A model generated the notes under the pieces. That model had not been told where the DNA came from and searched no databases. It was given only the letters and a program-made list of their open reading frames with translations. Positions 1 to 64,000 of a DNA stretch of 64,000 nucleotides are shown here, piece after piece. Position 1 is the first letter of the stretch, and each line of letters starts with the position of its first letter. Source of the DNA: Longimicrobiales bacterium (GTDB lineage Bacteria > Gemmatimonadota > Gemmatimonadetes > Longimicrobiales > Gaopeijiaceae); assembly GCA_965219445.1 (NCBI GenBank), contig CBDCNQ010000003.1, positions 446,098 to 510,097 on the forward strand. Direction: 5' to 3'. Position numbers and translations under genes: made by a program.

Positions 1-519
1 GGCCCGCATGGGCGCGGTGAGGAGCCCGAAGCGCGTGGTCGCACCCACGAGCGTGAACTTTTCAATGTCCATGGTCATGGTCTGCGCCCGGGGGCCATCG
101 GCTAGGCGGATCTCCACCCGGTAGTCCTCCATCGCGGGATACAGAAACTCCTCGATGATGGGCCGGAGCCGGTGGATCTCGTCGATGAAGAGGACGTCTC
201 CCTCACGCTGATTGGTGAGCATGCCCACGAGGTCCGCCGGCTTCTCCAGCACGGGCCCCGACGTGGACTTGAAGTTCACGCCCATCTCTCGCGCGATCAG
301 CGACGCCAGTGTGGTCTTGCCGAGCCCCGGCGGGCCATGAAAGAGCAGGTGGTCCAGTGGTTCCCGGCGCTGTTTGGCGGCCTCGATGGCGATGCTCAAC
401 GCCTCGCGGACCTTGTCCTGGCCAATGAACTCCTCGAGGCGCTGGGGCCGGAGCGAGGGCTCGGTCACGGTGTCTTCCTGGAGGACCTCCGGTGTGGTGA
501 TTTCGCTCCGTCCGTTCAT
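1..519 (-). CDS. ruvB: Holliday junction branch migration helicase RuvB (5' part, runs off the window)
   Basis: Manual translation [34 protein letters not shown]...[16 protein letters not shown]...FIDEIHRL; directly follows ruvA. Confidence 0.97.
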
Positions 520-559
520 CGGCTAGCCCCCATCGGCCCTCGCTCGCTCATTACCATCT

Positions 560-1159
560 TCAACGCTTCACCAAAGCCCGGCGCACCAACTCGTCGGTGC
601 CCACCGCCCCGCCCTCTGCCAAGGAGCGCCGGACGGCCGCGTCCGCATCCACGAACGAATACCCCAGCGCCACGAGTGCCCCGACTGCCTCCTGGGCACC
701 GGGCACCGCTCCGTCGCCGGCACCGTCCGCTCCGGCGACCTCTACGGCCAGGTCCTCGACCTTGTCGGCCAGCTCCAACACGATGAGCTCGGCGGTCTTC
801 TTCCCGACGCCGCTCACCTGCGTGAGGGCGTTCACGTCCTTCTCGACCAACGCCTGCACGAGGCGCGGCCCCGAATACGTGGAGAGCATGTTCAGCGCCA
901 CCTTGGGCCCCACCTTCGGCGCCCCCAGAAGGCGGGCGAAGAGTTCGCGCTCGAACGGGTCAATGAAACCGTAGAGCGTGAGTGAGTCCTCCCGCACCAC
1001 TTGGAGGGTGCGGATCTCGAAGTCCGGAGCCGGCGGCTTCGGCAGGCGCTGAAAGATCGACAGCGGGATCTGGACCTGGTAGACGACACCTCCAACGGTC
1101 TCCACCTCTACGTGATCCAGCTCCCTGGAGATGAGCGTGCCCCGGAGACGGGTGATCAC
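560..1159 (-). CDS. ruvA: Holliday junction DNA-binding protein RuvA
   Basis: GTG start overlaps the ruvC stop; MITRLRG...VVREDSLTLYGF...VGPKVAL...GVGKKTAELIVLEL...ALVALGY. Confidence 0.96.
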   Translation of the reverse strand: MITRLRGTLISRELDHVEVETVGGVVYQVQIPLSIFQRLPKPPAPDFEIRTLQVVREDSLTLYGFIDPFERELFARLLGAPKVGPKVALNMLSTYSGPRLVQALVEKDVNALTQVSGVGKKTAELIVLELADKVEDLAVEVAGADGAGDGAVPGAQEAVGALVALGYSFVDADAAVRRSLAEGGAVGTDELVRRALVKR

Positions 1160-1644
1160 CGGAACGCCCCCATGACGCAGTGGCAGAGCGCCGCCGCCAC
1201 GCCATCGGCGGCGTCGGCCGGCGAGGGAGGGGCCTTGAGCCGGAGTTGCTGCTGAACCATGAAGCCTACCTGATCTTTGGTCGCGTTCCCGTTTCCCACC
1301 ACGGCCTTCTTGATCTCTCTGGGGGAGTACTCGGCGATCGGAATCTCGCCGAGCGCCGCCGCGAGCAGTATAGCCCCCCTGGCGTGTCCCAGCTTGAGGG
1401 CGCTCTGCACGTTCTTTCCCTGGAAGACGTCCTCCACCACGACGACAGACGGGGCGTGACGCGTGATCAGTGCGGTGACTTCTTCGTAGATCTCCCGAAT
1501 CCGGACCGCCAGTGCCTCGCTCGACGACGTACGCACCACCCCGCATTCCACCAAGGAAACGGCGCTGCCACCCTCCTTGGCGACAACGCCGTACCCCGTG
1601 ACGGCCGTCCCGGGATCGATGCCGAGAATCAGCTCTTTGCTCAC
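1156..1644 (-). CDS. ruvC: Crossover junction endodeoxyribonuclease RuvC
   Basis: ILGIDPG, VVVEDVF, LGHARG, DAADGVA catalytic motifs. Confidence 0.97.
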   Translation of the reverse strand: MSKELILGIDPGTAVTGYGVVAKEGGSAVSLVECGVVRTSSSEALAVRIREIYEEVTALITRHAPSVVVVEDVFQGKNVQSALKLGHARGAILLAAALGEIPIAEYSPREIKKAVVGNGNATKDQVGFMVQQQLRLKAPPSPADAADGVAAALCHCVMGAFR

Positions 1645-1656
1645 CTAGGTACTCAC

Positions 1657-2403
1657 TCACATAGCCTGTGCGAGAATCTCTTCGTCGATATCCGCGTTGG
1701 ACGAGACTTGCTGAACGTCGTCGATGTCGTCCAGCGCTTCCAAGAGCTTGATGAGCTTCTCGGCGTCCCTGCCCTCGACGCGGATCTCGTTCTGGGGAAT
1801 CCAGGAAAGTTCGGCCCGCTCGAACTCGATCCCGGCCGACTTCATGCCGGCCTGCACCTCGTGGAACGCGCCCGCGTCCGTCGTGACGATGAACTCACCG
1901 TCCGCCAGTTCGACGTCGTCCGCCCCCGCCTCGATCGCGGCTTCAAAAACTGACTCCTCGGGGTAACGCGAGGCCTCGACGTAGATCTGACCCTTGCGGT
2001 CGAACTGCCAGCCCACCGAGCCCGTCGTCCCCAAGCTGCCCCCGAGCTTGGTCAGGACGTGTCTTACGTCGGCCACCGTCCGCTTCTGGTTGTCGGTAAG
2101 GGTCTCGATGTAGAGGGCCACCCCGCCTGGGCCGTACCCCTCATAGGCCACCTCCTCATAGCTGACGCTCTCCAGCTCCCCCGTACCCTTCTTGATGGCC
2201 CGGGTGATGTTGTCCGCGGGCATATTGCCCGCCTTGGCGTTATCCACGGCCAGGCGAAGGCGTGGGTTGAAGTTGGGGTCACCTCCGCCATCCCGGGCCG
2301 CCACCGTGATCTCGCGGATCAGCTTGGTAAAAATCTTCCCGCGCTTGGCATCAGTCGCCGCCTTCTTGCGCTTGATGGTGGCCCACTTGCTATGTCCAGA
2401 CAC
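1657..2403 (-). CDS. yebC: YebC/PmpR family protein
   Basis: MSGHSKWATIKRKK, YEGYGPGG, DDVQQV; canonical position upstream of ruvC. Confidence 0.96.
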   Translation of the reverse strand: MSGHSKWATIKRKKAATDAKRGKIFTKLIREITVAARDGGGDPNFNPRLRLAVDNAKAGNMPADNITRAIKKGTGELESVSYEEVAYEGYGPGGVALYIETLTDNQKRTVADVRHVLTKLGGSLGTTGSVGWQFDRKGQIYVEASRYPEESVFEAAIEAGADDVELADGEFIVTTDAGAFHEVQAGMKSAGIEFERAELSWIPQNEIRVEGRDAEKLIKLLEALDDIDDVQQVSSNADIDEEILAQAM

Positions 2404-2445
2404 CGCAACTGCCTCCTTAGAAGGCCGTTGAAGAAGTACAGCCCT

Positions 2446-4545
2446 CTAGTGCGCTGCCGCCACTTCCTTCGCAGCCGCGATCACCTTGGGCACCTCCAAC
2501 TCCGGAACCGCCTCATACCCCGAGAAGCTCCGACTGTGGTGCGCCCGCCCCTGCGTGATGGCACGGAGCGATGTGGAGTACTTATAGAGCTCCGACTCCG
2601 GCACCAACGCCTTAACCGTGGTGCGCCCCGCGGTGGGCTCCATCCCCAGCACCCTTCCCCGCCGCTGATTCATGTCACTCATGATGTCGCCTACGTAGTC
2701 GTCGGGCGTGGTCACCGTGACTTCGATGATGGGCTCCAAGATTACGGGGCGACACTTTGTCGCGACGTTCTTGAACGCAGCGGAGCCGGCCAACTTGAAT
2801 GCGATGTCGCTCGAGTCCACCGAGTGGTAGGAGCCGTCGTAGCACTCGGCCTCGAAGTCCACACACGGAAAACCGGCGAGGACTCCCCGAGCGGCGGCCT
2901 CCCGGATGCCTTTGTCCACGGAGGGTACGTACTTGGTCGGAATCACCCCACCTTTTATGGAATTGACGAATTCGTAACCGTTGCCCGTCTTGCGTGGCCT
3001 GAGTCGAATCCAGCAATCCCCGAACTGGCCGCGTCCGCCCGACTGCTTCCTGTGCCGGCCCTGTCCCTCGGCCTCCTTCGTAATCGTCTCTCGGTAACCG
3101 ATCTTCGGCTGCTCCATCTGCACGGACACCCCGTACTTCCGCTTCATGCGTTCCATCTGAACGGCCAAATGCAGCTCACCCAGTCCTCTGGCGATCGTCT
3201 GGTGAAGTTCCGGGTCGAACTCCGCAATAAACGTCGGGTCCTCTTCGTGGAGCTTGGGAAGGACCTCCCCCAGCTTGTCTTCGTCACTTCGGCCTTCGCC
3301 CCGAATGGCCACAGCGATCTCCGGCTTCGGAAAGGCGATCTTTTCGAGCACCACGGGGCGGGACATCTCGCAGAGCGTGTCGTTGGTGTGGGCACCCTTG
3401 AGCTTCGCGACCACCCCTAGGTCCCCCGCATGGAGCTTGGGGACTTCGAAGCGATCCTTCCCCATGGATACCGAAAGGTGGTTCAGCTTTTCGCTCGTCC
3501 CGCGGTCCCCGTTCTTGACCTCCTGTCCGTTGCTCACCGACCCGCTCACGACGCGGAAGTAGGACATCTCCCCGATGTGGGGCTCCGAGGCGGTCTTATA
3601 GATGAGCGCGGAAAAGGTCTCGTCGTCGGAGGGCGATAGGTGTACCTCCTCTTCCATGCCCGCACGCCGCACCGTCTCGTCGCCCGCCTCTGCGGGGCTG
3701 GGGCAGAGCTCCACGAGCCTCTCGAGTAGCTCCTGCATCCCGAACGAGCGCTCCGCGGATCCGCAGAACAGCGGGACAATGTCGCCACTCGTCACACCGT
3801 TGTGCATGGCTTGGATGGCCTCTTCCCGCGAGATCTTGCCCTCCTCGAGATAACGGTCGAGAAGGGCTTCATCGGTCGTAGCGATGGTTTCCTGCAGCTC
3901 GGTCTGCCACTTCTCGAATTGGGCCTGGAACTCCTCCGGAATGTCGACCTCGTCGTACTCGCCTTTTTCTGTTCCGGCCTTGTACAGGTGGGCCCGCTCA
4001 CTGAACAAGTCGATGATTCCGCGGAAATCTGGACCCTCTCCGATGGGGATCTCCACGGGCACGACCTTTTCGGTAAGCCGGGCCTTGATGTCCCGATACA
4101 CACGGTCAAAAGAGGCGTGCTCTTTGTCCATCATAGACACAAAAAAGAACCGGGGGCTTCCCCGGTTTTCAGCATGCTCCCAGACGGTTTCGGTGCCTAC
4201 CTCCACGCCGGAGGTGGCGCTAACGACAATTACCGCGGAGTCCGCAACCCGGATTGCCGCCAACGTCTCACCGACGAAATCCATGAACCCAGGAGTGTCC
4301 AGGAGGTTGATCTTGGCACCCGCGTACTCGCAGAAAGCCGGTGTGCACTGAAGCGAAATCCCGTGGCTCGTCTCCTCCGGAGTGTACATCGTGAGCGCGT
4401 TTCCCTCGGTGACGTCCCCCTTCCGTCCTGACGAACCAGTGGTGTAACACAGGGCGTCGATGAGGCTGGTTTTCCCGGCTCCGCCGTGGCCCAGAACGGC
4501 AACATTCCTGATCTTATCCGTAGTATACTCTTTGGCGAACGCCAT
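2446..4545 (-). CDS. fusA: Elongation factor G paralog (EF-G2-like, degenerate GTPase motifs)
   Basis: 699 aa; GHGGAGKT, DTPGFMDF, EEDPTF, GLGELHL, YRETI, KQSGGRGQFG, GSYHSVDSS; not in an rpsL-rpsG-tuf context. Confidence 0.9.
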   Translation of the reverse strand: MAFAKEYTTDKIRNVAVLGHGGAGKTSLIDALCYTTGSSGRKGDVTEGNALTMYTPEETSHGISLQCTPAFCEYAGAKINLLDTPGFMDFVGETLAAIRVADSAVIVVSATSGVEVGTETVWEHAENRGSPRFFFVSMMDKEHASFDRVYRDIKARLTEKVVPVEIPIGEGPDFRGIIDLFSERAHLYKAGTEKGEYDEVDIPEEFQAQFEKWQTELQETIATTDEALLDRYLEEGKISREEAIQAMHNGVTSGDIVPLFCGSAERSFGMQELLERLVELCPSPAEAGDETVRRAGMEEEVHLSPSDDETFSALIYKTASEPHIGEMSYFRVVSGSVSNGQEVKNGDRGTSEKLNHLSVSMGKDRFEVPKLHAGDLGVVAKLKGAHTNDTLCEMSRPVVLEKIAFPKPEIAVAIRGEGRSDEDKLGEVLPKLHEEDPTFIAEFDPELHQTIARGLGELHLAVQMERMKRKYGVSVQMEQPKIGYRETITKEAEGQGRHRKQSGGRGQFGDCWIRLRPRKTGNGYEFVNSIKGGVIPTKYVPSVDKGIREAAARGVLAGFPCVDFEAECYDGSYHSVDSSDIAFKLAGSAAFKNVATKCRPVILEPIIEVTVTTPDDYVGDIMSDMNQRRGRVLGMEPTAGRTTVKALVPESELYKYSTSLRAITQGRAHHSRSFSGYEAVPELEVPKVIAAAKEVAAAH

Positions 4546-4594
4546 GACGCCTCCTACCCGATTCGCACCGTATCTTTTTTTCTAAGGGACCGTG

Positions 4595-4623
4595 ATTGTA
4601 GGCCGAAGGGCCCATCTCGTCTA
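4595..4623 (-). promoter_or_regulatory. Putative sigma70 promoter of the EF-G paralog
   Basis: Minus strand TAGACG-N17-TACAAT, about 50 nt upstream of GGAGG...ATG. Confidence 0.45.
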
Positions 4624-4672
4624 GATGAGGACGGCGTCACAATAAGCCTAGCGGGAGGTGCTGCGGCGAAGC

Positions 4673-5512
4673 TCAGTTCGTGCGGTGCTTCTTCGATACC
4701 TCATCGAGGAGCTGCTTTTCCTGCTCCGTGAGGGACGCCATCCCTTCCGCCGAGATCTTATCCAGGACTCGATCGACGGCGTCCAAAGTCCTTTTCTCGC
4801 CAACGTCGTCACTCCGCCGGCGCCGGGCACCCGTGGCCGCTTCCCGTTCCTCACGAGGAACGATCGCGAACCGCCTGGCACGCGCAGCCTTTCCCATATT
4901 TTGGATCGCCTGCGAGGCGCGCCAGTCGGTCTTCAGGTAGAGGAAGCCGGCCACAAAGCCACCGACATGGGCGAAGTGGGCGACGCCGCCACCTGCCCCG
5001 CCGAAGGCGCTGGAGAAGGTGACCAGGACAAGAAAGGCTACCAGCCACTTCGCCTTCACCGGGAAGATGCCCCACACGTAAATGGGGGCGTCGGGCCACG
5101 CCATAGCGAACGCCAGCATAACGCCGTAGACCGCCGCTGACGCACCTATGATCGAATACGAGACGAAGAGAAAGCTGAGTAGCACACCACCGAGGCCGCA
5201 CACCAGATAGTACCGGATGAACTCCCTCGACCCCCACTTCGATTCGAGAGGCGGGCCGAAGAAGAAGAGCACAAGCATGTTCATGAAAACGTGCCAAAAA
5301 TCGCCGTGGAGGAACATGTAGGTGAAGGGGGTCCACGGACGAAACAAGACCTTGGTGGGCTGGAAGGAGAACCACTCGAAGACGAATCCGGGGCCGATGA
5401 CCCAGGTGAGCGCAAACACGATCGTGTTCGCGATCAGCAGCCGCTTGACCCAAGGGGTCAAACGGTAGCTGAGGTTCATCCCCCCGGAGCGGGCATATCC
5501 GGTACCTCTCAA
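4673..5512 (-). CDS. Rhomboid family intramembrane serine protease with C-terminal helical domain
   Basis: TYMFLHG..HVFMNM, GASAA, AHVGG; C-terminal VDRVLDKISAEGMASLTEQEK. Confidence 0.9.
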   Translation of the reverse strand: MRGTGYARSGGMNLSYRLTPWVKRLLIANTIVFALTWVIGPGFVFEWFSFQPTKVLFRPWTPFTYMFLHGDFWHVFMNMLVLFFFGPPLESKWGSREFIRYYLVCGLGGVLLSFLFVSYSIIGASAAVYGVMLAFAMAWPDAPIYVWGIFPVKAKWLVAFLVLVTFSSAFGGAGGGVAHFAHVGGFVAGFLYLKTDWRASQAIQNMGKAARARRFAIVPREEREAATGARRRRSDDVGEKRTLDAVDRVLDKISAEGMASLTEQEKQLLDEVSKKHRTN

Positions 5513-5620
5513 AGTCCCTTCTCCACCCTATGGTTCAGCGAAAAACAATCGAACTTCGGACGCGAATTCAAACCCCTGTCCTAACGAGCAGGTTCCGGTG
5601 GGAGCCGAATGCGACCCTCT

Positions 5621-6682
5621 TCAAGGCGCCGCCCTTCGTGCACGCTCCGCCGCCATGCACACTATCCGATCGCACAACTCCGGAAAAGTGATGCCGGCCA
5701 CCCGGGCGGCCTTAGGAAGGAGGCTGTTCGCTGTCATCCCGGGCAGCGCGTTGGCCTCCAGACACCAAGCCTCACCCTTTTCGTCGACCATGAAATCAAC
5801 CCGAGAGAAGTCCCTGAGCCGTAGCAGGCGGTGCACCTCTAGGGCTCGTTCTTGAAGCGTGCGAGCCAGGGTGTCCGGAACCTCAGCCGGAAAAATCTCG
5901 TCGGCCATGCCAATCTGGTACTTGCACTCATAGTCGAATAGCCCGTGCTCGGAAACGATCTCCCCAACCGGGAGCGCGTTCTCCCCCAGGATGCCCACGG
6001 TGAATTCACGCCCGGCGACGAAGGCTTCGTACATCATGTCCGAGACTTCCCGGCTTTCGGAAGCACGGGCCGCTTCCACCCTGATCGTCTCCTCCACTCC
6101 GGCAGAATCGTCGAGCAGGTAGAGCCGCACCGACGAGCCGCCCGCCACCGGTTTGGCAATGATGGGCAAGCCTAGTCGTTCAACCGCCTCCTCGGCTGTG
6201 GGATTCAGGAGCCAGTCCGGTGTGGGAATTCCGGCATCCCGGAGCATGCGCTTGGTGACGTCCTTGTCCATGGCGAGGCCGCTTCCGAGCATACCGCTTC
6301 CCGCGTACACGACTCCGCCAAGGTCGAGCAGGGCCTGGAGCGTCCCGTCCTCTCCCATTCCCCCGTGGAGGGCTGGAAAGACGACGTCGTAGGAAAAAAT
6401 CTCCTCGTGCTTCGAAAGCGCCGTGCCGGTGAGAGCACCCGATAGGCCTGACGCGGCACCCGAGGCGGACGCCCCCCCTCCAGTAATTTCACCGGGCGGG
6501 AGGCGCCTCACGCCCTCTGCGAGAATCTTGGCCTCATCCGCACGGTTCAGTGCCCCTCCGGCGGGGTCCAGCGCAATCACGTCGTGTCCCGCTTGTCTCA
6601 GAGCATCGGCCACCTGGCAGCCGGACGCTAGGGAAACCTCTCGCTCCTCCGACTCGCCCCCGAGGAGGACCACGACCCTCAT
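5621..6682 (-). CDS. ddl: D-alanine--D-alanine ligase
   Basis: GGESEEREVSLASG, LHGGMGEDG, MDKDVTK, FDYECKY, RVDF, LEANALPGMT..SLLP. Confidence 0.9.
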   Translation of the reverse strand: MRVVVLLGGESEEREVSLASGCQVADALRQAGHDVIALDPAGGALNRADEAKILAEGVRRLPPGEITGGGASASGAASGLSGALTGTALSKHEEIFSYDVVFPALHGGMGEDGTLQALLDLGGVVYAGSGMLGSGLAMDKDVTKRMLRDAGIPTPDWLLNPTAEEAVERLGLPIIAKPVAGGSSVRLYLLDDSAGVEETIRVEAARASESREVSDMMYEAFVAGREFTVGILGENALPVGEIVSEHGLFDYECKYQIGMADEIFPAEVPDTLARTLQERALEVHRLLRLRDFSRVDFMVDEKGEAWCLEANALPGMTANSLLPKAARVAGITFPELCDRIVCMAAERARRAAP

Positions 6683-6733
6683 TTGCGGACCAGCCGTCCG
6701 GTCATGGACACGCTGCGCAACGGCCCGTCTCCA

Positions 6734-8122
6734 TCAGCCGCCCGCGCCCGTCAGGTCACGGATCAGATCATACCGGGTGAGGATCCCGCCGATCTCTCCC
6801 TTGTCCCGCACGAGAAGGGCCGAGTTCCGCCGAGTCAACAATTGCGCGGCCCGCTCGGTGTCCAGATGGCTGTCCACGACCGGGAAGGGCGCATCCATGA
6901 TCGACTCGACCGGCCGATCAAGGAGCTCAGGATCCTCGATCACAGAGGACATCAACTCGCCGTCGTGTAACGAGCCTACGCATTCACCGTCCAAGATCAC
7001 AGGCAACTGCGACACGTTGTACGACGTGAGCGTAGAGAGAGCGACGCGCACTGGTGTGGTGGGTTGAACCGCGACGAGCTCGGGAAGATCACGGTCCTTT
7101 TCGGCCACCAGGCGATGGACGCTCTGGTGCGCGCGCTTCATGAACCCGTTCTCCCGCATCCAGTCGTCGTCGAAGACCTTGCTGAGGTAATGCTCACCCC
7201 AGTCCGAAAGCAGTGTCACGACTACGGCGTCCTCCCCAGACTCCTTCGCGACCTGCAGGGCTGCGTGCACCGTGAGTCCACTCGAACCCCCAGCGAACAG
7301 GCCCTCTTCACGGGCCAGGCGGCGGGTCATCGCAAACGACTCCGCGTCGGTCACGGTAATCCAGCGGTCCGTGACGCCCATGTCCAGAGCGCCCGGGATC
7401 TTGTCGCTCCCGATTCCCTCCACCTTGTACGGCTCGCCTTCGATCAACTCACCCGTATCGAAGAAAGTCCTCAGGATCGATCCCTCGGGGTCCACGCCCA
7501 CGATCTCGACATCCGGGTTCTGCTCCTTGAGGTACCGCCCCACACCGCTAATCGTCCCCCCGGTGCCGGAACCCGCGAGAAAGTGAGTGACTCTTCCCTC
7601 CGTCTGCGCCCAGATCTCCGGGCCTGTCGTCTCGTAATGCGCCTGCGGGTTTGCCGAGTTGTAGAACTGGTTCGCGAGGATCGCCCCCGGGGTCTCACGC
7701 GCGATAGTCTCTGCTTTTACGGTGTAGTGCTCGGGATGGTCGGGCGGAACGGCCGTCGGCACGATGACCACCTCCGCCCCAAAAGCACGCAGGAGCTTCA
7801 CCTTCTCCTGGCTCATCTTGTCCGGCATCGTGAAGATGCACCGGTAGCCTCGTATCGCGGCGACCATCGCAAGGGCCATCCCCGTATTACCGCTGGTCGC
7901 TTCGACGATCACCCCTCCGGGCTTGAGTTCCCCGTTGCGCTCGGCTTCCTCCACCATGGCCAGGCCGATGCGATCCTTCAGGGATCCGCACGGATTCATG
8001 AACTCGCACTTCACGTAGATGGTCCCGGGGACGTCCCGAGTGATGTTGTTCAGCCGGACCAGAGGCGTCGCACCCACCGCATCGGTGACGTTGTCGTACG
8101 GGCGGGGGTGATCTTCACTCAT
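6734..8122 (-). CDS. Cystathionine beta-synthase (PLP) with C-terminal CBS pair
   Basis: NPCGSLKDR, EATSGNTG, GSGTGGT, YLSKVFDDDWM followed by CBS domains. Confidence 0.88.
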   Translation of the reverse strand: MSEDHPRPYDNVTDAVGATPLVRLNNITRDVPGTIYVKCEFMNPCGSLKDRIGLAMVEEAERNGELKPGGVIVEATSGNTGMALAMVAAIRGYRCIFTMPDKMSQEKVKLLRAFGAEVVIVPTAVPPDHPEHYTVKAETIARETPGAILANQFYNSANPQAHYETTGPEIWAQTEGRVTHFLAGSGTGGTISGVGRYLKEQNPDVEIVGVDPEGSILRTFFDTGELIEGEPYKVEGIGSDKIPGALDMGVTDRWITVTDAESFAMTRRLAREEGLFAGGSSGLTVHAALQVAKESGEDAVVVTLLSDWGEHYLSKVFDDDWMRENGFMKRAHQSVHRLVAEKDRDLPELVAVQPTTPVRVALSTLTSYNVSQLPVILDGECVGSLHDGELMSSVIEDPELLDRPVESIMDAPFPVVDSHLDTERAAQLLTRRNSALLVRDKGEIGGILTRYDLIRDLTGAGG

Positions 8123-8142
8123 GACCTACCCACGGCCTGTCG

Positions 8143-8511
8143 TCAAGGACGCGGCCTCTTCGAAAAATGAACGGGCACGTGGGCCCAGACTTCGATGCGT
8201 TTGTCCCCCTGGCGAGCTGGGCTGAATCTCAGCGTTCTCGCACCCCGCACAGCTGAGGAGTCGAAGGCGTCGTACCCGCTGGACTCCAATACGACCACGC
8301 TGTCCACGTCGCCCAGGTCCGTCACGCGCACCCTCAGCATCGAGCTTCCCTCGATACCCTGATCCCACAGATCCAACGGGTAATCGATCGGGACCGAGGC
8401 GCTCAATGGCGATGGGCTCTCGATCTCCTGATCCCCGGAACAAGCCGACACGGCGGCCGCAAGCAACGCGCACAGGGCCAGCGATGGCCCTCGGCTCCGA
8501 CGCGGGCTCAA
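8143..8511 (-). CDS. TonB C-terminal domain lipoprotein
   Basis: Lipobox VSAC; YP..LWDQGIEG...V.VLESSGY.AFD...RFSPA...VPVHF. Confidence 0.8.
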   Translation of the reverse strand: MSPRRSRGPSLALCALLAAAVSACSGDQEIESPSPLSASVPIDYPLDLWDQGIEGSSMLRVRVTDLGDVDSVVVLESSGYDAFDSSAVRGARTLRFSPARQGDKRIEVWAHVPVHFSKRPRP

Positions 8512-11141
8512 GCGTCCTCCCCCGAAAGAGACTTCTTATGCAGTTCGAACAACAGGTCCAAGGCCTCCTTGGGCGTCATCGCTTCCGGATCGATCGCCCG
8601 GAGTTGCTTTAGCAAGGCCGGCTCACCGGCTGCAAAGAATGAAAGCTGATCGAGCGAAGGTTCCGACGCCGGACGATGAGAGCCGAACCGGCCCAAACCC
8701 TCTCCTCCTCCGGTGTGTGTTCCCTCCAACTCGGTCAGAAGTTCCCTCGCGCGGGCAATCACATTACCGGGGAATCCGGCCAAGCGCGCCACCTGGATTC
8801 CGTATGACCGGTCGGCGCCCCCCCTCTCGAGCCTGCGAAGGAAAACGATCTCCTCTCCGACCTCCCGCACGGCCACGTTCATGTTCATGACGCCGGGCAG
8901 CAGGTCACCGAGTTGGGTCAACTCGTGATAGTGCGTGGCGAAGATCGTCTTCGCTCCGATTTCTTCATGTAGGTGCTCGGTGACCGCCCAGGCAATGGAA
9001 ACGCCGTCGTAGGTGGAGGTGCCGCGACCGATCTCGTCGAGGAGAACGAGGCTCCGCTCGCTGGCGCCATGGATGATGGAGGCGGTCTCGTTCATCTCCA
9101 CCATGAAAGTCGACTGGCCACGAGCCAGGTTGTCGGAAGCGCCCACACGAGTAAAGATCCGGTCGCAGACCGGAAGGCGTGCCCGGTCCGCTGGCACGAA
9201 CGATCCCACTTGCGCCATCAGATGGATGAGCCCGACCTGCCGGAGCACGGTGGACTTTCCCGCCATGTTGGGCCCGGTGAGCACCACGATGCGGCGGGCC
9301 TCGTCCAGCGCCACGTCGTTCGGGATGAACGACTCGGTGGGCATCATCAGCTCGACCACCGGGTGCCGGCTCGCAAGAATTTTCACGTCGAATCCCGTGT
9401 GGACCTCGGGCCTTACGTAGCCGCGTCTTTCCGCGACGTGGGCTAGCGTGCTCAACACGTCGAGCCGGGCGGCGCGGCTTCCGGCCTCCTGGATTCGCAT
9501 CATCTCGGCCGCCACCCGGGCACGAACCTCATTGAAGAGTGCAGCCTCCAGCTTATCCATGCGGTCCTCGGCGTCGAAGACCCGTTCCTCCCACTCCTTC
9601 AGTTCGGGAGTGAAGTAGCGCTCCGCGTTAGCCAACGTCTGCTTGCGGACATAATCGTCAGGAACCTTATCGAGGTTCGCCTTGCTGACCTCCAAGTAGT
9701 ACCCGAACACCTTGTTGAAGCCGACCTTGAGCGATGAAATGTCGGTACGCTCGCGTTCCCGGCTCTGTAGTGCGGCGATGAAGTCGCGGGCACCGTCCCG
9801 AGTCGCTCGAAGCTCGTCCAGATCGGCGGAGTACCCCTCGCGGATGATCCCTCCGTCCTGGAGTGTGGCAGGGGCATCGGGTGAAACGGCGACTTCGACC
9901 AAATCCCGAACATCCTGAAGTAGATCCGTTTCAGTGACTAGACCTCTTAGAAGCGCGCTCTCCGCGCCCGCGCCCGCCTCCTGGATAGCCGGAAGCTGGG
10001 CGAGCGACCGGCCGAGGCCGAGAAGCTCCCTTGGCGAAACGCGCCCGGCACCCACCTTCCCGGCCAACCGCTCCAGATCGGTCATGCGGCCGAGGGCATC
10101 CCGAAGACGGGTGCGCAAATCGGGCCCGTCGAACAGCTCCGCGACGGCCTCCTGCCTTCGCCAGATCTCCTCCGCATCCACCAAGGGGGTCAGAATCCAA
10201 CGCCGGAGCGCCCGTCCACCCATGGCGGTCACGGTCTCGTCGAGCACCCACACGAGCGTGCCGCCCTCCTCGCCTACCCGGAGGGGCTCGACCAATTCCA
10301 GGTTACGACGTGTCATCTCGTCGAGGAGCATCGCACTCCCTCGACGAACGATCTGCGGCCGACGCAGGTGCCCTATTCCTCCAGGCCGGATCTCCGCCAC
10401 GTAGGCGAGAAGCGCTCCGGTGGCCTGAACAAGCAAACGGTCCTCCCGTTGGAATCCGAACGCGTCGAGGCTCTGGATCCCATATCGGCGCTTCATCTCG
10501 TCGGCCGCAGAAGCGTAGTCGAAGACCCAGTCGTCGCGGTACGTGCGCAGACGACCGGAGAGCGCAGCACCCCAGGGGTCTAGGCCATTCCCAGCCTCTT
10601 CGAATACGCGCGGCAACAACAATTCGGTCGGATCGAGCCGGCCCAGCTCGGCTTCCAACTCGGGGACGAGCACGTCTTGGACCGAGAACTCGCCGGTGGA
10701 AAGATCGAGCGTGGCGAGACCCAGATGCTCCTCCGACGGCTCCGTCAGAGCGACCAAAAAGTTATTTCTCTTTGCGGTCAGGAGCGCGTCCTGAAGGACG
10801 GTGCCGGGCGTCACCGTCTCCGTGACTTCGCGCCGAACGATCCCCTTGGCTTCGGCCGGGTCCTCCACTTGATCACAGATGGCGACCCTCTGCCCCAGCG
10901 CGACAAGCCGTCCCAGGTACTCGTCCAGTGCCTTGGCAGGAACACCGGCGAGGGGCACGCGAGCGGCCGCTCCGTTGTTTCGAGACGTGAGCGTCAATCC
11001 AAGGAGCCGGGATCCCTCCTCGGCGTCTCCGAAGAACAACTCGTAGAAGTCCCCGACCCGGAAGAAGACGAGAGCGTCCCTGTTCTGGGACTTGACCTCT
11101 CGCCACTGGCGCATCAGTGGGGTATCGTCAGCCTGTGGCAT
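8508..11141 (-). CDS. mutS: DNA mismatch repair protein MutS
   Basis: TPLMRQW, GDFYELF, TGPNMAGKST, DRIFTRVGASD, DEIGRGTST, SYGIQVARLAG. Confidence 0.98.
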   Translation of the reverse strand: MPQADDTPLMRQWREVKSQNRDALVFFRVGDFYELFFGDAEEGSRLLGLTLTSRNNGAAARVPLAGVPAKALDEYLGRLVALGQRVAICDQVEDPAEAKGIVRREVTETVTPGTVLQDALLTAKRNNFLVALTEPSEEHLGLATLDLSTGEFSVQDVLVPELEAELGRLDPTELLLPRVFEEAGNGLDPWGAALSGRLRTYRDDWVFDYASAADEMKRRYGIQSLDAFGFQREDRLLVQATGALLAYVAEIRPGGIGHLRRPQIVRRGSAMLLDEMTRRNLELVEPLRVGEEGGTLVWVLDETVTAMGGRALRRWILTPLVDAEEIWRRQEAVAELFDGPDLRTRLRDALGRMTDLERLAGKVGAGRVSPRELLGLGRSLAQLPAIQEAGAGAESALLRGLVTETDLLQDVRDLVEVAVSPDAPATLQDGGIIREGYSADLDELRATRDGARDFIAALQSRERERTDISSLKVGFNKVFGYYLEVSKANLDKVPDDYVRKQTLANAERYFTPELKEWEERVFDAEDRMDKLEAALFNEVRARVAAEMMRIQEAGSRAARLDVLSTLAHVAERRGYVRPEVHTGFDVKILASRHPVVELMMPTESFIPNDVALDEARRIVVLTGPNMAGKSTVLRQVGLIHLMAQVGSFVPADRARLPVCDRIFTRVGASDNLARGQSTFMVEMNETASIIHGASERSLVLLDEIGRGTSTYDGVSIAWAVTEHLHEEIGAKTIFATHYHELTQLGDLLPGVMNMNVAVREVGEEIVFLRRLERGGADRSYGIQVARLAGFPGNVIARARELLTELEGTHTGGGEGLGRFGSHRPASEPSLDQLSFFAAGEPALLKQLRAIDPEAMTPKEALDLLFELHKKSLSGEDA

Positions 11142-11236
11142 TACGTGGGGTTACAGGGCTCGGGCGTCTCGTGAATGCGAGGATGTGTCGTAGGATACCT
11201 GTCGGCCGGAACCCGATCAACCGACCGCAAAGCGAA

Positions 11237-11282
11237 GAGGATTCCCCACGTCTCGCCAGGAGGATTCCCCATGTCTCGCCAG
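11237..11282 (+). repeat. 23-bp tandem duplication spanning the RBS and start codon of the GT4 gene
   Basis: GAGGATTCCCCACGTCTCGCCAG (11237-11259) then GAGGATTCCCCATGTCTCGCCAG (11260-11282); single mismatch ACG/ATG. Confidence 0.9.
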
Positions 11283-12380
11283 GAGAGGGCACCGTTACGG
11301 ATCATCGCCCATGACGGTGCATCCGAGTGGGGCGGCGGGGAGATCGCACTGGTCGATCTTCTGATCGGCCTGGCGAGCCGCGGCCATGAAGTCACGCTCC
11401 TTTGCAACCGAAGGCTGGTGGCGGAGGCGGCACAAGCGAGGGGAGTCGAAACGCGTCTGTTGAGGTTGGGCGGGGACCTTGCCCTCCACCACGCGCTTCG
11501 CCTCGGTTGGGTGCTCCGGCGTAAGCGGCCGGACGCGTTCATCGTCGGGACGTTCCGGAAGCTCTGGCTAGCGGCGGCAGCCGCGAGAATGGCCCGGGTC
11601 CCCAAGGTCATGGCACGGATCGGACTCTCGAGCGACACCCCGAGGAACTTCAAGTACCGGTTCGTCCTGAGACGCTGGGTGGATCACGTGGTCTTCGTAG
11701 CCGATGCGATGCGCAAGTCATATATCGAGGTTCTACCCGAGCTCGATCATCACTTTACGACGATCTACAAGGGTCTTCCCCAGCTGGGCCCACGCCTCAC
11801 GAAGGAGGCCGCGAGGCAGGCCCTCGGCCTGCCGACGAACGTGTCCCTCCTGGGGAGTGTCAGCCGACTCGTTTCCCAAAAGCGCCTGGACCGCCTGCTC
11901 GAAGCCATGGTGTTCCTACACGAAGACGCCCATCTGGCCATCGCGGGAGAGGGTCCACTCCGTGGGGCCCTCGGACAGCGCGCCCGCACGCTCCGACTCC
12001 GCAACCGGGTGCATTTTCTCGGCTACCAGCCGAGCATCGCACCCTTGATGGACGCCGTCGACGCTCTCGTCATCACGTCTGACCGAGAAGGGATGTCCGG
12101 CGCCATGATCCAGGCGATGTCGAGAGGCGTCCCCGTGGTCTCCACCGATGTCTCGGGTGCGCGTGAAGCGCTGGAGCCCGGACCGAACGGCCGCGCACCC
12201 GGACTGGTCACGGGCTTCGCACCCCCAGAGATCGCCTCAGCCCTGAACTCGGTTCTATACGACCGAGAACTTCTCGGCGAGATGGGACGCGCCGCAGAGC
12301 AGTGCTATCGGGAACGCTTTTCGTACGAAGGGATGCTGGACGGTTGGGAGGCGTTACTCCACGGCTCTTCTCGGGGATGA
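11271..12380 (+). CDS. Glycosyltransferase family 4 (GT-B)
   Basis: WGGGE, VSRLVSQKRLD, TSDREGMSGAMIQAMSRGVPVVST; SD AGGAGG before the ATG at 11271. Confidence 0.88.
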   Translation: MSRQERAPLRIIAHDGASEWGGGEIALVDLLIGLASRGHEVTLLCNRRLVAEAAQARGVETRLLRLGGDLALHHALRLGWVLRRKRPDAFIVGTFRKLWLAAAAARMARVPKVMARIGLSSDTPRNFKYRFVLRRWVDHVVFVADAMRKSYIEVLPELDHHFTTIYKGLPQLGPRLTKEAARQALGLPTNVSLLGSVSRLVSQKRLDRLLEAMVFLHEDAHLAIAGEGPLRGALGQRARTLRLRNRVHFLGYQPSIAPLMDAVDALVITSDREGMSGAMIQAMSRGVPVVSTDVSGAREALEPGPNGRAPGLVTGFAPPEIASALNSVLYDRELLGEMGRAAEQCYRERFSYEGMLDGWEALLHGSSRG

Positions 12381-12415
12381 GCTGCCGTCTCACTCGTCTG
12401 CCCCAGCCGTTCGGC

Positions 12416-12508
12416 TCAGCCCTCTCCTGACAACCAGAAGTACCACACGATCCACACGATTGCCAGAACCGCGCCCACGTTCACAAGAACCACGTCGATG
12501 GCTATCAC
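12416..12508 (-). CDS. 30-aa single-TM microprotein coupled to copA
   Basis: Manual translation [30 protein letters not shown]; the GTG start overlaps the copA TGA. Confidence 0.65.
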
Positions 12509-14862
12509 CCGGCCCCTGACTCCGCAACCCCTCGGGGCTTGAAGCCCCTCAGGCGATTCGCGTTGGTCACCACCGTCACCGAACTGAACGCCATGGCCGC
12601 CCCTGCTATGACGGGCGACAACAGGATGCCGAGGAACGGATAGAACACCCCAGCCGCCACTGGAATCCCGAGCACGTTGTAAATGAAGGCGCCCACAAGG
12701 TTCTGCCGGATGTTGGCGAACGTAGCCTCCGAGATCTCCATGAGTTCGACCACGCCCTCCAAGGATCCGCCCATGAGCGTGACGTCGCCGGCCTCCATCG
12801 CCACGTCCGTTCCGGTCCCGATGGCGATCCCGACATCCGCCTGGGCGAGAGCCGGCGCGTCGTTGATGCCGTCGCCCACCATGGCCACCTTTCCACCCTG
12901 CTTCTGGAGTTCAGCGACGCGGTGGGCCTTCTGCTCTGGCAGCACGCGGGCCAACACGGTATCGACCCCAACCTCTCGTGCTACGGCCCGGGCGGTCGCT
13001 TCGTGGTCACCCGTTAGGATCACGACATGCTTACCCATGGCCTGGAGCCTGCGTATGGCCACCGCCGAATCCGCCTTTACAGGATCGAAGATTCCGAGGG
13101 CGCCCAGAGCCCTCCCCTCCGCCGCGACCAAGATCGGGGTACGCCCCTCCGCCGCCAGCTCGGTCGCCGTCCGCTCCAGGTCCTCGGTTTCCACGCCGGC
13201 CTGCGATAGGAAGGAGGCGGTGCCCACGAGCACGATTCTCTCACCCACAGTGGCCTGCACCCCCTGACCCGGGATCGCCGCAAAATCCGTCGCGCGGTCG
13301 GAGTGGACCCCGCGGACGGAGGCGCCATCGACCACGGCCGCCCCCAGCGGATGCTCCGAACCCGCCTCGACCGCGGCGGCCAGCCCCAGAAGTTCCGCTT
13401 CACTCACCCCCTCGCGCGGAACCAGATCGGTGAGGGTCGCGGCCCCCTGCGTCACGGTACCGGTCTTGTCGAGCACGATGGTGTCCACGTTGCGGGCCCG
13501 CTGTAACGCCTCGCCGTTCCGGATGAGTATCCCGTGCTCGGCGGCCTTCCCCACGGCGACCATGATCGAGATCGGCGTGGCCAAACCCAGTGCGCACGGG
13601 CAAGCGATCACGAGGACCGCGACCGCCACAACGACCGCGTAGCTCAGCGCAGGCACCGGACCGAACGTGTACCAGGCAGCGAAGGAAATCACAGAAATGA
13701 TCATGACGGAGGGCACGAAGTAGCTCGCCACCACGTCCACCACCCTCTGGATCGGCGGCTTGGCACCCTGCGCATCCCGCACCATCCTGACGATGCGTGA
13801 CAGGACCATCTCGCTTCCCACCCGGTCGGCCACGAAGTGGATTACGCCCGAAGCGTTGATCGTGCCGCCGACGACCTCGTCGCCTGGAGCCTTTTCGACA
13901 GGCATGCTCTCACCGGTGACCATCGACTCGTCCACGGCACTCCGACCCTCCTGAACGAGCCCGTCAACCGGAATCTTTTCTCCGGGGCGCACCACTACCA
14001 TCTCACCCACACCCACCTCGGCGGCCGGAATCTCCAACTCCGCACCATCGCGAATGACCCTGGCGAGGGGAGGACGGAGGTCCATGAGGCGTCGAACGGC
14101 CTGGGAGGTCCGGCCCTTCGCTCGGGCCTCGAGCGCCTGCCCGAGCACGACGAGCGTGATTACGACAGCCGCCGCCTCGTAGAACGGGTGGGCCGTCCCC
14201 TCGGGAAAGAGCCCGGGTAAGGCAACCGCCACCGTCGAATAGACCCACGCCGCCCCCGTCCCCAGAGCGACCAGTGTATCCATGTTGGCGTCGTGCCGCC
14301 GAAAGGCCGCCCATCCACCCGTAAAGAAACGCCCACCGACATACACCATGATCGGGATTGTCAAAAAGCCACTGAGGGTCCACAAACCCCGCATCACACC
14401 GGGACTCAGGTCCTGGAGTCCGGGAACGAACTGCGCATGCCCTATGATCAAAACGGGCACGCCTAGCAGAGCTCCAATCTGGAAGCGGCGAAGAAGCCCC
14501 CTCGCCTCCACCTCCCTTTCCTCGTCACGACGCCGGAGGGTCTCTTCGATGGCCTCCGTCTCGGCGGTCGAGTCGACATCGTAGCCGGCCCCGACCACGG
14601 CCTCTCGAATAGCATCCGTTTCCAGAGCCCCAGGAACGTACTGCACACGGGCGGATTCGGTGGCGAGGCTGACCTCTACGTGAGCGACGCCGGGAACGCC
14701 GGCCACCGCACTCTCCACACGCCGGACGCACGCCGCACAGGTCATTCCGCTAATCGGAATCTCCTGGGTGAGGGGCGCGTTCACCGAATCGGGCTCTACC
14801 GCAGAGGGAGCCGGACCGACCTCAGAATAGGACGGATCACTCGAGGATGACGTACTCTTCAC
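12505..14862 (-). CDS. copA: Cu(I)-translocating P1B-1 ATPase
   Basis: HMA GMTCAAC, TGES, CPC, DKTGT, SEHP, GDGIND, YN and MAFSS. Confidence 0.93.
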
Positions 14863-14916
14863 GGGAACCCCCGCATGATTATCCTTCTCGGCGCCCGGCG
14901 CTTCCGGGCCACCGCG

Positions 14917-15486
14917 CTAGAACGCCCCCGAAAGCTTTCCGAAGACGTATAGCACGATCAACACGCCCACGACCGCCACCCAGCGGAGCACTTTTAACGC
15001 CGCTAGCGAATGAGGGTCCACAGCGCTGACCGCCGTCGTCGGCGAACCCGACGACCCACGTCGAATCCCCTTCAACTCCGTGAGGTTCCGAAGGAGGCCT
15101 CCAAGCTTCGCCTCGAGCTCCAGAGGACTGCTCGGCTTCGTGATGAAGTGATTGCCTCCGAGTCCGTAGCTCTTGGCAACATCCTCGTCTCGGTCGGACG
15201 ACGAAAGAACCGCTACGGGAACCGAACGAAGCGCGTCATCCCTCTTGATCGCCTCGAGAGCCTCATGGCCTCCCATACCCGGCATTTTCAGGTCTAGTAA
15301 GAGTAGATCGGGGACGGATTCCTTGAGCAGGTCGAGCGCCTCGCTACCTGTGCGAGCCCTCCGGATCTCCACTGGGACGCCAGCGGCCCCCCTAAGAGCA
15401 CGCTCGATGATCAGAGTGTAGTCGTCGTCGTCGTCGACGAGAAGCACGCGCCACTCGGTCTTCGGTACCCCCTGGAACTCGTTCAC
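14917..15486 (-). CDS. Single-domain response regulator with C-terminal TM helix
   Basis: GTG start overlaps the upstream stop; VLLVDDD, LLDLKMP, LSSS, FITKP; tail WVAVVGVLIVLYVFG. Confidence 0.85.
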   Translation of the reverse strand: MNEFQGVPKTEWRVLLVDDDDDYTLIIERALRGAAGVPVEIRRARTGSEALDLLKESVPDLLLLDLKMPGMGGHEALEAIKRDDALRSVPVAVLSSSDRDEDVAKSYGLGGNHFITKPSSPLELEAKLGGLLRNLTELKGIRRGSSGSPTTAVSAVDPHSLAALKVLRWVAVVGVLIVLYVFGKLSGAF

Positions 15487-16316
15487 TGCATCGGCTCCTC
15501 TTCGGCCACGTCCATCGCGATCGTCGCCTGGTGCCCGCGTCCCCTCACGCGATCCATCAGCTCGACGGCTCCTGTGCGGTCGAGAAACGCCCCGATTCGC
15601 ACGTGCACCAGCGCACTCCCAGTGACGCGGACGAGCCTCGCCCGGAAGCCAGAAGCGTTGACCGACGCCAATAAGTTTCTCGCGCGCTCCTCGTTCTCGA
15701 ACGCACCGACCTGGACGGCGTATCGGGTTGACACCGCTTCGGCAGGTTCCGGGGCGTCCACCTCGGGTTCCCGGGATTCGGGTTCCGGGAATTCGGGCTC
15801 CACGGACCGTATTTCCCGGGATTCGGCATCCGCGAGTTCCGCCTCCCCGACCGCCACGAAGTTCTCGTCGAGCCATTCCTGCGCGCGACGGCGTTGCGGA
15901 CTTCTCGGGTAGTCCGTCACCAGGGTCCGGAAATAACCCGCGGCGCGAGGAAGGTCCTCGGCTGCGGCCGAGATCAACCCCAGGCGTAGCAGTGCCTCAT
16001 CGGAGTGCGATCCACCCGGGTACTCCAACACCAAACGCTGAAAGTCGAGGCTCGCCATGCGTGGATCCACGGTGAGAATAGCCCTCAACCAGAGCCCCCG
16101 CTGCCGGTCGCGCCGGCCCGATCGCGCGCGATCATTCTCCCACCAAGCCTCGAGCGCGGTCCGGGCTTCGTCCGCTCGGCCGGCCGAGGCCAATGAATCC
16201 ACCAGGTCCAAGGTCTCCTGAGCGCCCATCGGAACCGCGACGCCCATCGCCAGGATCAGGGCAGAGAAATGAATTACGCCGCGACGTCTTCGCGGCTCAT
16301 CAACGTAAGAAGCCAT
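15483..16316 (-). CDS. Secreted TPR + SPOR domain protein (start uncertain)
   Basis: Signal-like N-terminus, TPR LVLEYPGGSHSDEALLRLG, C-terminal YAVQVGAF...VRIGAF. Confidence 0.8.
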   Translation of the reverse strand: MASYVDEPRRRRGVIHFSALILAMGVAVPMGAQETLDLVDSLASAGRADEARTALEAWWENDRARSGRRDRQRGLWLRAILTVDPRMASLDFQRLVLEYPGGSHSDEALLRLGLISAAAEDLPRAAGYFRTLVTDYPRSPQRRRAQEWLDENFVAVGEAELADAESREIRSVEPEFPEPESREPEVDAPEPAEAVSTRYAVQVGAFENEERARNLLASVNASGFRARLVRVTGSALVHVRIGAFLDRTGAVELMDRVRGRGHQATIAMDVAEEEPMQ

Positions 16317-17278
16317 TCTTCCAAGTGATGCTCGTCCGAAAGTGAACTCGCCTTCAATAAGCGATCGACCCGAAGCAGGCCCAATACCGCCAACCGGATT
16401 GTATCCGTGGTCCATCCCCTGGCCTGCGCATCGATCTGCCCGGAAAGCCACCTTTGATGTGGGGGAAGTACGTCCTCGACGGCCCCCGGGCCGCCCTCAA
16501 CCACCAAGCCGATTCTCAGCAAGTGGGTCGACAGCCCGACGGCCAGACCGACACCGGTCTCACCCTGGTTCAAGAGTACCCGGAGCCCCGTCACGGCCTC
16601 TCGGAAACGGCGTGCCCCTACGAGATCGAACCACTTCCACCGATCCTGCTTCGGCAAAGCGGTCCCCGCTGACCGAACATGCGCCAGGGTAATCCGCTCT
16701 TCGTCTCCGGCAACGGCCGTGAGCTTTTCGAGTTCCCGTGAAAGGATACCTAGATCCGCCCCGATCGCCTGGCCAAGCGCCCTGGCGGCATCAGGCTCCA
16801 TGGTCGCCCCGAAACGGGTGACGGCCTCCTCCATCAACCACCCGGGAACGTCATCCTGCGAGATCATGGCAAACTCCACCGATTGAGCCCGCTTGATCAG
16901 AGTCCGGTAAAACTTCGCCTTCGAGCGCTCCGGAATCAGTGCTGAGAGAATCAGGGCGAGATCGGGCATGGGATTTTCGACTAGACCGAGTATGAGATCC
17001 CGGGATCGGGCAGCTCCGGCGAAGGCTTCGGCGCCCCTCACCACAACCACCCTTCGCTCGGCCATCATGGGAGGGGTGGCCAGTATTCGGGCGAGATCCT
17101 CAACATTTACTTCGGAGGCCACTAGCACATCCAGGTTGAAGTCTCGAGTCCCCTGATCCAGATGAGCGTCCACCAAGGCCTTGACGGCCTCCCCTTTGCG
17201 ATGCTCATCATCTCCATAAAGGAAGAAAACCCCGCCCGGGGATCCCTGCGGGAGGACCTGCCGGAGAGGGTTCTTCAT
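16274..17278 (-). CDS. holA: DNA polymerase III subunit delta
   Basis: FFLYGDDEH, DFNLDVL, TPPMMAERRVVVV, IGADLGILSRELEKL, VDRLLK. Confidence 0.88.
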   Translation of the reverse strand: MKNPLRQVLPQGSPGGVFFLYGDDEHRKGEAVKALVDAHLDQGTRDFNLDVLVASEVNVEDLARILATPPMMAERRVVVVRGAEAFAGAARSRDLILGLVENPMPDLALILSALIPERSKAKFYRTLIKRAQSVEFAMISQDDVPGWLMEEAVTRFGATMEPDAARALGQAIGADLGILSRELEKLTAVAGDEERITLAHVRSAGTALPKQDRWKWFDLVGARRFREAVTGLRVLLNQGETGVGLAVGLSTHLLRIGLVVEGGPGAVEDVLPPHQRWLSGQIDAQARGWTTDTIRLAVLGLLRVDRLLKASSLSDEHHLEEWLLTLMSREDVAA

Positions 17279-17312
17279 AGCGGTGGCTGATTCCTCAGAT
17301 GCGTTTGTCCGC

Positions 17313-17894
17313 TCAATCGAGACCCGTTCTTCGAAGCATTTGTTCGCCACGATCCCGGTCACCACGATACCGCTCACTCATTGGAGAATACTCATAGAGG
17401 AGGCTCTTCGCGTCGGACCATAGCCCTCCCGGGAACAGACCGGAAGGCGCCGGCACATCGGTAGAGACCGGCGTGGGCCCAAGTGCGTCGGGGTCGAGAG
17501 GCGAGGCGGGCATCGGTGGACCCGATACGACGATCGCCGGTAGAGCGACTTCGGGAATGCCACTCCCGATCGTTGGCGACCAAGCGACCGCGGTGAGCAG
17601 AATCGCCATCCCCAGCACGGTGACCGCCGGAGTGGCGGAGCCTCTCCCGGTCTGGGCCACCGACCCGGCGTCGTCCACATGGAACAGTCGGTGCTGGAGC
17701 CGCGGGCGGAAGCTCTCGGCGAGTTCAGCCCTGGGCATCACATGGAGTAAGGCCACACTCCGTGAAACGACTTCCTGGTATCGAGCACACTTCTCACACG
17801 ACGCCATGTGAGCCTCGGCTTCCTGCCGTATCGGAGCTCCAGTGGGAGCGTCGTAAAACTCTGAAAACTGGCTTAAAAATTCCGAGCAACTCAT
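17313..17894 (-). CDS. Zinc-finger (HxxxCxxC) anti-sigma factor with one TM helix
   Basis: MSCSEF...EAHMASCEKC; TM VLGMAILLTAVAW; lies downstream of an ECF sigma. Confidence 0.85.
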   Translation of the reverse strand: MSCSEFLSQFSEFYDAPTGAPIRQEAEAHMASCEKCARYQEVVSRSVALLHVMPRAELAESFRPRLQHRLFHVDDAGSVAQTGRGSATPAVTVLGMAILLTAVAWSPTIGSGIPEVALPAIVVSGPPMPASPLDPDALGPTPVSTDVPAPSGLFPGGLWSDAKSLLYEYSPMSERYRGDRDRGEQMLRRTGLD

Positions 17895-17951
17895 AGAGCG
17901 AGACGGACTCCTGATCCGAGTTCGTGCACGGCAACACGCCGTCGAGCTTGG

Positions 17952-17981
17952 GTATTACGTGCACCGCTCAGCGGTGTTCCC
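17952..17981 (-). promoter_or_regulatory. Putative ECF-sigma promoter of the anti-sigma gene
   Basis: GGGAAC-N16-CGTAATAC; same architecture as 35663-35692. Confidence 0.6.
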
Positions 17982-18035
17982 TCTTGGGAGTTGATACTCG
18001 GAGACCAGCGAAGAGAAAAAGAGGTGTTTGGGAAG

Positions 18036-18677
18036 TCAGTCGAGCGTAGGCGCGATCACTCGGGCGAAATTGTTGCGTGCCCGGTTCAGGCGGCTTTTCA
18101 CCGTGCCTAGATTGCATCCCGTGATTTCTGCGATTTCCTCATAGGTCTTGCCCTCGAGCTCACGAAGCACGAAGACGATCCGGTGATGCTCCGGCAACTG
18201 GGTCACTGCCTTTTCGACCAAATCCTTGAGGTGTCGCTTGCGGAAGAGATCGTCGGGTCTGTAGGTCGAGTCCTCCCATTCTAGCGGCCTGTGATCCGCC
18301 TCCCAGTTCTTCCGGATGGTCTGGAAAAGCACCAATGGGTTTCTCGAACGATTCCGTAACTCGTTCTTGGCCAGGTTTCCAGCGATCGTGTAGATCCAGG
18401 TTGAAAACTTCTTGGTCTGGTCGAAACGGTGCATGTGGCGGTACACCCTGACGAACGTCTCTTGTACGAGATCCTGCGCCCGCTCACGATCGCCGACGGT
18501 GCGATAGACGAAGTTCAAGAGGCGTCCATCGTACCGTTTTACCAGCTCTCCAAAAGCGCGCTCGTCACCGTCCAGGAAGGCCCGGACGACATCACTGTCG
18601 CCGAGTTGCCCCAGCATCTTACGATGCTCTTTTGCCTCGCCTCCCGGCAGAACCCGGATTTCGGCTGTGTTCTTCAC
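18036..18677 (-). CDS. ECF sigma factor (RpoE/SigW-like)
   Basis: AQDLVQETFVRVY, FSTWIYTIAGN, YEEIAEITGCNLGTVKSRLNRAR; SD AAGGAG. Confidence 0.93.
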   Translation of the reverse strand: MKNTAEIRVLPGGEAKEHRKMLGQLGDSDVVRAFLDGDERAFGELVKRYDGRLLNFVYRTVGDRERAQDLVQETFVRVYRHMHRFDQTKKFSTWIYTIAGNLAKNELRNRSRNPLVLFQTIRKNWEADHRPLEWEDSTYRPDDLFRKRHLKDLVEKAVTQLPEHHRIVFVLRELEGKTYEEIAEITGCNLGTVKSRLNRARNNFARVIAPTLD

Positions 18678-18728
18678 GTCTCGACTCTCCTTCTACGGAG
18701 CACTCACCCGTCCCATCCTATCGCCAAC

Positions 18729-18743
18729 GCACATACCGTGCCA
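18729..18743 (-). promoter_or_regulatory. Putative sigma54 (-24/-12) promoter of the ECF sigma gene
   Basis: TGGCACGGTATGTGC = GG-N10-GC, about 50 nt upstream of the start, with an AT-rich tract further upstream. Confidence 0.6.
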
Positions 18744-18820
18744 CTCCGGTGTATGCCAAAATAACATATTTTTCCGCCCTTCTTACGGACCTGACCGTCC
18801 CACTCTAGGGACGCCTCATC

Positions 18821-19456
18821 TCAGCGGGGGGACACATCCGCCCACCCAGTCGATCCATTCTCACCTCGCTCGCCCCGCACAAATCGGTCTACAAAGAGGA
18901 TAGTGGCGATGCTCTTAGCGTCCACGATCCGCCCGTCTCGGACCATTTCCAGCGCCTCCGAGAAAGCAACTCTCACCACTTCCATGAACTCGTCGGGGTC
19001 TCGTGAGGGTTCCCCCGACTCCAGATTCGTCGCTACAAAGAGCCGGATCACCTCGTCCGTAAAGCCGGGGGTCGTATAGATACGTGTGAGCGGGGTCATG
19101 CTGGCAGCGCGCATTCCGGTTTCCTCTTCGAGCTCCCGATGCGCGCATTCCTCCCAGCTCTCCTCGGGCCCCTCCGGCAAGCCGGCCGGGATTTCGTAAA
19201 GATAGCCGGAGGAGGCGTACCGGTACTGCCGAACCAGAAGCACCTCCGGGTCCGGATCGAACAAGCCGCCCAAAAAGGGCAACACGGCTGAGGCGCCGGC
19301 ATGCCGGATCATCTCGACTTGGCCCTCACTTCCATCCGGGAACCGAACCGTGTCCACACTCAGCCGAATGACCCGACCTTCGTAAAGGGCCTCGCTGTCG
19401 ATCCGTTCAGGCGGGAGCGTGCTCAGGGAGCGGCCTCGACCGTAACCGGTCCCCAT
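18821..19456 (-). CDS. NUDIX hydrolase (ADP-ribose pyrophosphatase-like)
   Basis: VRQYRY, EIPAG...CAHRELEEETG, YTTPGFTDE, DAKS. Confidence 0.9.
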   Translation of the reverse strand: MGTGYGRGRSLSTLPPERIDSEALYEGRVIRLSVDTVRFPDGSEGQVEMIRHAGASAVLPFLGGLFDPDPEVLLVRQYRYASSGYLYEIPAGLPEGPEESWEECAHRELEEETGMRAASMTPLTRIYTTPGFTDEVIRLFVATNLESGEPSRDPDEFMEVVRVAFSEALEMVRDGRIVDAKSIATILFVDRFVRGERGENGSTGWADVSPR

Positions 19457-20784
19457 TCGAGTTTCTCCAGCGGTGCTTGGATCTCCCCGGCGTCTCCGCC
19501 GACCACGATGGTCATCTCGTCCGGGCGGATACAGCGGCGGGCCGCCTCTCGAGCCTCTTCGAGCGTCACGTTACGAATCCGATCTCGATAATCTCCATAG
19601 TAGTCATCCGGTAGATCGTAAATGAGGAGCTCCGCAATCCGCGCCGCGATCTGACCGGTCGTTTCCAGCTGGAGAGGGAAAACTCCCGCAAGGTAATCTC
19701 GAGCAGCGGACACCTCCTCTTCCGTCGGCCCCTCCGCCACAAGAGTCGTGATCTCGGCGACGGCCTCGCGAACCGCGTCCGCGGTCACGTCGGTGCCCAC
19801 CGCGGCGGAGACGCACCACGGTCCCGCTCCTCTCCGGACGAGGAAGCGAGAACGAACGCCATACGTAAAGCCATGCTCCTCGCGGAGGTTGAGATTGAGT
19901 CGGCTCGTAAACGCACCGCCGAGAACGGTATTGAGTACTCTGAGCGGGAAATAATACGGTGTGGATCGGGCCTGTCCCACGTGACCGATACGGATTTCGG
20001 ATTGAACCGCATCCTCGCGGTCGACAACCACGATGCCCCGCTCGTGAGACCTGGGTTCAGCGTCGATCGGGGGTTGGAGTTCAGCCCCACCCGTCCATGC
20101 ACCAAAGTGTGTCTCCCCGAGTGTGCGCACCTGACCGGCATCGACATCGCCTACGACGACCAACCCGGACCCTTTAGGTCGATACCGGGCCTCCACAAAC
20201 CCTGCGGCGGCATCCGGATTGAACGGACCCACCGACTCCACCGTTCCTCCCAGCGGGCGCCCATACGGAACCCCCTCCGCGTAGGTGAGACGGCGTGACA
20301 CGGTGGTAGCGATCCCGACCGGATCCATCTCCCTCTGGCGGATCGCCGCCAAACGTTGACCTCGGATCCGTTCCACCTCGTCGTCCGAGAAGGCGGGCTC
20401 AGTGAGTACTTCCGCGAGAAGCCCCATCGCATCATCCAGCCGGTCCGCCATGCACGACAGCGAAACGGTCGTGGAATCCCACCCGGTCCCGATGGAGAGC
20501 CCGGCTCCAATCGTCTCCAGCGCATCGGCCAGCTCCACCCCGCTCCGTTTCGCCGTACCACCCTCTAGGCAGTCCCCCGTCAGAACCGCGAGGCCGGCCC
20601 GGCTATTGTCGAGCATTCCCTCTCCGGCGTCCAAGACCACCATGGCCGCTACGATGGGTAGGCGAGCGACTTGCACGGAATGGATGCGAAGACCGTTATC
20701 CAACACCTCGACATGGACCGGCGGAAAATCGAAGCTTCGAACGGGCCCAGCAGGCGGCACCACGGATCGGGATGGTCCGCTCAC
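19423..20784 (-). CDS. M16 peptidase, non-catalytic subunit
   Basis: LDNGL, LGGAFTSRLNLNLREEHGFTYG; no HXXEH motif. Confidence 0.88.
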   Translation of the reverse strand: MSGPSRSVVPPAGPVRSFDFPPVHVEVLDNGLRIHSVQVARLPIVAAMVVLDAGEGMLDNSRAGLAVLTGDCLEGGTAKRSGVELADALETIGAGLSIGTGWDSTTVSLSCMADRLDDAMGLLAEVLTEPAFSDDEVERIRGQRLAAIRQREMDPVGIATTVSRRLTYAEGVPYGRPLGGTVESVGPFNPDAAAGFVEARYRPKGSGLVVVGDVDAGQVRTLGETHFGAWTGGAELQPPIDAEPRSHERGIVVVDREDAVQSEIRIGHVGQARSTPYYFPLRVLNTVLGGAFTSRLNLNLREEHGFTYGVRSRFLVRRGAGPWCVSAAVGTDVTADAVREAVAEITTLVAEGPTEEEVSAARDYLAGVFPLQLETTGQIAARIAELLIYDLPDDYYGDYRDRIRNVTLEEAREAARRCIRPDEMTIVVGGDAGEIQAPLEKLEWGPVTVEAAP

Positions 20785-22073
20785 GACCCGCTCGGTGTCG
20801 GCGTTGTCGCTTTCTCAGGTACATACGTCAGGACCGCCCGATTATCGGCGCCGAGAAAACGCTCCGTAAACGTCGACACATCCCCAGGTGTCACCGCGCG
20901 AAGACGTTCGAGTTCGCCGTTCAACCGCTCGGGGTCATCGAAGAGTTGATCGAACATCGACACCAGGTCAGCCCGTTCCCCCACCTGCTCAATCTGCCGT
21001 ACGAGGGCAGTCTCCGTGAGCGCGACAGCCCGCTGGATCTCTATGTCGGTCACGGACGTGAGTCCTTCCATCTCTGCGACCAGGGCCGCCTCGAGCTCCT
21101 CCGGATCTCCCCCTGAAAGGCCGGTCGCCCATGCGAGCAACATCCCGGCACCGGAGGTGAGTGGAAGAACGAAACTCATGACGTCCTTGGCCAGACGCCG
21201 CTCACGAACCAGAGAACGGTAAAGCCGGGACGACCGTCCGGTCCCGAGCACGGACCCCGCGACGTCAGCTGCATAGAAATCCCGGTCGGTATAAGCGGGA
21301 ACGCGGCAGGCTATGAGAACGCGGGGGAGAGGAACCTCGGCTTCGACGCGCTCTCGCACCGTCACGCCGATGATAGGATCGAGATTCGGATCCCCCGGAA
21401 CCGCTGGGATCTCGCCACCCGGTGCGATTCCCCCGAAGTGACGCTCGACGAGGTCCAGGGCTTCATCTCGACTGAAGTCCCCACACACGGTCAGAACCGC
21501 ATTGTTGGGTACATAGTACGTCTGGAAAAACTCTGCGACATCGTCGAGGGTGGCGGCCTCGATGTCCGCCATTGATCCAATCACGGTGTGGTGGTAGGGG
21601 TGGGACTCTGGAAATACCATTGCCTGAATCCACTCGTCCCAGTCGCCATATGGCTGGTTGTCATAGCGCTGCCGTCTCTCGTTCATCACGACGTCGCGTT
21701 GATTATCGAGTTTCTCTTGGGTCATCGCTGGAAGCATCCACCCCATGCGGTCGGACTCGAGCCACAGCGCGAGCTCCAAGTGATGCGAGGGGACGGTCTC
21801 GAAGTAGTTGGTCCGGTCGAACCAGGTGGTCGCGTTGAGTGAGCCTCCTGCCCTTTCGATCAACTCGAAGTGCCGGTTCTTGGGCACGTGCTCCGAGCCC
21901 TGGAACATCATGTGCTCGAACAGGTGAGCGAATCCGGTTTTGCTCTCACGCTCGTTTCGGGATCCCACACCATACCAGAGGTTGACGGCGACGACCGGAG
22001 TCGTGTCATCGTGGGAAAGGTTCACCCGGAGGCCGTTATCCAGCTTGAAACGCTCGATGGGGATGGACAGCAT
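20781..22073 (-). CDS. M16 zinc peptidase, catalytic subunit
   Basis: GFAHLFEHMMFQGS, NATTWFDRTNYFE, VVMNERRQR. Confidence 0.92.
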   Translation of the reverse strand: MLSIPIERFKLDNGLRVNLSHDDTTPVVAVNLWYGVGSRNERESKTGFAHLFEHMMFQGSEHVPKNRHFELIERAGGSLNATTWFDRTNYFETVPSHHLELALWLESDRMGWMLPAMTQEKLDNQRDVVMNERRQRYDNQPYGDWDEWIQAMVFPESHPYHHTVIGSMADIEAATLDDVAEFFQTYYVPNNAVLTVCGDFSRDEALDLVERHFGGIAPGGEIPAVPGDPNLDPIIGVTVRERVEAEVPLPRVLIACRVPAYTDRDFYAADVAGSVLGTGRSSRLYRSLVRERRLAKDVMSFVLPLTSGAGMLLAWATGLSGGDPEELEAALVAEMEGLTSVTDIEIQRAVALTETALVRQIEQVGERADLVSMFDQLFDDPERLNGELERLRAVTPGDVSTFTERFLGADNRAVLTYVPEKATTPTPSGS

Positions 22074-22235
22074 GGTACTCACAAATGGCGGGGGCACGGG
22101 CCGGACCTACGGCGTGATCGCGCGTGCAAGTTAACGGACTCGGAGGGTGGCGCTACTCATGAGCACGGCGTTTGCAGGGAACGGCGAGGCTCCGCTTCAG
22201 CTGAAGAAGTTGTCCTGGGGAGGCCGGTCCGGCGC

Positions 22236-23078
22236 TCATGGGCGGGTCATGAGACGCTCACGAAACGCACTCGAAACAACCTCTTCGCCGAGGAACGCCC
22301 TCGACGGTGCGGACCCCTCCTCCACACGGTCGAAGACGGCGTCTACCATGGGCAGGTCGCCGGCCATCGCTCTCAAACGGGCCCGTTCGACCATCTCGTA
22401 CGCCCGATCGGGTTCGTTACACGCGGCGGCGGCCAGCGACGCCACCAGCGCGACTTCCACGTCCTCCGGCCGGAGATCCGCCGCATGGAGTAGATCCGCG
22501 AGGGCGTCGTCAGTGCGGCCTAGCATCACCAGCGTCAGGCCCACCAGGGCTCGGGCCCAGCCGTCCTCCGGATCCGCCTCGCAAGCCTGGTAGAAGGCGT
22601 CGACGGCCTCGTCCAAGCGACCGGCCAAAGCGAGCGCCACACCCCACTCCGTCAACGTCTCCGGATCCTCCGGCGCCAACGCGATGGCTGCTTCGATCTC
22701 TTCGAGGGCCTCTTTGCTCATCCCCTCGCGTGCGAGATACGCGCCATACATGGTTCGGGCGTATGCCAGGTCCGGGTCCATCAGGGTCGCCGTCCGTAAA
22801 ATCGACTCGGCCTCGGGGTCGTCGAAGCGGGCCAGCCCGTTCCCCGCTATGGCCAGGATGTGCGGGTCAGTCGGCTCGGTCGTCAGACAGGCTCGGAAGC
22901 GCTCGTAGGCGACCCCCTCCATGCCCATTTCACGCTCGGCCACCCCCAGCCAGCCCAGGACGGACGAATCCTCCGGGGAATCCTTTAGCAATGCTCGTAA
23001 ATGTTCGGCCATGGCTGGCCAATCCCCCTCATCGCCGAGCTGGAGGGCTCGCTCTAGATCTGCCTCCGATGAGTTCAT
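22236..23078 (-). CDS. Tetratricopeptide repeat protein
   Basis: Multiple TPR-like units (LGWLGVA, YGAYLA, WGVALA, VGLTLV). Confidence 0.75.
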   Translation of the reverse strand: MNSSEADLERALQLGDEGDWPAMAEHLRALLKDSPEDSSVLGWLGVAEREMGMEGVAYERFRACLTTEPTDPHILAIAGNGLARFDDPEAESILRTATLMDPDLAYARTMYGAYLAREGMSKEALEEIEAAIALAPEDPETLTEWGVALALAGRLDEAVDAFYQACEADPEDGWARALVGLTLVMLGRTDDALADLLHAADLRPEDVEVALVASLAAAACNEPDRAYEMVERARLRAMAGDLPMVDAVFDRVEEGSAPSRAFLGEEVVSSAFRERLMTRP

Positions 23079-23108
23079 TCCAGCCCCTCCGTCGCTACAG
23101 ACCGCCCA

Positions 23109-24329
23109 TCATGCCCCGTACTTGTCGAGGCGGGCGGCATGGGCGAGGGCCAAGGACATCAGATCCTTGCTCGGCACGACCCCGAGGTCCCCCCTCCGAC
23201 AGGACGACTCCCCGAACACTTCCGCCGAAGGTCGTGCCCAGCTTGAAGCGACCAGCGTCGGAACATGGTGCCACGTGTGCTCACCGTAGAGCGCCGGCGA
23301 GGAGTGGTCCCCAGTAACGATGAGCACGTCGGCACCGAGTTCCATGATCCGGGGGAGCAAGGCATCCACCTCTTCGATGGCGCTGACCTTCCCCTCGAAA
23401 TCACGGTCATGGGCCCGGGAGTCCGTGTCCTTGAAGTGGATGAAGTAGAAGTCGTAGCTGCCAAAGTGCTGCTCAAGCATCACGACGGTGCCTTCGTTCG
23501 AGTCAGGCACGCCGTCGACGGTCATGCCCACCAAGCTCGCCACGCCGCGATACATAGGGTACTTCGCAACGGCGACGGCCCGGAGGTCGTACCGCGTCTC
23601 GAAGGTGGGGTACGGTGTGAATCCGGCGAACCCGCGTGCGAGGAAGGAATTGGCCTGGGGCTCATCCACGAGGATCTCGCCAACCTGGTCGAGCACGTCC
23701 TGCACGATGGCGGCAGTCTTCTTGGACGCCGGATCCGCCCCGGTGGCCGCCGCTCGAAGGGGCGGGAGGCCTGTTCGCTGCGGATCGGTGTCGGAGATAC
23801 CAGCACCGAGACCCTCACTCCGGAGCACCAGGACCGCACGGTGCTCCTTTTCGTGAATGAGGGTCACTTCGACCCCTTGGGGAGTTCGAAGGCCGTCCCG
23901 GACCACCTCGATCACGCGCCGCCCGTCCTCGTCCGACGGACGCCCGGCCCGGCGATCCGTCACGACTCCATCGTGGTCGACGGTAGCGATGTTGAGACGG
24001 GCGGCAACGTCCCCTGGCTGCAGCTCGAACCCGACCCCAAGCGCGCTGAGTACGCCCCTCCCGATCATGGATTCAATGGGATCGTACCCGAAGAGCGCGA
24101 GGTGTCCCGGCCCGCTTCCCGATGTGATTCCGTGCCCGACCGGAGCTAGCATGCCCAGGGAACTCCGTGCGGCGAGGGCGTCGAGGTGGGGGGTCTCGGC
24201 AGATTCCAACTCGGTTCGGCCGGTGTCCGGATGCGGCAAGCCGCCCAGACCGTCCATGACAAGCATGATGATCGTTCCGCCACCAGCGCCGTGGACAGCG
24301 AGGTCGTCGGGGAGCGAGACGTGGGACAT
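23109..24329 (-). CDS. apgM: Cofactor-independent phosphoglycerate mutase, ApgM type
   Basis: MDGLGG, TELESAETPHLD, GSGPGHLALFGYDP, TDSRAHD, TGDHSSP. Confidence 0.88.
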   Translation of the reverse strand: MSHVSLPDDLAVHGAGGGTIIMLVMDGLGGLPHPDTGRTELESAETPHLDALAARSSLGMLAPVGHGITSGSGPGHLALFGYDPIESMIGRGVLSALGVGFELQPGDVAARLNIATVDHDGVVTDRRAGRPSDEDGRRVIEVVRDGLRTPQGVEVTLIHEKEHRAVLVLRSEGLGAGISDTDPQRTGLPPLRAAATGADPASKKTAAIVQDVLDQVGEILVDEPQANSFLARGFAGFTPYPTFETRYDLRAVAVAKYPMYRGVASLVGMTVDGVPDSNEGTVVMLEQHFGSYDFYFIHFKDTDSRAHDRDFEGKVSAIEEVDALLPRIMELGADVLIVTGDHSSPALYGEHTWHHVPTLVASSWARPSAEVFGESSCRRGDLGVVPSKDLMSLALAHAARLDKYGA

Positions 24330-24476
24330 GACTTCATCCTGAGAAGTTTGTGAAGAGCCATCCTTCCGCGGAAAACATAGCGAGACCTTGGAGCCGATAC
24401 GATCCTTCAGGGTACCGCCTCTCTACGGCTTCGACTCACCCCTTACTCAGCCGGCAGACACCAGGAGGATCTGTAG

Positions 24477-25613
24477 GTGAAGTACCAACCCTTCGTAATG
24501 GAAAGATGGCAATCCACGTATGAGCACCGGGTTCGCTTCAACCTCTCGGAGAGTGGCGTACACCCACTTTCGGTCACCGAATTGCTTACGCTGGCGGACG
24601 TGGAAGCGGACGCACTCGACGTCCGCCTCGGATATGGCCAGACCAACGGCAGCGATGAGCTTCGAAATCTGATCGCACATCTCTATCCCGGCGCGACCGA
24701 CGCGTCAGTGCTCGTGACCGCCGGTGGAGCCGAGGCCAACTTCACGGCGTTTTGGGAACTGATGCAGCCCGAGTCCTCAGTCGCGGTCATGCTTCCCAAC
24801 TACATGCAGGTTCCAGGGCTACTCGAGAGCTTCGGGGCACGTATCCACCCGTTCCACTTGGTGGAAGAGAACGGCTGGCAACCCGACCTGAACGAGTTGG
24901 AGAAGGGCCTGAAGGAGGGCGCGCGCTTCATTCTGATCACCAATCCGAACAACCCCACGGGAGCCGTCCTCGATGACGTTTCCATGTCCGGGATTGTCGA
25001 CCTTGCCAACCGACACGGGGCATGGATTCTCTCCGATGAGGTCTACCAAGGCGCCGAGCTCGAAGGTCCTGAGACTTCCTCGTTCTGGGGCCTTCACGAT
25101 CGGGTCCTTATTACGAACTCGTTGTCAAAAGCCTATGGATTGCCTGGGCTTCGGATCGGCTGGGTGGTTGGGCCCTCCGAAACGATGGAGGCCCTGTGGG
25201 GCCGCAAGGATTACACGACAATCGTCCCCGCGAGCCTTTCGGACACGCTGGCCCGCGTGGCGCTGGAGGCCGATACCAGGTCCATGATTCTGGCGCGAAC
25301 ACGAAAAATTCTGACCGAGAATTTCGCCCTGTTGTCGAATTGGATGGATGGTCAGCAAGGCCGGTTCAGCTATCGGCCTCCCGACGCAGGCGCGATCTGC
25401 TACACGCGCTATCGCCCATCGATCAACTCCACCGAATTCGCAGAAGTCCTTCGCACAGAGAGGGACCTACTCGTGGTTCCCGGGGATCACTTCGGAATGG
25501 ACAATTACTTGCGACTGGGCTACGGCCCCCCGGCAACCGAACTGGAGCAGGCCCTGGAACGCATGACCACCGCGTTCGACGCCGTCGAGCACCCATCGAG
25601 GAGTATGACGTGA
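24477..25613 (+). CDS. PLP-dependent aminotransferase class I/II
   Basis: NLSESGV, NPNNPTG, DEVY, SLSKAYGLPGLRIGW. Confidence 0.9.
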   Translation: MKYQPFVMERWQSTYEHRVRFNLSESGVHPLSVTELLTLADVEADALDVRLGYGQTNGSDELRNLIAHLYPGATDASVLVTAGGAEANFTAFWELMQPESSVAVMLPNYMQVPGLLESFGARIHPFHLVEENGWQPDLNELEKGLKEGARFILITNPNNPTGAVLDDVSMSGIVDLANRHGAWILSDEVYQGAELEGPETSSFWGLHDRVLITNSLSKAYGLPGLRIGWVVGPSETMEALWGRKDYTTIVPASLSDTLARVALEADTRSMILARTRKILTENFALLSNWMDGQQGRFSYRPPDAGAICYTRYRPSINSTEFAEVLRTERDLLVVPGDHFGMDNYLRLGYGPPATELEQALERMTTAFDAVEHPSRSMT

Positions 25614-27103
25614 GCCAGATCGATCCGGTTCACGACCTGGTGCTCCTGGTCCGTTCGGGACACCAGTTGCTTCACCTCGACACAGGAGAGGAGGAGCGGG
25701 CCTCCGCGCTCCTCCTCCACGTTGCGGACCGACTAGATCTGCCGCTATTCACCTGGACTCGTGTCCGGGGGCTGGGCAGAGTGGACCTCCCGGGAGCGGT
25801 GTACGACACCGAGCATCCCGCGAAGGCCTTTCGCCATGTCGCGGCATCGGACCAGCCCGGGCTATACGTCTTCAAGGATCTCGCGCCCCACCTGGACCAA
25901 GACGCTGTCCTGGCCGCTCAGATGAAGGAAGCCGCGGAGGTGCTTCGACGTGTCGGTGGAGCGATGATCGTGACTGGGCGAGGTGTTCCCTTCCCCGACG
26001 CGGTGGATCCGATGGTGACCGTCGTCACGATGCCGGGGCCAACGCCCGAGGAATACCAGAACCTGCTCTCCCAGATCGTCCGGGACGTGACTAAACGCCA
26101 GCACGTCGACATGGCGCTGAGCAAGGAGGAAATCACACTTTTGGTTCGGCACCTGGCTGGGCTCACACTCATGGAATCGGAGAAGATCCTAACCAAAGCG
26201 ATCATCGAGGACGGAAAGCTCGCGGTAGAGGACATCCGCCACGTCATCGAAGCGAAGGTTGCCGTTGTCGAGAAAGACGGTCTGCTGGAGTATTACCCAG
26301 TGGAGGCGGCACTCTCGAACATTGCAGACCTCCGCAGCTTGAAGGCGTGGCTGGCGAAGCGGAAGGCCGTCGTCACGCAACCACAGCGAGCAGAGGAGTT
26401 TGGCCTGAGCTTTCCCCGCGGCATGCTCCTCCTGGGGGTGCCCGGTTGCGGAAAAAGCCTTTCAGCCAAGGCTGTGGCAGCCGAGTGGCAAATGCCGCTT
26501 CTCAAGCTCGACCCCTCGAATCTCTACAACAAGTACATCGGAGAGAGTGAGCGGAACTTCAAACGAGCCATGCGTACCGCCGAACAGATTGCTCCGGTGG
26601 TTCTCTGGATCGACGAGTTGGAGAAAGCGTTCGCGGCGGGGGGAAGCGAGGACGGCGGCGTCTCTCAACGAATCCTGGGAAGCTTTCTCACGTGGATGCA
26701 GGACCGCGCCGGCGAAGTGTTCGTCGTGGCCACCGCCAACAACATCAGTCGGCTACCTGCCGAGTTTCTACGGAAGGGTCGCTTCGACGAGATTTTCTTC
26801 GTCGATCTCCCGAATGCGGCCACACGGGCGGAGATCTTTCAAATCCACCTGGAAAACCGCGGTAAGGACAGTGCGGCGTTCGACCTGGAGCAACTCAGTA
26901 CCGCCACGCCTGGGTTCAGCGGCTCGGAGATCGAAGAGGTGGTGGTGTCCAGCCTGTACTCTGCATTTTCCGAGACCGGGGCGATCACGACCGAATCCCT
27001 GTTGAACGAGGCCGCCGGAACCGTGCCACTCTCGGTGACCCGAGCAGAGTACGTCGATGAGCTACGCTCGTGGGCCAGGGAAAGAGCCAGACCGGCTAAC
27101 TAG
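25610..27103 (+). CDS. AAA+ ATPase (Ycf46-like)
   Basis: GTG start overlaps the upstream stop; [35 protein letters not shown]. Confidence 0.88.
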
Positions 27104-27761
27104 ACACGGGCTCGATGCAGGCCGGTACGTCGTTCGCCGGCGAGTTTACGAGCGTCGACACCGGATACGCCTCCAGGACACCCTTATACGGGTTGAGGAG
27201 GCTCAGCGCATCCGCGGTCGGTGTTTCGGTGTCGAGCCAGGCTTTCCGGTCGGCCATAGGCACAATGGCAGGCATTCGATGGTGGAGATGCCGGATCGCC
27301 TCGTTGGCGTCGACCGTGATGATGGCCATCGAATAGACCGGCTCCGATCCTCGAGGATGCCAGCGCTCCCATATACCAGCCACCGCCATCGGCTCACGGT
27401 CTGGAGAGTGAATCCAATACGGTACCTTGTGGTCACCCTCCTTCGCCCATTCGTAGAATCCGTCGGCGGGGACCAAGCAACGCCGCGCAACGGCCGCCTC
27501 CTTGAAGGAGGGCTTGTCTAACAAGCTCTCGGCTCTGGCGTTGATCATCGGCGAACCGGTGGCGGGAGGGTCGGCCCAGGCGGGCACGAGACCCCAGCGT
27601 AGTAATCCCAGCCTGGTGCCGCGCCTGTCGGAGGCAACGACCGGCACATCCTGTGAGGGGGCGATGTTGTAGCGTGCGCGGTAGTCGAACGTCACGGGGG
27701 GCACGTCGAAGACCTCGACGAGGTGGTCCTCCGGCGTGGCCAGACTATACCGACCGCACAT
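27096..27761 (-). CDS. SOS response-associated peptidase (SRAP/YedK)
   Basis: MCGRY N-terminus, RWGLVP, INARAE, GFYEW, HHRMP. Confidence 0.93.
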   Translation of the reverse strand: MCGRYSLATPEDHLVEVFDVPPVTFDYRARYNIAPSQDVPVVASDRRGTRLGLLRWGLVPAWADPPATGSPMINARAESLLDKPSFKEAAVARRCLVPADGFYEWAKEGDHKVPYWIHSPDREPMAVAGIWERWHPRGSEPVYSMAIITVDANEAIRHLHHRMPAIVPMADRKAWLDTETPTADALSLLNPYKGVLEAYPVSTLVNSPANDVPACIEPVSS

Positions 27762-27827
27762 GCTCGAACTCGGCCATCTGCCTCACGATTCGGGGACTGG
27801 AAGGACGCTGTACTTCTTCAACTGCCT

Positions 27828-29771
27828 TCAGCCCTTGGTTGACTCATCCGTCAACTGTCTTTCCAGTAATTCGTAGGCGATCGGCATGAAGTCCGCCTCG
27901 GTCACGAGACCCACAAGCTTTTCACCCTTCAGCACGGGCAGACAGGACACACCCTTCGTCCGCATCAGGTCGATGGCCTCGAGCGTGGATGTCTCGGGCG
28001 CGACGATCACGGGATCCCTCTCCATGATCGTCTTCACCGGAGTGGTTCTCTTGTCCCCCTCGCTCCCCATATCGGAGACCATGCGTAGGATGGACCGGTA
28101 CGATACGAGACCGACCAGCCGATGCTGATCATCCTCCACAGGCACGTGTTGGATCTGGTTCCGCTCCATCAAGAATGCCACCATTTCGAGCAATTCATCC
28201 TCCTGCACGGTGAAGAGCTGGGTCGTCATGTAGTGCTCCACCTTCACATAGTTCCGGGTCCAACCACCCGCCTCCTCCAGCCGGGCCAATGTCCACTCAT
28301 GGCAGGGCTTTCGCCCCATCTGCCGGCTAGCGATCGCGGCCGTAAGTGCCGTCATTCGTTCAGAGCGGGTGCCCCTTTCCTCCATCTCCGACAGCGAGCG
28401 CATCATCCAATCGGAGCCGGTGCCACAACTCGCCACCCGATCGTGAATGACACCGAGATACTTGTCGATTTCGGTCCGATCGATATGTGCCTCCAGACCC
28501 GCCCGGGCCAGCGGAATCAGAGTCTCGAGGATCAGTTCTGGCGCGCTCACCCGCTGCCCATCAACCCAGTGAAATCCGGCGTTGAGGCCCTGGCGCGCAG
28601 CGGTAAGAAAGTTGTACTTCACGTCGTCGAAGCTCAGCCTCTTCGTGATGTCCCCGAAATCGCCGTGCGTGCCGAGGACCAAGCCGATCCAGAACGCTGC
28701 ATTTGCGACCTCGTCGAGCACTGTCGGGCCCGCAGGCAGCGCACGGCACTCGATGCGCAGATGCGGTTTCCCCTCTGAAATTCCATAGCAGGCCCGGTTC
28801 CACCGATACACCGTGCCATTGTGCAACTGGAGCGCCTGTAGGCGAGGCATATCCCCGACTGCCAATTGCTCGAAGGGATCCTCCACCGTCTCCTGAGACA
28901 ACAACACCCTGAACTGGGCAATGTCCTCCTCGAACAGCTCCGTCACTGACTCCTTCACCCACCGGTCACCGAACCGAACCCGGGAGCTGAACTCACGAAG
29001 ATGAACTGAAGTGCTTCGCGTATCGAGGGATTGGCGAAAGAGGGCAATCCGAGTCTCGGCCCAGAGACGCTTGCCGAACAGGATGGGCGAGTTCACGGCG
29101 GCTGCCAAGACCGGGCCGGTCATCGCCTGGGCAATGTTGTACATCGCCGCGAACTCAGCTGCGTCGACCTGAAGGTGGACCTGACAACTGCTGTTGCACG
29201 CCTCCAGCATCACGGAATCATGTTCGATCTGGAGTTCGTCATGCCCCTCGAGTTGGAGCCTGTACACCCCCCCTCGCATTCTCGTCAGCCTCTCGTTCAG
29301 GGCATAATACCGCGGGATTGGAGTGATGTTGTCGAGCGTGAGGTCGGACTTACCGAGCGTCGGGAGGATCCCCGCGAGCACCACGTGGGCGTCAACCCCG
29401 CTCGCGGCCTCACGTACCATGTCCAAGAGTTCCTCGATGTTGACCTGGAGTGCGCTAAAGCAACCCTCGCCAAGCATCATGGGTTCGATATTCATCTCGA
29501 GGTTGAAGCGCGCCAACTCCGTGGTGAACGCCTCTCCGTCGAGCCGGTCGAGGACTTCCATGGCGACCGGTGCGGGGCGCCAAGCATGGTTGACCAGGAA
29601 CATCTCCTGCTCGCAGCCAAAGCGCCGGACACCGGACTCGATCAGACCCTCCTCCAACATTCGTTCGAGGGCTTGAAGGTCTTTTAGAAGTGCCTTTGTA
29701 AAGATTCGGACCGAGCCCTCCCCCATCTCGGAAGCGACTGCCTGATTCTTCGGAGTCGGCTGCGGCGTCAT
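27828..29771 (-). CDS. Glutamate--cysteine ligase family 2 protein fused to a CBS pair
   Basis: [41 protein letters not shown]-terminal CBS domains. Confidence 0.82.
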
Positions 29772-30454
29772 TCGATAAACGTCGCGATTTCCTCCAACGA
29801 CTTCCTCCGGAGCTCCGGCACAGTTGCGTCGGGCGCGGGATAACCCACGACTAGGATCAGAAAGGGTCGCTCATTCTCCGGTCGTCCGAGTATCTCATTG
29901 AGGAACCCCATGGGCGAGGGCGTATGCGTCAAGGAGACGAGGCCTGCTTGGTGGATGGCGGTGATCAGCATCCCGGTAGCGATCCCCACGGATTCAGTCA
30001 CGTAATAGTTCTTACTCTTATCGCCGCTCTCTTCGACCGCATAGCTCTCTCCGAAAACGACAATCAGATATGGGGCGCTTTCTAGAAACGGCTTCCTGTC
30101 ATCGGTTTGGAGGGGCGCCAGAGCCTCCAACCAATCTTCGGGGGCACGGCCCCCATAGAACGCTTTCTCCTCCTCCTCGGCGGCCACGCGGATCGCCCGC
30201 TTGATCTCCGGAGCGGACACGACCACGAAGCGCCATGGTTGCCGGTGGGCTCCGTTTGGCGCGGTTCCAGCGGCGAGTACGCACATCTCGATGATGTCTC
30301 GAGGCACCGGACGGTCGGAAAAATCGCGCACCGTACGTCGGCGCTGGGCCTCGTTCAGAAACGTGCTTGCACGCTCCCTCATTTCATCCGCGGGAAGCTC
30401 GACGTAACCGGACAACGGAACGAGTCCCGAGCGTGTTTCCATCTCCTGGGTCAC
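29768..30454 (-). CDS. Iodotyrosine deiodinase-like nitroreductase
   Basis: [42 protein letters not shown]. Confidence 0.85.
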
Positions 30455-31017
30455 CTCGTGATCCGTTCGTGAACCAAGACGAAGCCCCCCTCGCCATCCC
30501 AGGTCCGGAGCACGCGACTGACCGTGACCCCGACCTGACGCGCGAGAATCCGAATGTTCACGAGTGCAATCACTTGCTCATCGGATAGGTCGATGGAGGC
30601 CCAAGCACCTCTCGGTGTCTCCGAAAAAGTACGGCATGTCTCCTCAAGTGGTCCCAGCATGGTCCCTTCGGGGAACGGGACCCGAAGCGCACTTGCACCA
30701 ACGGAATACGTTCGTAGGATGCTCGCCCAGCGAGCACCCGAGCTCCTGAGCGACGCCACAGCGTCGGGCGAGACCCCTGCGTTTCTGGCAACGAAAAGGA
30801 CCACCACGATCTCATCGGCGCGCAGGGGCCACTCCGCAAGGATTCCGACCTCATCGGAGGAAACGGGGAACGCCTGGCCTATGGTGGCATGATAGGCATC
30901 GATGGCCGTTCGATCCGGGACCCGCCGTTGCGCCACCAATGAAGGCGGTACCACGCTCATGAGCCCCAGCACTCCAACCATGGCTCCGTGTATTCGACCC
31001 ACCGCTGTCTCCTCCAC
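30451..31017 (-). CDS. Hypothetical secreted protein
   Basis: Signal-like N-terminus; stop overlaps the next gene's start. Confidence 0.6.
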
Positions 31018-31151
31018 CGACGCCGGCTACCATTCGATCCCGCTCAAAACGGTACGACCTTGCGTTGTAATCTTCCACCGAGACCAACGTTTCGCCATGT
31101 CCAGATGTGATAGACCAGCCCTCACGCCAAATGGAGGGAATTTTCCCGGTT

Positions 31152-31166
31152 TGGCACGACTCTTGA
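31152..31166 (+). promoter_or_regulatory. Putative sigma54-like promoter of the STAS gene
   Basis: TGGCACGACTCTTGA: perfect -24 element, -12 reads TTGA instead of TTGC. Confidence 0.5.
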
Positions 31167-31229
31167 GGTTAGATCAGACTAGACCGGCATCGCATCGCCG
31201 GCACCCTCGATTTGAACGAGGAGGTGGTC

Positions 31230-31542
31230 ATGAGCGGACACGACAGCAACAGTTGGGGCCGGGGCCTCCCAGCGGGTACGCCCGCCGTTCAGGCCGCACC
31301 CCAAGTCGCCGTACACGGCCCAGAAGACACCAAATCGGATGTTTTGATCGACTTCACTGATTCCCATGTGGTTGATTTTGAAGGACTTACACTCCTTTTG
31401 ACAAGCACAACGCCTTGCTCACTCCGAAGATCGCCAGGTGTGGCTCATGGGGCTGCCAGAGAACGCATGGTCCGTGCTCGAAGCAATGGGCCTCGATGAC
31501 CTCTTCGTTCGCGTCAGCTCCCCTGGGGGACGGCCAAGCTAG
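31230..31542 (+). pseudogene. STAS (anti-anti-sigma-like) gene with a +1 frameshift near 31403
   Basis: SD GAGGAGGT. Removing one A at 31403-31404 gives VLIDFTDSHVVDFEGLTLLLTAQRLAHSEDRQVWLMGLPENAWSVLEAMGLDDLFVRV, ending at TAG 31540-31542. Confidence 0.75.
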
Positions 31543-31566
31543 TAACCGCCTGGGCTTCCCCCTCCT

Positions 31567-31601
31567 TGCCCCTCGCCCTCCAGGGCGGGGGGCATTTTTT
31601 T
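31567..31601 (+). terminator. Rho-independent terminator
   Basis: TGCCCCTCGCCC-TCCA-GGGCGGGGGGCA followed by T7. Confidence 0.8.
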
Positions 31602-31657
31602 CCAATTTAGGGACCTAAATGCCTCCCTCACACTCCTAGAAAGGCCCGTTCGTACGG

Positions 31658-32683
31658 CTACCGATCCGCCACGATCTCGAGTAGACTTTCGGGATTCCAT
31701 CGGGGGCGCTCGGAGCGGTTGGCGAGCTCGTATCCAAGGTAAAAGATCAACTGGCTGACTCTGACCGCCTTCTCCGGGTCGATACGGTCCACCTCGTCGT
31801 CACGTCCGTGGTAGTCCTCGTGGGTGCCGTTGAAGAAAAAGAGGACCGGGACGCCCTTCCGCGCAAAGTTGTAGTGGTCGGAGCGGAAGTAGAAACGCTC
31901 TTCCGGCCAAATGTCGTCGATGGCGGTCATCCCGAGTTCCGGATGCGCCTCGTTCACAAGGCCGAGTGTCTCACCGAGATCGGAGTGCTCCATTCCGATC
32001 GCGACGATCGTATCCGGCCAGTTACGCCCCACCATATCGGCGTTGAGGTCGGCCACCATGCGGTCGGCGGGCACAGGCGGATTTTCCGTGAAATACGCGC
32101 TACCCCAAAGCCCCTTCTCTTCGCCACTCACCAACAGGAAGAGAACCGACCGCCTCGGCTTCGTGTCGAGGGACGCGTATGCCTCCGCGATCTCTAGAAC
32201 GGCCGCGGTCCCGGACGCGTCGTCATCGGCCCCGTTGTTGATGCTGTCGCCTTCGGCGTTGGGTATGCCGATGCCGATGTGATCCATGTGGGCACTGAAG
32301 ACGACGTATTCTTCTTTGAGGACCGGGTCGCTGCCTTCCAGGATGCCGGCCACATTCGGGGCGGAGCGGACCGTGTCGATCGGGTAACGCTGAATATAGG
32401 AACCGTCATCCCCCGCGGGTACCAGGCCCATCCGGTCGAATTCGCTGGCGATCCACGCCGCCGTCATCTCGAGGCCGCGACTAGGCGTATCCCGGCCGCC
32501 CATGCTGTCGTGGGCGATCACGCCGAGCTTTCGCAGATAATCATCCGAGTCGATGTACGAGACCGCGGCCGCGACAGCGTCGTCGAGGGGCTCGAGTCGG
32601 TCGCCGGTCGTATCGCGAGTGCAAGCGGAACTACCCGCCATCACGATACAGAGGAGCGTCGGCAGCAAGAACTGTGATTTCAT
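31658..32683 (-). CDS. M28 family peptidase lipoprotein
   Basis: SAHMDH, NGADDDASG, GEEKGLWGS, DMVGR, RSDHYNF, DYH; lipobox SSAC. Confidence 0.9.
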   Translation of the reverse strand: MKSQFLLPTLLCIVMAGSSACTRDTTGDRLEPLDDAVAAAVSYIDSDDYLRKLGVIAHDSMGGRDTPSRGLEMTAAWIASEFDRMGLVPAGDDGSYIQRYPIDTVRSAPNVAGILEGSDPVLKEEYVVFSAHMDHIGIGIPNAEGDSINNGADDDASGTAAVLEIAEAYASLDTKPRRSVLFLLVSGEEKGLWGSAYFTENPPVPADRMVADLNADMVGRNWPDTIVAIGMEHSDLGETLGLVNEAHPELGMTAIDDIWPEERFYFRSDHYNFARKGVPVLFFFNGTHEDYHGRDDEVDRIDPEKAVRVSQLIFYLGYELANRSERPRWNPESLLEIVADR

Positions 32684-32794
32684 CGGACCTTTCTACACAC
32701 TCCCGAGAGGTTGCCCACGCCGTCGAGAAGACCGGAGCGGCGTGTTCAGGGCCAATAACTTACCTGGTGAAAGGGGGGACGCCACCCACCCCTC

Positions 32795-34012
32795 TCAGCG
32801 CAGCCCCAACGCGCGGTCCAACAGCTCTCCCAACTCGGGCTCCGTGAGCGGTCCCGACAGGACCGCCACACCTCCAGGTACGTCGCGGACGGCCATGGCC
32901 CAACCCGCCGGTTGTATACGGCCGAGGAATTCGTTTCGCTCCTGAAAGACACCGCCGACCACCGCATCGCTCCCGGCCGACGGAACGAACTGAAGCTCGA
33001 CGAGGCGTCCGTCGTCCAACTCTTGAGTTACGACCACCGAACCGCCCGGGCCTTCAGCCGAGCCGTCGGCTCCCGGAACCAACCGCACATCACGGACCGG
33101 GAGTCCGGGCACGAGAAAAGAAGAAGTCGTCGAGAGCGAGGCGGCCGTAGAGGGTGCGGGCGCGGCGTAGCCAAGCGGCGAGGCCGCGTCCCGCCGGTCA
33201 AGGTCCGGCGCGGAGCGACGCAGCTCGTCGGAGAGGGAGGGCGCCTGCACCTGAGGTTCTGCAGCTTGGGCCCCCACGCTCGCGTCGGCGGGGCCCACCT
33301 CACGAGCAACGGCCGATTCTGCTCGCTGTCGCGCAGATACAGCCTCGACCTGATCAAGGACCGCATCGTCATCGAACCCCCCAGCGCCCCGATCGGCACC
33401 AAGTCCATCCCCCCCGACGGCCCCGGCGCCTGGGGACTCGCGTGGTGCCTCCGCCTCGGCTAGCCCAGCGGCCACCGCGGCTTGCGACTCCAGCAGCGTC
33501 TCCGCTTCGGCTAACTCACCGGTGTTGTCACGCTCCGCACGCTGCTCATCGGCGGCCCGTCGTAGCCTGATCTCAGTCGCAGCCGGCTCGGCCACTGGTC
33601 CTCGGGCGACATCACCCGCCGGCCCCGTAACATCTCGGGCCATCCAGCCCGCCCCGAGTGATACCACAACCGTCGCCGCCCAACGTAGCACGTACATGCG
33701 GCTGCCTACCGAACTTCGAGCCCCTCCCATCCGGCCGGACCGCTCGGGCTCTTCAGCCCCCTCGGGCCCATCGAACGCCTTAGCCCTGGCCAACAACTCC
33801 TCGAGTGGATCGAGTTCCACCGGTCCCTGTGCCGAAGCCGTGATGATCGTGGACGCCTCTTGCCGCAAGCGCCTTTCGACCTCGAGCAACTGCGCACACT
33901 CCCGGCATACGTCCAGGTGCTCCCGCACGTGCCTGGCGGCTTCCTCGGGATAGGCGCCCAAAGCGCCATCGAGGTAGGCGTGAATGTCTCCCCTACTGAT
34001 GTGCGACATCAT
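32795..34012 (-). CDS. Zinc-finger anti-sigma factor with TM helix and long extracytoplasmic region
   Basis: HAYLDG...EHLDVCREC; TM WAATVVVSLGAGW. Confidence 0.8.
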   Translation of the reverse strand: MMSHISRGDIHAYLDGALGAYPEEAARHVREHLDVCRECAQLLEVERRLRQEASTIITASAQGPVELDPLEELLARAKAFDGPEGAEEPERSGRMGGARSSVGSRMYVLRWAATVVVSLGAGWMARDVTGPAGDVARGPVAEPAATEIRLRRAADEQRAERDNTGELAEAETLLESQAAVAAGLAEAEAPRESPGAGAVGGDGLGADRGAGGFDDDAVLDQVEAVSARQRAESAVAREVGPADASVGAQAAEPQVQAPSLSDELRRSAPDLDRRDAASPLGYAAPAPSTAASLSTTSSFLVPGLPVRDVRLVPGADGSAEGPGGSVVVTQELDDGRLVELQFVPSAGSDAVVGGVFQERNEFLGRIQPAGWAMAVRDVPGGVAVLSGPLTEPELGELLDRALGLR

Positions 34013-34499
34013 CTTGCTCCTGCTCTCGATGTGCCTTCACGAGACGCTCCCGGGCACGGGCGAGCGTCGTGCCGACCGATCCGGTCGAGATCTCGAGCGC
34101 TCCCGCGATCTCTCGGTAATCGAGCCCCCCGTCCCAGAGAAGGAGGGCCTCGCGATCTCGTTCACTCAACGCCTCGAGCGCCCCGCGGACCAGAGCCTCC
34201 CGTTCACCCCTCTCTAGCTCCTCGGCTGGATCGGCCCTCACGTTGCTTACTTCCGTTTCCGTTTTCAATAGCGTCAAGTGGCGCCTGCGGCGAATCGCGG
34301 TTCGCGCTTCATCTCTGGCGAGGTTTCCCGCGACCGTGAACAGCCAAGACCGGGGATCGTCCGGATTCTCCCGGAGTGCCCGGACGAAAGTGTCCTGCGC
34401 CAGATCCCTCGCACGCTCTATATCCCACACCTTCCGATGAAGGAAGCGCACCAGGTCCGGCAAGGCGGTCCTGTAAAGTTCTCCCCAGTCTACATCCAC
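33993..34499 (-). CDS. ECF sigma factor
   Basis: ARDLAQDTFVR, SWLFTVAGN, GLDYREIAGAL...SVGTTLARAR. Confidence 0.9.
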   Translation of the reverse strand: MDVDWGELYRTALPDLVRFLHRKVWDIERARDLAQDTFVRALRENPDDPRSWLFTVAGNLARDEARTAIRRRRHLTLLKTETEVSNVRADPAEELERGEREALVRGALEALSERDREALLLWDGGLDYREIAGALEISTGSVGTTLARARERLVKAHREQEQDDVAHQ

Positions 34500-34612
34500 G
34501 ACGTCCTCGATCGTTCAATCGGCTTTTACAAATCTAATGACGAACGAGTGTCCAGATGTTGCACACGCTTTCGCCTCTTTTTCGCACCCCGTCCCTTTTA
34601 CATACTTGTGGG

Positions 34613-35380
34613 ATGGATGTCTTAACCAGCCCTGAAGCGTGGATCGCGCTGGCCACGCTCACGACGCTCGAGATCGTTCTCGGGATCGACAACATCGTCT
34701 TCATCTCGGTCCTGGCCGACCGGCTTCCACCAGAGCAGCGCCCAAAGGCCCGTCAGTTGGGACTTTCACTGGCGATGCTCACCCGGATCCTGCTGCTCTT
34801 CTCCATCACGTTGATCATGCGGCTCACGACGGTGCTGTTCACCGTTTTCGGGCACGGCGTGTCGGGGCGTGATCTCATCTTGATCGTCGGGGGTCTCTTT
34901 CTGCTGACCAAGTCCACTCGCGAGATCCACCACAAGATGGAGGGTGACGGCGACGGGGTGGCAGGCGTCTCCAGCGTTGTAACGTTCCGTGGGGTCCTGA
35001 TCCAGATCGCGATCCTGGATATGGTTTTTTCGCTCGACTCGGTCATCACGGCTGTAGGCATGGCCGACGATCTTGCCGTCATGGTCACGGCCGTCATCCT
35101 GGCCGTGGGTGTCATGATGATTTCGGCTGGACCGGTCGGCAACTTCGTATCCGATCATCCCACCGTGAAGATGCTCGCCCTGAGCTTTCTGCTCCTCATC
35201 GGAACGAGCCTCATCGCAGAGGGCGTGGGTTTTCACATTCCCAAGGGGTACATCTACTTCGCGATGGGCTTTTCAGTCTTCGTAGAGTCATTGAATCTCC
35301 GGGCTCACGGACCCCGCTCGAGCCGGGATCGCATCGGAGCCCCGCCTTCTATCAGCGAGAGTCCCGTCGACTCGTCCTAA
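34613..35380 (+). CDS. TerC family membrane protein
   Basis: LEIVLGIDN, DMVFSLDSVITAVG, IPKGYIYFAMGFS. Confidence 0.93.
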   Translation: MDVLTSPEAWIALATLTTLEIVLGIDNIVFISVLADRLPPEQRPKARQLGLSLAMLTRILLLFSITLIMRLTTVLFTVFGHGVSGRDLILIVGGLFLLTKSTREIHHKMEGDGDGVAGVSSVVTFRGVLIQIAILDMVFSLDSVITAVGMADDLAVMVTAVILAVGVMMISAGPVGNFVSDHPTVKMLALSFLLLIGTSLIAEGVGFHIPKGYIYFAMGFSVFVESLNLRAHGPRSSRDRIGAPPSISESPVDSS

Positions 35381-35413
35381 AAAAAAGGCGCCGCCCATGA
35401 AAAGGCGGCGCCT
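35379..35413 (-). terminator. Rho-independent terminator (minus strand; possibly bidirectional)
   Basis: 10-bp stem AGGCGCCGCC/GGCGGCGCCT preceded by an A-tract on the plus strand. Confidence 0.8.
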
Positions 35414-35437
35414 GTATCATCGAGTGGGAGTGATCCC

Positions 35438-35599
35438 TCAGTCGTCAGGACATTCGAAAGACGGAAGCGTTTGTTGTCCGCCAGCCGGAAGGGATTCCGC
35501 GGCCATTTTCCTGAGCACCTCGGCCACGTGCAGGTCTCCTTCGCGTTCAACCCTGCATGCGGCCCGAAGTAGTCGTCGGATCTTCTGCTCCATGCTCAT
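35438..35599 (-). CDS. 53-aa small protein missing from the ORF track
   Basis: MSMEQKIRRLLRAACRVEREGDLHVAEVLRKMAAESLPAGGQQTLPSFECPDD*; has SD AAGGAG, an upstream ECF-type promoter and a downstream terminator. Confidence 0.7.
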   Translation of the reverse strand: MSMEQKIRRLLRAACRVEREGDLHVAEVLRKMAAESLPAGGQQTLPSFECPDD

Positions 35600-35662
35600 C
35601 TTCCGTCTCCTTCCTCACCGGACCCATCTAAACCGGGTCCTCTCCCTCCAGCTCCTGCTTAC

Positions 35663-35692
35663 GTAATACGTCATAGGAGCGGAAGTGTTTCA
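35663..35692 (-). promoter_or_regulatory. Putative ECF-sigma promoter
   Basis: TGAAAC-N16-CGTATTAC (SigW-type TGAAAC/CGTA). Confidence 0.65.
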
Positions 35693-35755
35693 GGTTCGGG
35701 TCGCTCGGGTGGCTAGGGGTCCGATCCGCGGCCCGAAACGAAGGGCGGAATAGCC

Positions 35756-37516
35756 CTATGGGCGGTACCCGCGGCCCCGCACGATCATGCCCGGTTTGGC
35801 ATCCGTGTGCTCGCCTCTCCGCACAACCGCCACCCCGTTCACGAAGACGTCACGGATCCCATCCGAAACCTGGTGGGGATCTTCGTACGTGGCCCGGTCG
35901 ATAACGGTCGCGGGGTCGAAAATGACGATGTCGGCATAGAAACCCTCGCGCAACACACCCCGATCTGGAATCGACAGACGTGTTGCGACGGCTGAAGACA
36001 TCTTTCGGATGGCGTCTTCGAGGGGCACGACACCCTGCTGTCTAACGTACCGGCCGAGGATCCGGGTGTAGGTGCCATACGACCTCGGGTGTATCAGGGC
36101 CGTAGTAGTCCTCGGATCTACCCCCCCTGCATCGGTACCGAACTTCATCCAGGGCTGCTTGATCTGAAGGCGCACGTTGTCCTCACTCATCATGAAAAAC
36201 ACGGTGCCGATCCGTTGGCGCTCTTCGAGTACCAAGTCCATCGCCGTTTCGATCCAGTCCTTGCCGAACTCCCGAGCGACGTCATCCAGATACCGACCGG
36301 AATACCTCCGCCGGTTCTCCGCCTTATCGAACCCGAGAAGGAGCACCCCACCCGGCGAGGAGAGGGCACAGAGGTTCTCCCAATCCTCAGTCTGAGTCTC
36401 GATCTCAGCCCGAATCCGCGCCCGTGCCTGAACGTCTGCCAGGTTGCGGAAAAGTCTCCCGTTGGCCGAGGCGGATGGGGGGAAACAGGAGGTGAGCCCC
36501 GTGCTCGCGGCCACATACGGGTACATGTTCGCCTGGACGTCGACGCCGGCGGCCCGGGCCGAATCAATCTTGGCGATCGCTTGGGCCGTCTTGGGCCAGT
36601 TGTCCCGGCCGCCGGCCTTGAGATGAAAAATCTCCACGGGCACACCGCCACGAGCTCCGATCTCAATGGCCTCGTCGATCGCCTCGAGGAGGTTGTTGGC
36701 CTCGGAACGTAGGTGCGTGATGTATACCCCCCCGTAGGGGGCCATCGCCGCCGCGACTTCTCCCAGCTCTGCGGTGGAGGTGAAATTTCCCGGTGCATAA
36801 ATCAGGGCCGTCGCTACGCCGAAAGCGCCGTCCTCCATCGCTCTGCGCACGACCGCCTTCATTGTGTCCAGCTCGGCTGGACTGGGCTCCCCCATCCGCG
36901 AACCGACGGCGTAGGCGCGGAGCGTACCACCCCCTAGGAAAGATCCCTGATTTACGGAGGTGCCACGGGCCTCCATTGCCCGAAGCCACTGGTCGAACCC
37001 TCGCTCTCCGGAAAACAGCCGAGCCTGGCGATCAACATTCGACCCGTCGTCCTCGGGGGGACCGAGATAGGCCGGATTGACAGGAGCCGTCGTCGTTCCC
37101 TCCCCCATGATCTCGGTCGTGATGCCCTGAGTGACCTTGCTGATGACTCGGCTGTCGCCCGACAGTAGCGCGTAGCGGGACTGGCTCTGAATGTCGATGA
37201 ATCCGGGGGATACCACGTGCCCGAAGGCATCCACCCGCGCGGTAGCCGTCGCGCCTCGCAGCAAGCTCGTCGGTGTGACTCTAGCGATCCGGCCATCCTT
37301 CACGGCAATGTCGCCATAGAACCACGCGCTCCCCGTACCATCCACGACCCGACCATTCTCGATGATCAGGTCAAAATCGACGCCAGGCTCGGCCACGACG
37401 GGGGTCGGCGGCTCGGGCTCGGGTAGGAGCGGAGCAACGGGCGGAGGCGTGGCCCCGGCACAGGCACTCAAAACAGATACCGCGAAGAGGGTCGCAAACG
37501 GTCGTGCGCGACGCAT
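35756..37516 (-). CDS. N-acyl-D-amino-acid deacylase family amidohydrolase (lipoprotein)
   Basis: Lipobox LSAC; VVDGTG, PGFIDIQSQS, YITHLRSE, EIFHLK, GTD, HPRSYGT. Confidence 0.87.
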   Translation of the reverse strand: MRRARPFATLFAVSVLSACAGATPPPVAPLLPEPEPPTPVVAEPGVDFDLIIENGRVVDGTGSAWFYGDIAVKDGRIARVTPTSLLRGATATARVDAFGHVVSPGFIDIQSQSRYALLSGDSRVISKVTQGITTEIMGEGTTTAPVNPAYLGPPEDDGSNVDRQARLFSGERGFDQWLRAMEARGTSVNQGSFLGGGTLRAYAVGSRMGEPSPAELDTMKAVVRRAMEDGAFGVATALIYAPGNFTSTAELGEVAAAMAPYGGVYITHLRSEANNLLEAIDEAIEIGARGGVPVEIFHLKAGGRDNWPKTAQAIAKIDSARAAGVDVQANMYPYVAASTGLTSCFPPSASANGRLFRNLADVQARARIRAEIETQTEDWENLCALSSPGGVLLLGFDKAENRRRYSGRYLDDVAREFGKDWIETAMDLVLEERQRIGTVFFMMSEDNVRLQIKQPWMKFGTDAGGVDPRTTTALIHPRSYGTYTRILGRYVRQQGVVPLEDAIRKMSSAVATRLSIPDRGVLREGFYADIVIFDPATVIDRATYEDPHQVSDGIRDVFVNGVAVVRRGEHTDAKPGMIVRGRGYRP

Positions 37517-37664
37517 TGTCACCTCCGTCGGGCGAGGGGGTCGCCGCGAAGAAGCCTCCTCGGGTGACCATGCCAAAATCCCCTGTACGGGGGAGGGCCG
37601 CAGCCTATACCATGATACGAACGAAGGGCCCCCAGAGCCACGCTCGAACCTCTGGGATCCCACA

Positions 37665-38717
37665 CTAGTACATCCTGGCCGTATCCAGCAGGTTCATTAA
37701 TGGCTCGTCCGTAAGGTACCGGCGAAGGTTCTCACAGAAGATATCCGTGATTCTTTCGTTCTCACGGTCGCTCGTTCCCGCCGAATGTGCGCAAACGAGC
37801 ACGTTTGGCATCGCCCAAAGCGGGGAGTCTGCGGAAAGAGGCTCCTCCTGGAACACGTCGAGCGCCACCCCTCCGAGGTGACCGGACTCGAGGGCGTCGA
37901 CCAAAGCGGCTTCGTCGACGACGGCGCCACGTGCCACGTTGACGATGATCGCACCCGGAGCGAGCAGTGCGAGTTCGTCCGCCCCTATCATCCCCTCGGT
38001 CTCGGGCGTGTGGGGAACCGCCAACACGACGTGCTCGGCACCACGTAAGGCCTCGTGCAGTTCATCGAGCCCGTAAAGAGCGTTCAGGTGGAGAGCAGCG
38101 GGGTCGACTCCGGTCACGGTCCGTTTCACACCGATGGCCCGCATTCCGAATGCCGACCCCACACGGGCCACTTCTCTGCCGATCGAGCCCATCCCCACCA
38201 CGGCCAGACTTCGCTCCGTAAGGTCGGTCGAAGCGAAAGGCTCCCATCGACGTTCCCCCTGATCCGTGATCATCTCCAGGACTTTTCTCCGAAAAATGAG
38301 GATGGACATCAGTGCGTACTCAGCCAACGGTATTGCATGGACCCCGCTGGCTGTCGTGAATAGAGTTTCGGGCATTCGCTCGGCGTACCGATGCCGGGCC
38401 ACGAGTTGCCCGATCCCTGCGCTCGTGGCCTGGATCCACCTCAGCGAGGGTGCGCGCTCAGGCAGATCCTCGAGGTGAGATCGGTCGAAATCGAACAGGA
38501 TCTCGGCTTCGGAGAGTAGAGACGTCCAACGCTTCTCGTCCTCCTCCGAACGCTCGACCGTGTGCCCCACATGGTCCGCGGCAAATCGGGGCCGCGGAAG
38601 CAGATGAGGCTCGTACGCGACCTGGAGGCGTGGGTTCACCGCGCGAATCCGATCCACATGGTGTGACTCGAGATAACTGGCGATCACTATCGGCACCGGT
38701 TCGAGGGATTCGCTCAT
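37665..38717 (-). CDS. D-2-hydroxyacid dehydrogenase
   Basis: WIQATSAG, GMGSIG, VNVARG, LDVFQEEPL, AHSAG. Confidence 0.9.
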   Translation of the reverse strand: MSESLEPVPIVIASYLESHHVDRIRAVNPRLQVAYEPHLLPRPRFAADHVGHTVERSEEDEKRWTSLLSEAEILFDFDRSHLEDLPERAPSLRWIQATSAGIGQLVARHRYAERMPETLFTTASGVHAIPLAEYALMSILIFRRKVLEMITDQGERRWEPFASTDLTERSLAVVGMGSIGREVARVGSAFGMRAIGVKRTVTGVDPAALHLNALYGLDELHEALRGAEHVVLAVPHTPETEGMIGADELALLAPGAIIVNVARGAVVDEAALVDALESGHLGGVALDVFQEEPLSADSPLWAMPNVLVCAHSAGTSDRENERITDIFCENLRRYLTDEPLMNLLDTARMY

Positions 38718-39694
38718 CAGGGAGCCACCGGATCTCGAAGGTCCTTGATCACACGCATCCCACCGTAGATATACCCCACCCCCACCATTGGAATCAGATA
38801 GCAGACATGTTGAAGCAGGCTCAACGCAAGGGCGTGTTCAGGACTGACGCCCGTGAGCCTGTAAGCAGCAAACGACGCGGCCTCAAACACGCCCAGGTTT
38901 CCAGGAGAGACCGAAACGATGGTTGCGAAGTTGACGCTCGCCAGAACCAGTAAGGCGGTCCCGACCGGTAAATCCAGCCCGAGGGACTGCTGAACCGCGA
39001 GGATTCCCCCGAGCTCAGCGGCCTTCATGCCCAAAGCGAGAGCGATGCCAGCCCCGAACACATGCGGTGTACGTAACCCCTCGAGAGAATGGGCCCACTG
39101 GGCTCCGAAGTGCTGCGCGCGGCCGAGCGCACCGGCTGGCCGTGGAGCATTAGGCGGATGTCGAAAGCGAAAAGAAAGGACAGCGAAAGTCACGCCGAGC
39201 ACCGATACCGCCACCGCGAGCCCTTGGACGCCCCGAGCGAGCCAGGCTGGTAACGGAGCGAACCATGCGACCCCGAGGACGACCACGATCTTGGCGATCC
39301 CTTCGGCCACCTGCTCCATCGTATAAACGGACAGCGCCGAGGCATTGCCGATGCGTCCATACCGAGCCAGAAGCAACACGCCCGAGGCCTGGCCAACCAT
39401 GAACGGAACCGAATTCGAGATCATGGCCATGGCGGAGACCACCAGGAATATGTCTGCCCATGTCACCGAACCCTCACCCGGCACCAGAATCCTCCATTGC
39501 AGCGACCACAAGACAACGATCGACCCGTTGAGAGCGATGGCGACGGCAATCCAGGGTAGGCGGAGGCCCCGTAGGAGCAGGAGGAGCCGGTCCCAATCGA
39601 TGTCCTGCAGGGCAACCGCGAGAAGGAGGGTCGCGCCAACGAGGATTCCACCCCGCAAGAAGGCCGGGCTCCGGGAAGCGAGGCGCGCGGGCAT
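38717..39694 (-). CDS. Lysylphosphatidylglycerol synthase TM-family (flippase-like) membrane protein
   Basis: Polytopic; QWRIL, NSVPFMVG, SPGNLGVFEAA, P+..G motif near the C-terminus. Confidence 0.78.
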   Translation of the reverse strand: MPARLASRSPAFLRGGILVGATLLLAVALQDIDWDRLLLLLRGLRLPWIAVAIALNGSIVVLWSLQWRILVPGEGSVTWADIFLVVSAMAMISNSVPFMVGQASGVLLLARYGRIGNASALSVYTMEQVAEGIAKIVVVLGVAWFAPLPAWLARGVQGLAVAVSVLGVTFAVLSFRFRHPPNAPRPAGALGRAQHFGAQWAHSLEGLRTPHVFGAGIALALGMKAAELGGILAVQQSLGLDLPVGTALLVLASVNFATIVSVSPGNLGVFEAASFAAYRLTGVSPEHALALSLLQHVCYLIPMVGVGYIYGGMRVIKDLRDPVAP

Positions 39695-39708
39695 CTCGAA
39701 GCTCGGCG

Positions 39709-40944
39709 TCAGGCCCGCCGCAGCACCAGGGTGGCGTTCGACCCCCCGAAAGCGAACGAGTTCGAGAGGGCGACCTCGAGCTCCGGAGCATCGCGACCCA
39801 CACCGGCCACGCAGTCGAGATCGCAAGCGGGATCCGGCACCGTCAGGTTGGCGGTTGGCGGGATCCGGCCCTCGTGAAGCGCCAGCGCTGTAATCGCGCA
39901 CTCGAGGGCGCCGGATGCTCCCACGAGGTGTCCATGCATGGACTTGGTCGAACTGACGGCGATGCCCTGGGCCGCGGCCCCGAACGCCCCTTTGATCGCT
40001 TCGATCTCGACCGGATCGCCCGCTGGGGTCCCCGTCGCATGAGCATTGATATAGCCCACTGCATCGGCGGGGAGCCCCGCATCTTCAAGAGCGTTCCGAA
40101 TGGCGCACTCCTGACCGTCCACCGACGGTTCCGTGAGCTTGTGCGCGTCGCTCGAAGCGCCGAATCCGGCGATCTCTGCGAGCAACTCGGCCCCTCGTGC
40201 CGTGGCTCGCTCCTCGCTCTCGAGAATGAGCGTGGCTGCCCCCTCTCCCAGCACGAGGCCGGTACGCTCCAGGTCGAACGGACGACAGGACGCCCTTGCA
40301 CCATCCGCGTGCTCCTTGGCGATCACACCGACAGCCTGCCATGCAGCGACGGACCCGTCGTTGAGCATGGCCTCCGCTCCCCCCGCGATGACCACATCGG
40401 TGTAACCATCCCGGATGGACCTAAAGGCTTCACCGATGGCGACGGATGATGAGGCGCACGCGATCGAGTATGTATGGGCCGGCCCGTAGATTCCGAATTG
40501 CATGCAAACGTGAGAAGCAGGCCCACTGGCCATGATCATAGGGACCGTGGTCGGCCTTCCCCGCCTGGTGCGCCGCTCGAAGTAGATGCTGTAGGAACGT
40601 TGAAGGACTTCGGCTCCTCCAAGCCCGCACCCCATGAACACTCCTGCTTCCTCGGGTCCACGCCCTTCAGACAGGAGACGCGAGTCCTCCAGAGCGTTTC
40701 GGGTGGCGACCACGGCCATTTGTGCCGCCCGCGCCATGAAGAGGCGGTCAACCTTGTTGATTCGGCCGCCAGGCTCAAACTCGATGGAGGCGAGCAGCAC
40801 ATCGGCCCCCATTTCCGGAGTGCCGGATTGGATCATGCGGACGGCAGACTCTCCGCGACAGATCCTCTCGAAGATCGCCGCCGGGTCCTCCCCGTGTGGG
40901 GAAACGAACCCGAGCCCCGTCACGAAGACGCGGCGGCCACGCAT
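39709..40944 (-). CDS. Beta-ketoacyl-ACP synthase (FabF-like) 2
   Basis: SIACASS, YINAHATGT, STKSMHGH, SNSFAFGGSN: intact Cys-His-His triad. Confidence 0.92.
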   Translation of the reverse strand: MRGRRVFVTGLGFVSPHGEDPAAIFERICRGESAVRMIQSGTPEMGADVLLASIEFEPGGRINKVDRLFMARAAQMAVVATRNALEDSRLLSEGRGPEEAGVFMGCGLGGAEVLQRSYSIYFERRTRRGRPTTVPMIMASGPASHVCMQFGIYGPAHTYSIACASSSVAIGEAFRSIRDGYTDVVIAGGAEAMLNDGSVAAWQAVGVIAKEHADGARASCRPFDLERTGLVLGEGAATLILESEERATARGAELLAEIAGFGASSDAHKLTEPSVDGQECAIRNALEDAGLPADAVGYINAHATGTPAGDPVEIEAIKGAFGAAAQGIAVSSTKSMHGHLVGASGALECAITALALHEGRIPPTANLTVPDPACDLDCVAGVGRDAPELEVALSNSFAFGGSNATLVLRRA

Positions 40945-40951
40945 GGGCGGC

Positions 40952-41191
40952 TCAGGCCCCCTGGGCTTGGACGAGTTCCTCCACCAGAGCCGCGGCTTCC
41001 GCAAGCGTCTGAAAGGTGGCGCGCTCCTCGGGAACCTCGATCCCGAATTCGTCCTCAACGTCGAACAGGAGCTCCACGACCGTGAGGGAGTCGAGGCCGA
41101 GCTCGGTCAGCGTCGCCTCTGGTCTGATCGTATTTTGATCGACCTCGTATTTTTCGCTCAACACCTCGGCCAAGAAGGCATAGGGGGTCAC
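40952..41191 (-). CDS. Acyl carrier protein 2
   Basis: LGLDSLTVVELLFDVEDEFGI; SD GGAGG. Confidence 0.93.
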   Translation of the reverse strand: MTPYAFLAEVLSEKYEVDQNTIRPEATLTELGLDSLTVVELLFDVEDEFGIEVPEERATFQTLAEAAALVEELVQAQGA

Positions 41192-41257
41192 GCGCTCACA
41201 CCTCCGAAGAAATAATTCTGTCCCGAAGACATTGAAGACATAATGTACGATCCGACT

Positions 41258-42502
41258 TCATGAGACCATCGCCTTTCGCAGCACCAGCGTCGCATTGCTG
41301 CCACCAAAAGCAAATGAGTTCGTAAGGGCGTACTCCAGGCCCGGCGCCTCTCGGCCGACCAACGGCACGCAATCCAGGTCGCACGCCGGATCGGGATCGG
41401 TGAGGTTCGAGGTGGGAGCGATCCGGCCGGTCTGTAGCGTGCGAACCGTCAACGCGGCCTCCAAGGCGCTCGCGGCACCGATCAGGTGGCCGTGAACCGA
41501 TTTCGTTGAGCTTATAGCCAGCTTGTCGGTGTGCGAGCCGAACGTGTCCCTGATGGCCTCCGCCTCCACTCGGTCTCCCAGGATCGTGCCCGTAGCATGT
41601 GCATTGACATACCCGACACGTTCGTCCGAAACGGCGGCGTCCTCCAGCGCCAGGCGCATGGCACGAGCCTGACCGTCCGGAGAAGGCTCCGTAAGGTTAT
41701 ACGCATCACTGGAGACCCCGTAGCCCACGATCTCTGCCAGGGGCTCGGCACCTCTGGCTCGAGCTGCGCTTTCGCTCTCGAGCACCAGAACAATGGCGCC
41801 CTCCCCGAGCACCAGGCCTGTACGGTGGGTGTCGAACGGCCGGCTTGAAGCTTCGGCTCCGGTCACATGCTCCCTCGCGAGGACGCTCAGTTCCCCCCAG
41901 GCGGCCAGGGTCCCGGCGTTGAGTTGAGCTTCGGCGCCGCCGGCTACGACCGTATCCAGGTAGCCATGTCGAATCGCACGGAACGCCTCGCCGATCGCGG
42001 CGGCAGAGGAGACGCACGCGATGGAATAGGTCACGGTCGGGCCGAAAATTCCATATTGCATGGAGATGTGGGAGGCCGGGCCACTCGCCATGATCATCGG
42101 GGTGGTGGCGGCTCTCAGCCTCCTGGGCGGATTCGCCAAATAACGCTCATAGTGGGCCTGAAGCTCTTCGGAGCCCCCCAATCCACACCCAATGTAAATC
42201 CCCGCCTCTGCCGGTCCGGCGCCGGATACCAACAGGCCTGATCCCTCCAGGGCATGATGCGCGGCGACAACCGCCATCTTGCTGGCCCGTGACATATAGC
42301 GTCCCTGCAGCCTGGGGATCAGGGGGTCGGGGTCGAAGTCGACGGGCGAGAGAAGCATGTCCCTCCTCGACCCGTTGGCTTCGACCTGCACCTTCTGGAT
42401 CGCGGATTCTCCGGCAAAAACCTGATCGAACACCTCGTTCAGGTCGTCCCCGTGAGGAGATACAACGCCGATTCCTGTGATGTACGTGCGGCGCAGGGGC
42501 AC
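41258..42502 (-). CDS. Beta-ketoacyl-ACP synthase (FabF-like) 1
   Basis: SIACVSS, YVNAHATGT, STKSVHGH, TNSFAFGGSN. Confidence 0.92.
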   Translation of the reverse strand: MPLRRTYITGIGVVSPHGDDLNEVFDQVFAGESAIQKVQVEANGSRRDMLLSPVDFDPDPLIPRLQGRYMSRASKMAVVAAHHALEGSGLLVSGAGPAEAGIYIGCGLGGSEELQAHYERYLANPPRRLRAATTPMIMASGPASHISMQYGIFGPTVTYSIACVSSAAAIGEAFRAIRHGYLDTVVAGGAEAQLNAGTLAAWGELSVLAREHVTGAEASSRPFDTHRTGLVLGEGAIVLVLESESAARARGAEPLAEIVGYGVSSDAYNLTEPSPDGQARAMRLALEDAAVSDERVGYVNAHATGTILGDRVEAEAIRDTFGSHTDKLAISSTKSVHGHLIGAASALEAALTVRTLQTGRIAPTSNLTDPDPACDLDCVPLVGREAPGLEYALTNSFAFGGSNATLVLRKAMVS

Positions 42503-42507
42503 GCCGC

Positions 42508-42747
42508 TCAGAGTCCCTTGGCCTCGATCAACTCGTCGGCTAGGGCTGCCGCCTCACCTAGGGTGGAAAAATTAACCTGCTCGGTTGAGAACTTGATACC
42601 GAACTCATCCTCTAATTCCCGCACCATCTCCATCGTGGAAAGGGAGTCCAGGCCCAGACCGGTCGGCGATGCCTCCGGGACCAACTCACCGGCGCTCACG
42701 CCAAATTCCTCCACCAAGAGCTTGACGAGAAAATCATGCGACTTCAA
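42508..42747 (-). CDS. Acyl carrier protein 1
   Basis: TTG start after SD GGAGG; LGLDSLSTMEMVRELEDEFGI. Confidence 0.9.
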   Translation of the reverse strand: MKSHDFLVKLLVEEFGVSAGELVPEASPTGLGLDSLSTMEMVRELEDEFGIKFSTEQVNFSTLGEAAALADELIEAKGL

Positions 42748-42835
42748 CGGCGGCCTCCAACCTGTTTTTGAGCAAGTATCGTGGGGGGGTCGGTTTAACA
42801 TATCATCCACGGGCGATTCGCGCCCGTTTGGGTAT

Positions 42836-43855
42836 CTATAGCCAACCTTCCCGTCGGTACCATGCGCCCGTGATCCGTGTTCCCTCGTCGAAGGAAATGC
42901 GAGGTTTCCAGCCAAGCGCGGCTTGCGCTTCCGCTGAGTCGCAAACCCAGTGTGGGGCTAATAACTCGTTCAGCTTGTCCCGTGTCAACATGACCGCACG
43001 TCCCATGACCCTTCCGTAGAGTTCGCTTCCCAGAGCCGCCCCATACATAAAGAAGCGGGGCACCGGAATGCGCAACCAGGCGCGCCTACCGAGCGCGTTT
43101 TCGATGTGGGAAACCAGTCCTCCCAGAGTCTCCAGGCGTCCGTCCTCGACGAAAAATGTAGAGCCGCTAGGCACCTTGGCTTCCAGCGCCTTGATACACG
43201 CAGTCGCGCAGTCGGCGGCGAAGATAGCACTCATCCGGGAACTCGGCGAACCCGTCAAAGGAAGGACGCCCAGCTGTACGGACTTGAAGAAGGGAAGGGT
43301 CTCCCGATCTCGGGGTCCATAGATCATGGGAGGTCTGATGATGGTGATGGAAAGCGAGTCTGCCAGTGCTCGCGCGGCCTGTTCTGCGGCCAGCTTGCTC
43401 CGCCCATAGTGGGTCACGGGATTGGGAGACGCCTCCGCGTGGACGGGACGTCCGTCCTCGCTCGGCCCCATCACCGCCAACGACGAGACCAACACGAAGC
43501 GCCCGATATCCGGAGCATTTTTTTTTGCCGCATGGAGCAGATTAGCAGTCCCCTGCGCGTTCGTCTCGTGGAAGTCGGCGGGCTCCCTGGCCTTCACCAA
43601 ACCAGCGGCGTGGATAATCCCCTCCACACCCTCCGTCGCCGCAAGTAAGCTCGCCTTGTCGCTCATAGCCCCGGACAGAAGTGTCACATGCTCGAGGCCC
43701 TCCAGAAATCGGGTATCACTCGTCGGACGGACCAATGCACGGACCTCGGCACCCTGTTGATCGAGTTGCTCGGCAATATGAGAGCCGAGAAATCCCGAGG
43801 CTCCGGTCAGCAAGATTCGCAAAGACTTTCGTCCCCTCTTGGGCTGATCGTCCAA
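42836..43855 (-). CDS. Extended-SDR NAD(P)-dependent reductase; putative ceramide/3-oxo reductase (CerR-like)
   Basis: TGASGFLG, HAAG, VSSLA, YGRSK, RPPMIYGPRD; directly downstream of spt. Confidence 0.72.
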   Translation of the reverse strand: MDDQPKRGRKSLRILLTGASGFLGSHIAEQLDQQGAEVRALVRPTSDTRFLEGLEHVTLLSGAMSDKASLLAATEGVEGIIHAAGLVKAREPADFHETNAQGTANLLHAAKKNAPDIGRFVLVSSLAVMGPSEDGRPVHAEASPNPVTHYGRSKLAAEQAARALADSLSITIIRPPMIYGPRDRETLPFFKSVQLGVLPLTGSPSSRMSAIFAADCATACIKALEAKVPSGSTFFVEDGRLETLGGLVSHIENALGRRAWLRIPVPRFFMYGAALGSELYGRVMGRAVMLTRDKLNELLAPHWVCDSAEAQAALGWKPRISFDEGTRITGAWYRREGWL

Positions 43856-43900
43856 TCCCGTCGAGGCGAACTACGCCCTCGCACAGGGTTCGCGGCCAAC

Positions 43901-45124
43901 TCAGATCACCCCGAGCTTCCTACCAGCGCTTCGGAGGGCTTCGAGGCCTCGATCGAGATGTTCGCCTTCATGGGTGGCCATGTAGCTGGTACGCAATAAG
44001 GAGTGACGTGGCCGCACGCCCGGCGAGATAAATGGGTTCGTGTACACGGAGTGATCCTCCAGTAGCGTCCTCCAAAACTCCAGCGTCCGCGAATTATCCC
44101 GAATGTAGATCGGGATTATGGCACTCTCGGTGTCACTCAACTCGAAGCCCATCCCCGCGAGCTCGTCCTTCATGTAGCTGTAATTCTCCCTCAACTTTTC
44201 AATTCTCCAGGTCTCTTCTTGCATCACGTCGAATGCGGCCATTGCGGCCGCGATACTGGACGGTGCGCCACTGGCCGCGAACATGAAAGAAGGTGCAAAA
44301 TGCCTGATGTAATCCAGAACCTTGCGCTCTCCGACGAGATACCCGCCGACACTGGCCAGGGATTTGCTGAAGGTGCCTCCGATCAGGTCGACCTCACCCT
44401 CCAATCCGAAGTAATGCGCAGTGCCGCGGCCCCCCGGTCCGGTCACTCCGAACGCGTGCGCGTCGTCCACGAAAAGTCTCGCCCCATGCTCCTTGATTAC
44501 CGGAACGAGATCGTCGAGCCTCGCGATATCCCCCTCGACGCTGAACACGCCATCCGTCATCACGAGTGCGCATTCATCGGTGTTGAGCTTGGAGAGAGCG
44601 CGGTCCAAAGAAGCCGCCACGTTGTGCCTGAACCGAACCATGCGCCCGCCCGATGCCTGGCCCAGCCGTACGCCGTCGTAGATCGACGCATGCACACTCC
44701 GGTCGAGCACGGCGACGTTGTTCTCCCCGCCGAGCAAGGCGGAGCCTACGGCGAGGTTCACTTGATAACCCGTGGTGAAGACGAGTGCGGACTCTCTCCC
44801 ATAGAATGAGGCGATTTTCTCTTCGAATTCGCCATGCAGCATCATGGATCCATTCACAAAGCGAGAACCCGTCATGCTCGTTCCGAACCTGGCGATGGCG
44901 GCGACTGCCGCTTCCCGGACCTTGGGGTGCGTCGTCAGGCCCAAGTAGTTGTTCGAACCGAACATCGTCACACGCTTGCCGTCGATCACGGCCTCGGGTC
45001 CGTCGTTGTAGTCGAAAGGCTTGAAATACGGGTAGACGCCCGCCTTCCTGGCGTCGTCCGCAGCTCGGAACGTGAACGCCTTGCTCAAAACATCGGACGC
45101 GAGATCGGAGGCGCTTTCAGACAC
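43901..45124 (-). CDS. spt: Serine palmitoyltransferase (alpha-oxoamine synthase)
   Basis: YPYF, MFGSNNYLGL, GSRFVNG, TTGYQVN, HASIYDG, DDAH, GTFSKSLAS; clustered with ACPs, CerR-like and bCerS-like genes. Confidence 0.82.
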   Translation of the reverse strand: MSESASDLASDVLSKAFTFRAADDARKAGVYPYFKPFDYNDGPEAVIDGKRVTMFGSNNYLGLTTHPKVREAAVAAIARFGTSMTGSRFVNGSMMLHGEFEEKIASFYGRESALVFTTGYQVNLAVGSALLGGENNVAVLDRSVHASIYDGVRLGQASGGRMVRFRHNVAASLDRALSKLNTDECALVMTDGVFSVEGDIARLDDLVPVIKEHGARLFVDDAHAFGVTGPGGRGTAHYFGLEGEVDLIGGTFSKSLASVGGYLVGERKVLDYIRHFAPSFMFAASGAPSSIAAAMAAFDVMQEETWRIEKLRENYSYMKDELAGMGFELSDTESAIIPIYIRDNSRTLEFWRTLLEDHSVYTNPFISPGVRPRHSLLRTSYMATHEGEHLDRGLEALRSAGRKLGVI

Positions 45125-45224
45125 CTTGGATCCAGCGGCCGATTGGATGGTCGATCCGATACCTGATGAAAGAACGGGTAAGGAGAGTCATGTGTGATGG
45201 AAGGGGGTCGGGTAGCGTCCCAGG

Positions 45225-45254
45225 AGCTTAGGGGCATCGATCGCCTCACGTCAA
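45225..45254 (-). promoter_or_regulatory. Putative internal sigma70 promoter upstream of spt
   Basis: TTGACG-N18-TAAGCT in the 161-bp gap. Confidence 0.45.
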
Positions 45255-45285
45255 ACCAAAGGGCAAGCCGCCTCACCACTGGGAC

Positions 45286-45981
45286 TCAAAGGAAGCTGTA
45301 CAGTAGCACGGCCGAGATACCTGCGCCCGCAGCGAGCCACTTCCAGTTGTCGTGGAAAAAATTGATCACGTGAGTGTCCCACCCCGCCCAGGTGTTCCCG
45401 CGAAGGTGGGCCACGTAGGAGACGTCCCGGTCACCGTGCCCGTGCTCGTCGAGCGAAAGGATTCGCATGCCTTCGCTCGTACCGTGCTCGCGCAGCCGCC
45501 CAGTGAGAAAGAGAGGGCCCGCCGTCGTGAGGACGCGTAGGTGCCGTGGCCACACCTTGCCCCACTTCATGTAGGCCCGCGGAAGCGAGGCGACCGCATG
45601 GTGAAACAGTGAATGACCCTTTACGGAAAGCATGAATTGGTTCGATACGCCGAAGGGCGTCGTCCGTGGAAGTACCACGTCGGCGTCGAGGAGTGCATCG
45701 ATCGGGCGGAGACACACCAGGTCCAGATCCGCGTAAACCCCTCCGAACTCTCTGAGAATGACGTACCTCGCTGCATCGACTCTCTGAATGGCGTCGGGAT
45801 ACTTCTCATACAGGGGGACGAGTTCGGGTGCACGTTCCCGCATGAGTGCCGCTAGATCCTTGTCGGTCCAGAAGCGGTACTCCCAGTCGGGGTGCGCCTC
45901 CCGCCAACTGCGCTGGGCATCGAGGAACCGGCCCGGGACGTCCCGATCCTTCCAGGTCTGATGAATCACGCGTGGAATCAT
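45286..45981 (-). CDS. GT32 DXD glycosyltransferase (Och1/Sur1-like) with C-terminal TM
   Basis: MIPRVIHQTWK, HPDWEYRFWTD, DAARYVILREFGGVYADLD, AGPLFLT. Confidence 0.85.
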   Translation of the reverse strand: MIPRVIHQTWKDRDVPGRFLDAQRSWREAHPDWEYRFWTDKDLAALMRERAPELVPLYEKYPDAIQRVDAARYVILREFGGVYADLDLVCLRPIDALLDADVVLPRTTPFGVSNQFMLSVKGHSLFHHAVASLPRAYMKWGKVWPRHLRVLTTAGPLFLTGRLREHGTSEGMRILSLDEHGHGDRDVSYVAHLRGNTWAGWDTHVINFFHDNWKWLAAGAGISAVLLYSFL

Positions 45982-47126
45982 GGCGAGGGACCGAGCGGCT
46001 TCTCGTAGATGCGCCACCGTTTATAGGGCTCCAAGTCCATCCCCTCGAGGGGTGCGGTCAGTGACTCATTGTCCTCGAGAATCCACGACGCCTCCGCTCC
46101 TTCAGCACGGATTCTCGTCGCACGGTGGGCCACCTCGAGGGCAAAGAGCGGGAAAAAGCCCCGGTTCTGGTATTCTCGCCTGAGCCCCAACAGGACGATG
46201 CGCCCGTTGACGACCTTGGGGAGTCCGATGAGGAGGCGGACGATATTCCACGGCCAAAGCCGTCCGGACGGTATCCGGCGAAGCACACGGTTCATGTCCC
46301 GGGCGATCATGATGAAGCCGACTGTCTTTCCATCGAGTTCCGCTATGAACGCGAAATCGGGATGCAGGACCGACTTCAGATCCTTCGCGATATGCCAAAA
46401 CTCCTCCCAAGACGGGGGGACGAAGCCCCAGTTCCCGTCCCATGCGTCGCAGTACAGGTCGAAGGCCTCTCTCACCTCCTCTTCCATCGTGTCGAAGTCC
46501 CACGCCCGGAAAACGAGGCGGGTCCTCTGAAGGGTCCTCTCTGCAAGCCGGCGCACCCGATCAGGAAACTCCATTTCGTCCCCGGCTGGTAGATAATACC
46601 CAAGGAGGTCCCGGGCACGGGAATAGCCGGCCCGCTCGATCAAGGAGCCATAGTATGCCGGGTTCCAGGGTGTCATGATCACCGGTGGGAAGTCGAACCC
46701 GTCGACGAGGACGCCGCACTCATGGTTCATCGACGGGCTCACTGGACCACGTACTGCATCCAGCCCTCGCTCGGCAAGCCACCCCTCCGCCCGCTCGAAG
46801 AGCGCGTTCGCGGCCTCCTGATCGTCACGACAGTCGAAAAATCCGAAAAACCCGACACGATCATCGTGATATTGGTTGTGCCATCGGTTCTCGATCGCCG
46901 CGACCCTCCCCACGGCCCGGCCATTCCGCCGGGCAATGAAGAGCGCCCGTTCGGCCTTTTGATAGAAAGGGTTGCCACGCCGATCGAGGCCATCCCTTAC
47001 GACCGCTCGTAACGGTGGAATCCAGCCAAGCGAAACAGGTTGATCGTGGACTCTCCAAGCGGTGTCTACAAAACGAGACGTACCCCACCGCCCCTTTACG
47101 TGGATGATCTCGAGGGACCCACTCAC
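45978..47126 (-). CDS. GNAT-fold N-acyltransferase; putative bacterial ceramide synthase (bCerS-like)
   Basis: NPFY, GRVAAI, GFFGFFDC, GPVSPSMN, MTPWNPAYY, WGFVP, SWILEDN, KRWRIYEK; spt context. Confidence 0.75.
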   Translation of the reverse strand: MSGSLEIIHVKGRWGTSRFVDTAWRVHDQPVSLGWIPPLRAVVRDGLDRRGNPFYQKAERALFIARRNGRAVGRVAAIENRWHNQYHDDRVGFFGFFDCRDDQEAANALFERAEGWLAERGLDAVRGPVSPSMNHECGVLVDGFDFPPVIMTPWNPAYYGSLIERAGYSRARDLLGYYLPAGDEMEFPDRVRRLAERTLQRTRLVFRAWDFDTMEEEVREAFDLYCDAWDGNWGFVPPSWEEFWHIAKDLKSVLHPDFAFIAELDGKTVGFIMIARDMNRVLRRIPSGRLWPWNIVRLLIGLPKVVNGRIVLLGLRREYQNRGFFPLFALEVAHRATRIRAEGAEASWILEDNESLTAPLEGMDLEPYKRWRIYEKPLGPSP

Positions 47127-48055
47127 TTGGAGGCGCTGCCCAGTCGACGCACCGTCGTGAAGTAGTGCATGTCCGATTCGCTCCTGAAGAATCGGATGAG
47201 GGAATCGACCAACCATTTCGCCAGAAAGCTATGAGCCTTGGATCTGACCGCTACGAGGGCCGTGTAAATCCATCGGACCAGCGGCCTCAGGAAGGGAAGA
47301 AAGATGAGAAAATTGTCGGAGACGCTCCGGGACAAGGAAAATGAGGGCGATTCGAAAAACGTGAGATTGTCGCTGTGCTGGTCCAGATCGTGCGCTGAGA
47401 AGAGGGCATCGATGTCCTCGTCACTCGAATGTCTTCCAACCTTCTCTCCGATCGAGTCGAGAATGGTTCGGGTCGTCGATCCGTCTCCGTCACGATTCGC
47501 CACGGTCGGGGCAACCGAGCGGTCAGCACCGAGGAATCGCGCAAGCTGCGCCGCAAAGTCGGGCTCCTCGATATTCACAACTAGAAGCTTTCCCTTCCGG
47601 TCACTGAAGTAGCGAATCACGTGTTCATGGTATGAATTCCGGATCCGGACCCACCTCAGCACTGCTTCGTCCCGGTTATCGAGGACCCACCGGTTGATGA
47701 TCCAGGCAACAAACCCGAGTGGAACGTACTTGGTGAGGGCCCAATGAACGGCTTTCCGGGATCGCTCCACCGCCTTGTGTCGGCTTAGCACCCAGTGCTT
47801 CAGCGGTCTCGTGTTGAGGACGAAGAGTGCCTCGGGATAGAGATCATCGAGGTTCTTGATGGAAGCACATCCGCCATCGGTGAACGCCCCGAACGGGTCG
47901 AGTCGGGTTCGATTCTTGATGATCGACCAATCTGTCCATCGCGGCTTATGGGCGGAGCGATAAGAGAGTTGATCGCCCAGGATCCTGTGCAGCGTGGTTG
48001 TGCCGGTCTTGTTGAAGCCGACGCAGAAGACCTTTGGGTGCCCCCGGTCTTGCAC
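47123..48055 (-). CDS. Sulfotransferase (P-loop) with hydrophobic C-terminus
   Basis: KVFCVGFNKTGTTTL, YPEALFVLNTRP...WVLS, YFSDR..LLVVNI; SD GAGGAG. Confidence 0.8.
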   Translation of the reverse strand: MQDRGHPKVFCVGFNKTGTTTLHRILGDQLSYRSAHKPRWTDWSIIKNRTRLDPFGAFTDGGCASIKNLDDLYPEALFVLNTRPLKHWVLSRHKAVERSRKAVHWALTKYVPLGFVAWIINRWVLDNRDEAVLRWVRIRNSYHEHVIRYFSDRKGKLLVVNIEEPDFAAQLARFLGADRSVAPTVANRDGDGSTTRTILDSIGEKVGRHSSDEDIDALFSAHDLDQHSDNLTFFESPSFSLSRSVSDNFLIFLPFLRPLVRWIYTALVAVRSKAHSFLAKWLVDSLIRFFRSESDMHYFTTVRRLGSASK

Positions 48056-48066
48056 AAGCTCCTCTA

Positions 48067-48434
48067 GAAGGCTGTTGAAGGAGTACAGTGGGCCGCGTTG
48101 GGGATGCCACGGCCCCAGATCCTAGGCGGAGCGACGACGCCATAGCCGTAGCTACGGTTAGGAGCTCCAACAACGGAGATGGGGCCGTGCCACCCCAACC
48201 CTCCGACGCGTAAGCTTACGTCACTCATGGTCGTCGGCACAGGGCGGTTGTGCGGTTGATCCTGCGTCTCTCTTCCTCGCCGTAGCGCTGCTACGCCTCG
48301 TCGTCGTTCGTTCTTCGCCTTCGGCTCAGGTGCCGCGGAAACCATTGCTCGACGTCGTACACCATGTCCGCGACCTTGTCTGAACGCGCACAAGCGTCCT
48401 GTGCGCGACCCGCTGTACTCCTTCAACAGCCTTC
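48067..48434. mobile_element. 368-bp MITE-like element with perfect 22-bp terminal inverted repeats
   Basis: GAAGGCTGTTGAAGGAGTACAG (48067-48088) is the exact reverse complement of 48413-48434; internal hairpins; no transposase. Confidence 0.75.
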
Positions 48435-48595
48435 CTGGGTTCACGGGTCCTGAAATTCGGTCCGCCTGGAATCTCAGAGACACCGCTTGCTGAAGCAACG
48501 CCCGCGCCGCAGGTACGACCCCCGAAGGGCAAAGCCGGTCGTTCACTGGCTCGGCCAGTGCTATACTCAACGGTGGAGAGGATTCCAGTAAGGCC

Positions 48596-50479
48596 ATGTT
48601 CCATTCGAGCGCCCACGAGCGGATGACTGCACCGGATAAGGAGACGCAAGCAACGCCCCTCGGCGTCCTCCGCTGCTACTGGCGGGTGGTCGACGCCAAG
48701 GTGTGGCACCTGGCCGTACCGATGGGCATGATCCTGCTCGCAAGCGCCTTCGAAGGGGCCTCATTCTCACTTCTCATCCCGCTCAAGGACGCGGTGGTGG
48801 CGAACTCCTTCGACTTCCTGGAGAGGTCGAGAGGCTTCGGATGGATTCTATGGCTCGTGCCGGACGGTCTGGACCCGTCGGCTCGAGACGCCTACCTCGT
48901 GCTCTGCATCGCCGTCCTGATCATTCTCGGTCGAATAGGGAAGCTGGCACTCCAATACGCTACCCGGCTCGTCGTGACGGCGCGCAACGAACGGTACCGG
49001 GTCAAGGTTGGCAGGGAGACGTTCGGGAGGGTTCTCGTGTTCGGACGGCAGTACTTCGACGGCCAGGCGATCGGGAGAATCGATGCGGAGATCGGGTGGT
49101 CCAGCTCCGTGCTCGGCCTGTTGATCGCGGCTCAGGAGCTCTTCCGTTACGTGGTCTCACTGCTCGTGAAGGCCGGCGTGATGGTGGCGATCTCAATCCC
49201 GCTCTCGATCGCCTTCATCGTGACTCTTCCGTTGGTGCAACGTCTGGTGGCCGCGGTCAATCGGACGGTGAAGCGTATCTCCGAAGAGGGTGTCGAGGTG
49301 GACCGGCAGATCCGCGCACAGATCCTCGACCTGCTGGCGACGATTCCGCTCGTAAAAGCATACTCGCAGGAAGAGACCGCTTCGGGGATGTACGAAGAGG
49401 TTCTCCACGAGGGGGAGAGCGTGGCGGTTCGGCGTGAGCGGGCCATCGGCATTCGCTATCCCATCGAGGAAATCACGATCCTCCTTGCGATGCTCCTCGT
49501 GCAGGGCGTGTTCATCTATGCGACTGGGGATTTTCGCCCGGCCGACCTGGCTGTTTTCGGTGCCTTTCTCATCGTCCTTCAGCAGGCACTTCGTGACTAC
49601 AAGTTGATCAGCCGTTTCAGCCTCCGCGTCTTTGAAGAACTCCCTCGCTTGGAAGCCGTGGCCGGACTCTTTTCTGACGAGGGCAAGTTCATCGTGCCCT
49701 CCGGTGAGAAGGGTTTTGGAGGGCTCGAGCACCAGATCGAGGTCTCCCATCTCAACTTCCGCTACGCGCAAGCAACTGCTGAGGCGCTGCACGACCTGAA
49801 CACGACGATCGCCGCCGGTAAAGTCACTGCTATCGTGGGCTCCAGTGGAGCGGGTAAGACGACATTCGTCGATCTCCTCGCGCGCTTCTACGACTGCGAA
49901 CCCGGCACGATCCTCCTCGATGGCACCGACATCCGGGAGTACTCCCTCTCGTCGCTGCATTCCCGCATGGCGATCGTCAGCCAGGACGTTTGGCTATTGA
50001 ACCGATCCTTGCGCGACAATCTCACGTTTGGGCTCGAACGGACCGTGCCCGACAAGGAATTGGCCCAGGCCCTCGCCGATGTCGAACTGGACGACTTGCT
50101 CGAAGACCTTCCGAGCGGCCTCGACACGGAGGTGGGGGATAGGGGAGTTCGGCTATCTGGGGGACAGCGGCAGCGCATCGCGCTCGCTCAAGCGCTCCTA
50201 CGAGATCCGAACATCGTGATTCTCGACGAGGCGACCTCCGCGCTGGACAGCGTGATCGAGCAGGGCGTGGCGGAGGCGATCAAGAGGCGGCTGAGCGGAC
50301 ACACCCTCATCGTGATCGCACATCGACTGTCCACTATCCGGGACGCGGACCTAATTCTCGTATTCGAGGGCGGCCACATCGTCGAGCACGGCATCTGGAA
50401 TGAGTTGATCGAACGTGGCGGGGCCTTTTACGAACTCTATCGGGCTCAATCCGAGAAGGACACACCGGTCGGAGCTTGA
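48596..50479 (+). CDS. MsbA/PglK-like ABC exporter (TMD+NBD)
   Basis: Six-TM-like N-terminal half; GSSGAGKT, SQD, LSGGQRQR, LDEATSALD, IAHRLST. Confidence 0.92.
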   Translation: MFHSSAHERMTAPDKETQATPLGVLRCYWRVVDAKVWHLAVPMGMILLASAFEGASFSLLIPLKDAVVANSFDFLERSRGFGWILWLVPDGLDPSARDAYLVLCIAVLIILGRIGKLALQYATRLVVTARNERYRVKVGRETFGRVLVFGRQYFDGQAIGRIDAEIGWSSSVLGLLIAAQELFRYVVSLLVKAGVMVAISIPLSIAFIVTLPLVQRLVAAVNRTVKRISEEGVEVDRQIRAQILDLLATIPLVKAYSQEETASGMYEEVLHEGESVAVRRERAIGIRYPIEEITILLAMLLVQGVFIYATGDFRPADLAVFGAFLIVLQQALRDYKLISRFSLRVFEELPRLEAVAGLFSDEGKFIVPSGEKGFGGLEHQIEVSHLNFRYAQATAEALHDLNTTIAAGKVTAIVGSSGAGKTTFVDLLARFYDCEPGTILLDGTDIREYSLSSLHSRMAIVSQDVWLLNRSLRDNLTFGLERTVPDKELAQALADVELDDLLEDLPSGLDTEVGDRGVRLSGGQRQRIALAQALLRDPNIVILDEATSALDSVIEQGVAEAIKRRLSGHTLIVIAHRLSTIRDADLILVFEGGHIVEHGIWNELIERGGAFYELYRAQSEKDTPVGA

Positions 50480-50545
50480 CCCATCCCAGGTCGTGTCCGC
50501 CTTGAGACCGCCCTGCACCTCGGCTAACGTAGGCGATTCTCGCTC

Positions 50546-52234
50546 GTGAAGTCCGAGCACGACCACGAATCAGTGGAGTTCAGCATGGCAGCGTCCCCCA
50601 CGGTCGGGTATAGCATGGTGGCATCCGGCTCGGCGGGGCGCGTCCTGCGCTGGACGCTCTTTGGCGTCCTTTTGCTAGGGCACCCCTTTTGGGCTCCGCC
50701 CTCTGCGTCGGCGCAAGACCCGGGCCGCATGGGGTCACGCATTCTCTCGGTGGACTCCTGGACAAAAGAGGCGATCGAGCGGCTTCGGGTCAGAGGCTAT
50801 CTGCCCGGGCTGAATCCACTGGCTCAGCCCTATCGCAGAATCGACGTGGCCGCTGAGCTGATCGGCGTCGACGCGGACGCGTTACAAGAGCCGGCAGCCG
50901 GTTGGGTCCGTTTGCTGCTCAGTGAGCTCGCCCCTGAGTTTACACGTCTTTCGGCATCGGAAGATGAAGCAGCGGGGCAGCGAGTGGGCTTCCAGTTCCT
51001 TCTGGGGGCTACCGCCGCGGACAGCCGACGGCGTGATCCCCTGATGCCCTACCGTACCCCCGACAATGAGGGATTGGAGGACCGTGCCTGGCCGTCCTGG
51101 GCGGGCGGGCTTTGGTTAGAGACACATAACGTCGCTGCGGAGACAAGATTGTTCCGGGACATCTGGTTCAAGGAGGTGCACGGAGATCCGGACGGGCAGA
51201 ATCCCGGGGGCTTCAAGTTCCTCGGGCGTACGGACAACGCCTACCTGACGCTCGCCTTTCCGTGGGGCAATATCTGGGTCGGCCGATTCAAACGGAACTG
51301 GGGGCCCATCGGTCAGGCGGGCATGATGATCGGGGACAACGCGACATCGTATCCCCAGATCGGACTCGACCTGGGCAGAGGAAGCCTCAGCTACCGCTTC
51401 ATGGCGGGCGAGCTGCTGTCGCTCAACGGGCGCCAGCGCTACGTCGTGGGCAACCGGCTCGATTACCACCGCGGAGACTTCTGGGTGTCCATCGGTGAAT
51501 CCGCTCTCTATTCGGGAGAGAGCGCCGTGCTTCGCCTCTTCAACCCGTTGGAGTTCATCTTCACCGACCACAGCTCCGAGTTCGACTCGCAGGAGATCTC
51601 GGGAAACTTGATGTTCAACACCATGTTCTGGTGGAAGCTGGGCCAGAGTACGCTCTACGGTGAGTTCGCCCTCGACGATTTCGACCTCAACCCACGCATC
51701 GGGGTGGAGGACCGGGGGATCGAGGCGACCTCCTACCAGATGAGCCTAGGCGGCCGCTATCTGGGTGTATCGGATCGCCTCGAGTTCGGCTTCGACTACC
51801 GTAGAGTCTCGGCGTGGTCCTATCGTTCCCCGGTCCTTACAGAGATTTGGATGCATCTGGATCGGGGACTGGCCGACCCGTGGTCGGACTACGACCGTCT
51901 CACGCTGCGAGCCGACTATTATCCCTCGGTTCAAGGCCTGCGCATTTCACCCGTGCTTCAGTTTCAGCGCAAGGGCGAGGGCGATTACCGCATCCCGTTC
52001 CCGCCGCGGGATGTACAGTTGACTCTACCCGGGATCTTCCACGGGGTGAAGGAGACGACCTGGCGAGTCGCGGTGCAGGGGCGATATCAGCCTCGCCGGG
52101 AGGTCGTCCTGGAGTGGGACCTGGGCCGGAGCTTCATCTCCAATGCGGGCCACGTGGACGGCTCGGATGACGGGCGCTTCTCCTTCCTCGTGCGTCTCGG
52201 GCTCACGTTCGAGCTCTCGTTGGCCCAACCCTGA
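50546..52234 (+). CDS. Wzi-like outer-membrane beta-barrel protein (start uncertain)
   Basis: Signal peptide; IERLRVRGYL...QPYRRIDVA; GRFKRNWGP; LYGEFALDD; alternating beta-strand C-terminus. Confidence 0.65.
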   Translation: MKSEHDHESVEFSMAASPTVGYSMVASGSAGRVLRWTLFGVLLLGHPFWAPPSASAQDPGRMGSRILSVDSWTKEAIERLRVRGYLPGLNPLAQPYRRIDVAAELIGVDADALQEPAAGWVRLLLSELAPEFTRLSASEDEAAGQRVGFQFLLGATAADSRRRDPLMPYRTPDNEGLEDRAWPSWAGGLWLETHNVAAETRLFRDIWFKEVHGDPDGQNPGGFKFLGRTDNAYLTLAFPWGNIWVGRFKRNWGPIGQAGMMIGDNATSYPQIGLDLGRGSLSYRFMAGELLSLNGRQRYVVGNRLDYHRGDFWVSIGESALYSGESAVLRLFNPLEFIFTDHSSEFDSQEISGNLMFNTMFWWKLGQSTLYGEFALDDFDLNPRIGVEDRGIEATSYQMSLGGRYLGVSDRLEFGFDYRRVSAWSYRSPVLTEIWMHLDRGLADPWSDYDRLTLRADYYPSVQGLRISPVLQFQRKGEGDYRIPFPPRDVQLTLPGIFHGVKETTWRVAVQGRYQPRREVVLEWDLGRSFISNAGHVDGSDDGRFSFLVRLGLTFELSLAQP

Positions 52235-52237
52235 CCC

Positions 52238-52987
52238 CTACCTGTCGAGGTAGTCGTCGATCTGGGCCTGGACCCCGAGAAGCTGTACGGCCTCACGTGT
52301 GAACCAAGAGCGATAGGACCTGTGGGCCATCTTACCCGGGTCATCAAGAGGCGCTTCCGTCCTGGAAATACTGCCACGGTGCATTCGCCACACGTTCTTG
52401 AAGGGAAGGTCGTAGGCGCGGGGTAGGGTGCCCGATTCCCGAATCGACAGGAGGGAAAGGAAGATGTCCTCCCCGTTCCATTTGGGCGAACCCCGTGCGA
52501 TCAACTCAGCCGCGGATGGCTCAGCTTCGAGGAATACGTCAGCGTAGGAACGGTGCATCATGAGGCAGCGAGTCAGAACCACCGGTGCCTCCCCCCGCTC
52601 ATATCCGTCGTACGAGTATTCGTAAGCCCTACTGATGCGACGTCCAAAGATCCCGTGCAACGTGTATGGTGCTTGGTCAAACAGGGACTTGAGCGCCGTG
52701 ATCGAGCGTCGGGGCACGACCAGGTCGTCATCCACGATCAATACGGCATCGTTCCTCGCTTCCCTCGCTGCGACGAACCGCAGGGCGAGCCCATAGCGAT
52801 CGTTGAGATCCCAATCATGACGATGGATGATCTCACAGCGGGGGGTGTTGTACGAAAAGCACGCCTTCTCACGCCCGTGAGAGACGTGAATCTCATCGAC
52901 GAGGGGATGCCGGGCGAGCAACGGCAGGATCACGCGGCGCAACCACGCCGGACGATTCCAATTCAGGACGACTACGCTGACGTTCAC
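52238..52987 (-). CDS. GT64-like (EXTL2-type) glycosyltransferase
   Basis: LALRF...NDAVLIVDDD, LHGIFGR, VVLTRCLMMHRSY, NGEDIFLS, H..YRS. Confidence 0.68.
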   Translation of the reverse strand: MNVSVVVLNWNRPAWLRRVILPLLARHPLVDEIHVSHGREKACFSYNTPRCEIIHRHDWDLNDRYGLALRFVAAREARNDAVLIVDDDLVVPRRSITALKSLFDQAPYTLHGIFGRRISRAYEYSYDGYERGEAPVVLTRCLMMHRSYADVFLEAEPSAAELIARGSPKWNGEDIFLSLLSIRESGTLPRAYDLPFKNVWRMHRGSISRTEAPLDDPGKMAHRSYRSWFTREAVQLLGVQAQIDDYLDR

Positions 52988-53943
52988 GGTCCTTCCTGTC
53001 GCTCGAATTCGGAGACGTCGGGATAATATGCGTCGAGAAACTCACCCACCCGCTCGAGCACCCAGGGATCGGGATCCGCTCCCTGGTCATCGTTGAGACA
53101 ATAAAACTTGGGCCGCATCTCCACGAGCGCGTCCAACGCTCGATGCTGCTCTTCTCGGGCATTGTCGATCCGATGAAAGCGGTGGTACTGAAGCAGTTCG
53201 CGTGCCTTTACCGCCTCGGCGTGTCGCCGCTTCGGACCGAGCATCCACATCCGGTAAAGTCGATCCATGCGTAGATCCGATCCGGCCCGGAAGCGGCTAC
53301 TGCGAGTCCGATGCAACGCCTTTCGATTGGCCTCCAACATGGCCTCCCAAAACGGTTTGTAGATGAATCGAGGGCAGTGCTCGAGATGAACGGTGCTGAA
53401 GAGCTTCCATCGTTTTCGATAGATGCGGAATGGAAGCCAGATCCCAAAGTAGGTCCCGAAAACCCTCTGTTTCCCCTTGGCCGTCAAGAAATCCTCTCGA
53501 ACCGTGGGAGCTCCGAAGAGAAAATCGTCGTTCAGATAGAGGAAGTGGTCCGAGAGACCAGGGACCGCATGAACGAAGCTTTCGATCGCCGTCGAGTTGA
53601 ACGTCGGTAGGTAGGGGGCGAAGCCACTCAATTCGTCGTGGTGGACGACATTGACTCTTGGATTGCTCAGGTCGAGCCACCGCGGGACCTGAGGGCGACG
53701 CGTGATGATGTGGACATTTCTGATCCAACCCGCGAACATCGCCACCGACCGGAGGCTATACCGCAATAGATCATACAGGTCGCGAGTACGCTCCGGGTTG
53801 AGGTGGTCCGGGCCCGCCGCGTAGTGGCGCATGTCCGCGTGAAGCTGTGGGTCTTCTCCATCGACCCAGGCATAGACGAGATCGACTTCTGGCGTGCCCT
53901 CGGGCACACTTCCAGGTTTACTCCTCTGTGAGGTCATCTCCAC
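52984..53943 (-). CDS. Stealth family hexose-1-phosphate transferase
   Basis: CR1 VDLVYAWVDGED; CR2 LRYSLRSV..W, LPTFNSTAIE, FLYLNDDF; CR3 HCP; CR4 FYCLND. Confidence 0.92.
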   Translation of the reverse strand: MEMTSQRSKPGSVPEGTPEVDLVYAWVDGEDPQLHADMRHYAAGPDHLNPERTRDLYDLLRYSLRSVAMFAGWIRNVHIITRRPQVPRWLDLSNPRVNVVHHDELSGFAPYLPTFNSTAIESFVHAVPGLSDHFLYLNDDFLFGAPTVREDFLTAKGKQRVFGTYFGIWLPFRIYRKRWKLFSTVHLEHCPRFIYKPFWEAMLEANRKALHRTRSSRFRAGSDLRMDRLYRMWMLGPKRRHAEAVKARELLQYHRFHRIDNAREEQHRALDALVEMRPKFYCLNDDQGADPDPWVLERVGEFLDAYYPDVSEFERQEGP

Positions 53944-54070
53944 AACGTCACTTCAGGCCTGCGAGGTCGTTGGGCGAACGACAGGATTCTCATGGTCAAC
54001 CAAGTTGCTAATCTTCCACGGGAACTCCAACATTCGCTTCTCGGAACAGGCTCACGTTCGTCACCCATCC

Positions 54071-54823
54071 ATGATCATATCTCATAGCCATAAGTTCATA
54101 TTCCTCAAGCCCCGCAAGGTCGCGGGCACAAGCGTCGAGGTCGCGCTTGCACAGCACTGTGGAGAAGATGACATCATCACTCCGATCGGTGCGTTCGACG
54201 CCAGGTGGGACGAGGACCAGTACGCCCATCCGGGGAGGAAATGGCGCGGCTACGGTCGTCACGCGACCCTGAAGCGGGTCCGAAAGAAGCTCGGCCCAGA
54301 GATGTGGGACGATTATTTCAAATTCACCATCACTCGTAACCCGTGGGATCTGGTGGTGTCGCAGTACCACTGGGCGACCCGGATGGACGATGGGGACCCC
54401 TACCAATGGTCCGTTGGGAGGACCTTGAAGCGGTTCTGGAAGAACCCCACCCGCGTGAGGAAGAATTTCAGGGAACTCGGTACGAACCTGGCCCGGACAC
54501 TCCTGAGAACGGATGTGGTCTCGTTCGATTTCTTCGTTAGGCACATGTTGCGCTATTATGAGCCCAATGATCCGTTCTACTTCGACCGTTCGGGCTCGGT
54601 GAGCCTCGACTTTCTCATCCGTTGCGAAGATCTCCAGGGTGACTACACCCTGGTCTGCGAGCGGCTCGGACTACCCACAACGGATCTCCCGTCTCTGAAA
54701 ACGAAGGCCAGACAGGAGCGACAGCATTATTCGGCGTACTACGATGATCGAACAAGAGAACTCGTAGCCAAGATGTATCATCGTCACATCGAGCACTTCG
54801 GATACCGTTTTGAAGAACCTTGA
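54071..54823 (+). CDS. Sulfotransferase family 2
   Basis: MIISHSHKFIFLKPRKVAGTSV, YFKFTITRNPWDLVVSQY, YSAYYD, FGYRF. Confidence 0.88.
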   Translation: MIISHSHKFIFLKPRKVAGTSVEVALAQHCGEDDIITPIGAFDARWDEDQYAHPGRKWRGYGRHATLKRVRKKLGPEMWDDYFKFTITRNPWDLVVSQYHWATRMDDGDPYQWSVGRTLKRFWKNPTRVRKNFRELGTNLARTLLRTDVVSFDFFVRHMLRYYEPNDPFYFDRSGSVSLDFLIRCEDLQGDYTLVCERLGLPTTDLPSLKTKARQERQHYSAYYDDRTRELVAKMYHRHIEHFGYRFEEP

Positions 54824-54870
54824 TGCCTTCTCTTCTCTGTTGAGCGCTTGACGAGGGCTCACCCACTCCC

Positions 54871-55818
54871 TTGTTTCCGACCCTGCTGATAGCGGGGGCG
54901 CTCAGCGTCGCCGGATACGGCTTGTTTTGCCGGCTGGAGGGCCGACAGCCCGCCCGTGAGATTCTGTATGAGCTCGCACTGATGCGGCGTGACCTCCGCG
55001 ATCTCGATGCCAAAGCTGCCGCGAGGGAGCCGTCGGACCTCGTCGTCGGCCTCACGACCATTCCGAGCCGCCTTCCGTTGTTGCAGCCGACGCTCAAGAG
55101 TCTGCTTCTTCAGAACGCGCCCCCTCGGAAGATCCTGCTTCATCTGCCGACCTACAGTCGCCGCGAACAGGTCGAGTACTCGATCCCCGAAGAGCTCAAA
55201 GAGCTCGAAGTCATTCAGATCATCCGCTCTCCGGACTGGGGACCAGCTACCAAGATCTTGCCGGCACTCCTCGACAGTGATCCGGATCAGCGCGTGGTCG
55301 CGGTGGACGACGACCGTATATACCGGCCCACACTACTCTCGGATCTTCTAGAAGCCTCTGAGCACCATCCAGACGCCGCGGTAGGCTGTTTCGGCCTCAT
55401 CGTTCCCGTGGACCGAATCGACCGCCGACGAGGGCTCGTGGGCCGAACCATCGACGGCCTGCGGTACGGGCGTGGGGTCTCGCTGCGAGGCTCTCGCCTG
55501 CGTCGCCCTCTTCCGGTGGATATCCTTCATGGGTACGGAGGGGTACTGGTTCGCCCACGTTTCTTTGATCTCGAACGCCTGGCGGACCTCGACGGTGCGC
55601 CTGACGCGGCCTGGCTGGAAGACGATACCTGGTTCGCCGCTCACTGCCGGGTGCCGAAGCTGATTGTACCGAACAGCCCCGGGAGCTTCCCGCGCTACTT
55701 TGCCGGAGGCGTATACAGCGGCAGCAGTTTGGGAGTTCACAACCGTGGTGGTGTCGATCCCGAAAGCCGAAACACTACGGTGCTGATGCGTACCTTTAGC
55801 GATCGGTGGATGCCTTGA
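54871..55818 (+). CDS. Membrane-anchored GT-A glycosyltransferase-like protein
   Basis: N-terminal TM; VVGLTTIPSRL, DWGPATKILP, VAVDDD, GYGGVLV, EDDTWF. Confidence 0.72.
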   Translation: MFPTLLIAGALSVAGYGLFCRLEGRQPAREILYELALMRRDLRDLDAKAAAREPSDLVVGLTTIPSRLPLLQPTLKSLLLQNAPPRKILLHLPTYSRREQVEYSIPEELKELEVIQIIRSPDWGPATKILPALLDSDPDQRVVAVDDDRIYRPTLLSDLLEASEHHPDAAVGCFGLIVPVDRIDRRRGLVGRTIDGLRYGRGVSLRGSRLRRPLPVDILHGYGGVLVRPRFFDLERLADLDGAPDAAWLEDDTWFAAHCRVPKLIVPNSPGSFPRYFAGGVYSGSSLGVHNRGGVDPESRNTTVLMRTFSDRWMP

Positions 55819-55820
55819 GC

Positions 55821-56738
55821 ATGGCGCCCGCAACCTTCATCGTCGGGCATCCGCGCTCTGGCACGAGTCTGCTACGGGCGCTGCTGGACAGTCATCCCGA
55901 CCTCCTCGTGATCCCCTTCGAGACACATCTGTTCGACTGGGCCAAGTCTCCAGATCCGGTCACCACCCTACTCGACCGGACTCGGCTTTGGCCCACGCTT
56001 CACCGCCACCGGCCATCCATCTCGAAAGATGAAGTCGGGGACGTCCTCAGACGTGCATTCAGTCAGGCGCTCGACCCACGGACGCGATTGCTCGCCCTGG
56101 TGGAGGGGTGGCGCGAACTCACAGGCGTGCGCCAAGAAACCCGGTGGGTGGAGAAAACCCCTCGTCATCTGTACGAGTCCAACACCCTCCTGAAATGGTT
56201 TCCAGCTGAAGCGAGGGTCCTCGTGATGCGCCGGGATCCTCGGGACGTCATCGCCTCGGTCCTCAAACAGAACCCCTCGCGCCCCCTATTTCAGATGGCG
56301 CTCACGGGGCGGCTCGCCCATCAGGTCCTGATCGAGCACGAGCCGGATCCACGCTTCTTGGTGGTCGGTTATGAAGGACTAGTGCGGGACCCTGCTAGTA
56401 CCATGAGGACGGTTTGTCAGTTTCTCGATATTCCGTACGACCCCGTGGTCGTTACGCCCACCGTTCTTGGGGCGGAGTACTCCGGAAACTCCCGATTCGA
56501 CTCTACGCTCCAAGGTGTCTCCGAGTCAGGGGTGGGCCGTTACCGCGATATCCTCTCGGGGGCTCGGCTGGAACGGACCGAGGCCCTTCTTGCTCCGGTC
56601 CTTTCGGCGGGGGGCTATACTCCGACACTCACGAGCTCTCGGAGCCGTCACCCGATCGCGAGGGCGGCCATCACAATGATTGTTTGGTCGGGACTCTGGC
56701 GCTCACGCGCCCTGAGAGCCGCCTTCGGAGGGGCTTGA
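55821..56738 (+). CDS. Sulfotransferase (Sulfotransfer_1/3-type)
   Basis: FIVGHPRSGTSLL, WVEKTP, RDPRDVIAS, YEGLVRDP. Confidence 0.9.
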   Translation: MAPATFIVGHPRSGTSLLRALLDSHPDLLVIPFETHLFDWAKSPDPVTTLLDRTRLWPTLHRHRPSISKDEVGDVLRRAFSQALDPRTRLLALVEGWRELTGVRQETRWVEKTPRHLYESNTLLKWFPAEARVLVMRRDPRDVIASVLKQNPSRPLFQMALTGRLAHQVLIEHEPDPRFLVVGYEGLVRDPASTMRTVCQFLDIPYDPVVVTPTVLGAEYSGNSRFDSTLQGVSESGVGRYRDILSGARLERTEALLAPVLSAGGYTPTLTSSRSRHPIARAAITMIVWSGLWRSRALRAAFGGA

Positions 56739-56739
56739 G

Positions 56740-57543
56740 ATGGCGATCGCAGTCCATTCGTCCGAGCCGACCTTTTTGTTCTTCTGGAATCACAAAGTCG
56801 CGTCCCGGTCCATCCTCAACGCTCTCCAGGAGTCCTTTCCCGGTCTCCGCGTACACGCCCAACCATCCTTCCGTCCGCCAGTCCAAGACCAAGACTGGCC
56901 CCGCTTCTTGGTGGTCCGCAGCCCATGGGCCAGGGCGGCATCTTGCTACCGGAACAAGTGCCGCAGCGCGATGGAGGCCTTGGAGCGGAATGGCGGTCTG
57001 GAGCCCTGCCAGCGCCATCTGCTCCGTGAGCTCGGAGCATGGCCCTGTCGGTCGCTCACAGGGGCACGCCGATTGGTCGAACTCGATTTCGCGGAATTCG
57101 TGGGGCTGCTGCCCGGCATCCGTGACGGGAACAGCCACTTCCGTCTGCAAGTCGACGTACTTCGCGACGCGGGTTCGATCACGTCCAGAATCCCTTGGGC
57201 TGAACGCGCAACCCGGACCCTCCTTCACTTGGGCCGGACCCACTACCTGATGCCACGGCCGTTAAAAACCCGACCGACGCTAGCAGCCGACCAGGCTGCC
57301 TTGGTGGCGGCACGAAAACAGTCCGTGCGGTCGATTCGCCTGGAAGACCTCCCTGAAGCATGGGGGAGGGTCGAGCAGGCCTTGGGCCGAGCGATTCCAC
57401 TTCCCTGGCACGCGCGGACAGCCCAAGGAGACGACTGGCGGACGCTCTACGACGCGACACTCCAAGCACAGGTGGCCGACCTCTATCGGCCGGACTTGGA
57501 AATGTTCGGATATGACGAGTGGGCACGGCCTCAGAACGTATAG
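56740..57543 (+). CDS. Sulfotransferase family 2
   Basis: WNHKVASRSI, VVRSPWARAASCY, HFRLQ, YRPDLEMFGY. Confidence 0.85.
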   Translation: MAIAVHSSEPTFLFFWNHKVASRSILNALQESFPGLRVHAQPSFRPPVQDQDWPRFLVVRSPWARAASCYRNKCRSAMEALERNGGLEPCQRHLLRELGAWPCRSLTGARRLVELDFAEFVGLLPGIRDGNSHFRLQVDVLRDAGSITSRIPWAERATRTLLHLGRTHYLMPRPLKTRPTLAADQAALVAARKQSVRSIRLEDLPEAWGRVEQALGRAIPLPWHARTAQGDDWRTLYDATLQAQVADLYRPDLEMFGYDEWARPQNV

Positions 57544-58196
57544 CCGAATCGTTCGATATCCGCCTCGTAGAGCGTCCCGACGAGTTCACGAGTCTCGTCG
57601 TCATAATACGCCCGATGGCTGCCGCGATATCGGCCTCGGCCGGTGCGTGGGACACGGTGTGGAAGTGGCACACCCAACCCCTCGAGAAGCGGCGGAAGAC
57701 GGCTCTCGATCTCCTCGAGCTTGATCACCTCGTCCACGAGTGGCCGGCCGGCCTCATCTCCGGCAAAGCCGGCGAAGGAAAACGCCCCGGAGCGAATCAC
57801 GCTCGCGTCCAACCCAGGCGCCCCAGCGCCACGACCCTCGGGATCGAGGGTACGTACCCAGGCCCGGAAGCCCCGGTGACGCGTGGCTCGCCTTCTCAGT
57901 CGGGAGAGCTGGCCTCCCTCGCGGAAGGAGAACATCTCATAAAGCGACACCAAGCGGCTCCACGGATTCCTCACCATCACGAACTTGAAGTAGCCGTCGA
58001 AGTCCCAACCCCGTGAGGCGAAGACATCGCGAAGCTCCACCGGACGCATATGATTGTAGAACGGGAACTCCGCGGTAAGCTCTTCCGCGGGCCGGCCGTG
58101 GATCTCGGAGTGGGCGTCGAGAAGCCGACGGACCGACCTCGAGCCTGTCTTCGGACTCGCGAAGAACACGAATTGGTGTCGATGGGAGATGCGCAT
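57531..58196 (-). CDS. Sulfotransferase family 2
   Basis: MRISHRHQFVFFASPKTGSRSV, YFKFVMVRNPWSRLVSLY, DIERFGYTF. Confidence 0.9.
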   Translation of the reverse strand: MRISHRHQFVFFASPKTGSRSVRRLLDAHSEIHGRPAEELTAEFPFYNHMRPVELRDVFASRGWDFDGYFKFVMVRNPWSRLVSLYEMFSFREGGQLSRLRRRATRHRGFRAWVRTLDPEGRGAGAPGLDASVIRSGAFSFAGFAGDEAGRPLVDEVIKLEEIESRLPPLLEGLGVPLPHRVPRTGRGRYRGSHRAYYDDETRELVGTLYEADIERFGYTF

Positions 58197-58389
58197 GGGG
58201 GTCAGTAAATGCCTCAGAGTTCCGGAGCGAGCAAAATGATAGCCCGGCGGACGCGGAGGGCACAGGGTCGGACCTGTCGGTGTAGTTCCAGGAAGGTTCC
58301 TATTTCCTCCCGTGATCGTTGCGTAATAGGTTCGGGTTCAGCGAGACCCCGAAAGTGATCGACTCCTTGAACAGGGATGCAGGGACCGG

Positions 58390-59268
58390 TTGACGATGTC
58401 CACCAAGTTTCTCCGCGTCTTGACGCTTTTCTCCGCACTTACGGCAGCCGGTGCGAAACCCCTTACGGCGGTCCCCATCTCCGTAGCGTCGCAGGCCCCA
58501 GCCTCCGGAAACGTGGACTCGGCTCGGGCTCTCCACGACGCAGCAACGACGGGTATTTCCTTTTCGGAAGCCGACCCACGGATCTCGAATGCGCACGACT
58601 TCTACCTCGACCATCAGGTCATGGAGTCGCTGCAACTCTTCGAGGACGTCATCGACGAGTTTCCTGAGGCTTACGAACCGTTATGGGCCGCGGCCCGCTC
58701 GGCCGTCGCTCTGGGGCTCCTCTCGCGTGGGCGAGAGATACAAAATCAGTGGTACAGGATCGGGGAGTCCTACGCTCGTCGGGCCACCGAGGTCGAGCCG
58801 GACGAACTCGAGGGGCTGTACTGGCTGTTGACCGCGAAGGGTCTCCGGGCCGCCCAGTCGGGGGGCAGCGAGGCATCAGCCCTCGGTGAGGAGGTCCACG
58901 ACCTGGCGCACCAGGTGTTGGAGGTGGATTCCCTTCATGCCGGGGCCTACCACGCTCTCGGCGTTCTCAACTACAGAGTGCAAAGACTCTCCTGGATGGA
59001 GCGTTTCGTGGCGAGGAACTTCATGGGGGCCGACGTCATGAACGCGACCAGTTGGGAGGACGCCGAGCGGTACCTTAAACGCGCCGTGGAGCTGAGGCCG
59101 GAGTACATCCTGTTCCATCTGGACCTCGGGAGAATGTATCTGCATCGCGACCGGAAGGATGAGGCCCGACGTCACCTCGAGCGAGCGTTGGAACTGCCGG
59201 TCCTAGAGCCGCCCGACCCCCGGTTTCAAACAATCGCGGAACGTCGTCTCGCAGAGATTCTCGACTAG
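58390..59268 (+). CDS. Secreted TPR protein
   Basis: Signal peptide; TPR units LWAAAR, GLYWLL, AYHALG, FHLDLGRMY. Confidence 0.78.
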   Translation: MTMSTKFLRVLTLFSALTAAGAKPLTAVPISVASQAPASGNVDSARALHDAATTGISFSEADPRISNAHDFYLDHQVMESLQLFEDVIDEFPEAYEPLWAAARSAVALGLLSRGREIQNQWYRIGESYARRATEVEPDELEGLYWLLTAKGLRAAQSGGSEASALGEEVHDLAHQVLEVDSLHAGAYHALGVLNYRVQRLSWMERFVARNFMGADVMNATSWEDAERYLKRAVELRPEYILFHLDLGRMYLHRDRKDEARRHLERALELPVLEPPDPRFQTIAERRLAEILD

Positions 59269-59298
59269 CCACCTCCTCCCGAGCAGACCCCACCGCAC

Positions 59299-59337
59299 AT
59301 GATCGTCTCGCACCGGCACCAGTTCGTTTCCCACTAG
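59299..59337 (+). pseudogene. N-terminal remnant of a family-2 sulfotransferase
   Basis: MIVSHRHQFVSH* compared with paralog starts MRISHRHQFV and MIISHSHKFI. Confidence 0.7.
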
Positions 59338-59852
59338 TTCACCGCCCCCGCCTCCCAGATCAGATCCTGTACCCGCAGAGTCCCGTCCCGCCCTAAGCTG
59401 ACCAGCACGTAAAACTGTCCCCCGCGGAGCCCATTGAGCTCTTCCTGGCGAGCCTCACTGAAGTAGTAGCGGCCGATTCCGTAGTCGAGCCGCCCGTCTT
59501 CAACGGTGGCTCTGGCCCATCCGTCGGTCTCGGTCAATCGCCGATCGTCGACCAGAGAGGGTGCCGACTTCGACACCGCCCGCCACACCGGCCACGTCTC
59601 GCCCTCGACCGTGACCTCCCTATTCAATTCCAACCTCACCAGCGCTTCTCTCCCCGGAACCGATCCTGCGGGATCCATGAAACGGTATCCCAGCGTCATG
59701 TAGAGCCCGCTCAGAAAGTCGCGCGGGTCGACCGGCCGAGTCTCCAGTACGAATTCCACGGCATCGACACGGGCATACTCCTCGACGCCCGCCCAACCCA
59801 CGAAGAAGAGCACCTGCATGGCCATCGTCCATCGGACCCAGCTCGCGTTCAT
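59334..59852 (-). CDS. GDYXXLXY-domain membrane-anchored protein
   Basis: LETRPVDPRDFLSGLYMTLGY, YGIGRYYFSE; paired with DUF2157. Confidence 0.82.
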   Translation of the reverse strand: MNASWVRWTMAMQVLFFVGWAGVEEYARVDAVEFVLETRPVDPRDFLSGLYMTLGYRFMDPAGSVPGREALVRLELNREVTVEGETWPVWRAVSKSAPSLVDDRRLTETDGWARATVEDGRLDYGIGRYYFSEARQEELNGLRGGQFYVLVSLGRDGTLRVQDLIWEAGAVN

Positions 59853-61177
59853 GCGGCACTCCCCCCCATCACCTGCTCCAGAAGATGGCGGCGCCCCCGA
59901 TCCAGGGCGTAGGCAATCCCCAGGAAGAGAAGACCCATGACGATGAACGCACTTCCGCTCGTCAGGAGGCTCCCGAAGTAGTCGATGAACCGGGTTACCA
60001 TGAGGAGTCCGACCACGGCGACCGCCTGATTGATCAGACGCTTGTCCGCCCTCAGCAACCCCGCGTGCATGCCGTAAAAGGAGAAACCGAGGAGCGCTAT
60101 ATTGGCGAGGTAACCGACCATCACCTCCTGGCCCGTAAGGGTCAACAGAGCACTCAGGGCCACCGGCAACCCTAGGACCAACTTGAAACCACGTGTGCCA
60201 CCGACCCCTGCTTTCTCCTCGACATCGGCCGAGGTGAGCCCGGCTATGGCGATCACGCTCAATAGGAGGCCGAAATACAGCCCGGGGGTATTCGCATTCC
60301 CCGAAAAGCCGAAATCATTGTGCAGGTAGGAAAGCGCATACAAGAGCCCAGCCGCCGCGATCCAGCCGAGATCGCCACTCTCCCGACGATCCAGAGCGAG
60401 CGTGCCCCGGCCAGCCCAAAAGAGCATCCCTAGAGCACTGGCAATCAAGAAATATACCCCGCCATAACTCACATCGAGGGCGTCGGTGAATCCTACTATG
60501 AAAAACAAGAAAACGAGGAAAGCCACCCAGAGCGTCAGTACCACCCTCGGGACGGCGAACCGCCGAGTCTGGTACAGCATGCCGACCCACAGCACGATGG
60601 ATACGACCAGCGTGATCATCATGGGCAACAGTTCCAGGTCGCGCATCGAGATCCAACTTCCGGTCTCGAAGGCCCCCGTGAACATCGCCCAAACGAAGAT
60701 GAACGCATGGGTCGCGGCGGCTCCTCCGTTACCGCCCAACCAGACGATGGGCAGCGCGAGACCCAGCGTCACCGCAAGCGGGGTGAAGGCATCGCCGGAG
60801 AGCTGGTAGATCTGGCCCCACAGGCCAATACCGGCCAGAGGCAAGATCACCCATACAACGTCCAGTCCCCTTTCGGCGAGGGATCTCCCCTCCATCCGAA
60901 GTCTGGCCTCCGCGAGGCCCGCGATCACGAGGAGGAACCCCAACTGGCGGACGAGCGAAGGGATTCTCTCCCAGTTGTAGCTCACCACCAGAATGATGCC
61001 GATGCCGACACTCAGGGCGCCCACCGTGACCAAGAGCCCGAAGAACGTGAAGAGCTGCCTCTCGGGATTCTGCTCCTGGAACTTGAGAATGGCTTCTGCC
61101 TGATCCCGACGGATCAGGTCCTGTGCGACCCATGCGTCGAGCCGGGTCTGAAGCCATCTCTTGTCGGAGCGTTTCAT
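59849..61177 (-). CDS. DUF2157 polytopic membrane protein
   Basis: LDAWVAQDLI, GIILVVSYNWERIP, GIGLWGQIYQL; many TM helices. Confidence 0.82.
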   Translation of the reverse strand: MKRSDKRWLQTRLDAWVAQDLIRRDQAEAILKFQEQNPERQLFTFFGLLVTVGALSVGIGIILVVSYNWERIPSLVRQLGFLLVIAGLAEARLRMEGRSLAERGLDVVWVILPLAGIGLWGQIYQLSGDAFTPLAVTLGLALPIVWLGGNGGAAATHAFIFVWAMFTGAFETGSWISMRDLELLPMMITLVVSIVLWVGMLYQTRRFAVPRVVLTLWVAFLVFLFFIVGFTDALDVSYGGVYFLIASALGMLFWAGRGTLALDRRESGDLGWIAAAGLLYALSYLHNDFGFSGNANTPGLYFGLLLSVIAIAGLTSADVEEKAGVGGTRGFKLVLGLPVALSALLTLTGQEVMVGYLANIALLGFSFYGMHAGLLRADKRLINQAVAVVGLLMVTRFIDYFGSLLTSGSAFIVMGLLFLGIAYALDRGRRHLLEQVMGGSAA

Positions 61178-61403
61178 CGATGATTTCCTGTGCGACCGGG
61201 GGGGCTACGAGAAAGTTAGGCTCGAATTTTAGCGGATGCCGCCACGATTTCAGAGTGTAGGGTTTGCCTTACGGGTCTCTTGCCTCAGACGCCTGGTGAG
61301 CGAAAGGCGACGCTTACAGTACGGAGTCACCGCGGCGACTCTTTCTGCAAATCGATGGCGCGGGAGACGAACGATGACGATGCGTGTGAAACTGAGAAAC
61401 GCT

Positions 61404-62186
61404 CTATTGCTTTACGTACCAATCGTCACGATCCGAGATCTCTTCAAATTTCCTCTGATATCCTTTCGATACCAATAGATCATATATTTTTTCACGCATC
61501 GGCGTGTGATTATGCTCGCATGTAATGACCCCAAAGCTATACCGATCGAAATCGAATTCCCTCAAGATTTCATATTCGCTCCCTTCCGTATCGATCGAGA
61601 GATAATCAATCTCTGTCGGGGCATCATGGACCGCCAATAAGTCTAGAAGAGCGATTGCTTCGACTTCATATATCCTGCCATTCTTTCTGCGAGCTGCGTG
61701 ATGATCTCCATCACTGAATCTGCTAATCGTTGAAAAACAAGGATTTTTCGTCTCGTTAAACTTCAGAAGCGCGTTGGATTCGCTCCAAACACAATGAGTG
61801 TCAATGATGCAGCTTCTGTTTCTCTTTAATGCGAGATGCCAGCACCTTCCGGGTTCGGAAAGAATTCCGCGCCATCCAAATTCTTTTTCCAACATGTAAG
61901 TATTACTCAGGTCCAAACCGTTGCTGGCGCCGATTTCAACAAAAAACCCATTTTTTTTGAGCCCCAATTCCGATAACACGAAAATATCCTGCCGCCTTTG
62001 TGCTCTTGATTTATCAATATTTTTCAAGAAATAGGCGATGTGCTCGTCGGGCAGAGTGGCGAGAAATTCGATATCAAGACTAGAATGCTTGCTTACACGC
62101 AAGTCTTGCAGAGTGCTGCGAGGTATGATGGCCCTATCGAAGTATCGGAGGATCTTGTTTGCAAATTTTCTTGGCATTTTTTTCAC
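61404..62186 (-). CDS. FkbM family methyltransferase (low GC)
   Basis: QDIFVL, GFFVEIGASNG..SNT..LE, IDYLSIDTEGSEYEIL, ITCEHN, DDWY. Confidence 0.88.
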   Translation of the reverse strand: MKKMPRKFANKILRYFDRAIIPRSTLQDLRVSKHSSLDIEFLATLPDEHIAYFLKNIDKSRAQRRQDIFVLSELGLKKNGFFVEIGASNGLDLSNTYMLEKEFGWRGILSEPGRCWHLALKRNRSCIIDTHCVWSESNALLKFNETKNPCFSTISRFSDGDHHAARRKNGRIYEVEAIALLDLLAVHDAPTEIDYLSIDTEGSEYEILREFDFDRYSFGVITCEHNHTPMREKIYDLLVSKGYQRKFEEISDRDDWYVKQ

Positions 62187-62315
62187 GGAAAAATGCTCCA
62201 GCTGATCTCTTGACGGCCGGCATCAGGGTCCCCTCCGAGGGAACGTACGTCCCGGCCTCGGCTCGACCCAAAGTCATGAATCCACACCATCCTTAACGGA
62301 ATCGCCGAAGGCCGG

Positions 62316-63623
62316 CTAGAAGAAGTGGGAGTGCAGGGCCGTGACAGCCTTCTGGACGTCGACCTGTTGGATCACGAGCCCGATGTTGACCTTGATCGCC
62401 CCCTGACTGATCACTCGGACGTGGACGCCCGCTTCAGCAAGCGTACCAAGGACTCGGGCCGCTATGCCATGGGTATGTGCGATCCCCTGGCCGACGACAC
62501 AGATCAGCGCATGGTCAGGCTCGACTGACACATCACCCAACTCACCGAGGTCCTCGCAGAATGCCGGTAGATGGTCGGCGCGATCCGCGGTCATCGTGAT
62601 TGACACCTCGGACGTGGCCACCAGATCGACGTCGACTTCATGAGCCTCGGCAACCCGGAACACCTTGGCGAGGAACCCGTGCTGTTGGAGCATCGGTGGA
62701 GACACCAGGTTGATCAGGTGAATGTCGTCCTTGTGGACCACGGCCCGCACGGGGGCACTGGACTCTTCGTACACAGGCAGGATGACGGTCCCGGGGTTGT
62801 CGGCGTTGCTGGTGTTCAGAACCCGTACAGGGATCGACTTCTCGATCGCCGGCAGGATCGTCGCCGGGTGGAGCACCTTCCCACCGTAGTAGGCGAGTTC
62901 GCTGGCTTCGCCAAAGCTCATGATGGGGATCGGCCGGGCGTCGTCGACCAGCCGTGGATCCGCAGTCATCACACCATCGACATCGGTCCAGATCTGGATC
63001 TCCGAGGCATCGAGCGCGTTGCCGAACAGGGCTGCTGAGAAATCGGAGCCGTTTCGGCCGAGAGTCGTGATGTTTCCGTCCGCGTCGCGGCCGAGGAAGC
63101 CGGTCACGATCGGCAGACCCTCTATTCTGGTCATGTTCTTGGCGATCCGGCCGTCGTCTGCAACCGGTCGCGCTCGGCCGAAGTTGCCGTCGGTGCGCAA
63201 GCCCACGTCGAACGCATCGACCGCCTGGGCCTCCAGCTCTTGTTGGTTGAAGTAAGCGGCGAGGACTCGCACCGAACACCGCTCTCCAAAACTCAGTAGG
63301 AGATCCCGGGCCCGGGGAGTGGCCTCGGACACGAGCGCCATCCCGCGCACCAAGTCGGCCATTTCGCCGAGCTGTTCGTCGAGGACGTCGACGGGCAAGT
63401 CAAGATCCTTCAGGAGTTTGTGGTGGAGATCCTCGATCTTGGAGACGTCGGCGTCACCGTGGGGGGCGGTTCGAGCACTCTCGTCCAGGGAATTCGTCAC
63501 ACCTGCGTGCGCCGAGACCACGAGGACCGGGTCTTGGTCAACACGGTCCCGGACGATACGGAATACGTTCTGGATGGATTCCGCAGTTCCTAGCGAGGTT
63601 CCACCGAACTTCATGATGATCAT
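62316..63623 (-). CDS. lysC: Aspartate kinase with ACT domains
   Basis: MIIMKFGGTS, VVSA, SFGERCS, TTLGRNGSDFSA, WTDVDG, ELAYYGGKVLHP. Confidence 0.92.
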   Translation of the reverse strand: MIIMKFGGTSLGTAESIQNVFRIVRDRVDQDPVLVVSAHAGVTNSLDESARTAPHGDADVSKIEDLHHKLLKDLDLPVDVLDEQLGEMADLVRGMALVSEATPRARDLLLSFGERCSVRVLAAYFNQQELEAQAVDAFDVGLRTDGNFGRARPVADDGRIAKNMTRIEGLPIVTGFLGRDADGNITTLGRNGSDFSAALFGNALDASEIQIWTDVDGVMTADPRLVDDARPIPIMSFGEASELAYYGGKVLHPATILPAIEKSIPVRVLNTSNADNPGTVILPVYEESSAPVRAVVHKDDIHLINLVSPPMLQQHGFLAKVFRVAEAHEVDVDLVATSEVSITMTADRADHLPAFCEDLGELGDVSVEPDHALICVVGQGIAHTHGIAARVLGTLAEAGVHVRVISQGAIKVNIGLVIQQVDVQKAVTALHSHFF

Positions 63624-63750
63624 CGTCGTCGACTTGTATTGGTTCTGATGCCAGCTGGCGGGCTGCCGCCCTCGAGATCGGAGGGCTGAGATCCCACACG
63701 CCGCGGCAATCCAGCGCATGAAGATCTCATCACCGGGCGATCTGAGGTCA

Positions 63751-64000
63751 CTACAATTCGTCGAACAGCTCCTCCATACGCCTCAGGGTCCGCTCGTCCG
63801 GCAACCGCCCCACACCGGCGCCCATGTTGTCGACGAGGTGGTCCGGATCCGAGGTGGCCGGAATGATGACCGTTACCGCCGGATTCGCCAAAATGTACTT
63901 GAGGAAGAACTGCCCCCAGCTGCGGCAGTCGAACTCGGCGGCCCAGGCCGGCAGATCCCGGCCGCGCACTGCGGCGAACAGCCTCCCGACGTTGTACGGC
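63751..64000 (-). CDS. Aldo/keto reductase, C-terminal part
   Basis: LPAWAAEFDCRSWGQFFLKYILANPAVTVIIPATSDPDHLVDNMGAG.GRLP. Confidence 0.85.
   Translation of the reverse strand, partial: PYNVGRLFAAVRGRDLPAWAAEFDCRSWGQFFLKYILANPAVTVIIPATSDPDHLVDNMGAGVGRLPDERTLRRMEELFDEL

Follow-up and report, generated by a model that had tools for sequence, protein, structure and literature searches.

A candidate locus for a glycosylated, sulfated inositol-phosphoceramide in a Longimicrobiales bacterium

Introduction

The described systems closest to the present locus come from bacteria, yeast and plants. The bacterial ceramide pathway involves the acyltransferase CC_1154, of which E. coli YghO is the orthologue (PMC9386255). 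BT_1522 of Bacteroides provides a bacterial precedent for the inositol branch of the pathway (PMC9246714). In yeast, Aur1 acts first and is followed by Csg1/Csh1 (PMC11993586), while the plant GT64 enzymes GMT1 and GINT1 act on GIPC (PMC12992377). Lastly, sulfate-1-deoxyceramides with C32-C39 acyl chains occur in the Black Sea and have no known genes (PMC11334938).

The host studied here is a Longimicrobiales bacterium (Gemmatimonadota) with a genome completeness of 92%, and the window, meaning the whole stretch of DNA that was analysed, comprises 64,000 nt (GCA_965219445.1 CBDCNQ010000003.1:446098-510097). We put at about 50% the reading that its cluster, together with an unlinked Aur1-type gene, makes an inositol-phosphoceramide that is glycosylated and sulfated. 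Such a GIPC-like lipid would be flipped and displayed, so that an uncultured bacterial lineage would probably cover its surface with sulfated relatives of the sugar-inositol sphingolipids of fungi and plants.

Results and discussion

Extent of the cluster

The gene list that a first-pass annotation had given for 38717..58196 was confirmed by an ORF check with Pfam and NCBIfam profiles, which placed every named ORF at the same position, on the same strand and in the same order (Table 1). The minus-strand run encodes, in this order, Sulfotransfer_4, GNAT, GT32, oxoamine synthase, SDR epimerase/reductase, ACP, FabF, ACP, FabF and LPG_synthase_TM proteins. Diverging from it are the MsbA/HepA-type ABC exporter, a 562-aa protein, GT64, Stealth, a GT-A protein with a DDD motif and four sulfotransferases (three Sulfotransfer_2 and one Sulfotransfer_3). 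Likely true starts were assigned to GNAT (47126; 382 aa, GTGA overlap with st1), GT32 (45981; 231 aa, ATGA overlap), FabF2 (40944), the flippase-like gene (39694) and ACP1 (42741, from 77-aa matches).

The left end at 38717 proved too short, as the run continues with a 2-hydroxyacid dehydrogenase gene, the start of which overlaps the stop of the flippase-like gene (TGATG), and then with an amidohydrolase gene; both lie downstream of the run in all 8 relatives with a contig reaching that far. Homologues (35%) of the TPR protein at the right border are found near bCerS-like genes in three genomes (G164, G219, G225). The GC content is 61% in both halves of the cluster and 62% in the window, and the term 'island' is therefore appropriate for a clade-restricted cluster, but not for a recent foreign insert. 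Of 11 same-genus genomes, 9 keep the block from st1 through GNAT, GT32, spt, reductase and ACP to FabF, and so do 10 additional metagenome loci up to the ends of their contigs. GT32 and one sulfotransferase are linked to the ceramide core by the overlapping start and stop codons that join st1, GNAT and GT32, and by their presence in all 9 relatives having the block.

Table 1. Predicted features of the cluster, with positions counted from the first letter of the window.
Feature	Coordinates	Strand	Evidence
2-hydroxyacid dehydrogenase, role unexplained	37665..38717	-	TGATG coupling to run; 8/8 relatives with contig that far
Flippase-like membrane protein (LPG_synthase_TM)	38717..39694	-	Pfam E 4.9e-32
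FabF-like ketosynthase 2	39709..40944	-	Cys-His-His motifs intact
Dedicated ACP 2	40952..41191	-	PP-binding; 46% identical to ACP1
FabF-like ketosynthase 1	41258..42502	-	Cys-His-His motifs intact; 60% identical to FabF2
Dedicated ACP 1	42508..42741	-	PP-binding; GLDS motif; 88-96% identical in 9 relatives
CerR-like SDR reductase	42836..43855	-	Best genome match of E. coli 'epi', E 2e-31; Rossmann and YxxxK motifs
Spt (serine palmitoyltransferase)	43901..45124	-	Best PDB matches Spt 8guh/3a2b, E 2e-105; best genome match of E. coli Spt
GT32, MIPC-synthase-like subfamily, C-terminal helix	45286..45981	-	Pfam E 1.4e-18; tree; model pLDDT 92, GT-A fold
bCerS-like GNAT N-acyltransferase, 382 aa	45978..47126	-	E. 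coli YghO match, 32% identity, E 2e-52; single genome copy
st1, Sulfotransfer_4-family, first gene of ceramide run	47123..48055	-	Pfam E 1.7e-13; KTGTT motif; 9/9 relatives having block
MsbA/HepA-type ABC exporter, predicted glycolipid flippase	48596..50479	+	NCBIfam HepA 378, MsbA 339 bits, both below cut-off
Wzi-like outer-membrane barrel, accessory, 562 aa	50546..52234	+	ESM Atlas 0.98 to Wzi clusters
GT64-like glycosyltransferase	52238..52987	-	Pfam E 1.6e-12; EXTL2 E 0.014; 6/6 relatives with enough contig
Stealth sugar-1-phosphate transferase	52984..53943	-	CR1-CR4 all present; GTGA overlap with GT64; 6/6 relatives
st2, Sulfotransfer_2, variable	53894..54823 (start may be 54071)	+	Pfam E 6.4e-12; 3/6 relatives
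GT-A glycosyltransferase, KfiA/heparosan GlcNAc transferase-like, variable	54871..55818	+	DDD motif; best fold KfiA E 9e-7
st3, Sulfotransfer_3, variable	55806..56738	+	Pfam E 1.2e-27; 3/4 relatives whose locus extends to TPR gene
st4, Sulfotransfer_2, variable	56740..57543	+	Pfam E 3.9e-5; 1/4 relatives
st5, Sulfotransfer_2	57531..58196	-	Pfam E 7.9e-11; this genome only among those fetched
TPR protein, marks right border	58390..59268	+	4/4 relatives reaching that point

Ceramide core

The comparison with Caulobacter-type Spt, bCerS and CerR was made through a five-gene E. coli cluster, the members of which are orthologues of the Caulobacter genes and served as a proxy for the Caulobacter proteins in searches of the host genome. 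The spt, GNAT and reductase genes were the best matches in the genome. YghO had the GNAT protein as its sole match, and the runner-up gene for epi had an E-value of 2e-15. In the PDB, the oxoamine synthase matched Spt ahead of Kbl (E 1e-59) and BioF (8e-50); its NCBIfam SerpalmtaseCFB score of 448 bits lies below the cut-off of 640, and it is likewise below the other NCBIfam Spt cut-offs. Both ACPs of the cluster carry the GLDS motif and are about 40% identical to the other ACP of the genome, and FabF1 is 40% identical to the other FabF. No AasR acyl-ACP synthetase is encoded in the cluster, and the best match elsewhere in the genome has only 25% identity. The ceramide core of spt, bCerS-like, CerR-like and dedicated ACP genes is thus borne out by the best-match tests, and the proteins very probably belong to the Spt, bCerS and CerR families by this proxy, with the predicted functions of serine condensation, N-acylation and reduction, respectively.

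FabF2 belongs to a subfamily whose genes adjoin bCerS-like genes in four other genomes (G034, G026, G164, G657). In G164, in G597 and at the metagenome loci L188-L190, the flippase-like gene follows a GT32 gene of the host's subfamily, whereas the G002 locus lacks it.

Exporter and right-hand cassette

G034 has a copy of the ABC exporter with 48% identity close to spt, and in G657 such a copy immediately precedes spt on its upstream side, so that the linkage of exporter and spt is supported in three genera. In G632, spt is accompanied by ACP/FabF genes, with no ABC and no bCerS gene within the 50 kb fetched. The Wzi-family identity of the barrel was upheld by its three best ESM Atlas matches, all of which are Wzi-family clusters, at a Pfam Wzi E-value of only 0.061. 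Its status as an obligate part of the cluster was not: of the 6 relatives whose contig is long enough, 2 carry it inside the cluster, and 3 others have it in the capsule locus. Wzi-family genes are also present in the spt cluster of G034 and beside the GT32 gene of G219.

Stealth finds 7dxi, CpsY (8j2n) and GlcNAc-1-phosphotransferase chains in the PDB, and for the GT64-like protein the PDB gave only EXTL2. Of the 4 relatives with a locus extending to the TPR gene, 1 has the GT-A gene, and in L182 and L202 homologues with 33-38% identity are found close to a GT32 of the host's subfamily. Hydropathy scanning indicated neither signal peptides nor membrane spans in the glycosyltransferases of the cluster.

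Since four sulfotransferases (st2-5) come and go among relatives, as does the GT-A gene, the product cannot be called 'multiply sulfated' as a fixed feature. A remnant of st2 was seen in G007, while st5 was absent, at a threshold of at least 55% identity, from the loci of 9 relatives and from 10 metagenome loci. For st1, no informative PDB relative was found. The earlier analogy to sulfatides lacks family support, because in profile searches the five sulfotransferases matched Sulfotransfer_1/2/3/4 only and none matched a galactose-3-O-sulfotransferase model.

It is conceivable, though unlikely, that the locus serves two products, with the left operon yielding no more than ceramide, IPC or another small sphingolipid of mono-glycosyl or sulfated form. 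The right-hand cassette (ABC, Wzi, GT64, Stealth, GT-A, st2-5) would then build a capsular polymer of its own on another anchor, sulfated and heparosan-like or phosphodiester-linked. In several genomes, Wzi and PAPS genes are part of the capsule locus; in G005, G007 and G011 the Wzi orthologue lies in such a Wzy/Wza-type locus, next to Sat-CysC. Moreover, the GT-A protein folds like KfiA/PmHS2 in a model of low confidence (pLDDT 55), CpsY, one of the matches of Stealth, is an exopolysaccharide phosphotransferase, the cassette varies and is transcribed away from the left operon, and generic GT32 genes adjoin Sulfotransfer_2 genes without spt in two cyanobacterial loci (L059, L071). However, the cluster ORFs include neither Wzx, Wzy, Wza or Wzc nor a priming transferase, and export and sugar-supply genes of that type are found in a separate locus on contig C4. 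The ABC orthologue stays near spt in the three genera while the glycosyltransferase cassette changes, G034 combining it with a wholly different set. In addition, GT64 and Stealth flank the ABC gene in all 6 relatives whose contig is long enough, and among 251 genomes of the order just 2 gave a strong GT64 match, both belonging to the host's genus. On the main reading, the right-hand cassette would act on the ceramide.

GT32 and the inositol-lipid genes

The GT32 protein, which has the GT32 fold and a DxD motif by profile and structure model, shares 39% identity across 211 aa with a protein that carries the annotation 'putative MIPC synthase'. In a quick tree without bootstrap, in which the eukaryotic rows were picked as the query's own matches and the anchors, which do not include yeast Sur1, were automatically annotated, it belongs to a 29-row clade (SH-aLRT 99) with eukaryotic rows, one of them annotated as MIPC synthase, separate from 21 other bacterial GT32s. 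The motif Gx[ST]WxxxD is present in 28 of the 29 clade rows versus none of the 21. Names of the IPC-mannosyltransferase type, both automatic, are carried by 2 of 19 distinct clusters looked up for this subfamily. The subfamily also occurs in loci without spt in the fetched DNA (L049, L170, L171, L187, L201), and in L182, a metagenome locus of soil type, it accompanies ACP, acyl-AMP ligase, Spt and LptF/G genes.

The new element here is a gene outside the window, about 277 kb from the cluster (G000:C3:207846-208775), for a predicted inositol-phosphoceramide synthase of the Aur1/BT_1522 type. Its only PDB matches are to yeast Aur1 (E 8e-14), with AAPPWY, FGAxPSLH and HHYxxD as common motifs, and its sole NCBIfam match is phosphoinositol dihydroceramide synthase (NF052609; 155 bits, well below the cut-off of 480). 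Strong matches to the gene occur in 10 of 61 genomes, which are the same 10 that have GT32. Both are missing from G003 and G009 (completeness 81% and 85%), which are more distant members (MIPS 87-88% identical versus 91-94%), and the co-occurrence is one gain in the clade, that is a single event. The host also has a MIPS gene above the Pfam cut-off and an adjacent PIPS-like gene, the three best NCBIfam matches of which are all inositol-phosphate lipid synthases below cut-off. Because these Aur1-type and inositol-lipid genes lie outside the window, the analogy to inositolphosphoceramide-decorating enzymes is now stronger than the first-pass annotation could show.

PAP2_3 genes are common (above cut-off in 9 of 14 control genomes). 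Among 14 genomes with a strong match, 12 have a PAP2_3 gene at most 1.3 kb from the bCerS-like gene. Those beside GT32 or bCerS genes in other genera represent a different subfamily (24-27% identity).

A glycosphingolipid without inositol appears improbable. GT32 would then act directly on ceramide (or phosphatidylinositol), or Stealth would form a ceramide-phosphate-sugar link, and the Aur1-type gene would serve an unrelated phosphoceramide. This would fit the lack of linkage between that gene and the cluster, the related chassis of G034, which shows no PAP2_3 match at all and has a GT1-like gene beside bCerS instead, and the zero matches to PF04608 for a PgpA-type PIP phosphatase in the 92% complete genome. 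Furthermore, MIPS is found order-wide (57 of 61 genomes), so that PI is a possible acceptor for GT32. Against it stands the grouping of GT32 with MIPC-synthase-like proteins in the quick tree. In G164, moreover, a PAP2_3 gene abuts GT32, less than 9 kb from bCerS-like, ACP and FabF genes, and all 4 outside genomes checked with this GT32 subfamily also hold PAP2_3 and bCerS-like genes. Very improbable is a headless lipid of the Black Sea type, in which the synthase would use alanine, the FabF pairs would make very long chains and st1 would sulfate the acyl chain: such C32-C39 lipids exist and the Spt operon has two extra ketosynthases and st1, but the best PDB matches of the synthase are serine-using Spts, Aur1 or a glycosyltransferase would find no C1 hydroxyl on a 1-deoxyceramide, which leaves GT32 and the Aur1-type gene unexplained, and the available part of the source shows no tie between these lipids and the clade (PMC11334938).

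Proposed pathway

For the glycosylated, sulfated inositol-phosphoceramide, the following order of steps is proposed. The role of AasR would fall to the two ACP-FabF pairs, which would load dedicated acyl chains and lengthen them, whereupon Spt would join serine to one chain, bCerS would N-acylate and CerR would reduce. MIPS and PIPS would give phosphatidylinositol phosphate, and the Aur1-type enzyme probably moves phosphoinositol onto the ceramide. Judging from its subfamily, GT32 may be somewhat favoured to start the glycan on the inositol with an alpha-linked sugar, probably mannose. GT64 and Stealth might, with roughly balanced chances, extend the head by alpha-HexNAc/hexose and sugar-1-phosphate, with the strain-variable GT-A and sulfotransferases finishing it and PAPS being supplied by the Sat-CysC gene of the capsule locus. 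Finally, the MsbA/HepA-type ABC protein would flip the finished glycolipid, with the Wzi barrel as a putative accessory.

The active sites of PAP2/Aur1 proteins face away from the cytoplasm. Since the glycosyltransferases have neither signal peptide nor membrane span, the IPC would need to be flipped inward, and G002 lacks the flippase-like gene. Also speaking against the pathway are the likeness of the GT-A fold to heparosan capsule enzymes, the distance and low NCBIfam score of the Aur1-type gene, the origin of the Aur1/GT32 match in a single gain, the place of Wzi in the capsule locus of three relatives, the variation of four sulfotransferases and the zero PF04608 matches.

More tentatively, Longimicrobiales may possess modular sphingolipid-anchored surface glycans, in which a ceramide chassis (Spt, bCerS, CerR, ACP-FabF) and an MsbA-type flippase are combined with exchangeable, O-antigen-like cassettes. 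The present case could then be the first bacterial mannosyl- or glycosyl-inositol-phosphoceramide, extended by sugar phosphate and sulfated, with a GT32 subfamily that would be sister to the eukaryotic MIPC synthases. If true, this subfamily would bear on the origin of those enzymes.

Comparison with described systems

With the ceramide pathway of Caulobacter and E. coli BL21, the host shares Spt, a YghO/CC_1154-type acyltransferase, an epi/CerR-type reductase and a dedicated ACP (PMC9386255, PMC11087976, PMC11324152). Whereas the Caulobacter-type pathway works with AcpR/AasR, the host lacks AasR and has two ACP-FabF pairs instead, and in place of Cpg kinase/phosphoglycerate genes and LptF2/G2, none of which is among the cluster ORFs, there are an MsbA-type ABC gene and a glycan/sulfate cassette. 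The PI-dihydroceramide pathway of Bacteroides thetaiotaomicron (BT_1522-1526) likewise comprises MIPS, PIPS-like and Aur1-like synthase genes, but in the host these are scattered and unaccompanied by a PgpA-type phosphatase in the PF04608 search; glycosylation or sulfation of the Bacteroides IPC is not described in the available part of the source (PMC9246714).

Like the fungal pathway leading from IPC to MIPC through Aur1 and Csg1(Sur1)/Csh1 (PMC11993586), the host has Aur1 catalytic-region motifs and a GT32 that falls in the MIPC-synthase-like clade of the quick tree, but it is a bacterium, its GT32 is short and carries just a C-terminal helix, and there are extra GT64, Stealth and sulfotransferase genes. 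As in plant GIPC glycosylation by GMT1/GINT1, a GT64-domain protein, here a distant match, belongs to the predicted inositol-sphingolipid pathway; in plants, however, glucuronate is added to IPC first, whereas GT32 is the predicted first transferase of the host (PMC12992377). Lastly, the half-size ABC protein, Wzi-like barrel, Stealth, KfiA-like transferase and swappable cassette resemble MsbA, PglK and HepA systems and Wzi group 1 or heparosan capsules. In contrast to those systems, the cluster has no polymerase, co-polymerase or undecaprenyl priming enzyme, and its exporter travels with the ceramide genes.

Predicted ceramide core and acyl supply

All genes named in the first-pass annotation were present in the window in the order it had given, including those it had read as a ceramide core of Spt, bCerS (the GNAT protein) and CerR (the reductase). 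In PMC9386255, yghO of Escherichia coli is described as the orthologue of the N-acyltransferase gene CC_1154, and an epimerase gene (epi) as that of the reductase gene. The five-gene cluster of the E. coli record was therefore used as a source of proxy queries for the Caulobacter ceramide proteins and searched against the host genome (G000; 4.56 Mb, 92% complete), in which the window occupies C3:446098-510097. The E. coli Spt retrieved the product of the window's spt as its best match in this genome (39% identity, E 2e-72), the epimerase retrieved the reductase (30%, E 2e-31; runner-up 2e-15), and YghO retrieved the GNAT protein as its sole match (32%, E 2e-52). By these proxies the predicted ceramide core was upheld. 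The closest solved relatives of the oxoamine synthase are bacterial Spts (PDB, E 2e-105), far above Kbl and BioF; it scores below the NCBIfam cut-offs for Spt. PDB sequence searches with GNAT and st1 gave chance matches only, and GNAT had no matching model in NCBIfam. GNAT matches at E <=0.001, some of them weak, occur in 44 of 61 genomes, and the reductase-spt-GNAT triad also holds GNAT in the other families sampled (G050, G051 and G060), which argues that the ceramide genes are ordinary in Longimicrobiales and that the decoration is the special part.

No orthologue of the acyl-ACP synthetase of the E. coli cluster was found in the window's cluster. The two ACP-FabF pairs, a tandem duplication (FabFs 60% and ACPs 46% identical) with the Cys-His-His motifs intact in both FabFs, would supply dedicated acyl-ACPs, replacing AasR. 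This FabF subfamily is present in 15 of 61 genomes and adjoins a bCerS-like gene in G034, G026, G164 and G657; no such neighbour occurs in the DNA retrieved around it from G031, G021 and G027. A plasmid search with FabF returned generic matches only (about 41%).

Conservation of the cluster and its right-hand cassette

Nine of 11 genomes of the genus have retained the whole block from st1 through GNAT, GT32, spt, reductase and ACP to FabF, and so have 10 genus-type metagenome loci as far as the contigs extend. The ABC gene lies directly upstream of it in 8 of 9 cases (one partial), the ninth contig stopping before that point, and GT64 and Stealth genes are present in all six relatives with sufficient contig. 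Past Stealth the content varies: among the four relatives reaching the TPR gene, st3 is found in three, GT-A and st4 in one each and st5 in none, and in three of them a 312-aa gene takes the slot instead. The Wzi-like barrel lies inside the cluster in 2 of 6 relatives; an orthologue (78-80%) sits in a capsule locus beside sulfate-activation genes in G005, G007 and G011, and none was found in G001 or G004. The flippase-like gene is absent from the G002 locus. Thus, of the annotated island, the block, its ABC neighbour and GT64/Stealth held up in the synteny check, whereas the barrel, GT-A and st2 to st5 differ between relatives. The 312-aa protein, conserved and containing cysteine, had no Pfam or NCBIfam match and is absent from the host genome.

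GT64 is a distant member of its family (Pfam E 1.6e-12; EXTL2 E 0.014); among 251 genomes of the order, strong matches to it were confined to two, which belong to this genus. Stealth resembles GlcNAc-1-phosphotransferases and CpsY, and the GT-A model, of low confidence (pLDDT 55), has KfiA and heparosan synthase as its nearest folds. All five sulfotransferases keep an N-terminal motif that we take to be PAPS-loop-like; the PAPS is predicted to come from a Sat-CysC gene in the capsule locus of the host genome, which has one more weak Sulfotransfer_3 match elsewhere. Together, the right-cassette enzymes would suit a short sulfated HexNAc/phosphodiester glycan, carried on ceramide or on another anchor. 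Ceramide is favoured because polymerase and priming genes are lacking and the exporter is linked to spt.

The eight closest relatives of GT32 (77-89% identity) belong to Gemmatimonadota/Longimicrobiales/UBA6960 MAGs. Recent insertion as the origin of the cluster was rejected, because the window contains no tRNA or tmRNA and shows no GC shift. Features at its margins are listed in the Table.

In G034, a Wzi gene, GT4/GT2 genes, an ABC gene (48% identical) and further GT genes lie ahead of spt (68%), and from spt on there follow the reductase, ACP-FabF, a bCerS-like gene, a GT1-like gene and a second FabF-ACP; no PAP2_3 match was found in this genome. In G657 the ABC gene immediately precedes spt, and in G632 spt and ACP/FabF occur with no ABC or bCerS gene in the 50 kb fetched. 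The gene content of G034 and G657 thus indicates that the same ceramide chassis carries different glycan cassettes.

Locations of features in the window, the host genome (G000) and the genomes (G) and loci (L) compared; C, contig
Feature	Location	Strand	Remarks
2-hydroxyacid dehydrogenase and amidohydrolase genes	window 35756-38717	-	extend the run; kept in 8/8 relatives reaching there
st1/ABC intergenic region, divergent	window 48056-48595		540 bp; shorter in relatives (about 220-250 bp); 177-aa ORF inside, without family match, probably spurious
FkbM-family methyltransferase	window 61404-62186	-	low-GC stretch (about 54%); no match in relatives' fetched loci
312-aa protein	L023:8813-9754	-	replaces st4/st5
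312-aa protein	L025:11821-12759	-	replaces st4/st5
312-aa protein	L022:2619-3539	+	replaces st4/st5
Asparagine-synthetase-like ORF	L029:1407-2597 (G004)		variable slot of cassette; weak, E 0.023
Ceramide + ABC chassis with different GT cassette	L274:7847-18729 and L266:1-15187 (G034); L276:1365-10809 (G657)		GT1-like gene beside bCerS; several ORFs without Pfam match
MIPS	G000 C4:560522-561856		
MIPS with PIPS-like neighbour	G000 C4:560522-562514		
PAP2_3, Aur1 type	G000 C3:207846-208775		about 277 kb from cluster
PAP2_3, Aur1 type, three copies	G007 C3:64651, C6:10116, C6:221437		two score identically (duplication or assembly repeat)
PAP2_3, second subfamily, beside spt-bCerS(-CerR)	L175:3578-7823; L174:6885-10373		examples
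GT32 locus with Spt	L182:620-20640		
bCerS-like, HAD, flippase-like, deacetylase, GT4, PAP2_3 and GT22 joined	L261:3183-18733 (G219); L262 (G225); L268 (G026); L190		G219 locus adjoins serine-synthesis genes

The GT32 glycosyltransferase

The GT32 model shows a GT-A fold with a terminal helix (pLDDT 92), for which Och1 is the best fold match. Across 211 aa, GT32 shares 39% identity with a Paraphelidium protein that carries the annotation putative MIPC synthase, and its identity to a chytrid protein is 40%. A quick tree covered 50 rows (cropped sequences picked as matches, 20 of the 47 generic loci, neither bootstrap nor yeast Sur1). It unites GT32, 12 relatives from bacteria and 16 rows that are eukaryotic or unnamed in one clade of 29 (SH-aLRT 99), leaving 21 other bacterial GT32s outside it. 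Of 19 clusters looked up, only 2 had an informative name, in each case an automatic one. The motif Gx[ST]WxxxD is found in 28 of the 29 clade rows versus none of the 21 others. PDB searches returned no chain of Sur1 or Csh1, and an ESM Atlas search gave giant-virus and rotifer clusters, none informatively named. Scanning of genome contigs yielded 48 GT32 loci outside the genus, 47 of them distant GT32s, with neither spt nor GNAT in the fetched flanks; generic GT32s are therefore not tied to sphingolipids.

The predicted inositol-phosphoceramide step

IPC is described as the substrate of Sur1-type enzymes (PMC11993586) and of plant GT64 enzymes (PMC12992377), and IPC synthesis genes were therefore looked for in the host genome. 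The CDP-alcohol transferase adjoining its MIPS gene has inositol-phosphate lipid synthases as its three best NCBIfam matches. Of 61 genomes of the order, 57 have MIPS, with this PIPS-like neighbour in the host, which suggests that Longimicrobiales generally have inositol lipids. A search of the host genome for a PgpA-type phosphatase found none.

Outside the window, the host also has a PAP2_3 gene of the Aur1 type, a predicted IPC synthase gene. The only PDB matches of its product are to yeast Aur1 (E 8e-14), the motifs AAPPWY, FGAxPSLH and HHYxxD are present, and the only NCBIfam match, at 155 bits against a cut-off of 480, is to the Bacteroides-type phosphoinositol dihydroceramide synthase. 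Sphingomyelin-synthase-type PAP2_C genes are absent from the genome. Strong matches to the Aur1-type gene occur in 10 of 61 genomes, the same 10 that have GT32, and 2 more are weak; among 401 genomes of the phylum, only G000, G005 and G504 have strong ones. This co-occurrence represents one clade gain, not many. The two genus members without the gene are more distant and their genomes incomplete. Xanthine-dehydrogenase-family genes adjoin both the host's Aur1-type gene and the PAP2_3 gene of G164, but several paralogues blur the orthology and the shared neighbour was given no weight.

GT32 and PAP2_3 in other lineages

The GT32 subfamily was found at full length in three further genomes of 401 (G164, G219 and G225) and in G597, and all four have a PAP2_3 gene over the cut-off and a bCerS-like gene. 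In G164, PAP2_3, GT32, deacetylase and flippase-like genes are followed by FabF, ACP, TPR, GT4 and bCerS-like genes within 12 kb, the bCerS-like protein being 66% identical to that of the window. The PAP2_3 proteins of these four genomes make up a second subfamily that shares 24-27% identity with the Aur1 type. Its genes lie at most 1.3 kb from a bCerS-like gene in 12 of the 14 genomes with a strong match, which suggests that the pathway of this order routinely transfers a head group to ceramide. This second subfamily (motifs FPVQGPRY and AFPSSH) regularly adjoins spt-bCerS(-CerR) in Longimicrobiales and is a candidate for a new kind of ceramide head-group transferase, the linked genomes being G038, G040, G044, G046, G048, G050, G052, G054, G058, G060, G022, G025 and G597.

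GT32 near Spt was seen in 4 of 80 metagenome loci kept from 552 (L182-L184 and L186), probably one lineage. In L182, ACP, acyl-AMP ligase, Spt, two Wzy_C, DUF2079 and GT87 genes precede a GT32 gene of the MIPC type, after which come a PlsY-like gene, a fused LptF/G gene, GT4s, a deacetylase gene and a GT-A homologue. No bCerS-like gene was seen in this locus, and the PlsY-like gene could encode an alternative N-acyltransferase. Ceramide genes were not found near GT32 in L187, L201 or the GT32 loci of G219 and G225. Elsewhere, bCerS-like and PAP2_3 genes are joined to a gene for GT22, of the Alg9/GPI-mannosyltransferase family (Table), possibly a GPI-like glycolipid pathway.

Proposed mechanism and comparison with known systems

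We propose, with a probability of about 0.5 for the whole mechanism, that the cluster directs synthesis and export of a sulfated glycosyl-IPC. Ceramide would very probably be made first, its conversion to IPC is likely, and the step from IPC to hexosyl-IPC by GT32 is somewhat less so; extension by GT64 and Stealth, variable sulfation and flipping by the ABC exporter would follow. The genes, motifs, synteny and distributions behind this scheme were observed, and every activity in it is predicted. The active sites of PAP2 enzymes face away from the cytoplasm. IPC may thus be formed on the outer side of the inner membrane, which would conflict in topology with transferases that appear cytoplasmic.

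The gene system is real and conserved, and apparently undescribed. If the proposal is true, a bacterial pathway would provide small, free-standing enzymes for reactions that are difficult to approach in eukaryotes. It would add a second way of exporting sphingolipids to the one that uses the Lpt paralogues, supply candidate genes for sulfated sphingolipids that are orphans, and alter how environmental GIPC-like lipids are assigned to producers.

In the literature searched, which covered few subscription papers, there was no account of a MIPC/GIPC pathway in bacteria, of a bacterial ceramide pathway linked to sulfotransferases, or of sphingolipids in Gemmatimonadota; the supplement of PMC11334938 may list Spt-like genes of the phylum. 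In the papers covered, glycosylated IPCs are described as plant and fungal lipids (PMC12992377), and among bacteria Bacteroides is credited with unglycosylated IPC only (PMC9246714) and Caulobacter with other head groups. The parts of the present system are of known kinds; it is their union in a bacterium that the searched literature does not describe.

Follow-up and report, generated by a model that had tools for sequence, protein, structure and literature searches.

We identified a pair of overlapping genes, encoding a Stealth phosphotransferase and a GT64-like glycosyltransferase, in the genome of an uncultured member of the Gemmatimonadota, where they adjoin an ABC exporter, sulfotransferase genes and a ceramide-type operon. 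In the reading that we favour, and to which we give about an even chance, the pair forms the head-group module of an undescribed sulfated phospho-glycosphingolipid, for which we infer the substrates, the order of the steps and the lipid acceptor. As the cluster contains SPT, SDR, ACP, GNAT, GT32, exporter and sulfotransferase genes, a ceramide-based sulfated product may reasonably be supposed. In what follows, the window is the whole stretch of DNA analysed, 64,000 nucleotides in length.

Organisation and conservation of the gene pair

Both genes are minus-strand ORFs, at 52984..53943 for Stealth (319 aa) and at 52238..52987 for the GT64-like protein (249 aa), in exact agreement with the coordinates given in a preliminary description of this DNA. 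The GTGA overlap reported there was likewise present at 52984..52987 (minus strand), with the GTG start of the GT64 ORF lying on the TGA stop of the Stealth ORF. A four-base NTGA overlap is retained in 19 of the 25 related loci examined, with the remaining six showing a gap of 29-32 bases, and the arrangement likely couples translation of GT64 to that of Stealth. A scan of positions 52000-54200 for promoters and terminators gave no signal exceeding shuffled sequence, and an NCBIfam search with both proteins assigned no family. Chance ORFs could be ruled out, as dozens of contigs carry both genes at 58-90% identity. Neither protein contained a TM-like segment in a TM scan, an observation that counts against the reading we favour.

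A Stealth gene immediately precedes GT64 in all 28 loci with a GT64 of at least 58% identity and with upstream DNA present (7/7 genome loci and 21/21 metagenome loci), and in only 1 of 82 distant GT64 loci. The pairing is a specific feature of a single lineage of Gemmatimonadota. Within this lineage, the gene order Stealth-GT64-ABC exporter-sulfotransferase-GNAT-GT32-SPT-SDR-ACP-KS-KS, accompanied by further sulfotransferases, is conserved to the extent of the contigs. No fusion of Stealth to GT64 was found in any of the 39 relatives of at least 400 aa within the best 150 profile matches, in which the partners of the GT64-like domain were GT2, GT47, sulfotransferase, methyltransferase, PLOD-GT and TOD1.

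A minimal Stealth enzyme

The Stealth protein was identified as a minimal hexose(NAc)-1-phosphate transferase from Pfam, PDB sequence searches and its catalytic residues. The preliminary description had claimed all four Stealth conserved regions for it. Three of these passed the Pfam cut-offs, CR2 (PF11380; 118.6 bits, cut-off 39.4, E 1.8e-34), CR4 (PF17103; 37.5 bits, cut-off 27.4, E 2.3e-9) and CR1 (PF17101; 28.7 bits, cut-off 27.2, E 1e-6), while CR3 fell short (18.3 bits, cut-off 24.2), though its arginine, R219, is retained. The closest structures in the PDB sequence search were Drosophila GNPTAB (7dxi, E 2.8e-36), the core of Mycobacterium tuberculosis CpsY (8j2n, E 2.4e-31, over residues 19-314 of the window protein) and a GNPTAB catalytic-domain construct (7s6n, E 3.4e-30).

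The passages of PMC10668966 drawn on here define the CR1 motif as IDVVYTF or similar and the CR4 tetrapeptide as CLND or CIND, and describe a CR2 some 100 residues long that contains the Mg-binding aspartate (D324 in CpsY) and a CR3 whose arginine is strictly required (R419 in CpsY). The window protein has VDLVYAW at residues 20-26, and in the alignment D140 corresponds to D324 (chain index + 200), R219 to R419 and C282-L-N-D285 to CLND; D140, R219, C282, N284 and D285 are invariant across 31 homologs. These residues support the presence of a complete Stealth catalytic core, with the Mg-binding aspartate, the essential arginine and CLND, and by analogy the enzyme is expected to transfer hexose(NAc)-1-phosphate from a UDP-sugar. 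Residues 19-314 align with CpsY 201-520, the CR1-CR4 core, and the active-site residues are shared. Compared with CpsY, GNPTAB and the meningococcal CsaB and CsxA, however, the window protein lacks extra N-terminal or spacer domains, has a CR3 below the Pfam cut-off, is coupled to GT64, and has its gene among those of a ceramide cluster, not in a capsule locus.

A GT64-like glycosyltransferase

The second protein is a GT64-like GT-A glycosyltransferase, predicted to be retaining. The EXTL2 order of motifs noted in the preliminary description was borne out in full, with LRF at residues 69-71, DAVLIVDDD at 80-88, GIFGR at 112-116, VVLT at 136-139, HRSY at 145-148 and NGEDI at 171-175. The Glyco_transf_64 HMM search that it suggested gave a match to PF09258 of 47.7 bits (cut-off 21.3, E 1.6e-12, profile positions 9-217 of 245), and 84 of 91 homologs carry the same family; the Pfam E-values of both proteins of the pair are far beyond chance. 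An ordinary GT2 enzyme could be ruled out: the GT2 score was 21.8 bits against a cut-off of 23.3, and GT64 was likewise preferred by fold and by a profile search of the PDB. The profile search returned GT64 domains only (E 2e-16 to 3.5e-11). With the predicted model (pLDDT 95.5, pTM 0.92), the first 17 rows among the Foldseek matches listed were all EXTL2, EXT1/2 and EXTL3 (TM 0.62-0.71), and GT27, GT2 and KfiA appeared after the GT64 rows, at E ~1e-7.

The family is characterised, in the portions of PMC7185993 used here, by a DXD metal motif and a retained xED aspartate; the acceptor pocket of EXTL GT64 domains comprises R181, Y193, H289 and R293. D86, D88, R116, N171-G-E-D-I175, H222 and R226 are invariant in 32 sequences, and the DDD (D86-D87-D88) and E173-D174 align with the DDD and NCDDI motifs of EXTL2. 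R116 aligns with what we take to be EXTL2 R181, on an offset (chain index + 37) that presumes the length of mouse EXTL2. In the alignment with EXTL3, H222 and R226 match an H-x3-R, and on this basis would correspond to EXTL2 H289 and R293. The alignment pairs EXTL2 Y193 with Y126, a residue that distant members do not conserve; in the close clade, Y124 shows almost no variation.

EXTL2, EXT1-EXT2 and EXTL3 are the animal heparan sulfate alpha-GlcNAc/GalNAc transferases. The window protein has in common with their GT64 domains the GT-A fold, the DDD metal motif, the xED aspartate and the company of sulfotransferases. In contrast, it shares only 15-19% identity with these domains, is a stand-alone soluble protein that has neither a type II anchor nor a GT47 domain as partner, and is bacterial, coupled to Stealth and free of nearby uronic-acid genes. 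The preliminary description had also raised the idea of a heparan-like sulfated unit, which finds no support beyond the GT64 and the sulfotransferases themselves, because Pfam searches of the cluster revealed no uronic-acid genes, including UDP-glucose dehydrogenase; similarly, no GT47 and no GT2-type heparosan synthase was found in the cluster by Pfam.

Distribution of GT64-like proteins in bacteria

To our knowledge, the GT64 members characterised so far come only from animals (heparan sulfate) and plants (GIPC). The label "eukaryote-type" originally attached to the window protein is nevertheless misleading, as bacteria of many phyla have a large family of GT64-like proteins, mostly stand-alone and of about 230-280 aa. 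The GT64 profile matched 3620 clusters at 50% identity, and the named relatives span about ten bacterial phyla. Bacterial GT64-like genes often adjoin, or are fused to, sulfotransferases, and two GT47-GT64 fusions were identified elsewhere in the family. In other lineages, they lie within large glycan islands with sulfotransferases and without SPT. None of the 82 more distant loci has the GT64-like gene close to SPT, so the family as a whole is not specific to sphingolipids.

In a quick tree, the window protein falls in a supported clade of seven rows, all from the lineage with the Stealth pairing, amid mostly stand-alone metagenomic sequences. As the tree is unrooted and holds no curated eukaryotic references, it does not give the direction of GT64 transfer.

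A ceramide-type operon beside the pair

We identified a complement of candidate ceramide-pathway genes on the minus strand. The first encodes an SPT-like alpha-oxoamine synthase (43901..45124), for which SPT was the best NCBIfam model (448 bits, under an equivalog cut-off of 640; BioF 326 and KBL 307) and bacterial SPTs were the best PDB matches (E 1.9e-105; KBL E 1e-59); the first rank of SPT among both models and structures supports this identity. A GNAT-type acyltransferase with a weak Pfam GNAT match (45978..47216) is a candidate bacterial ceramide synthase (bCerS). It has at least 1980 homologs, mostly of 373-382 aa, for which homolog and Atlas searches returned generic GNAT names only, and its true start probably lies about 30 codons downstream of the listed ORF start. 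An NAD-dependent SDR/epimerase-family protein (42836..43855; Pfam Epimerase 2.3e-36) is a candidate ceramide reductase (CerR); in NCBIfam it is HpnA/OleD-like, under the cut-offs. The candidate bCerS and CerR flank SPT both in the window and in three differently arranged family-level relatives, in which SPT, GNAT and SDR recur together. An acyl carrier protein, recognised from the ORF translation (42508..42915), lies between SDR and KS, its ACP-like part being, we assume, the C-terminal ~80 aa with the LGLDSL motif, and is followed by two FabF-like ketoacyl synthases assigned by Pfam and NCBIfam (41258..42502 and 39709..41058) and by an LPG_synthase_TM/flippase-like membrane protein with seven TM-like segments (38717..39901; Pfam 4.9e-32).

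Two further genes of this operon have listed ORFs that overlap the GNAT ORF. One encodes a GT32-type glycosyltransferase (Gly_transf_sug, DXD; 45286..46017, minus strand; PF04488, 1.4e-18), with an initiation-specific alpha-1,6-mannosyltransferase as its top PDB match (9n3s, E 2.5e-10), and the other a Sulfotransfer_4 sulfotransferase (47123..48055, minus strand; Pfam 1.7e-13), which overlaps the listed GNAT start.

All head-group genes are missing from the family-level relatives with the SPT/GNAT/SDR core, and the head-group module is therefore an add-on to the ceramide core. That these relatives do without the module weighs against our preferred reading, since add-on status is no proof of action on ceramide.

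Genes between and beyond the pair and the operon

A fused TMD-NBD ABC exporter of the HepA/MsbA type (48596..50479, plus strand; Pfam ABC_tran and ABC_membrane) adjoins GT64 as a conserved neighbour, and was the sole transporter in the Pfam-scanned ORFs of the window. In NCBIfam it matches HepA (377.8 bits) slightly better than MsbA (339.4 bits), with both under cut-off, which speaks against a lipid head group as the product; HepA is a transporter of heterocyst formation and is polysaccharide-related. Between GT64 and the exporter, in the window and in part of the related loci, lies a gene for a 562-aa protein with a signal-peptide-like N-terminus, a strand-rich remainder and no Pfam family (50546..52234, plus strand). 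Its resemblance to the capsule-assembly protein Wzi (12.7 bits) is faint and not significant, and is again a point on the side against our preferred reading; its AlphaFold model, from a six-sequence alignment, was too poor for use (pLDDT 27.4).

On the other side of the pair, a Sulfotransfer_2 gene (53894..54823, plus strand; Pfam 6.4e-12) is divergent from Stealth and stands beside it in relatives. It is followed by a GT2-like GT-A candidate with a DDD motif and an N-terminal TM-like segment at residues 1-19 (54871..55818, plus strand), with a Pfam GT2 score of 15.7 bits and GT2-like Atlas neighbours (score 0.96-1.0), which is missing in four loci of the set. Three more sulfotransferases follow: Sulfotransfer_3/1 at 55806..56738 (plus strand; Pfam 1.2e-27), Sulfotransfer_2 at 56740..57543 (plus strand; Pfam 3.9e-5, 24.3 bits, cut-off 22) and Sulfotransfer_2 at 57531..58196 (minus strand; Pfam 7.9e-11, N-terminal part of the profile only, positions 4-100 of 252). 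The cluster has five or six sulfotransferases, and the genome encodes an APS kinase, a source of PAPS.

Proposed pathway and alternative readings

In the head-group reading, ceramide would be made by SPT, GNAT and SDR, and would receive its first sugar from GT32, or from the GT2-like enzyme where this is present. With a UDP-sugar as donor, Stealth would then place hexose(NAc)-1-phosphate on the hydroxyl of a sugar, giving a phosphodiester, and GT64 would add an alpha-linked HexNAc or hexose, with the anionic acceptor recognised by its Arg/His pocket (R116, H222 and R226). The glycan would be sulfated by the sulfotransferases, and the lipid flipped toward the outer membrane by the ABC exporter. 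The two enzymes likely act in sequence on a ceramide-lipid head group, with the product then sulfated and exported.

A comparable locus is known from Caulobacter crescentus, where, in the sections of PMC11324152 and PMC11334938 used here, Spt, ACP, CerR and bCerS are encoded with genes for a ceramide phosphoglycerate head group, yielding an anionic sphingolipid. The window similarly groups SPT, ACP, an SDR-type reductase and a GNAT-type acyltransferase with adjacent head-group genes. Unlike the Caulobacter phosphoglycerate set, its head-group enzymes are Stealth, GT64, GT32 and sulfotransferases, and its GNAT and SDR are candidates for bCerS and CerR by family.

The best-surviving alternative, which we consider unlikely but worth some weight, is that the pair is a two-enzyme polymerase, in which Stealth and GT64 would alternate to build a poly(disaccharide phosphate) that is sulfated and exported by the ABC transporter as a capsule- or EPS-like polymer, either independent of the ceramide genes or anchored on ceramide. 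According to PMC5974469 (in part), Stealth enzymes polymerise capsules by joining monosaccharides through phosphodiester bridges, and CpsY acts on glucan (PMC10668966, in part). The acceptors reported in these portions are glycans, and no lipid is among them, which also counts against the head-group reading. The HepA ranking of the exporter, the faintly Wzi-like 562-aa neighbour and the occurrence of GT64-like genes elsewhere in sulfotransferase-bearing glycan islands without SPT all lean towards a polymer. However, among the window ORFs scanned, Pfam found no Bac_transf, Glycos_transf_4, Wzx/Wzy/Wza/Wzc, KpsMTED or other capsule or polysaccharide export family, nor a group 2-type capsule set (KpsMT-type ABC-2, KpsD/E, KpsS/C). 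No Und-P priming enzyme was found in the cluster by Pfam, the three Bac_transf genes of the genome being all on other contigs. Moreover, the pair is fixed beside the ceramide operon in every sufficiently long locus, and that operon has a sulfotransferase and a glycosyltransferase of its own.

Somewhat less probable, and in our view doubtful, is an inositol-free counterpart of GIPC, as put forward in the preliminary description, in which Stealth would place sugar-1-phosphate directly on the C1 hydroxyl of ceramide in place of inositol phosphorylceramide, with extension by GT64 and GT32, after the manner of plant and fungal GIPC/MIPC, and then sulfation. It accords with the Pfam search of the cluster, which found no recognisable gene of the ceramide glucosyltransferase, IPC synthase or CPE-synthase type, and with the GT32 assignment, since the fungal MIPC synthases belong to this family, as does the best structural match of the GT32-type enzyme, an alpha-mannosyltransferase. 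Ceramide phosphoryl-mannose was reportedly found in Sphingobacterium spiritivorum by Naka et al. in 2003; our literature search for this compound returned no papers. Against this reading, we are aware of no Stealth enzyme that uses a lipid, or anything other than a sugar, as its acceptor, the Stealth protein has no membrane segment, and the first sugar could equally come from GT32 or the GT2-like enzyme. The plant enzymes GMT1 and GINT1, which in the portions of PMC9113257 used here belong to the same CAZy-type family and glycosylate GlcA-inositol-P-ceramide, a phosphodiester-containing sphingolipid head group, offer a parallel, in that the window GT64 gene also lies in a sphingolipid-type cluster. 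The likeness drawn here is one of family; the window, in contrast to the plant acceptor, showed neither inositol nor GlcA genes.

Finally, we consider it improbable that the pair acts on a different glycoconjugate of the envelope (a glycoprotein, or the core or O-chain of LPS), with the sphingolipid genes sharing an envelope island and not a product. In its favour, LpxC is encoded in the genome, which makes LPS synthesis likely, and both Stealth and GT64-like genes turn up in many glycan settings that are unrelated, but synteny with the ceramide operon and exporter is strict in relatives at 58-90% identity, and Pfam found no LPS or protein-glycosylation genes in the cluster.

Significance

Our literature searches returned no paper connecting Stealth with ceramide and nothing relevant on gemmatimonads, sphingolipids and serine palmitoyltransferase; a search on GT64, bacteria and sphingolipids gave, by titles and abstracts, papers on plants or general glycobiology only. 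GT64 emerges with a large, unstudied bacterial branch, in which links and fusions to sulfotransferases recur, and the pair offers small soluble enzymes with which to test what bacterial GT64s make and how bacteria build complex anionic sphingolipids. If Stealth were to act directly on ceramide, it would be the first lipid-directed member of its family, the bacterial GT64 would extend its product as GMT1 and GINT1 do, and marine Gemmatimonadota would carry a polysulfated phospho-glycosphingolipid in their outer membrane. If the head-group reading that we favour is true, the sulfated phospho-glycosphingolipid would add a new class to the envelope lipids of bacteria.

A minimal Stealth enzyme overlapping a GT64-like gene

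The two open reading frames lie exactly at 52984..53943 and 52238..52987, both on the minus strand, and the GTGA at 52984-52987 serves both as GTG start of the second and as TGA stop of the first, confirming the overlap read in the preliminary description. All four Stealth conserved regions had been claimed for the 319-aa product of the first; CR2 (118.6 bits), CR4 (37.5) and CR1 (28.7) each pass the Pfam cut-off, but CR3 does not (18.3 bits against 24.2). In a search of solved structures, this protein aligned with Drosophila GNPTAB (7dxi, 2.8e-36), the 320-residue catalytic core of Mycobacterium tuberculosis CpsY (8j2n, 2.4e-31 over Stealth residues 19-314) and a GNPTAB catalytic-domain construct (7s6n, 3.4e-30). 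The CpsY study reports that D324 binds Mg and R419 is essential, and names a CLND tetrapeptide (PMC10668966). The structure-search alignment placed D140, R219 and C282-L-N-D285 as the counterparts of these elements, and D140, R219, C282, N284 and D285 are invariant across an alignment of 31 homologs, and for this reason the protein is an intact, minimal Stealth enzyme.

For the 249-aa partner, Pfam Glyco_transf_64 scored 47.7 bits (cut-off 21.3). An ordinary GT2, the refuting assignment set beforehand, was rejected, as GT2 reached 21.8 bits against a cut-off of 23.3. An AlphaFold model (pLDDT 95.5, pTM 0.92), using an input alignment of 32 homologs, matched GT64 structures in the first 17 of the Foldseek rows listed, led by EXTL2 (E 3e-13, TM 0.67-0.71) and followed by EXT1/EXT2 and EXTL3, with GT27, GlfT2, heparosan synthase and KfiA found only at around 1e-7. 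Searching the PDB with the family profile returned GT64 domains only, over the full length (2.2e-16 to 3.5e-11). The partner is thus GT64-like, as first described.

Invariant residues of the GT64-like protein include D86 and D88 (of the DDD motif), R116, N171-G-E-D-I175, H222 and R226. According to a GT-A survey, GT64 enzymes keep the xED aspartate, and EXTL GT64 domains bind the acceptor via R181, Y193, H289 and R293 (PMC7185993). An H-x3-R of EXTL3 aligned with H222 and R226, candidate counterparts of H289 and R293; the counterpart of the acceptor-pocket tyrosine, Y193, is uncertain. R116 lies opposite EXTL2 R181 (chain numbering plus 37, an offset derived from what we take to be the length of mouse EXTL2).

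Distribution of the family and its coupling to Stealth

To our knowledge, characterised GT64 enzymes are eukaryotic. A plant GT64 study is consistent with this (PMC9113257). The label "eukaryote-type" was nonetheless overstated, since the family profile matched 3620 clusters (50% identity) at E <= 0.001, 378 at E <= 1e-30, and loci occur across many bacterial phyla. PF09258 is tagged in 84 of 91 word-indexed homologs, and the majority of the best 150 profile matches are stand-alone proteins of ~220-280 aa. Long relatives include one with two GT64-like domains in tandem (P0214, 1174 aa) and GT47-GT64 exostosin-like proteins (P0236, P0346). A motif-seeded scan of species genomes identified 34 loci: seven at 79-89% identity, all in Gemmatimonadota (Longimicrobiales or Gemmatimonadales MAGs), and 27 at 29-44%, under record titles of Planctomycetota, Verrucomicrobiota, Bacteroidota, Bdellovibrio, Haliea, Cyanobacteria, Actinomycetota, Chloroflexota and others. 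The family is rare inside the phylum of the window, being present in two of 301 genomes (its own and one congeneric), and Stealth CR2 was found in three.

Using tblastn with the Stealth protein, we identified Stealth directly upstream of GT64 in all seven close genome loci and in none of the 27 distant ones. A Pfam scan of 116 neighbouring ORFs at 23 distant loci found none either (the ORFs were picked from 156, most outermost and antisense ORFs and four short or duplicate loci being omitted). A metagenome scan added 80 loci, 25 at >=58% identity and 55 at <=41%. Stealth lies directly upstream in 21/21 of the former with upstream DNA; in the remaining four of the 25, the contig begins within or just before GT64. 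The NTGA overlap is retained in 19/25 loci, the 58% clade included. Stealth fusions were absent from 39 long relatives among the best 150 profile matches. The Stealth-GT64 coupling is real but lineage-specific.

Of the 55 divergent loci a single one, L067, carries Stealth; it is a second, independent Stealth/GT64 neighbourhood, with a 446-aa Stealth gene on the opposite strand ~1.3 kb from the GT64-like gene (L067:7332-10792). A Ulp1-type protease, a NIPA transporter and a PI-PLC-Y fragment adjoin the two on this contig (GC 0.26), whose source is possibly a giant virus or eukaryote.

A probable ceramide-type gene cluster around the pair

Next to the pair lie an MsbA/HepA-like fused ABC exporter (48596-50479) and a minus-strand operon encoding a sulfotransferase (47123-48055), a GNAT-type protein (45978-47216), a GT32-type transferase (45286-46017), a serine palmitoyltransferase (SPT; 43901-45124), an SDR (42836-43855), two FabF-like ketoacyl synthases and a flippase-like membrane protein. 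The SPT assignment follows PDB and NCBIfam ranking: its best PDB matches are bacterial SPTs (1.9e-105; KBL 1e-59), and SPT is its top NCBIfam family, though under the equivalog cut-off. Every related contig reaching far enough keeps the order Stealth-GT64-(562-aa gene in some)-ABC-sulfotransferase-GNAT-GT32-SPT-SDR-synthase-synthase. The other flank of the pair has a further four sulfotransferase genes along with a GT2-like gene, whose product has an N-terminal membrane segment; past this block, genes for a GDYXXLXY protein and a DUF2157 membrane protein overlap (59334-61177, minus strand). The 562-aa protein (50546-52234, plus strand), encoded between exporter and GT64 in some relatives only, has a signal-peptide-like start, a strand-rich body and no assigned family (Wzi at 12.7 bits, not significant), and is possibly an outer-membrane protein.

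One study describes a cluster of Spt, bCerS and CerR as the signature of bacterial ceramide synthesis (PMC11334938), and the GNAT and SDR are candidate bCerS and CerR. An ACP in an unlisted ORF within 42508-42915 (minus strand; LGLDSL motif, C-terminal ~80 aa), between the SDR and the first synthase, completes an Spt-ACP-reductase layout resembling known bacterial sphingolipid loci.

The GNAT homolog occurs in 21 of 49 family genomes. Among eight family-level relatives, taken around this homolog, three (L122-L124) carry SPT, GNAT and SDR together in differing arrangements, and none of the relatives has matches to GT32, ABC, sulfotransferase, Stealth or GT64. These data suggest that the ceramide-type core is the older part and that a head-group module was added to it in the lineage of the pair.

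Outside the Gemmatimonadota clade, the nearest GT64-like gene (44% identity) belongs to a Planctomycetota MAG (L009:9140-14960) and has another lipid-flavoured context, without SPT: a PP-binding (ACP-domain) protein on one side, and a GT4, an ABC exporter resembling MsbA and a GNAT of 404 aa on the other.

Sulfation in other lineages

GT64-like genes are tied to sulfation elsewhere too, through fusions with C-terminal sulfotransferase domains (P0264, P0348). Among the 55 distant metagenome loci, 14 (L064, L065, L068, L070-L073, L075-L077, L079-L082) have Sulfotransfer_2-like genes adjoining the GT64-like gene, some of them a run of several; they form one clade with GT64-like proteins 35-40% identical and low GC (0.30-0.33, four measured). 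GT32-like genes occur in five of these 14 and in eight of the 55 overall; SPT and Stealth were absent from the clade loci. The one long locus scanned with Pfam (L075:2359-17931) also contains GT32, GT25, PLOD-GT and Nucleotid_trans genes in a long same-strand island, which resembles an extended gene island for a sulfated glycan in a marine organism.

A possible head-group pathway

Most likely, with about an even chance, the pair builds part of a ceramide-based lipid head group, with step order, donors and lipid acceptor all inferred. GT32, or the GT2-like enzyme where present, would place the first sugar; Stealth would transfer hexose(NAc)-1-phosphate onto the hydroxyl of a sugar, in the way that its relatives act on glycans; GT64 would add an alpha-linked residue, its Arg/His pocket fitting an anionic acceptor; sulfation would follow, and the ABC exporter would finally flip the lipid. 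The genome encodes APS kinase and LpxC.

Alternation of the two enzymes to make a sulfated poly(disaccharide phosphate) is unlikely. Stealth enzymes are known as polymerases (PMC5974469), and the best family match of the exporter is HepA, both favouring a polymer; against this, Pfam found no priming phosphoglycosyl transferase and no polysaccharide or capsule export family (Wzx/Wzy/Wza/Wzc, Kps-type) in those window ORFs that were scanned. The three Bac_transf genes of the genome are all on other contigs. The preliminary description was confirmed as an observation and partly supported in its interpretation, and the ceramide-phospho-sugar product that it proposed is slightly less probable still. 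Action on another glycoconjugate is improbable.

The two enzymes add to families already known; their coupling and context form a novel arrangement, which in the ceramide-based reading is predicted to give a lipid class not yet described.
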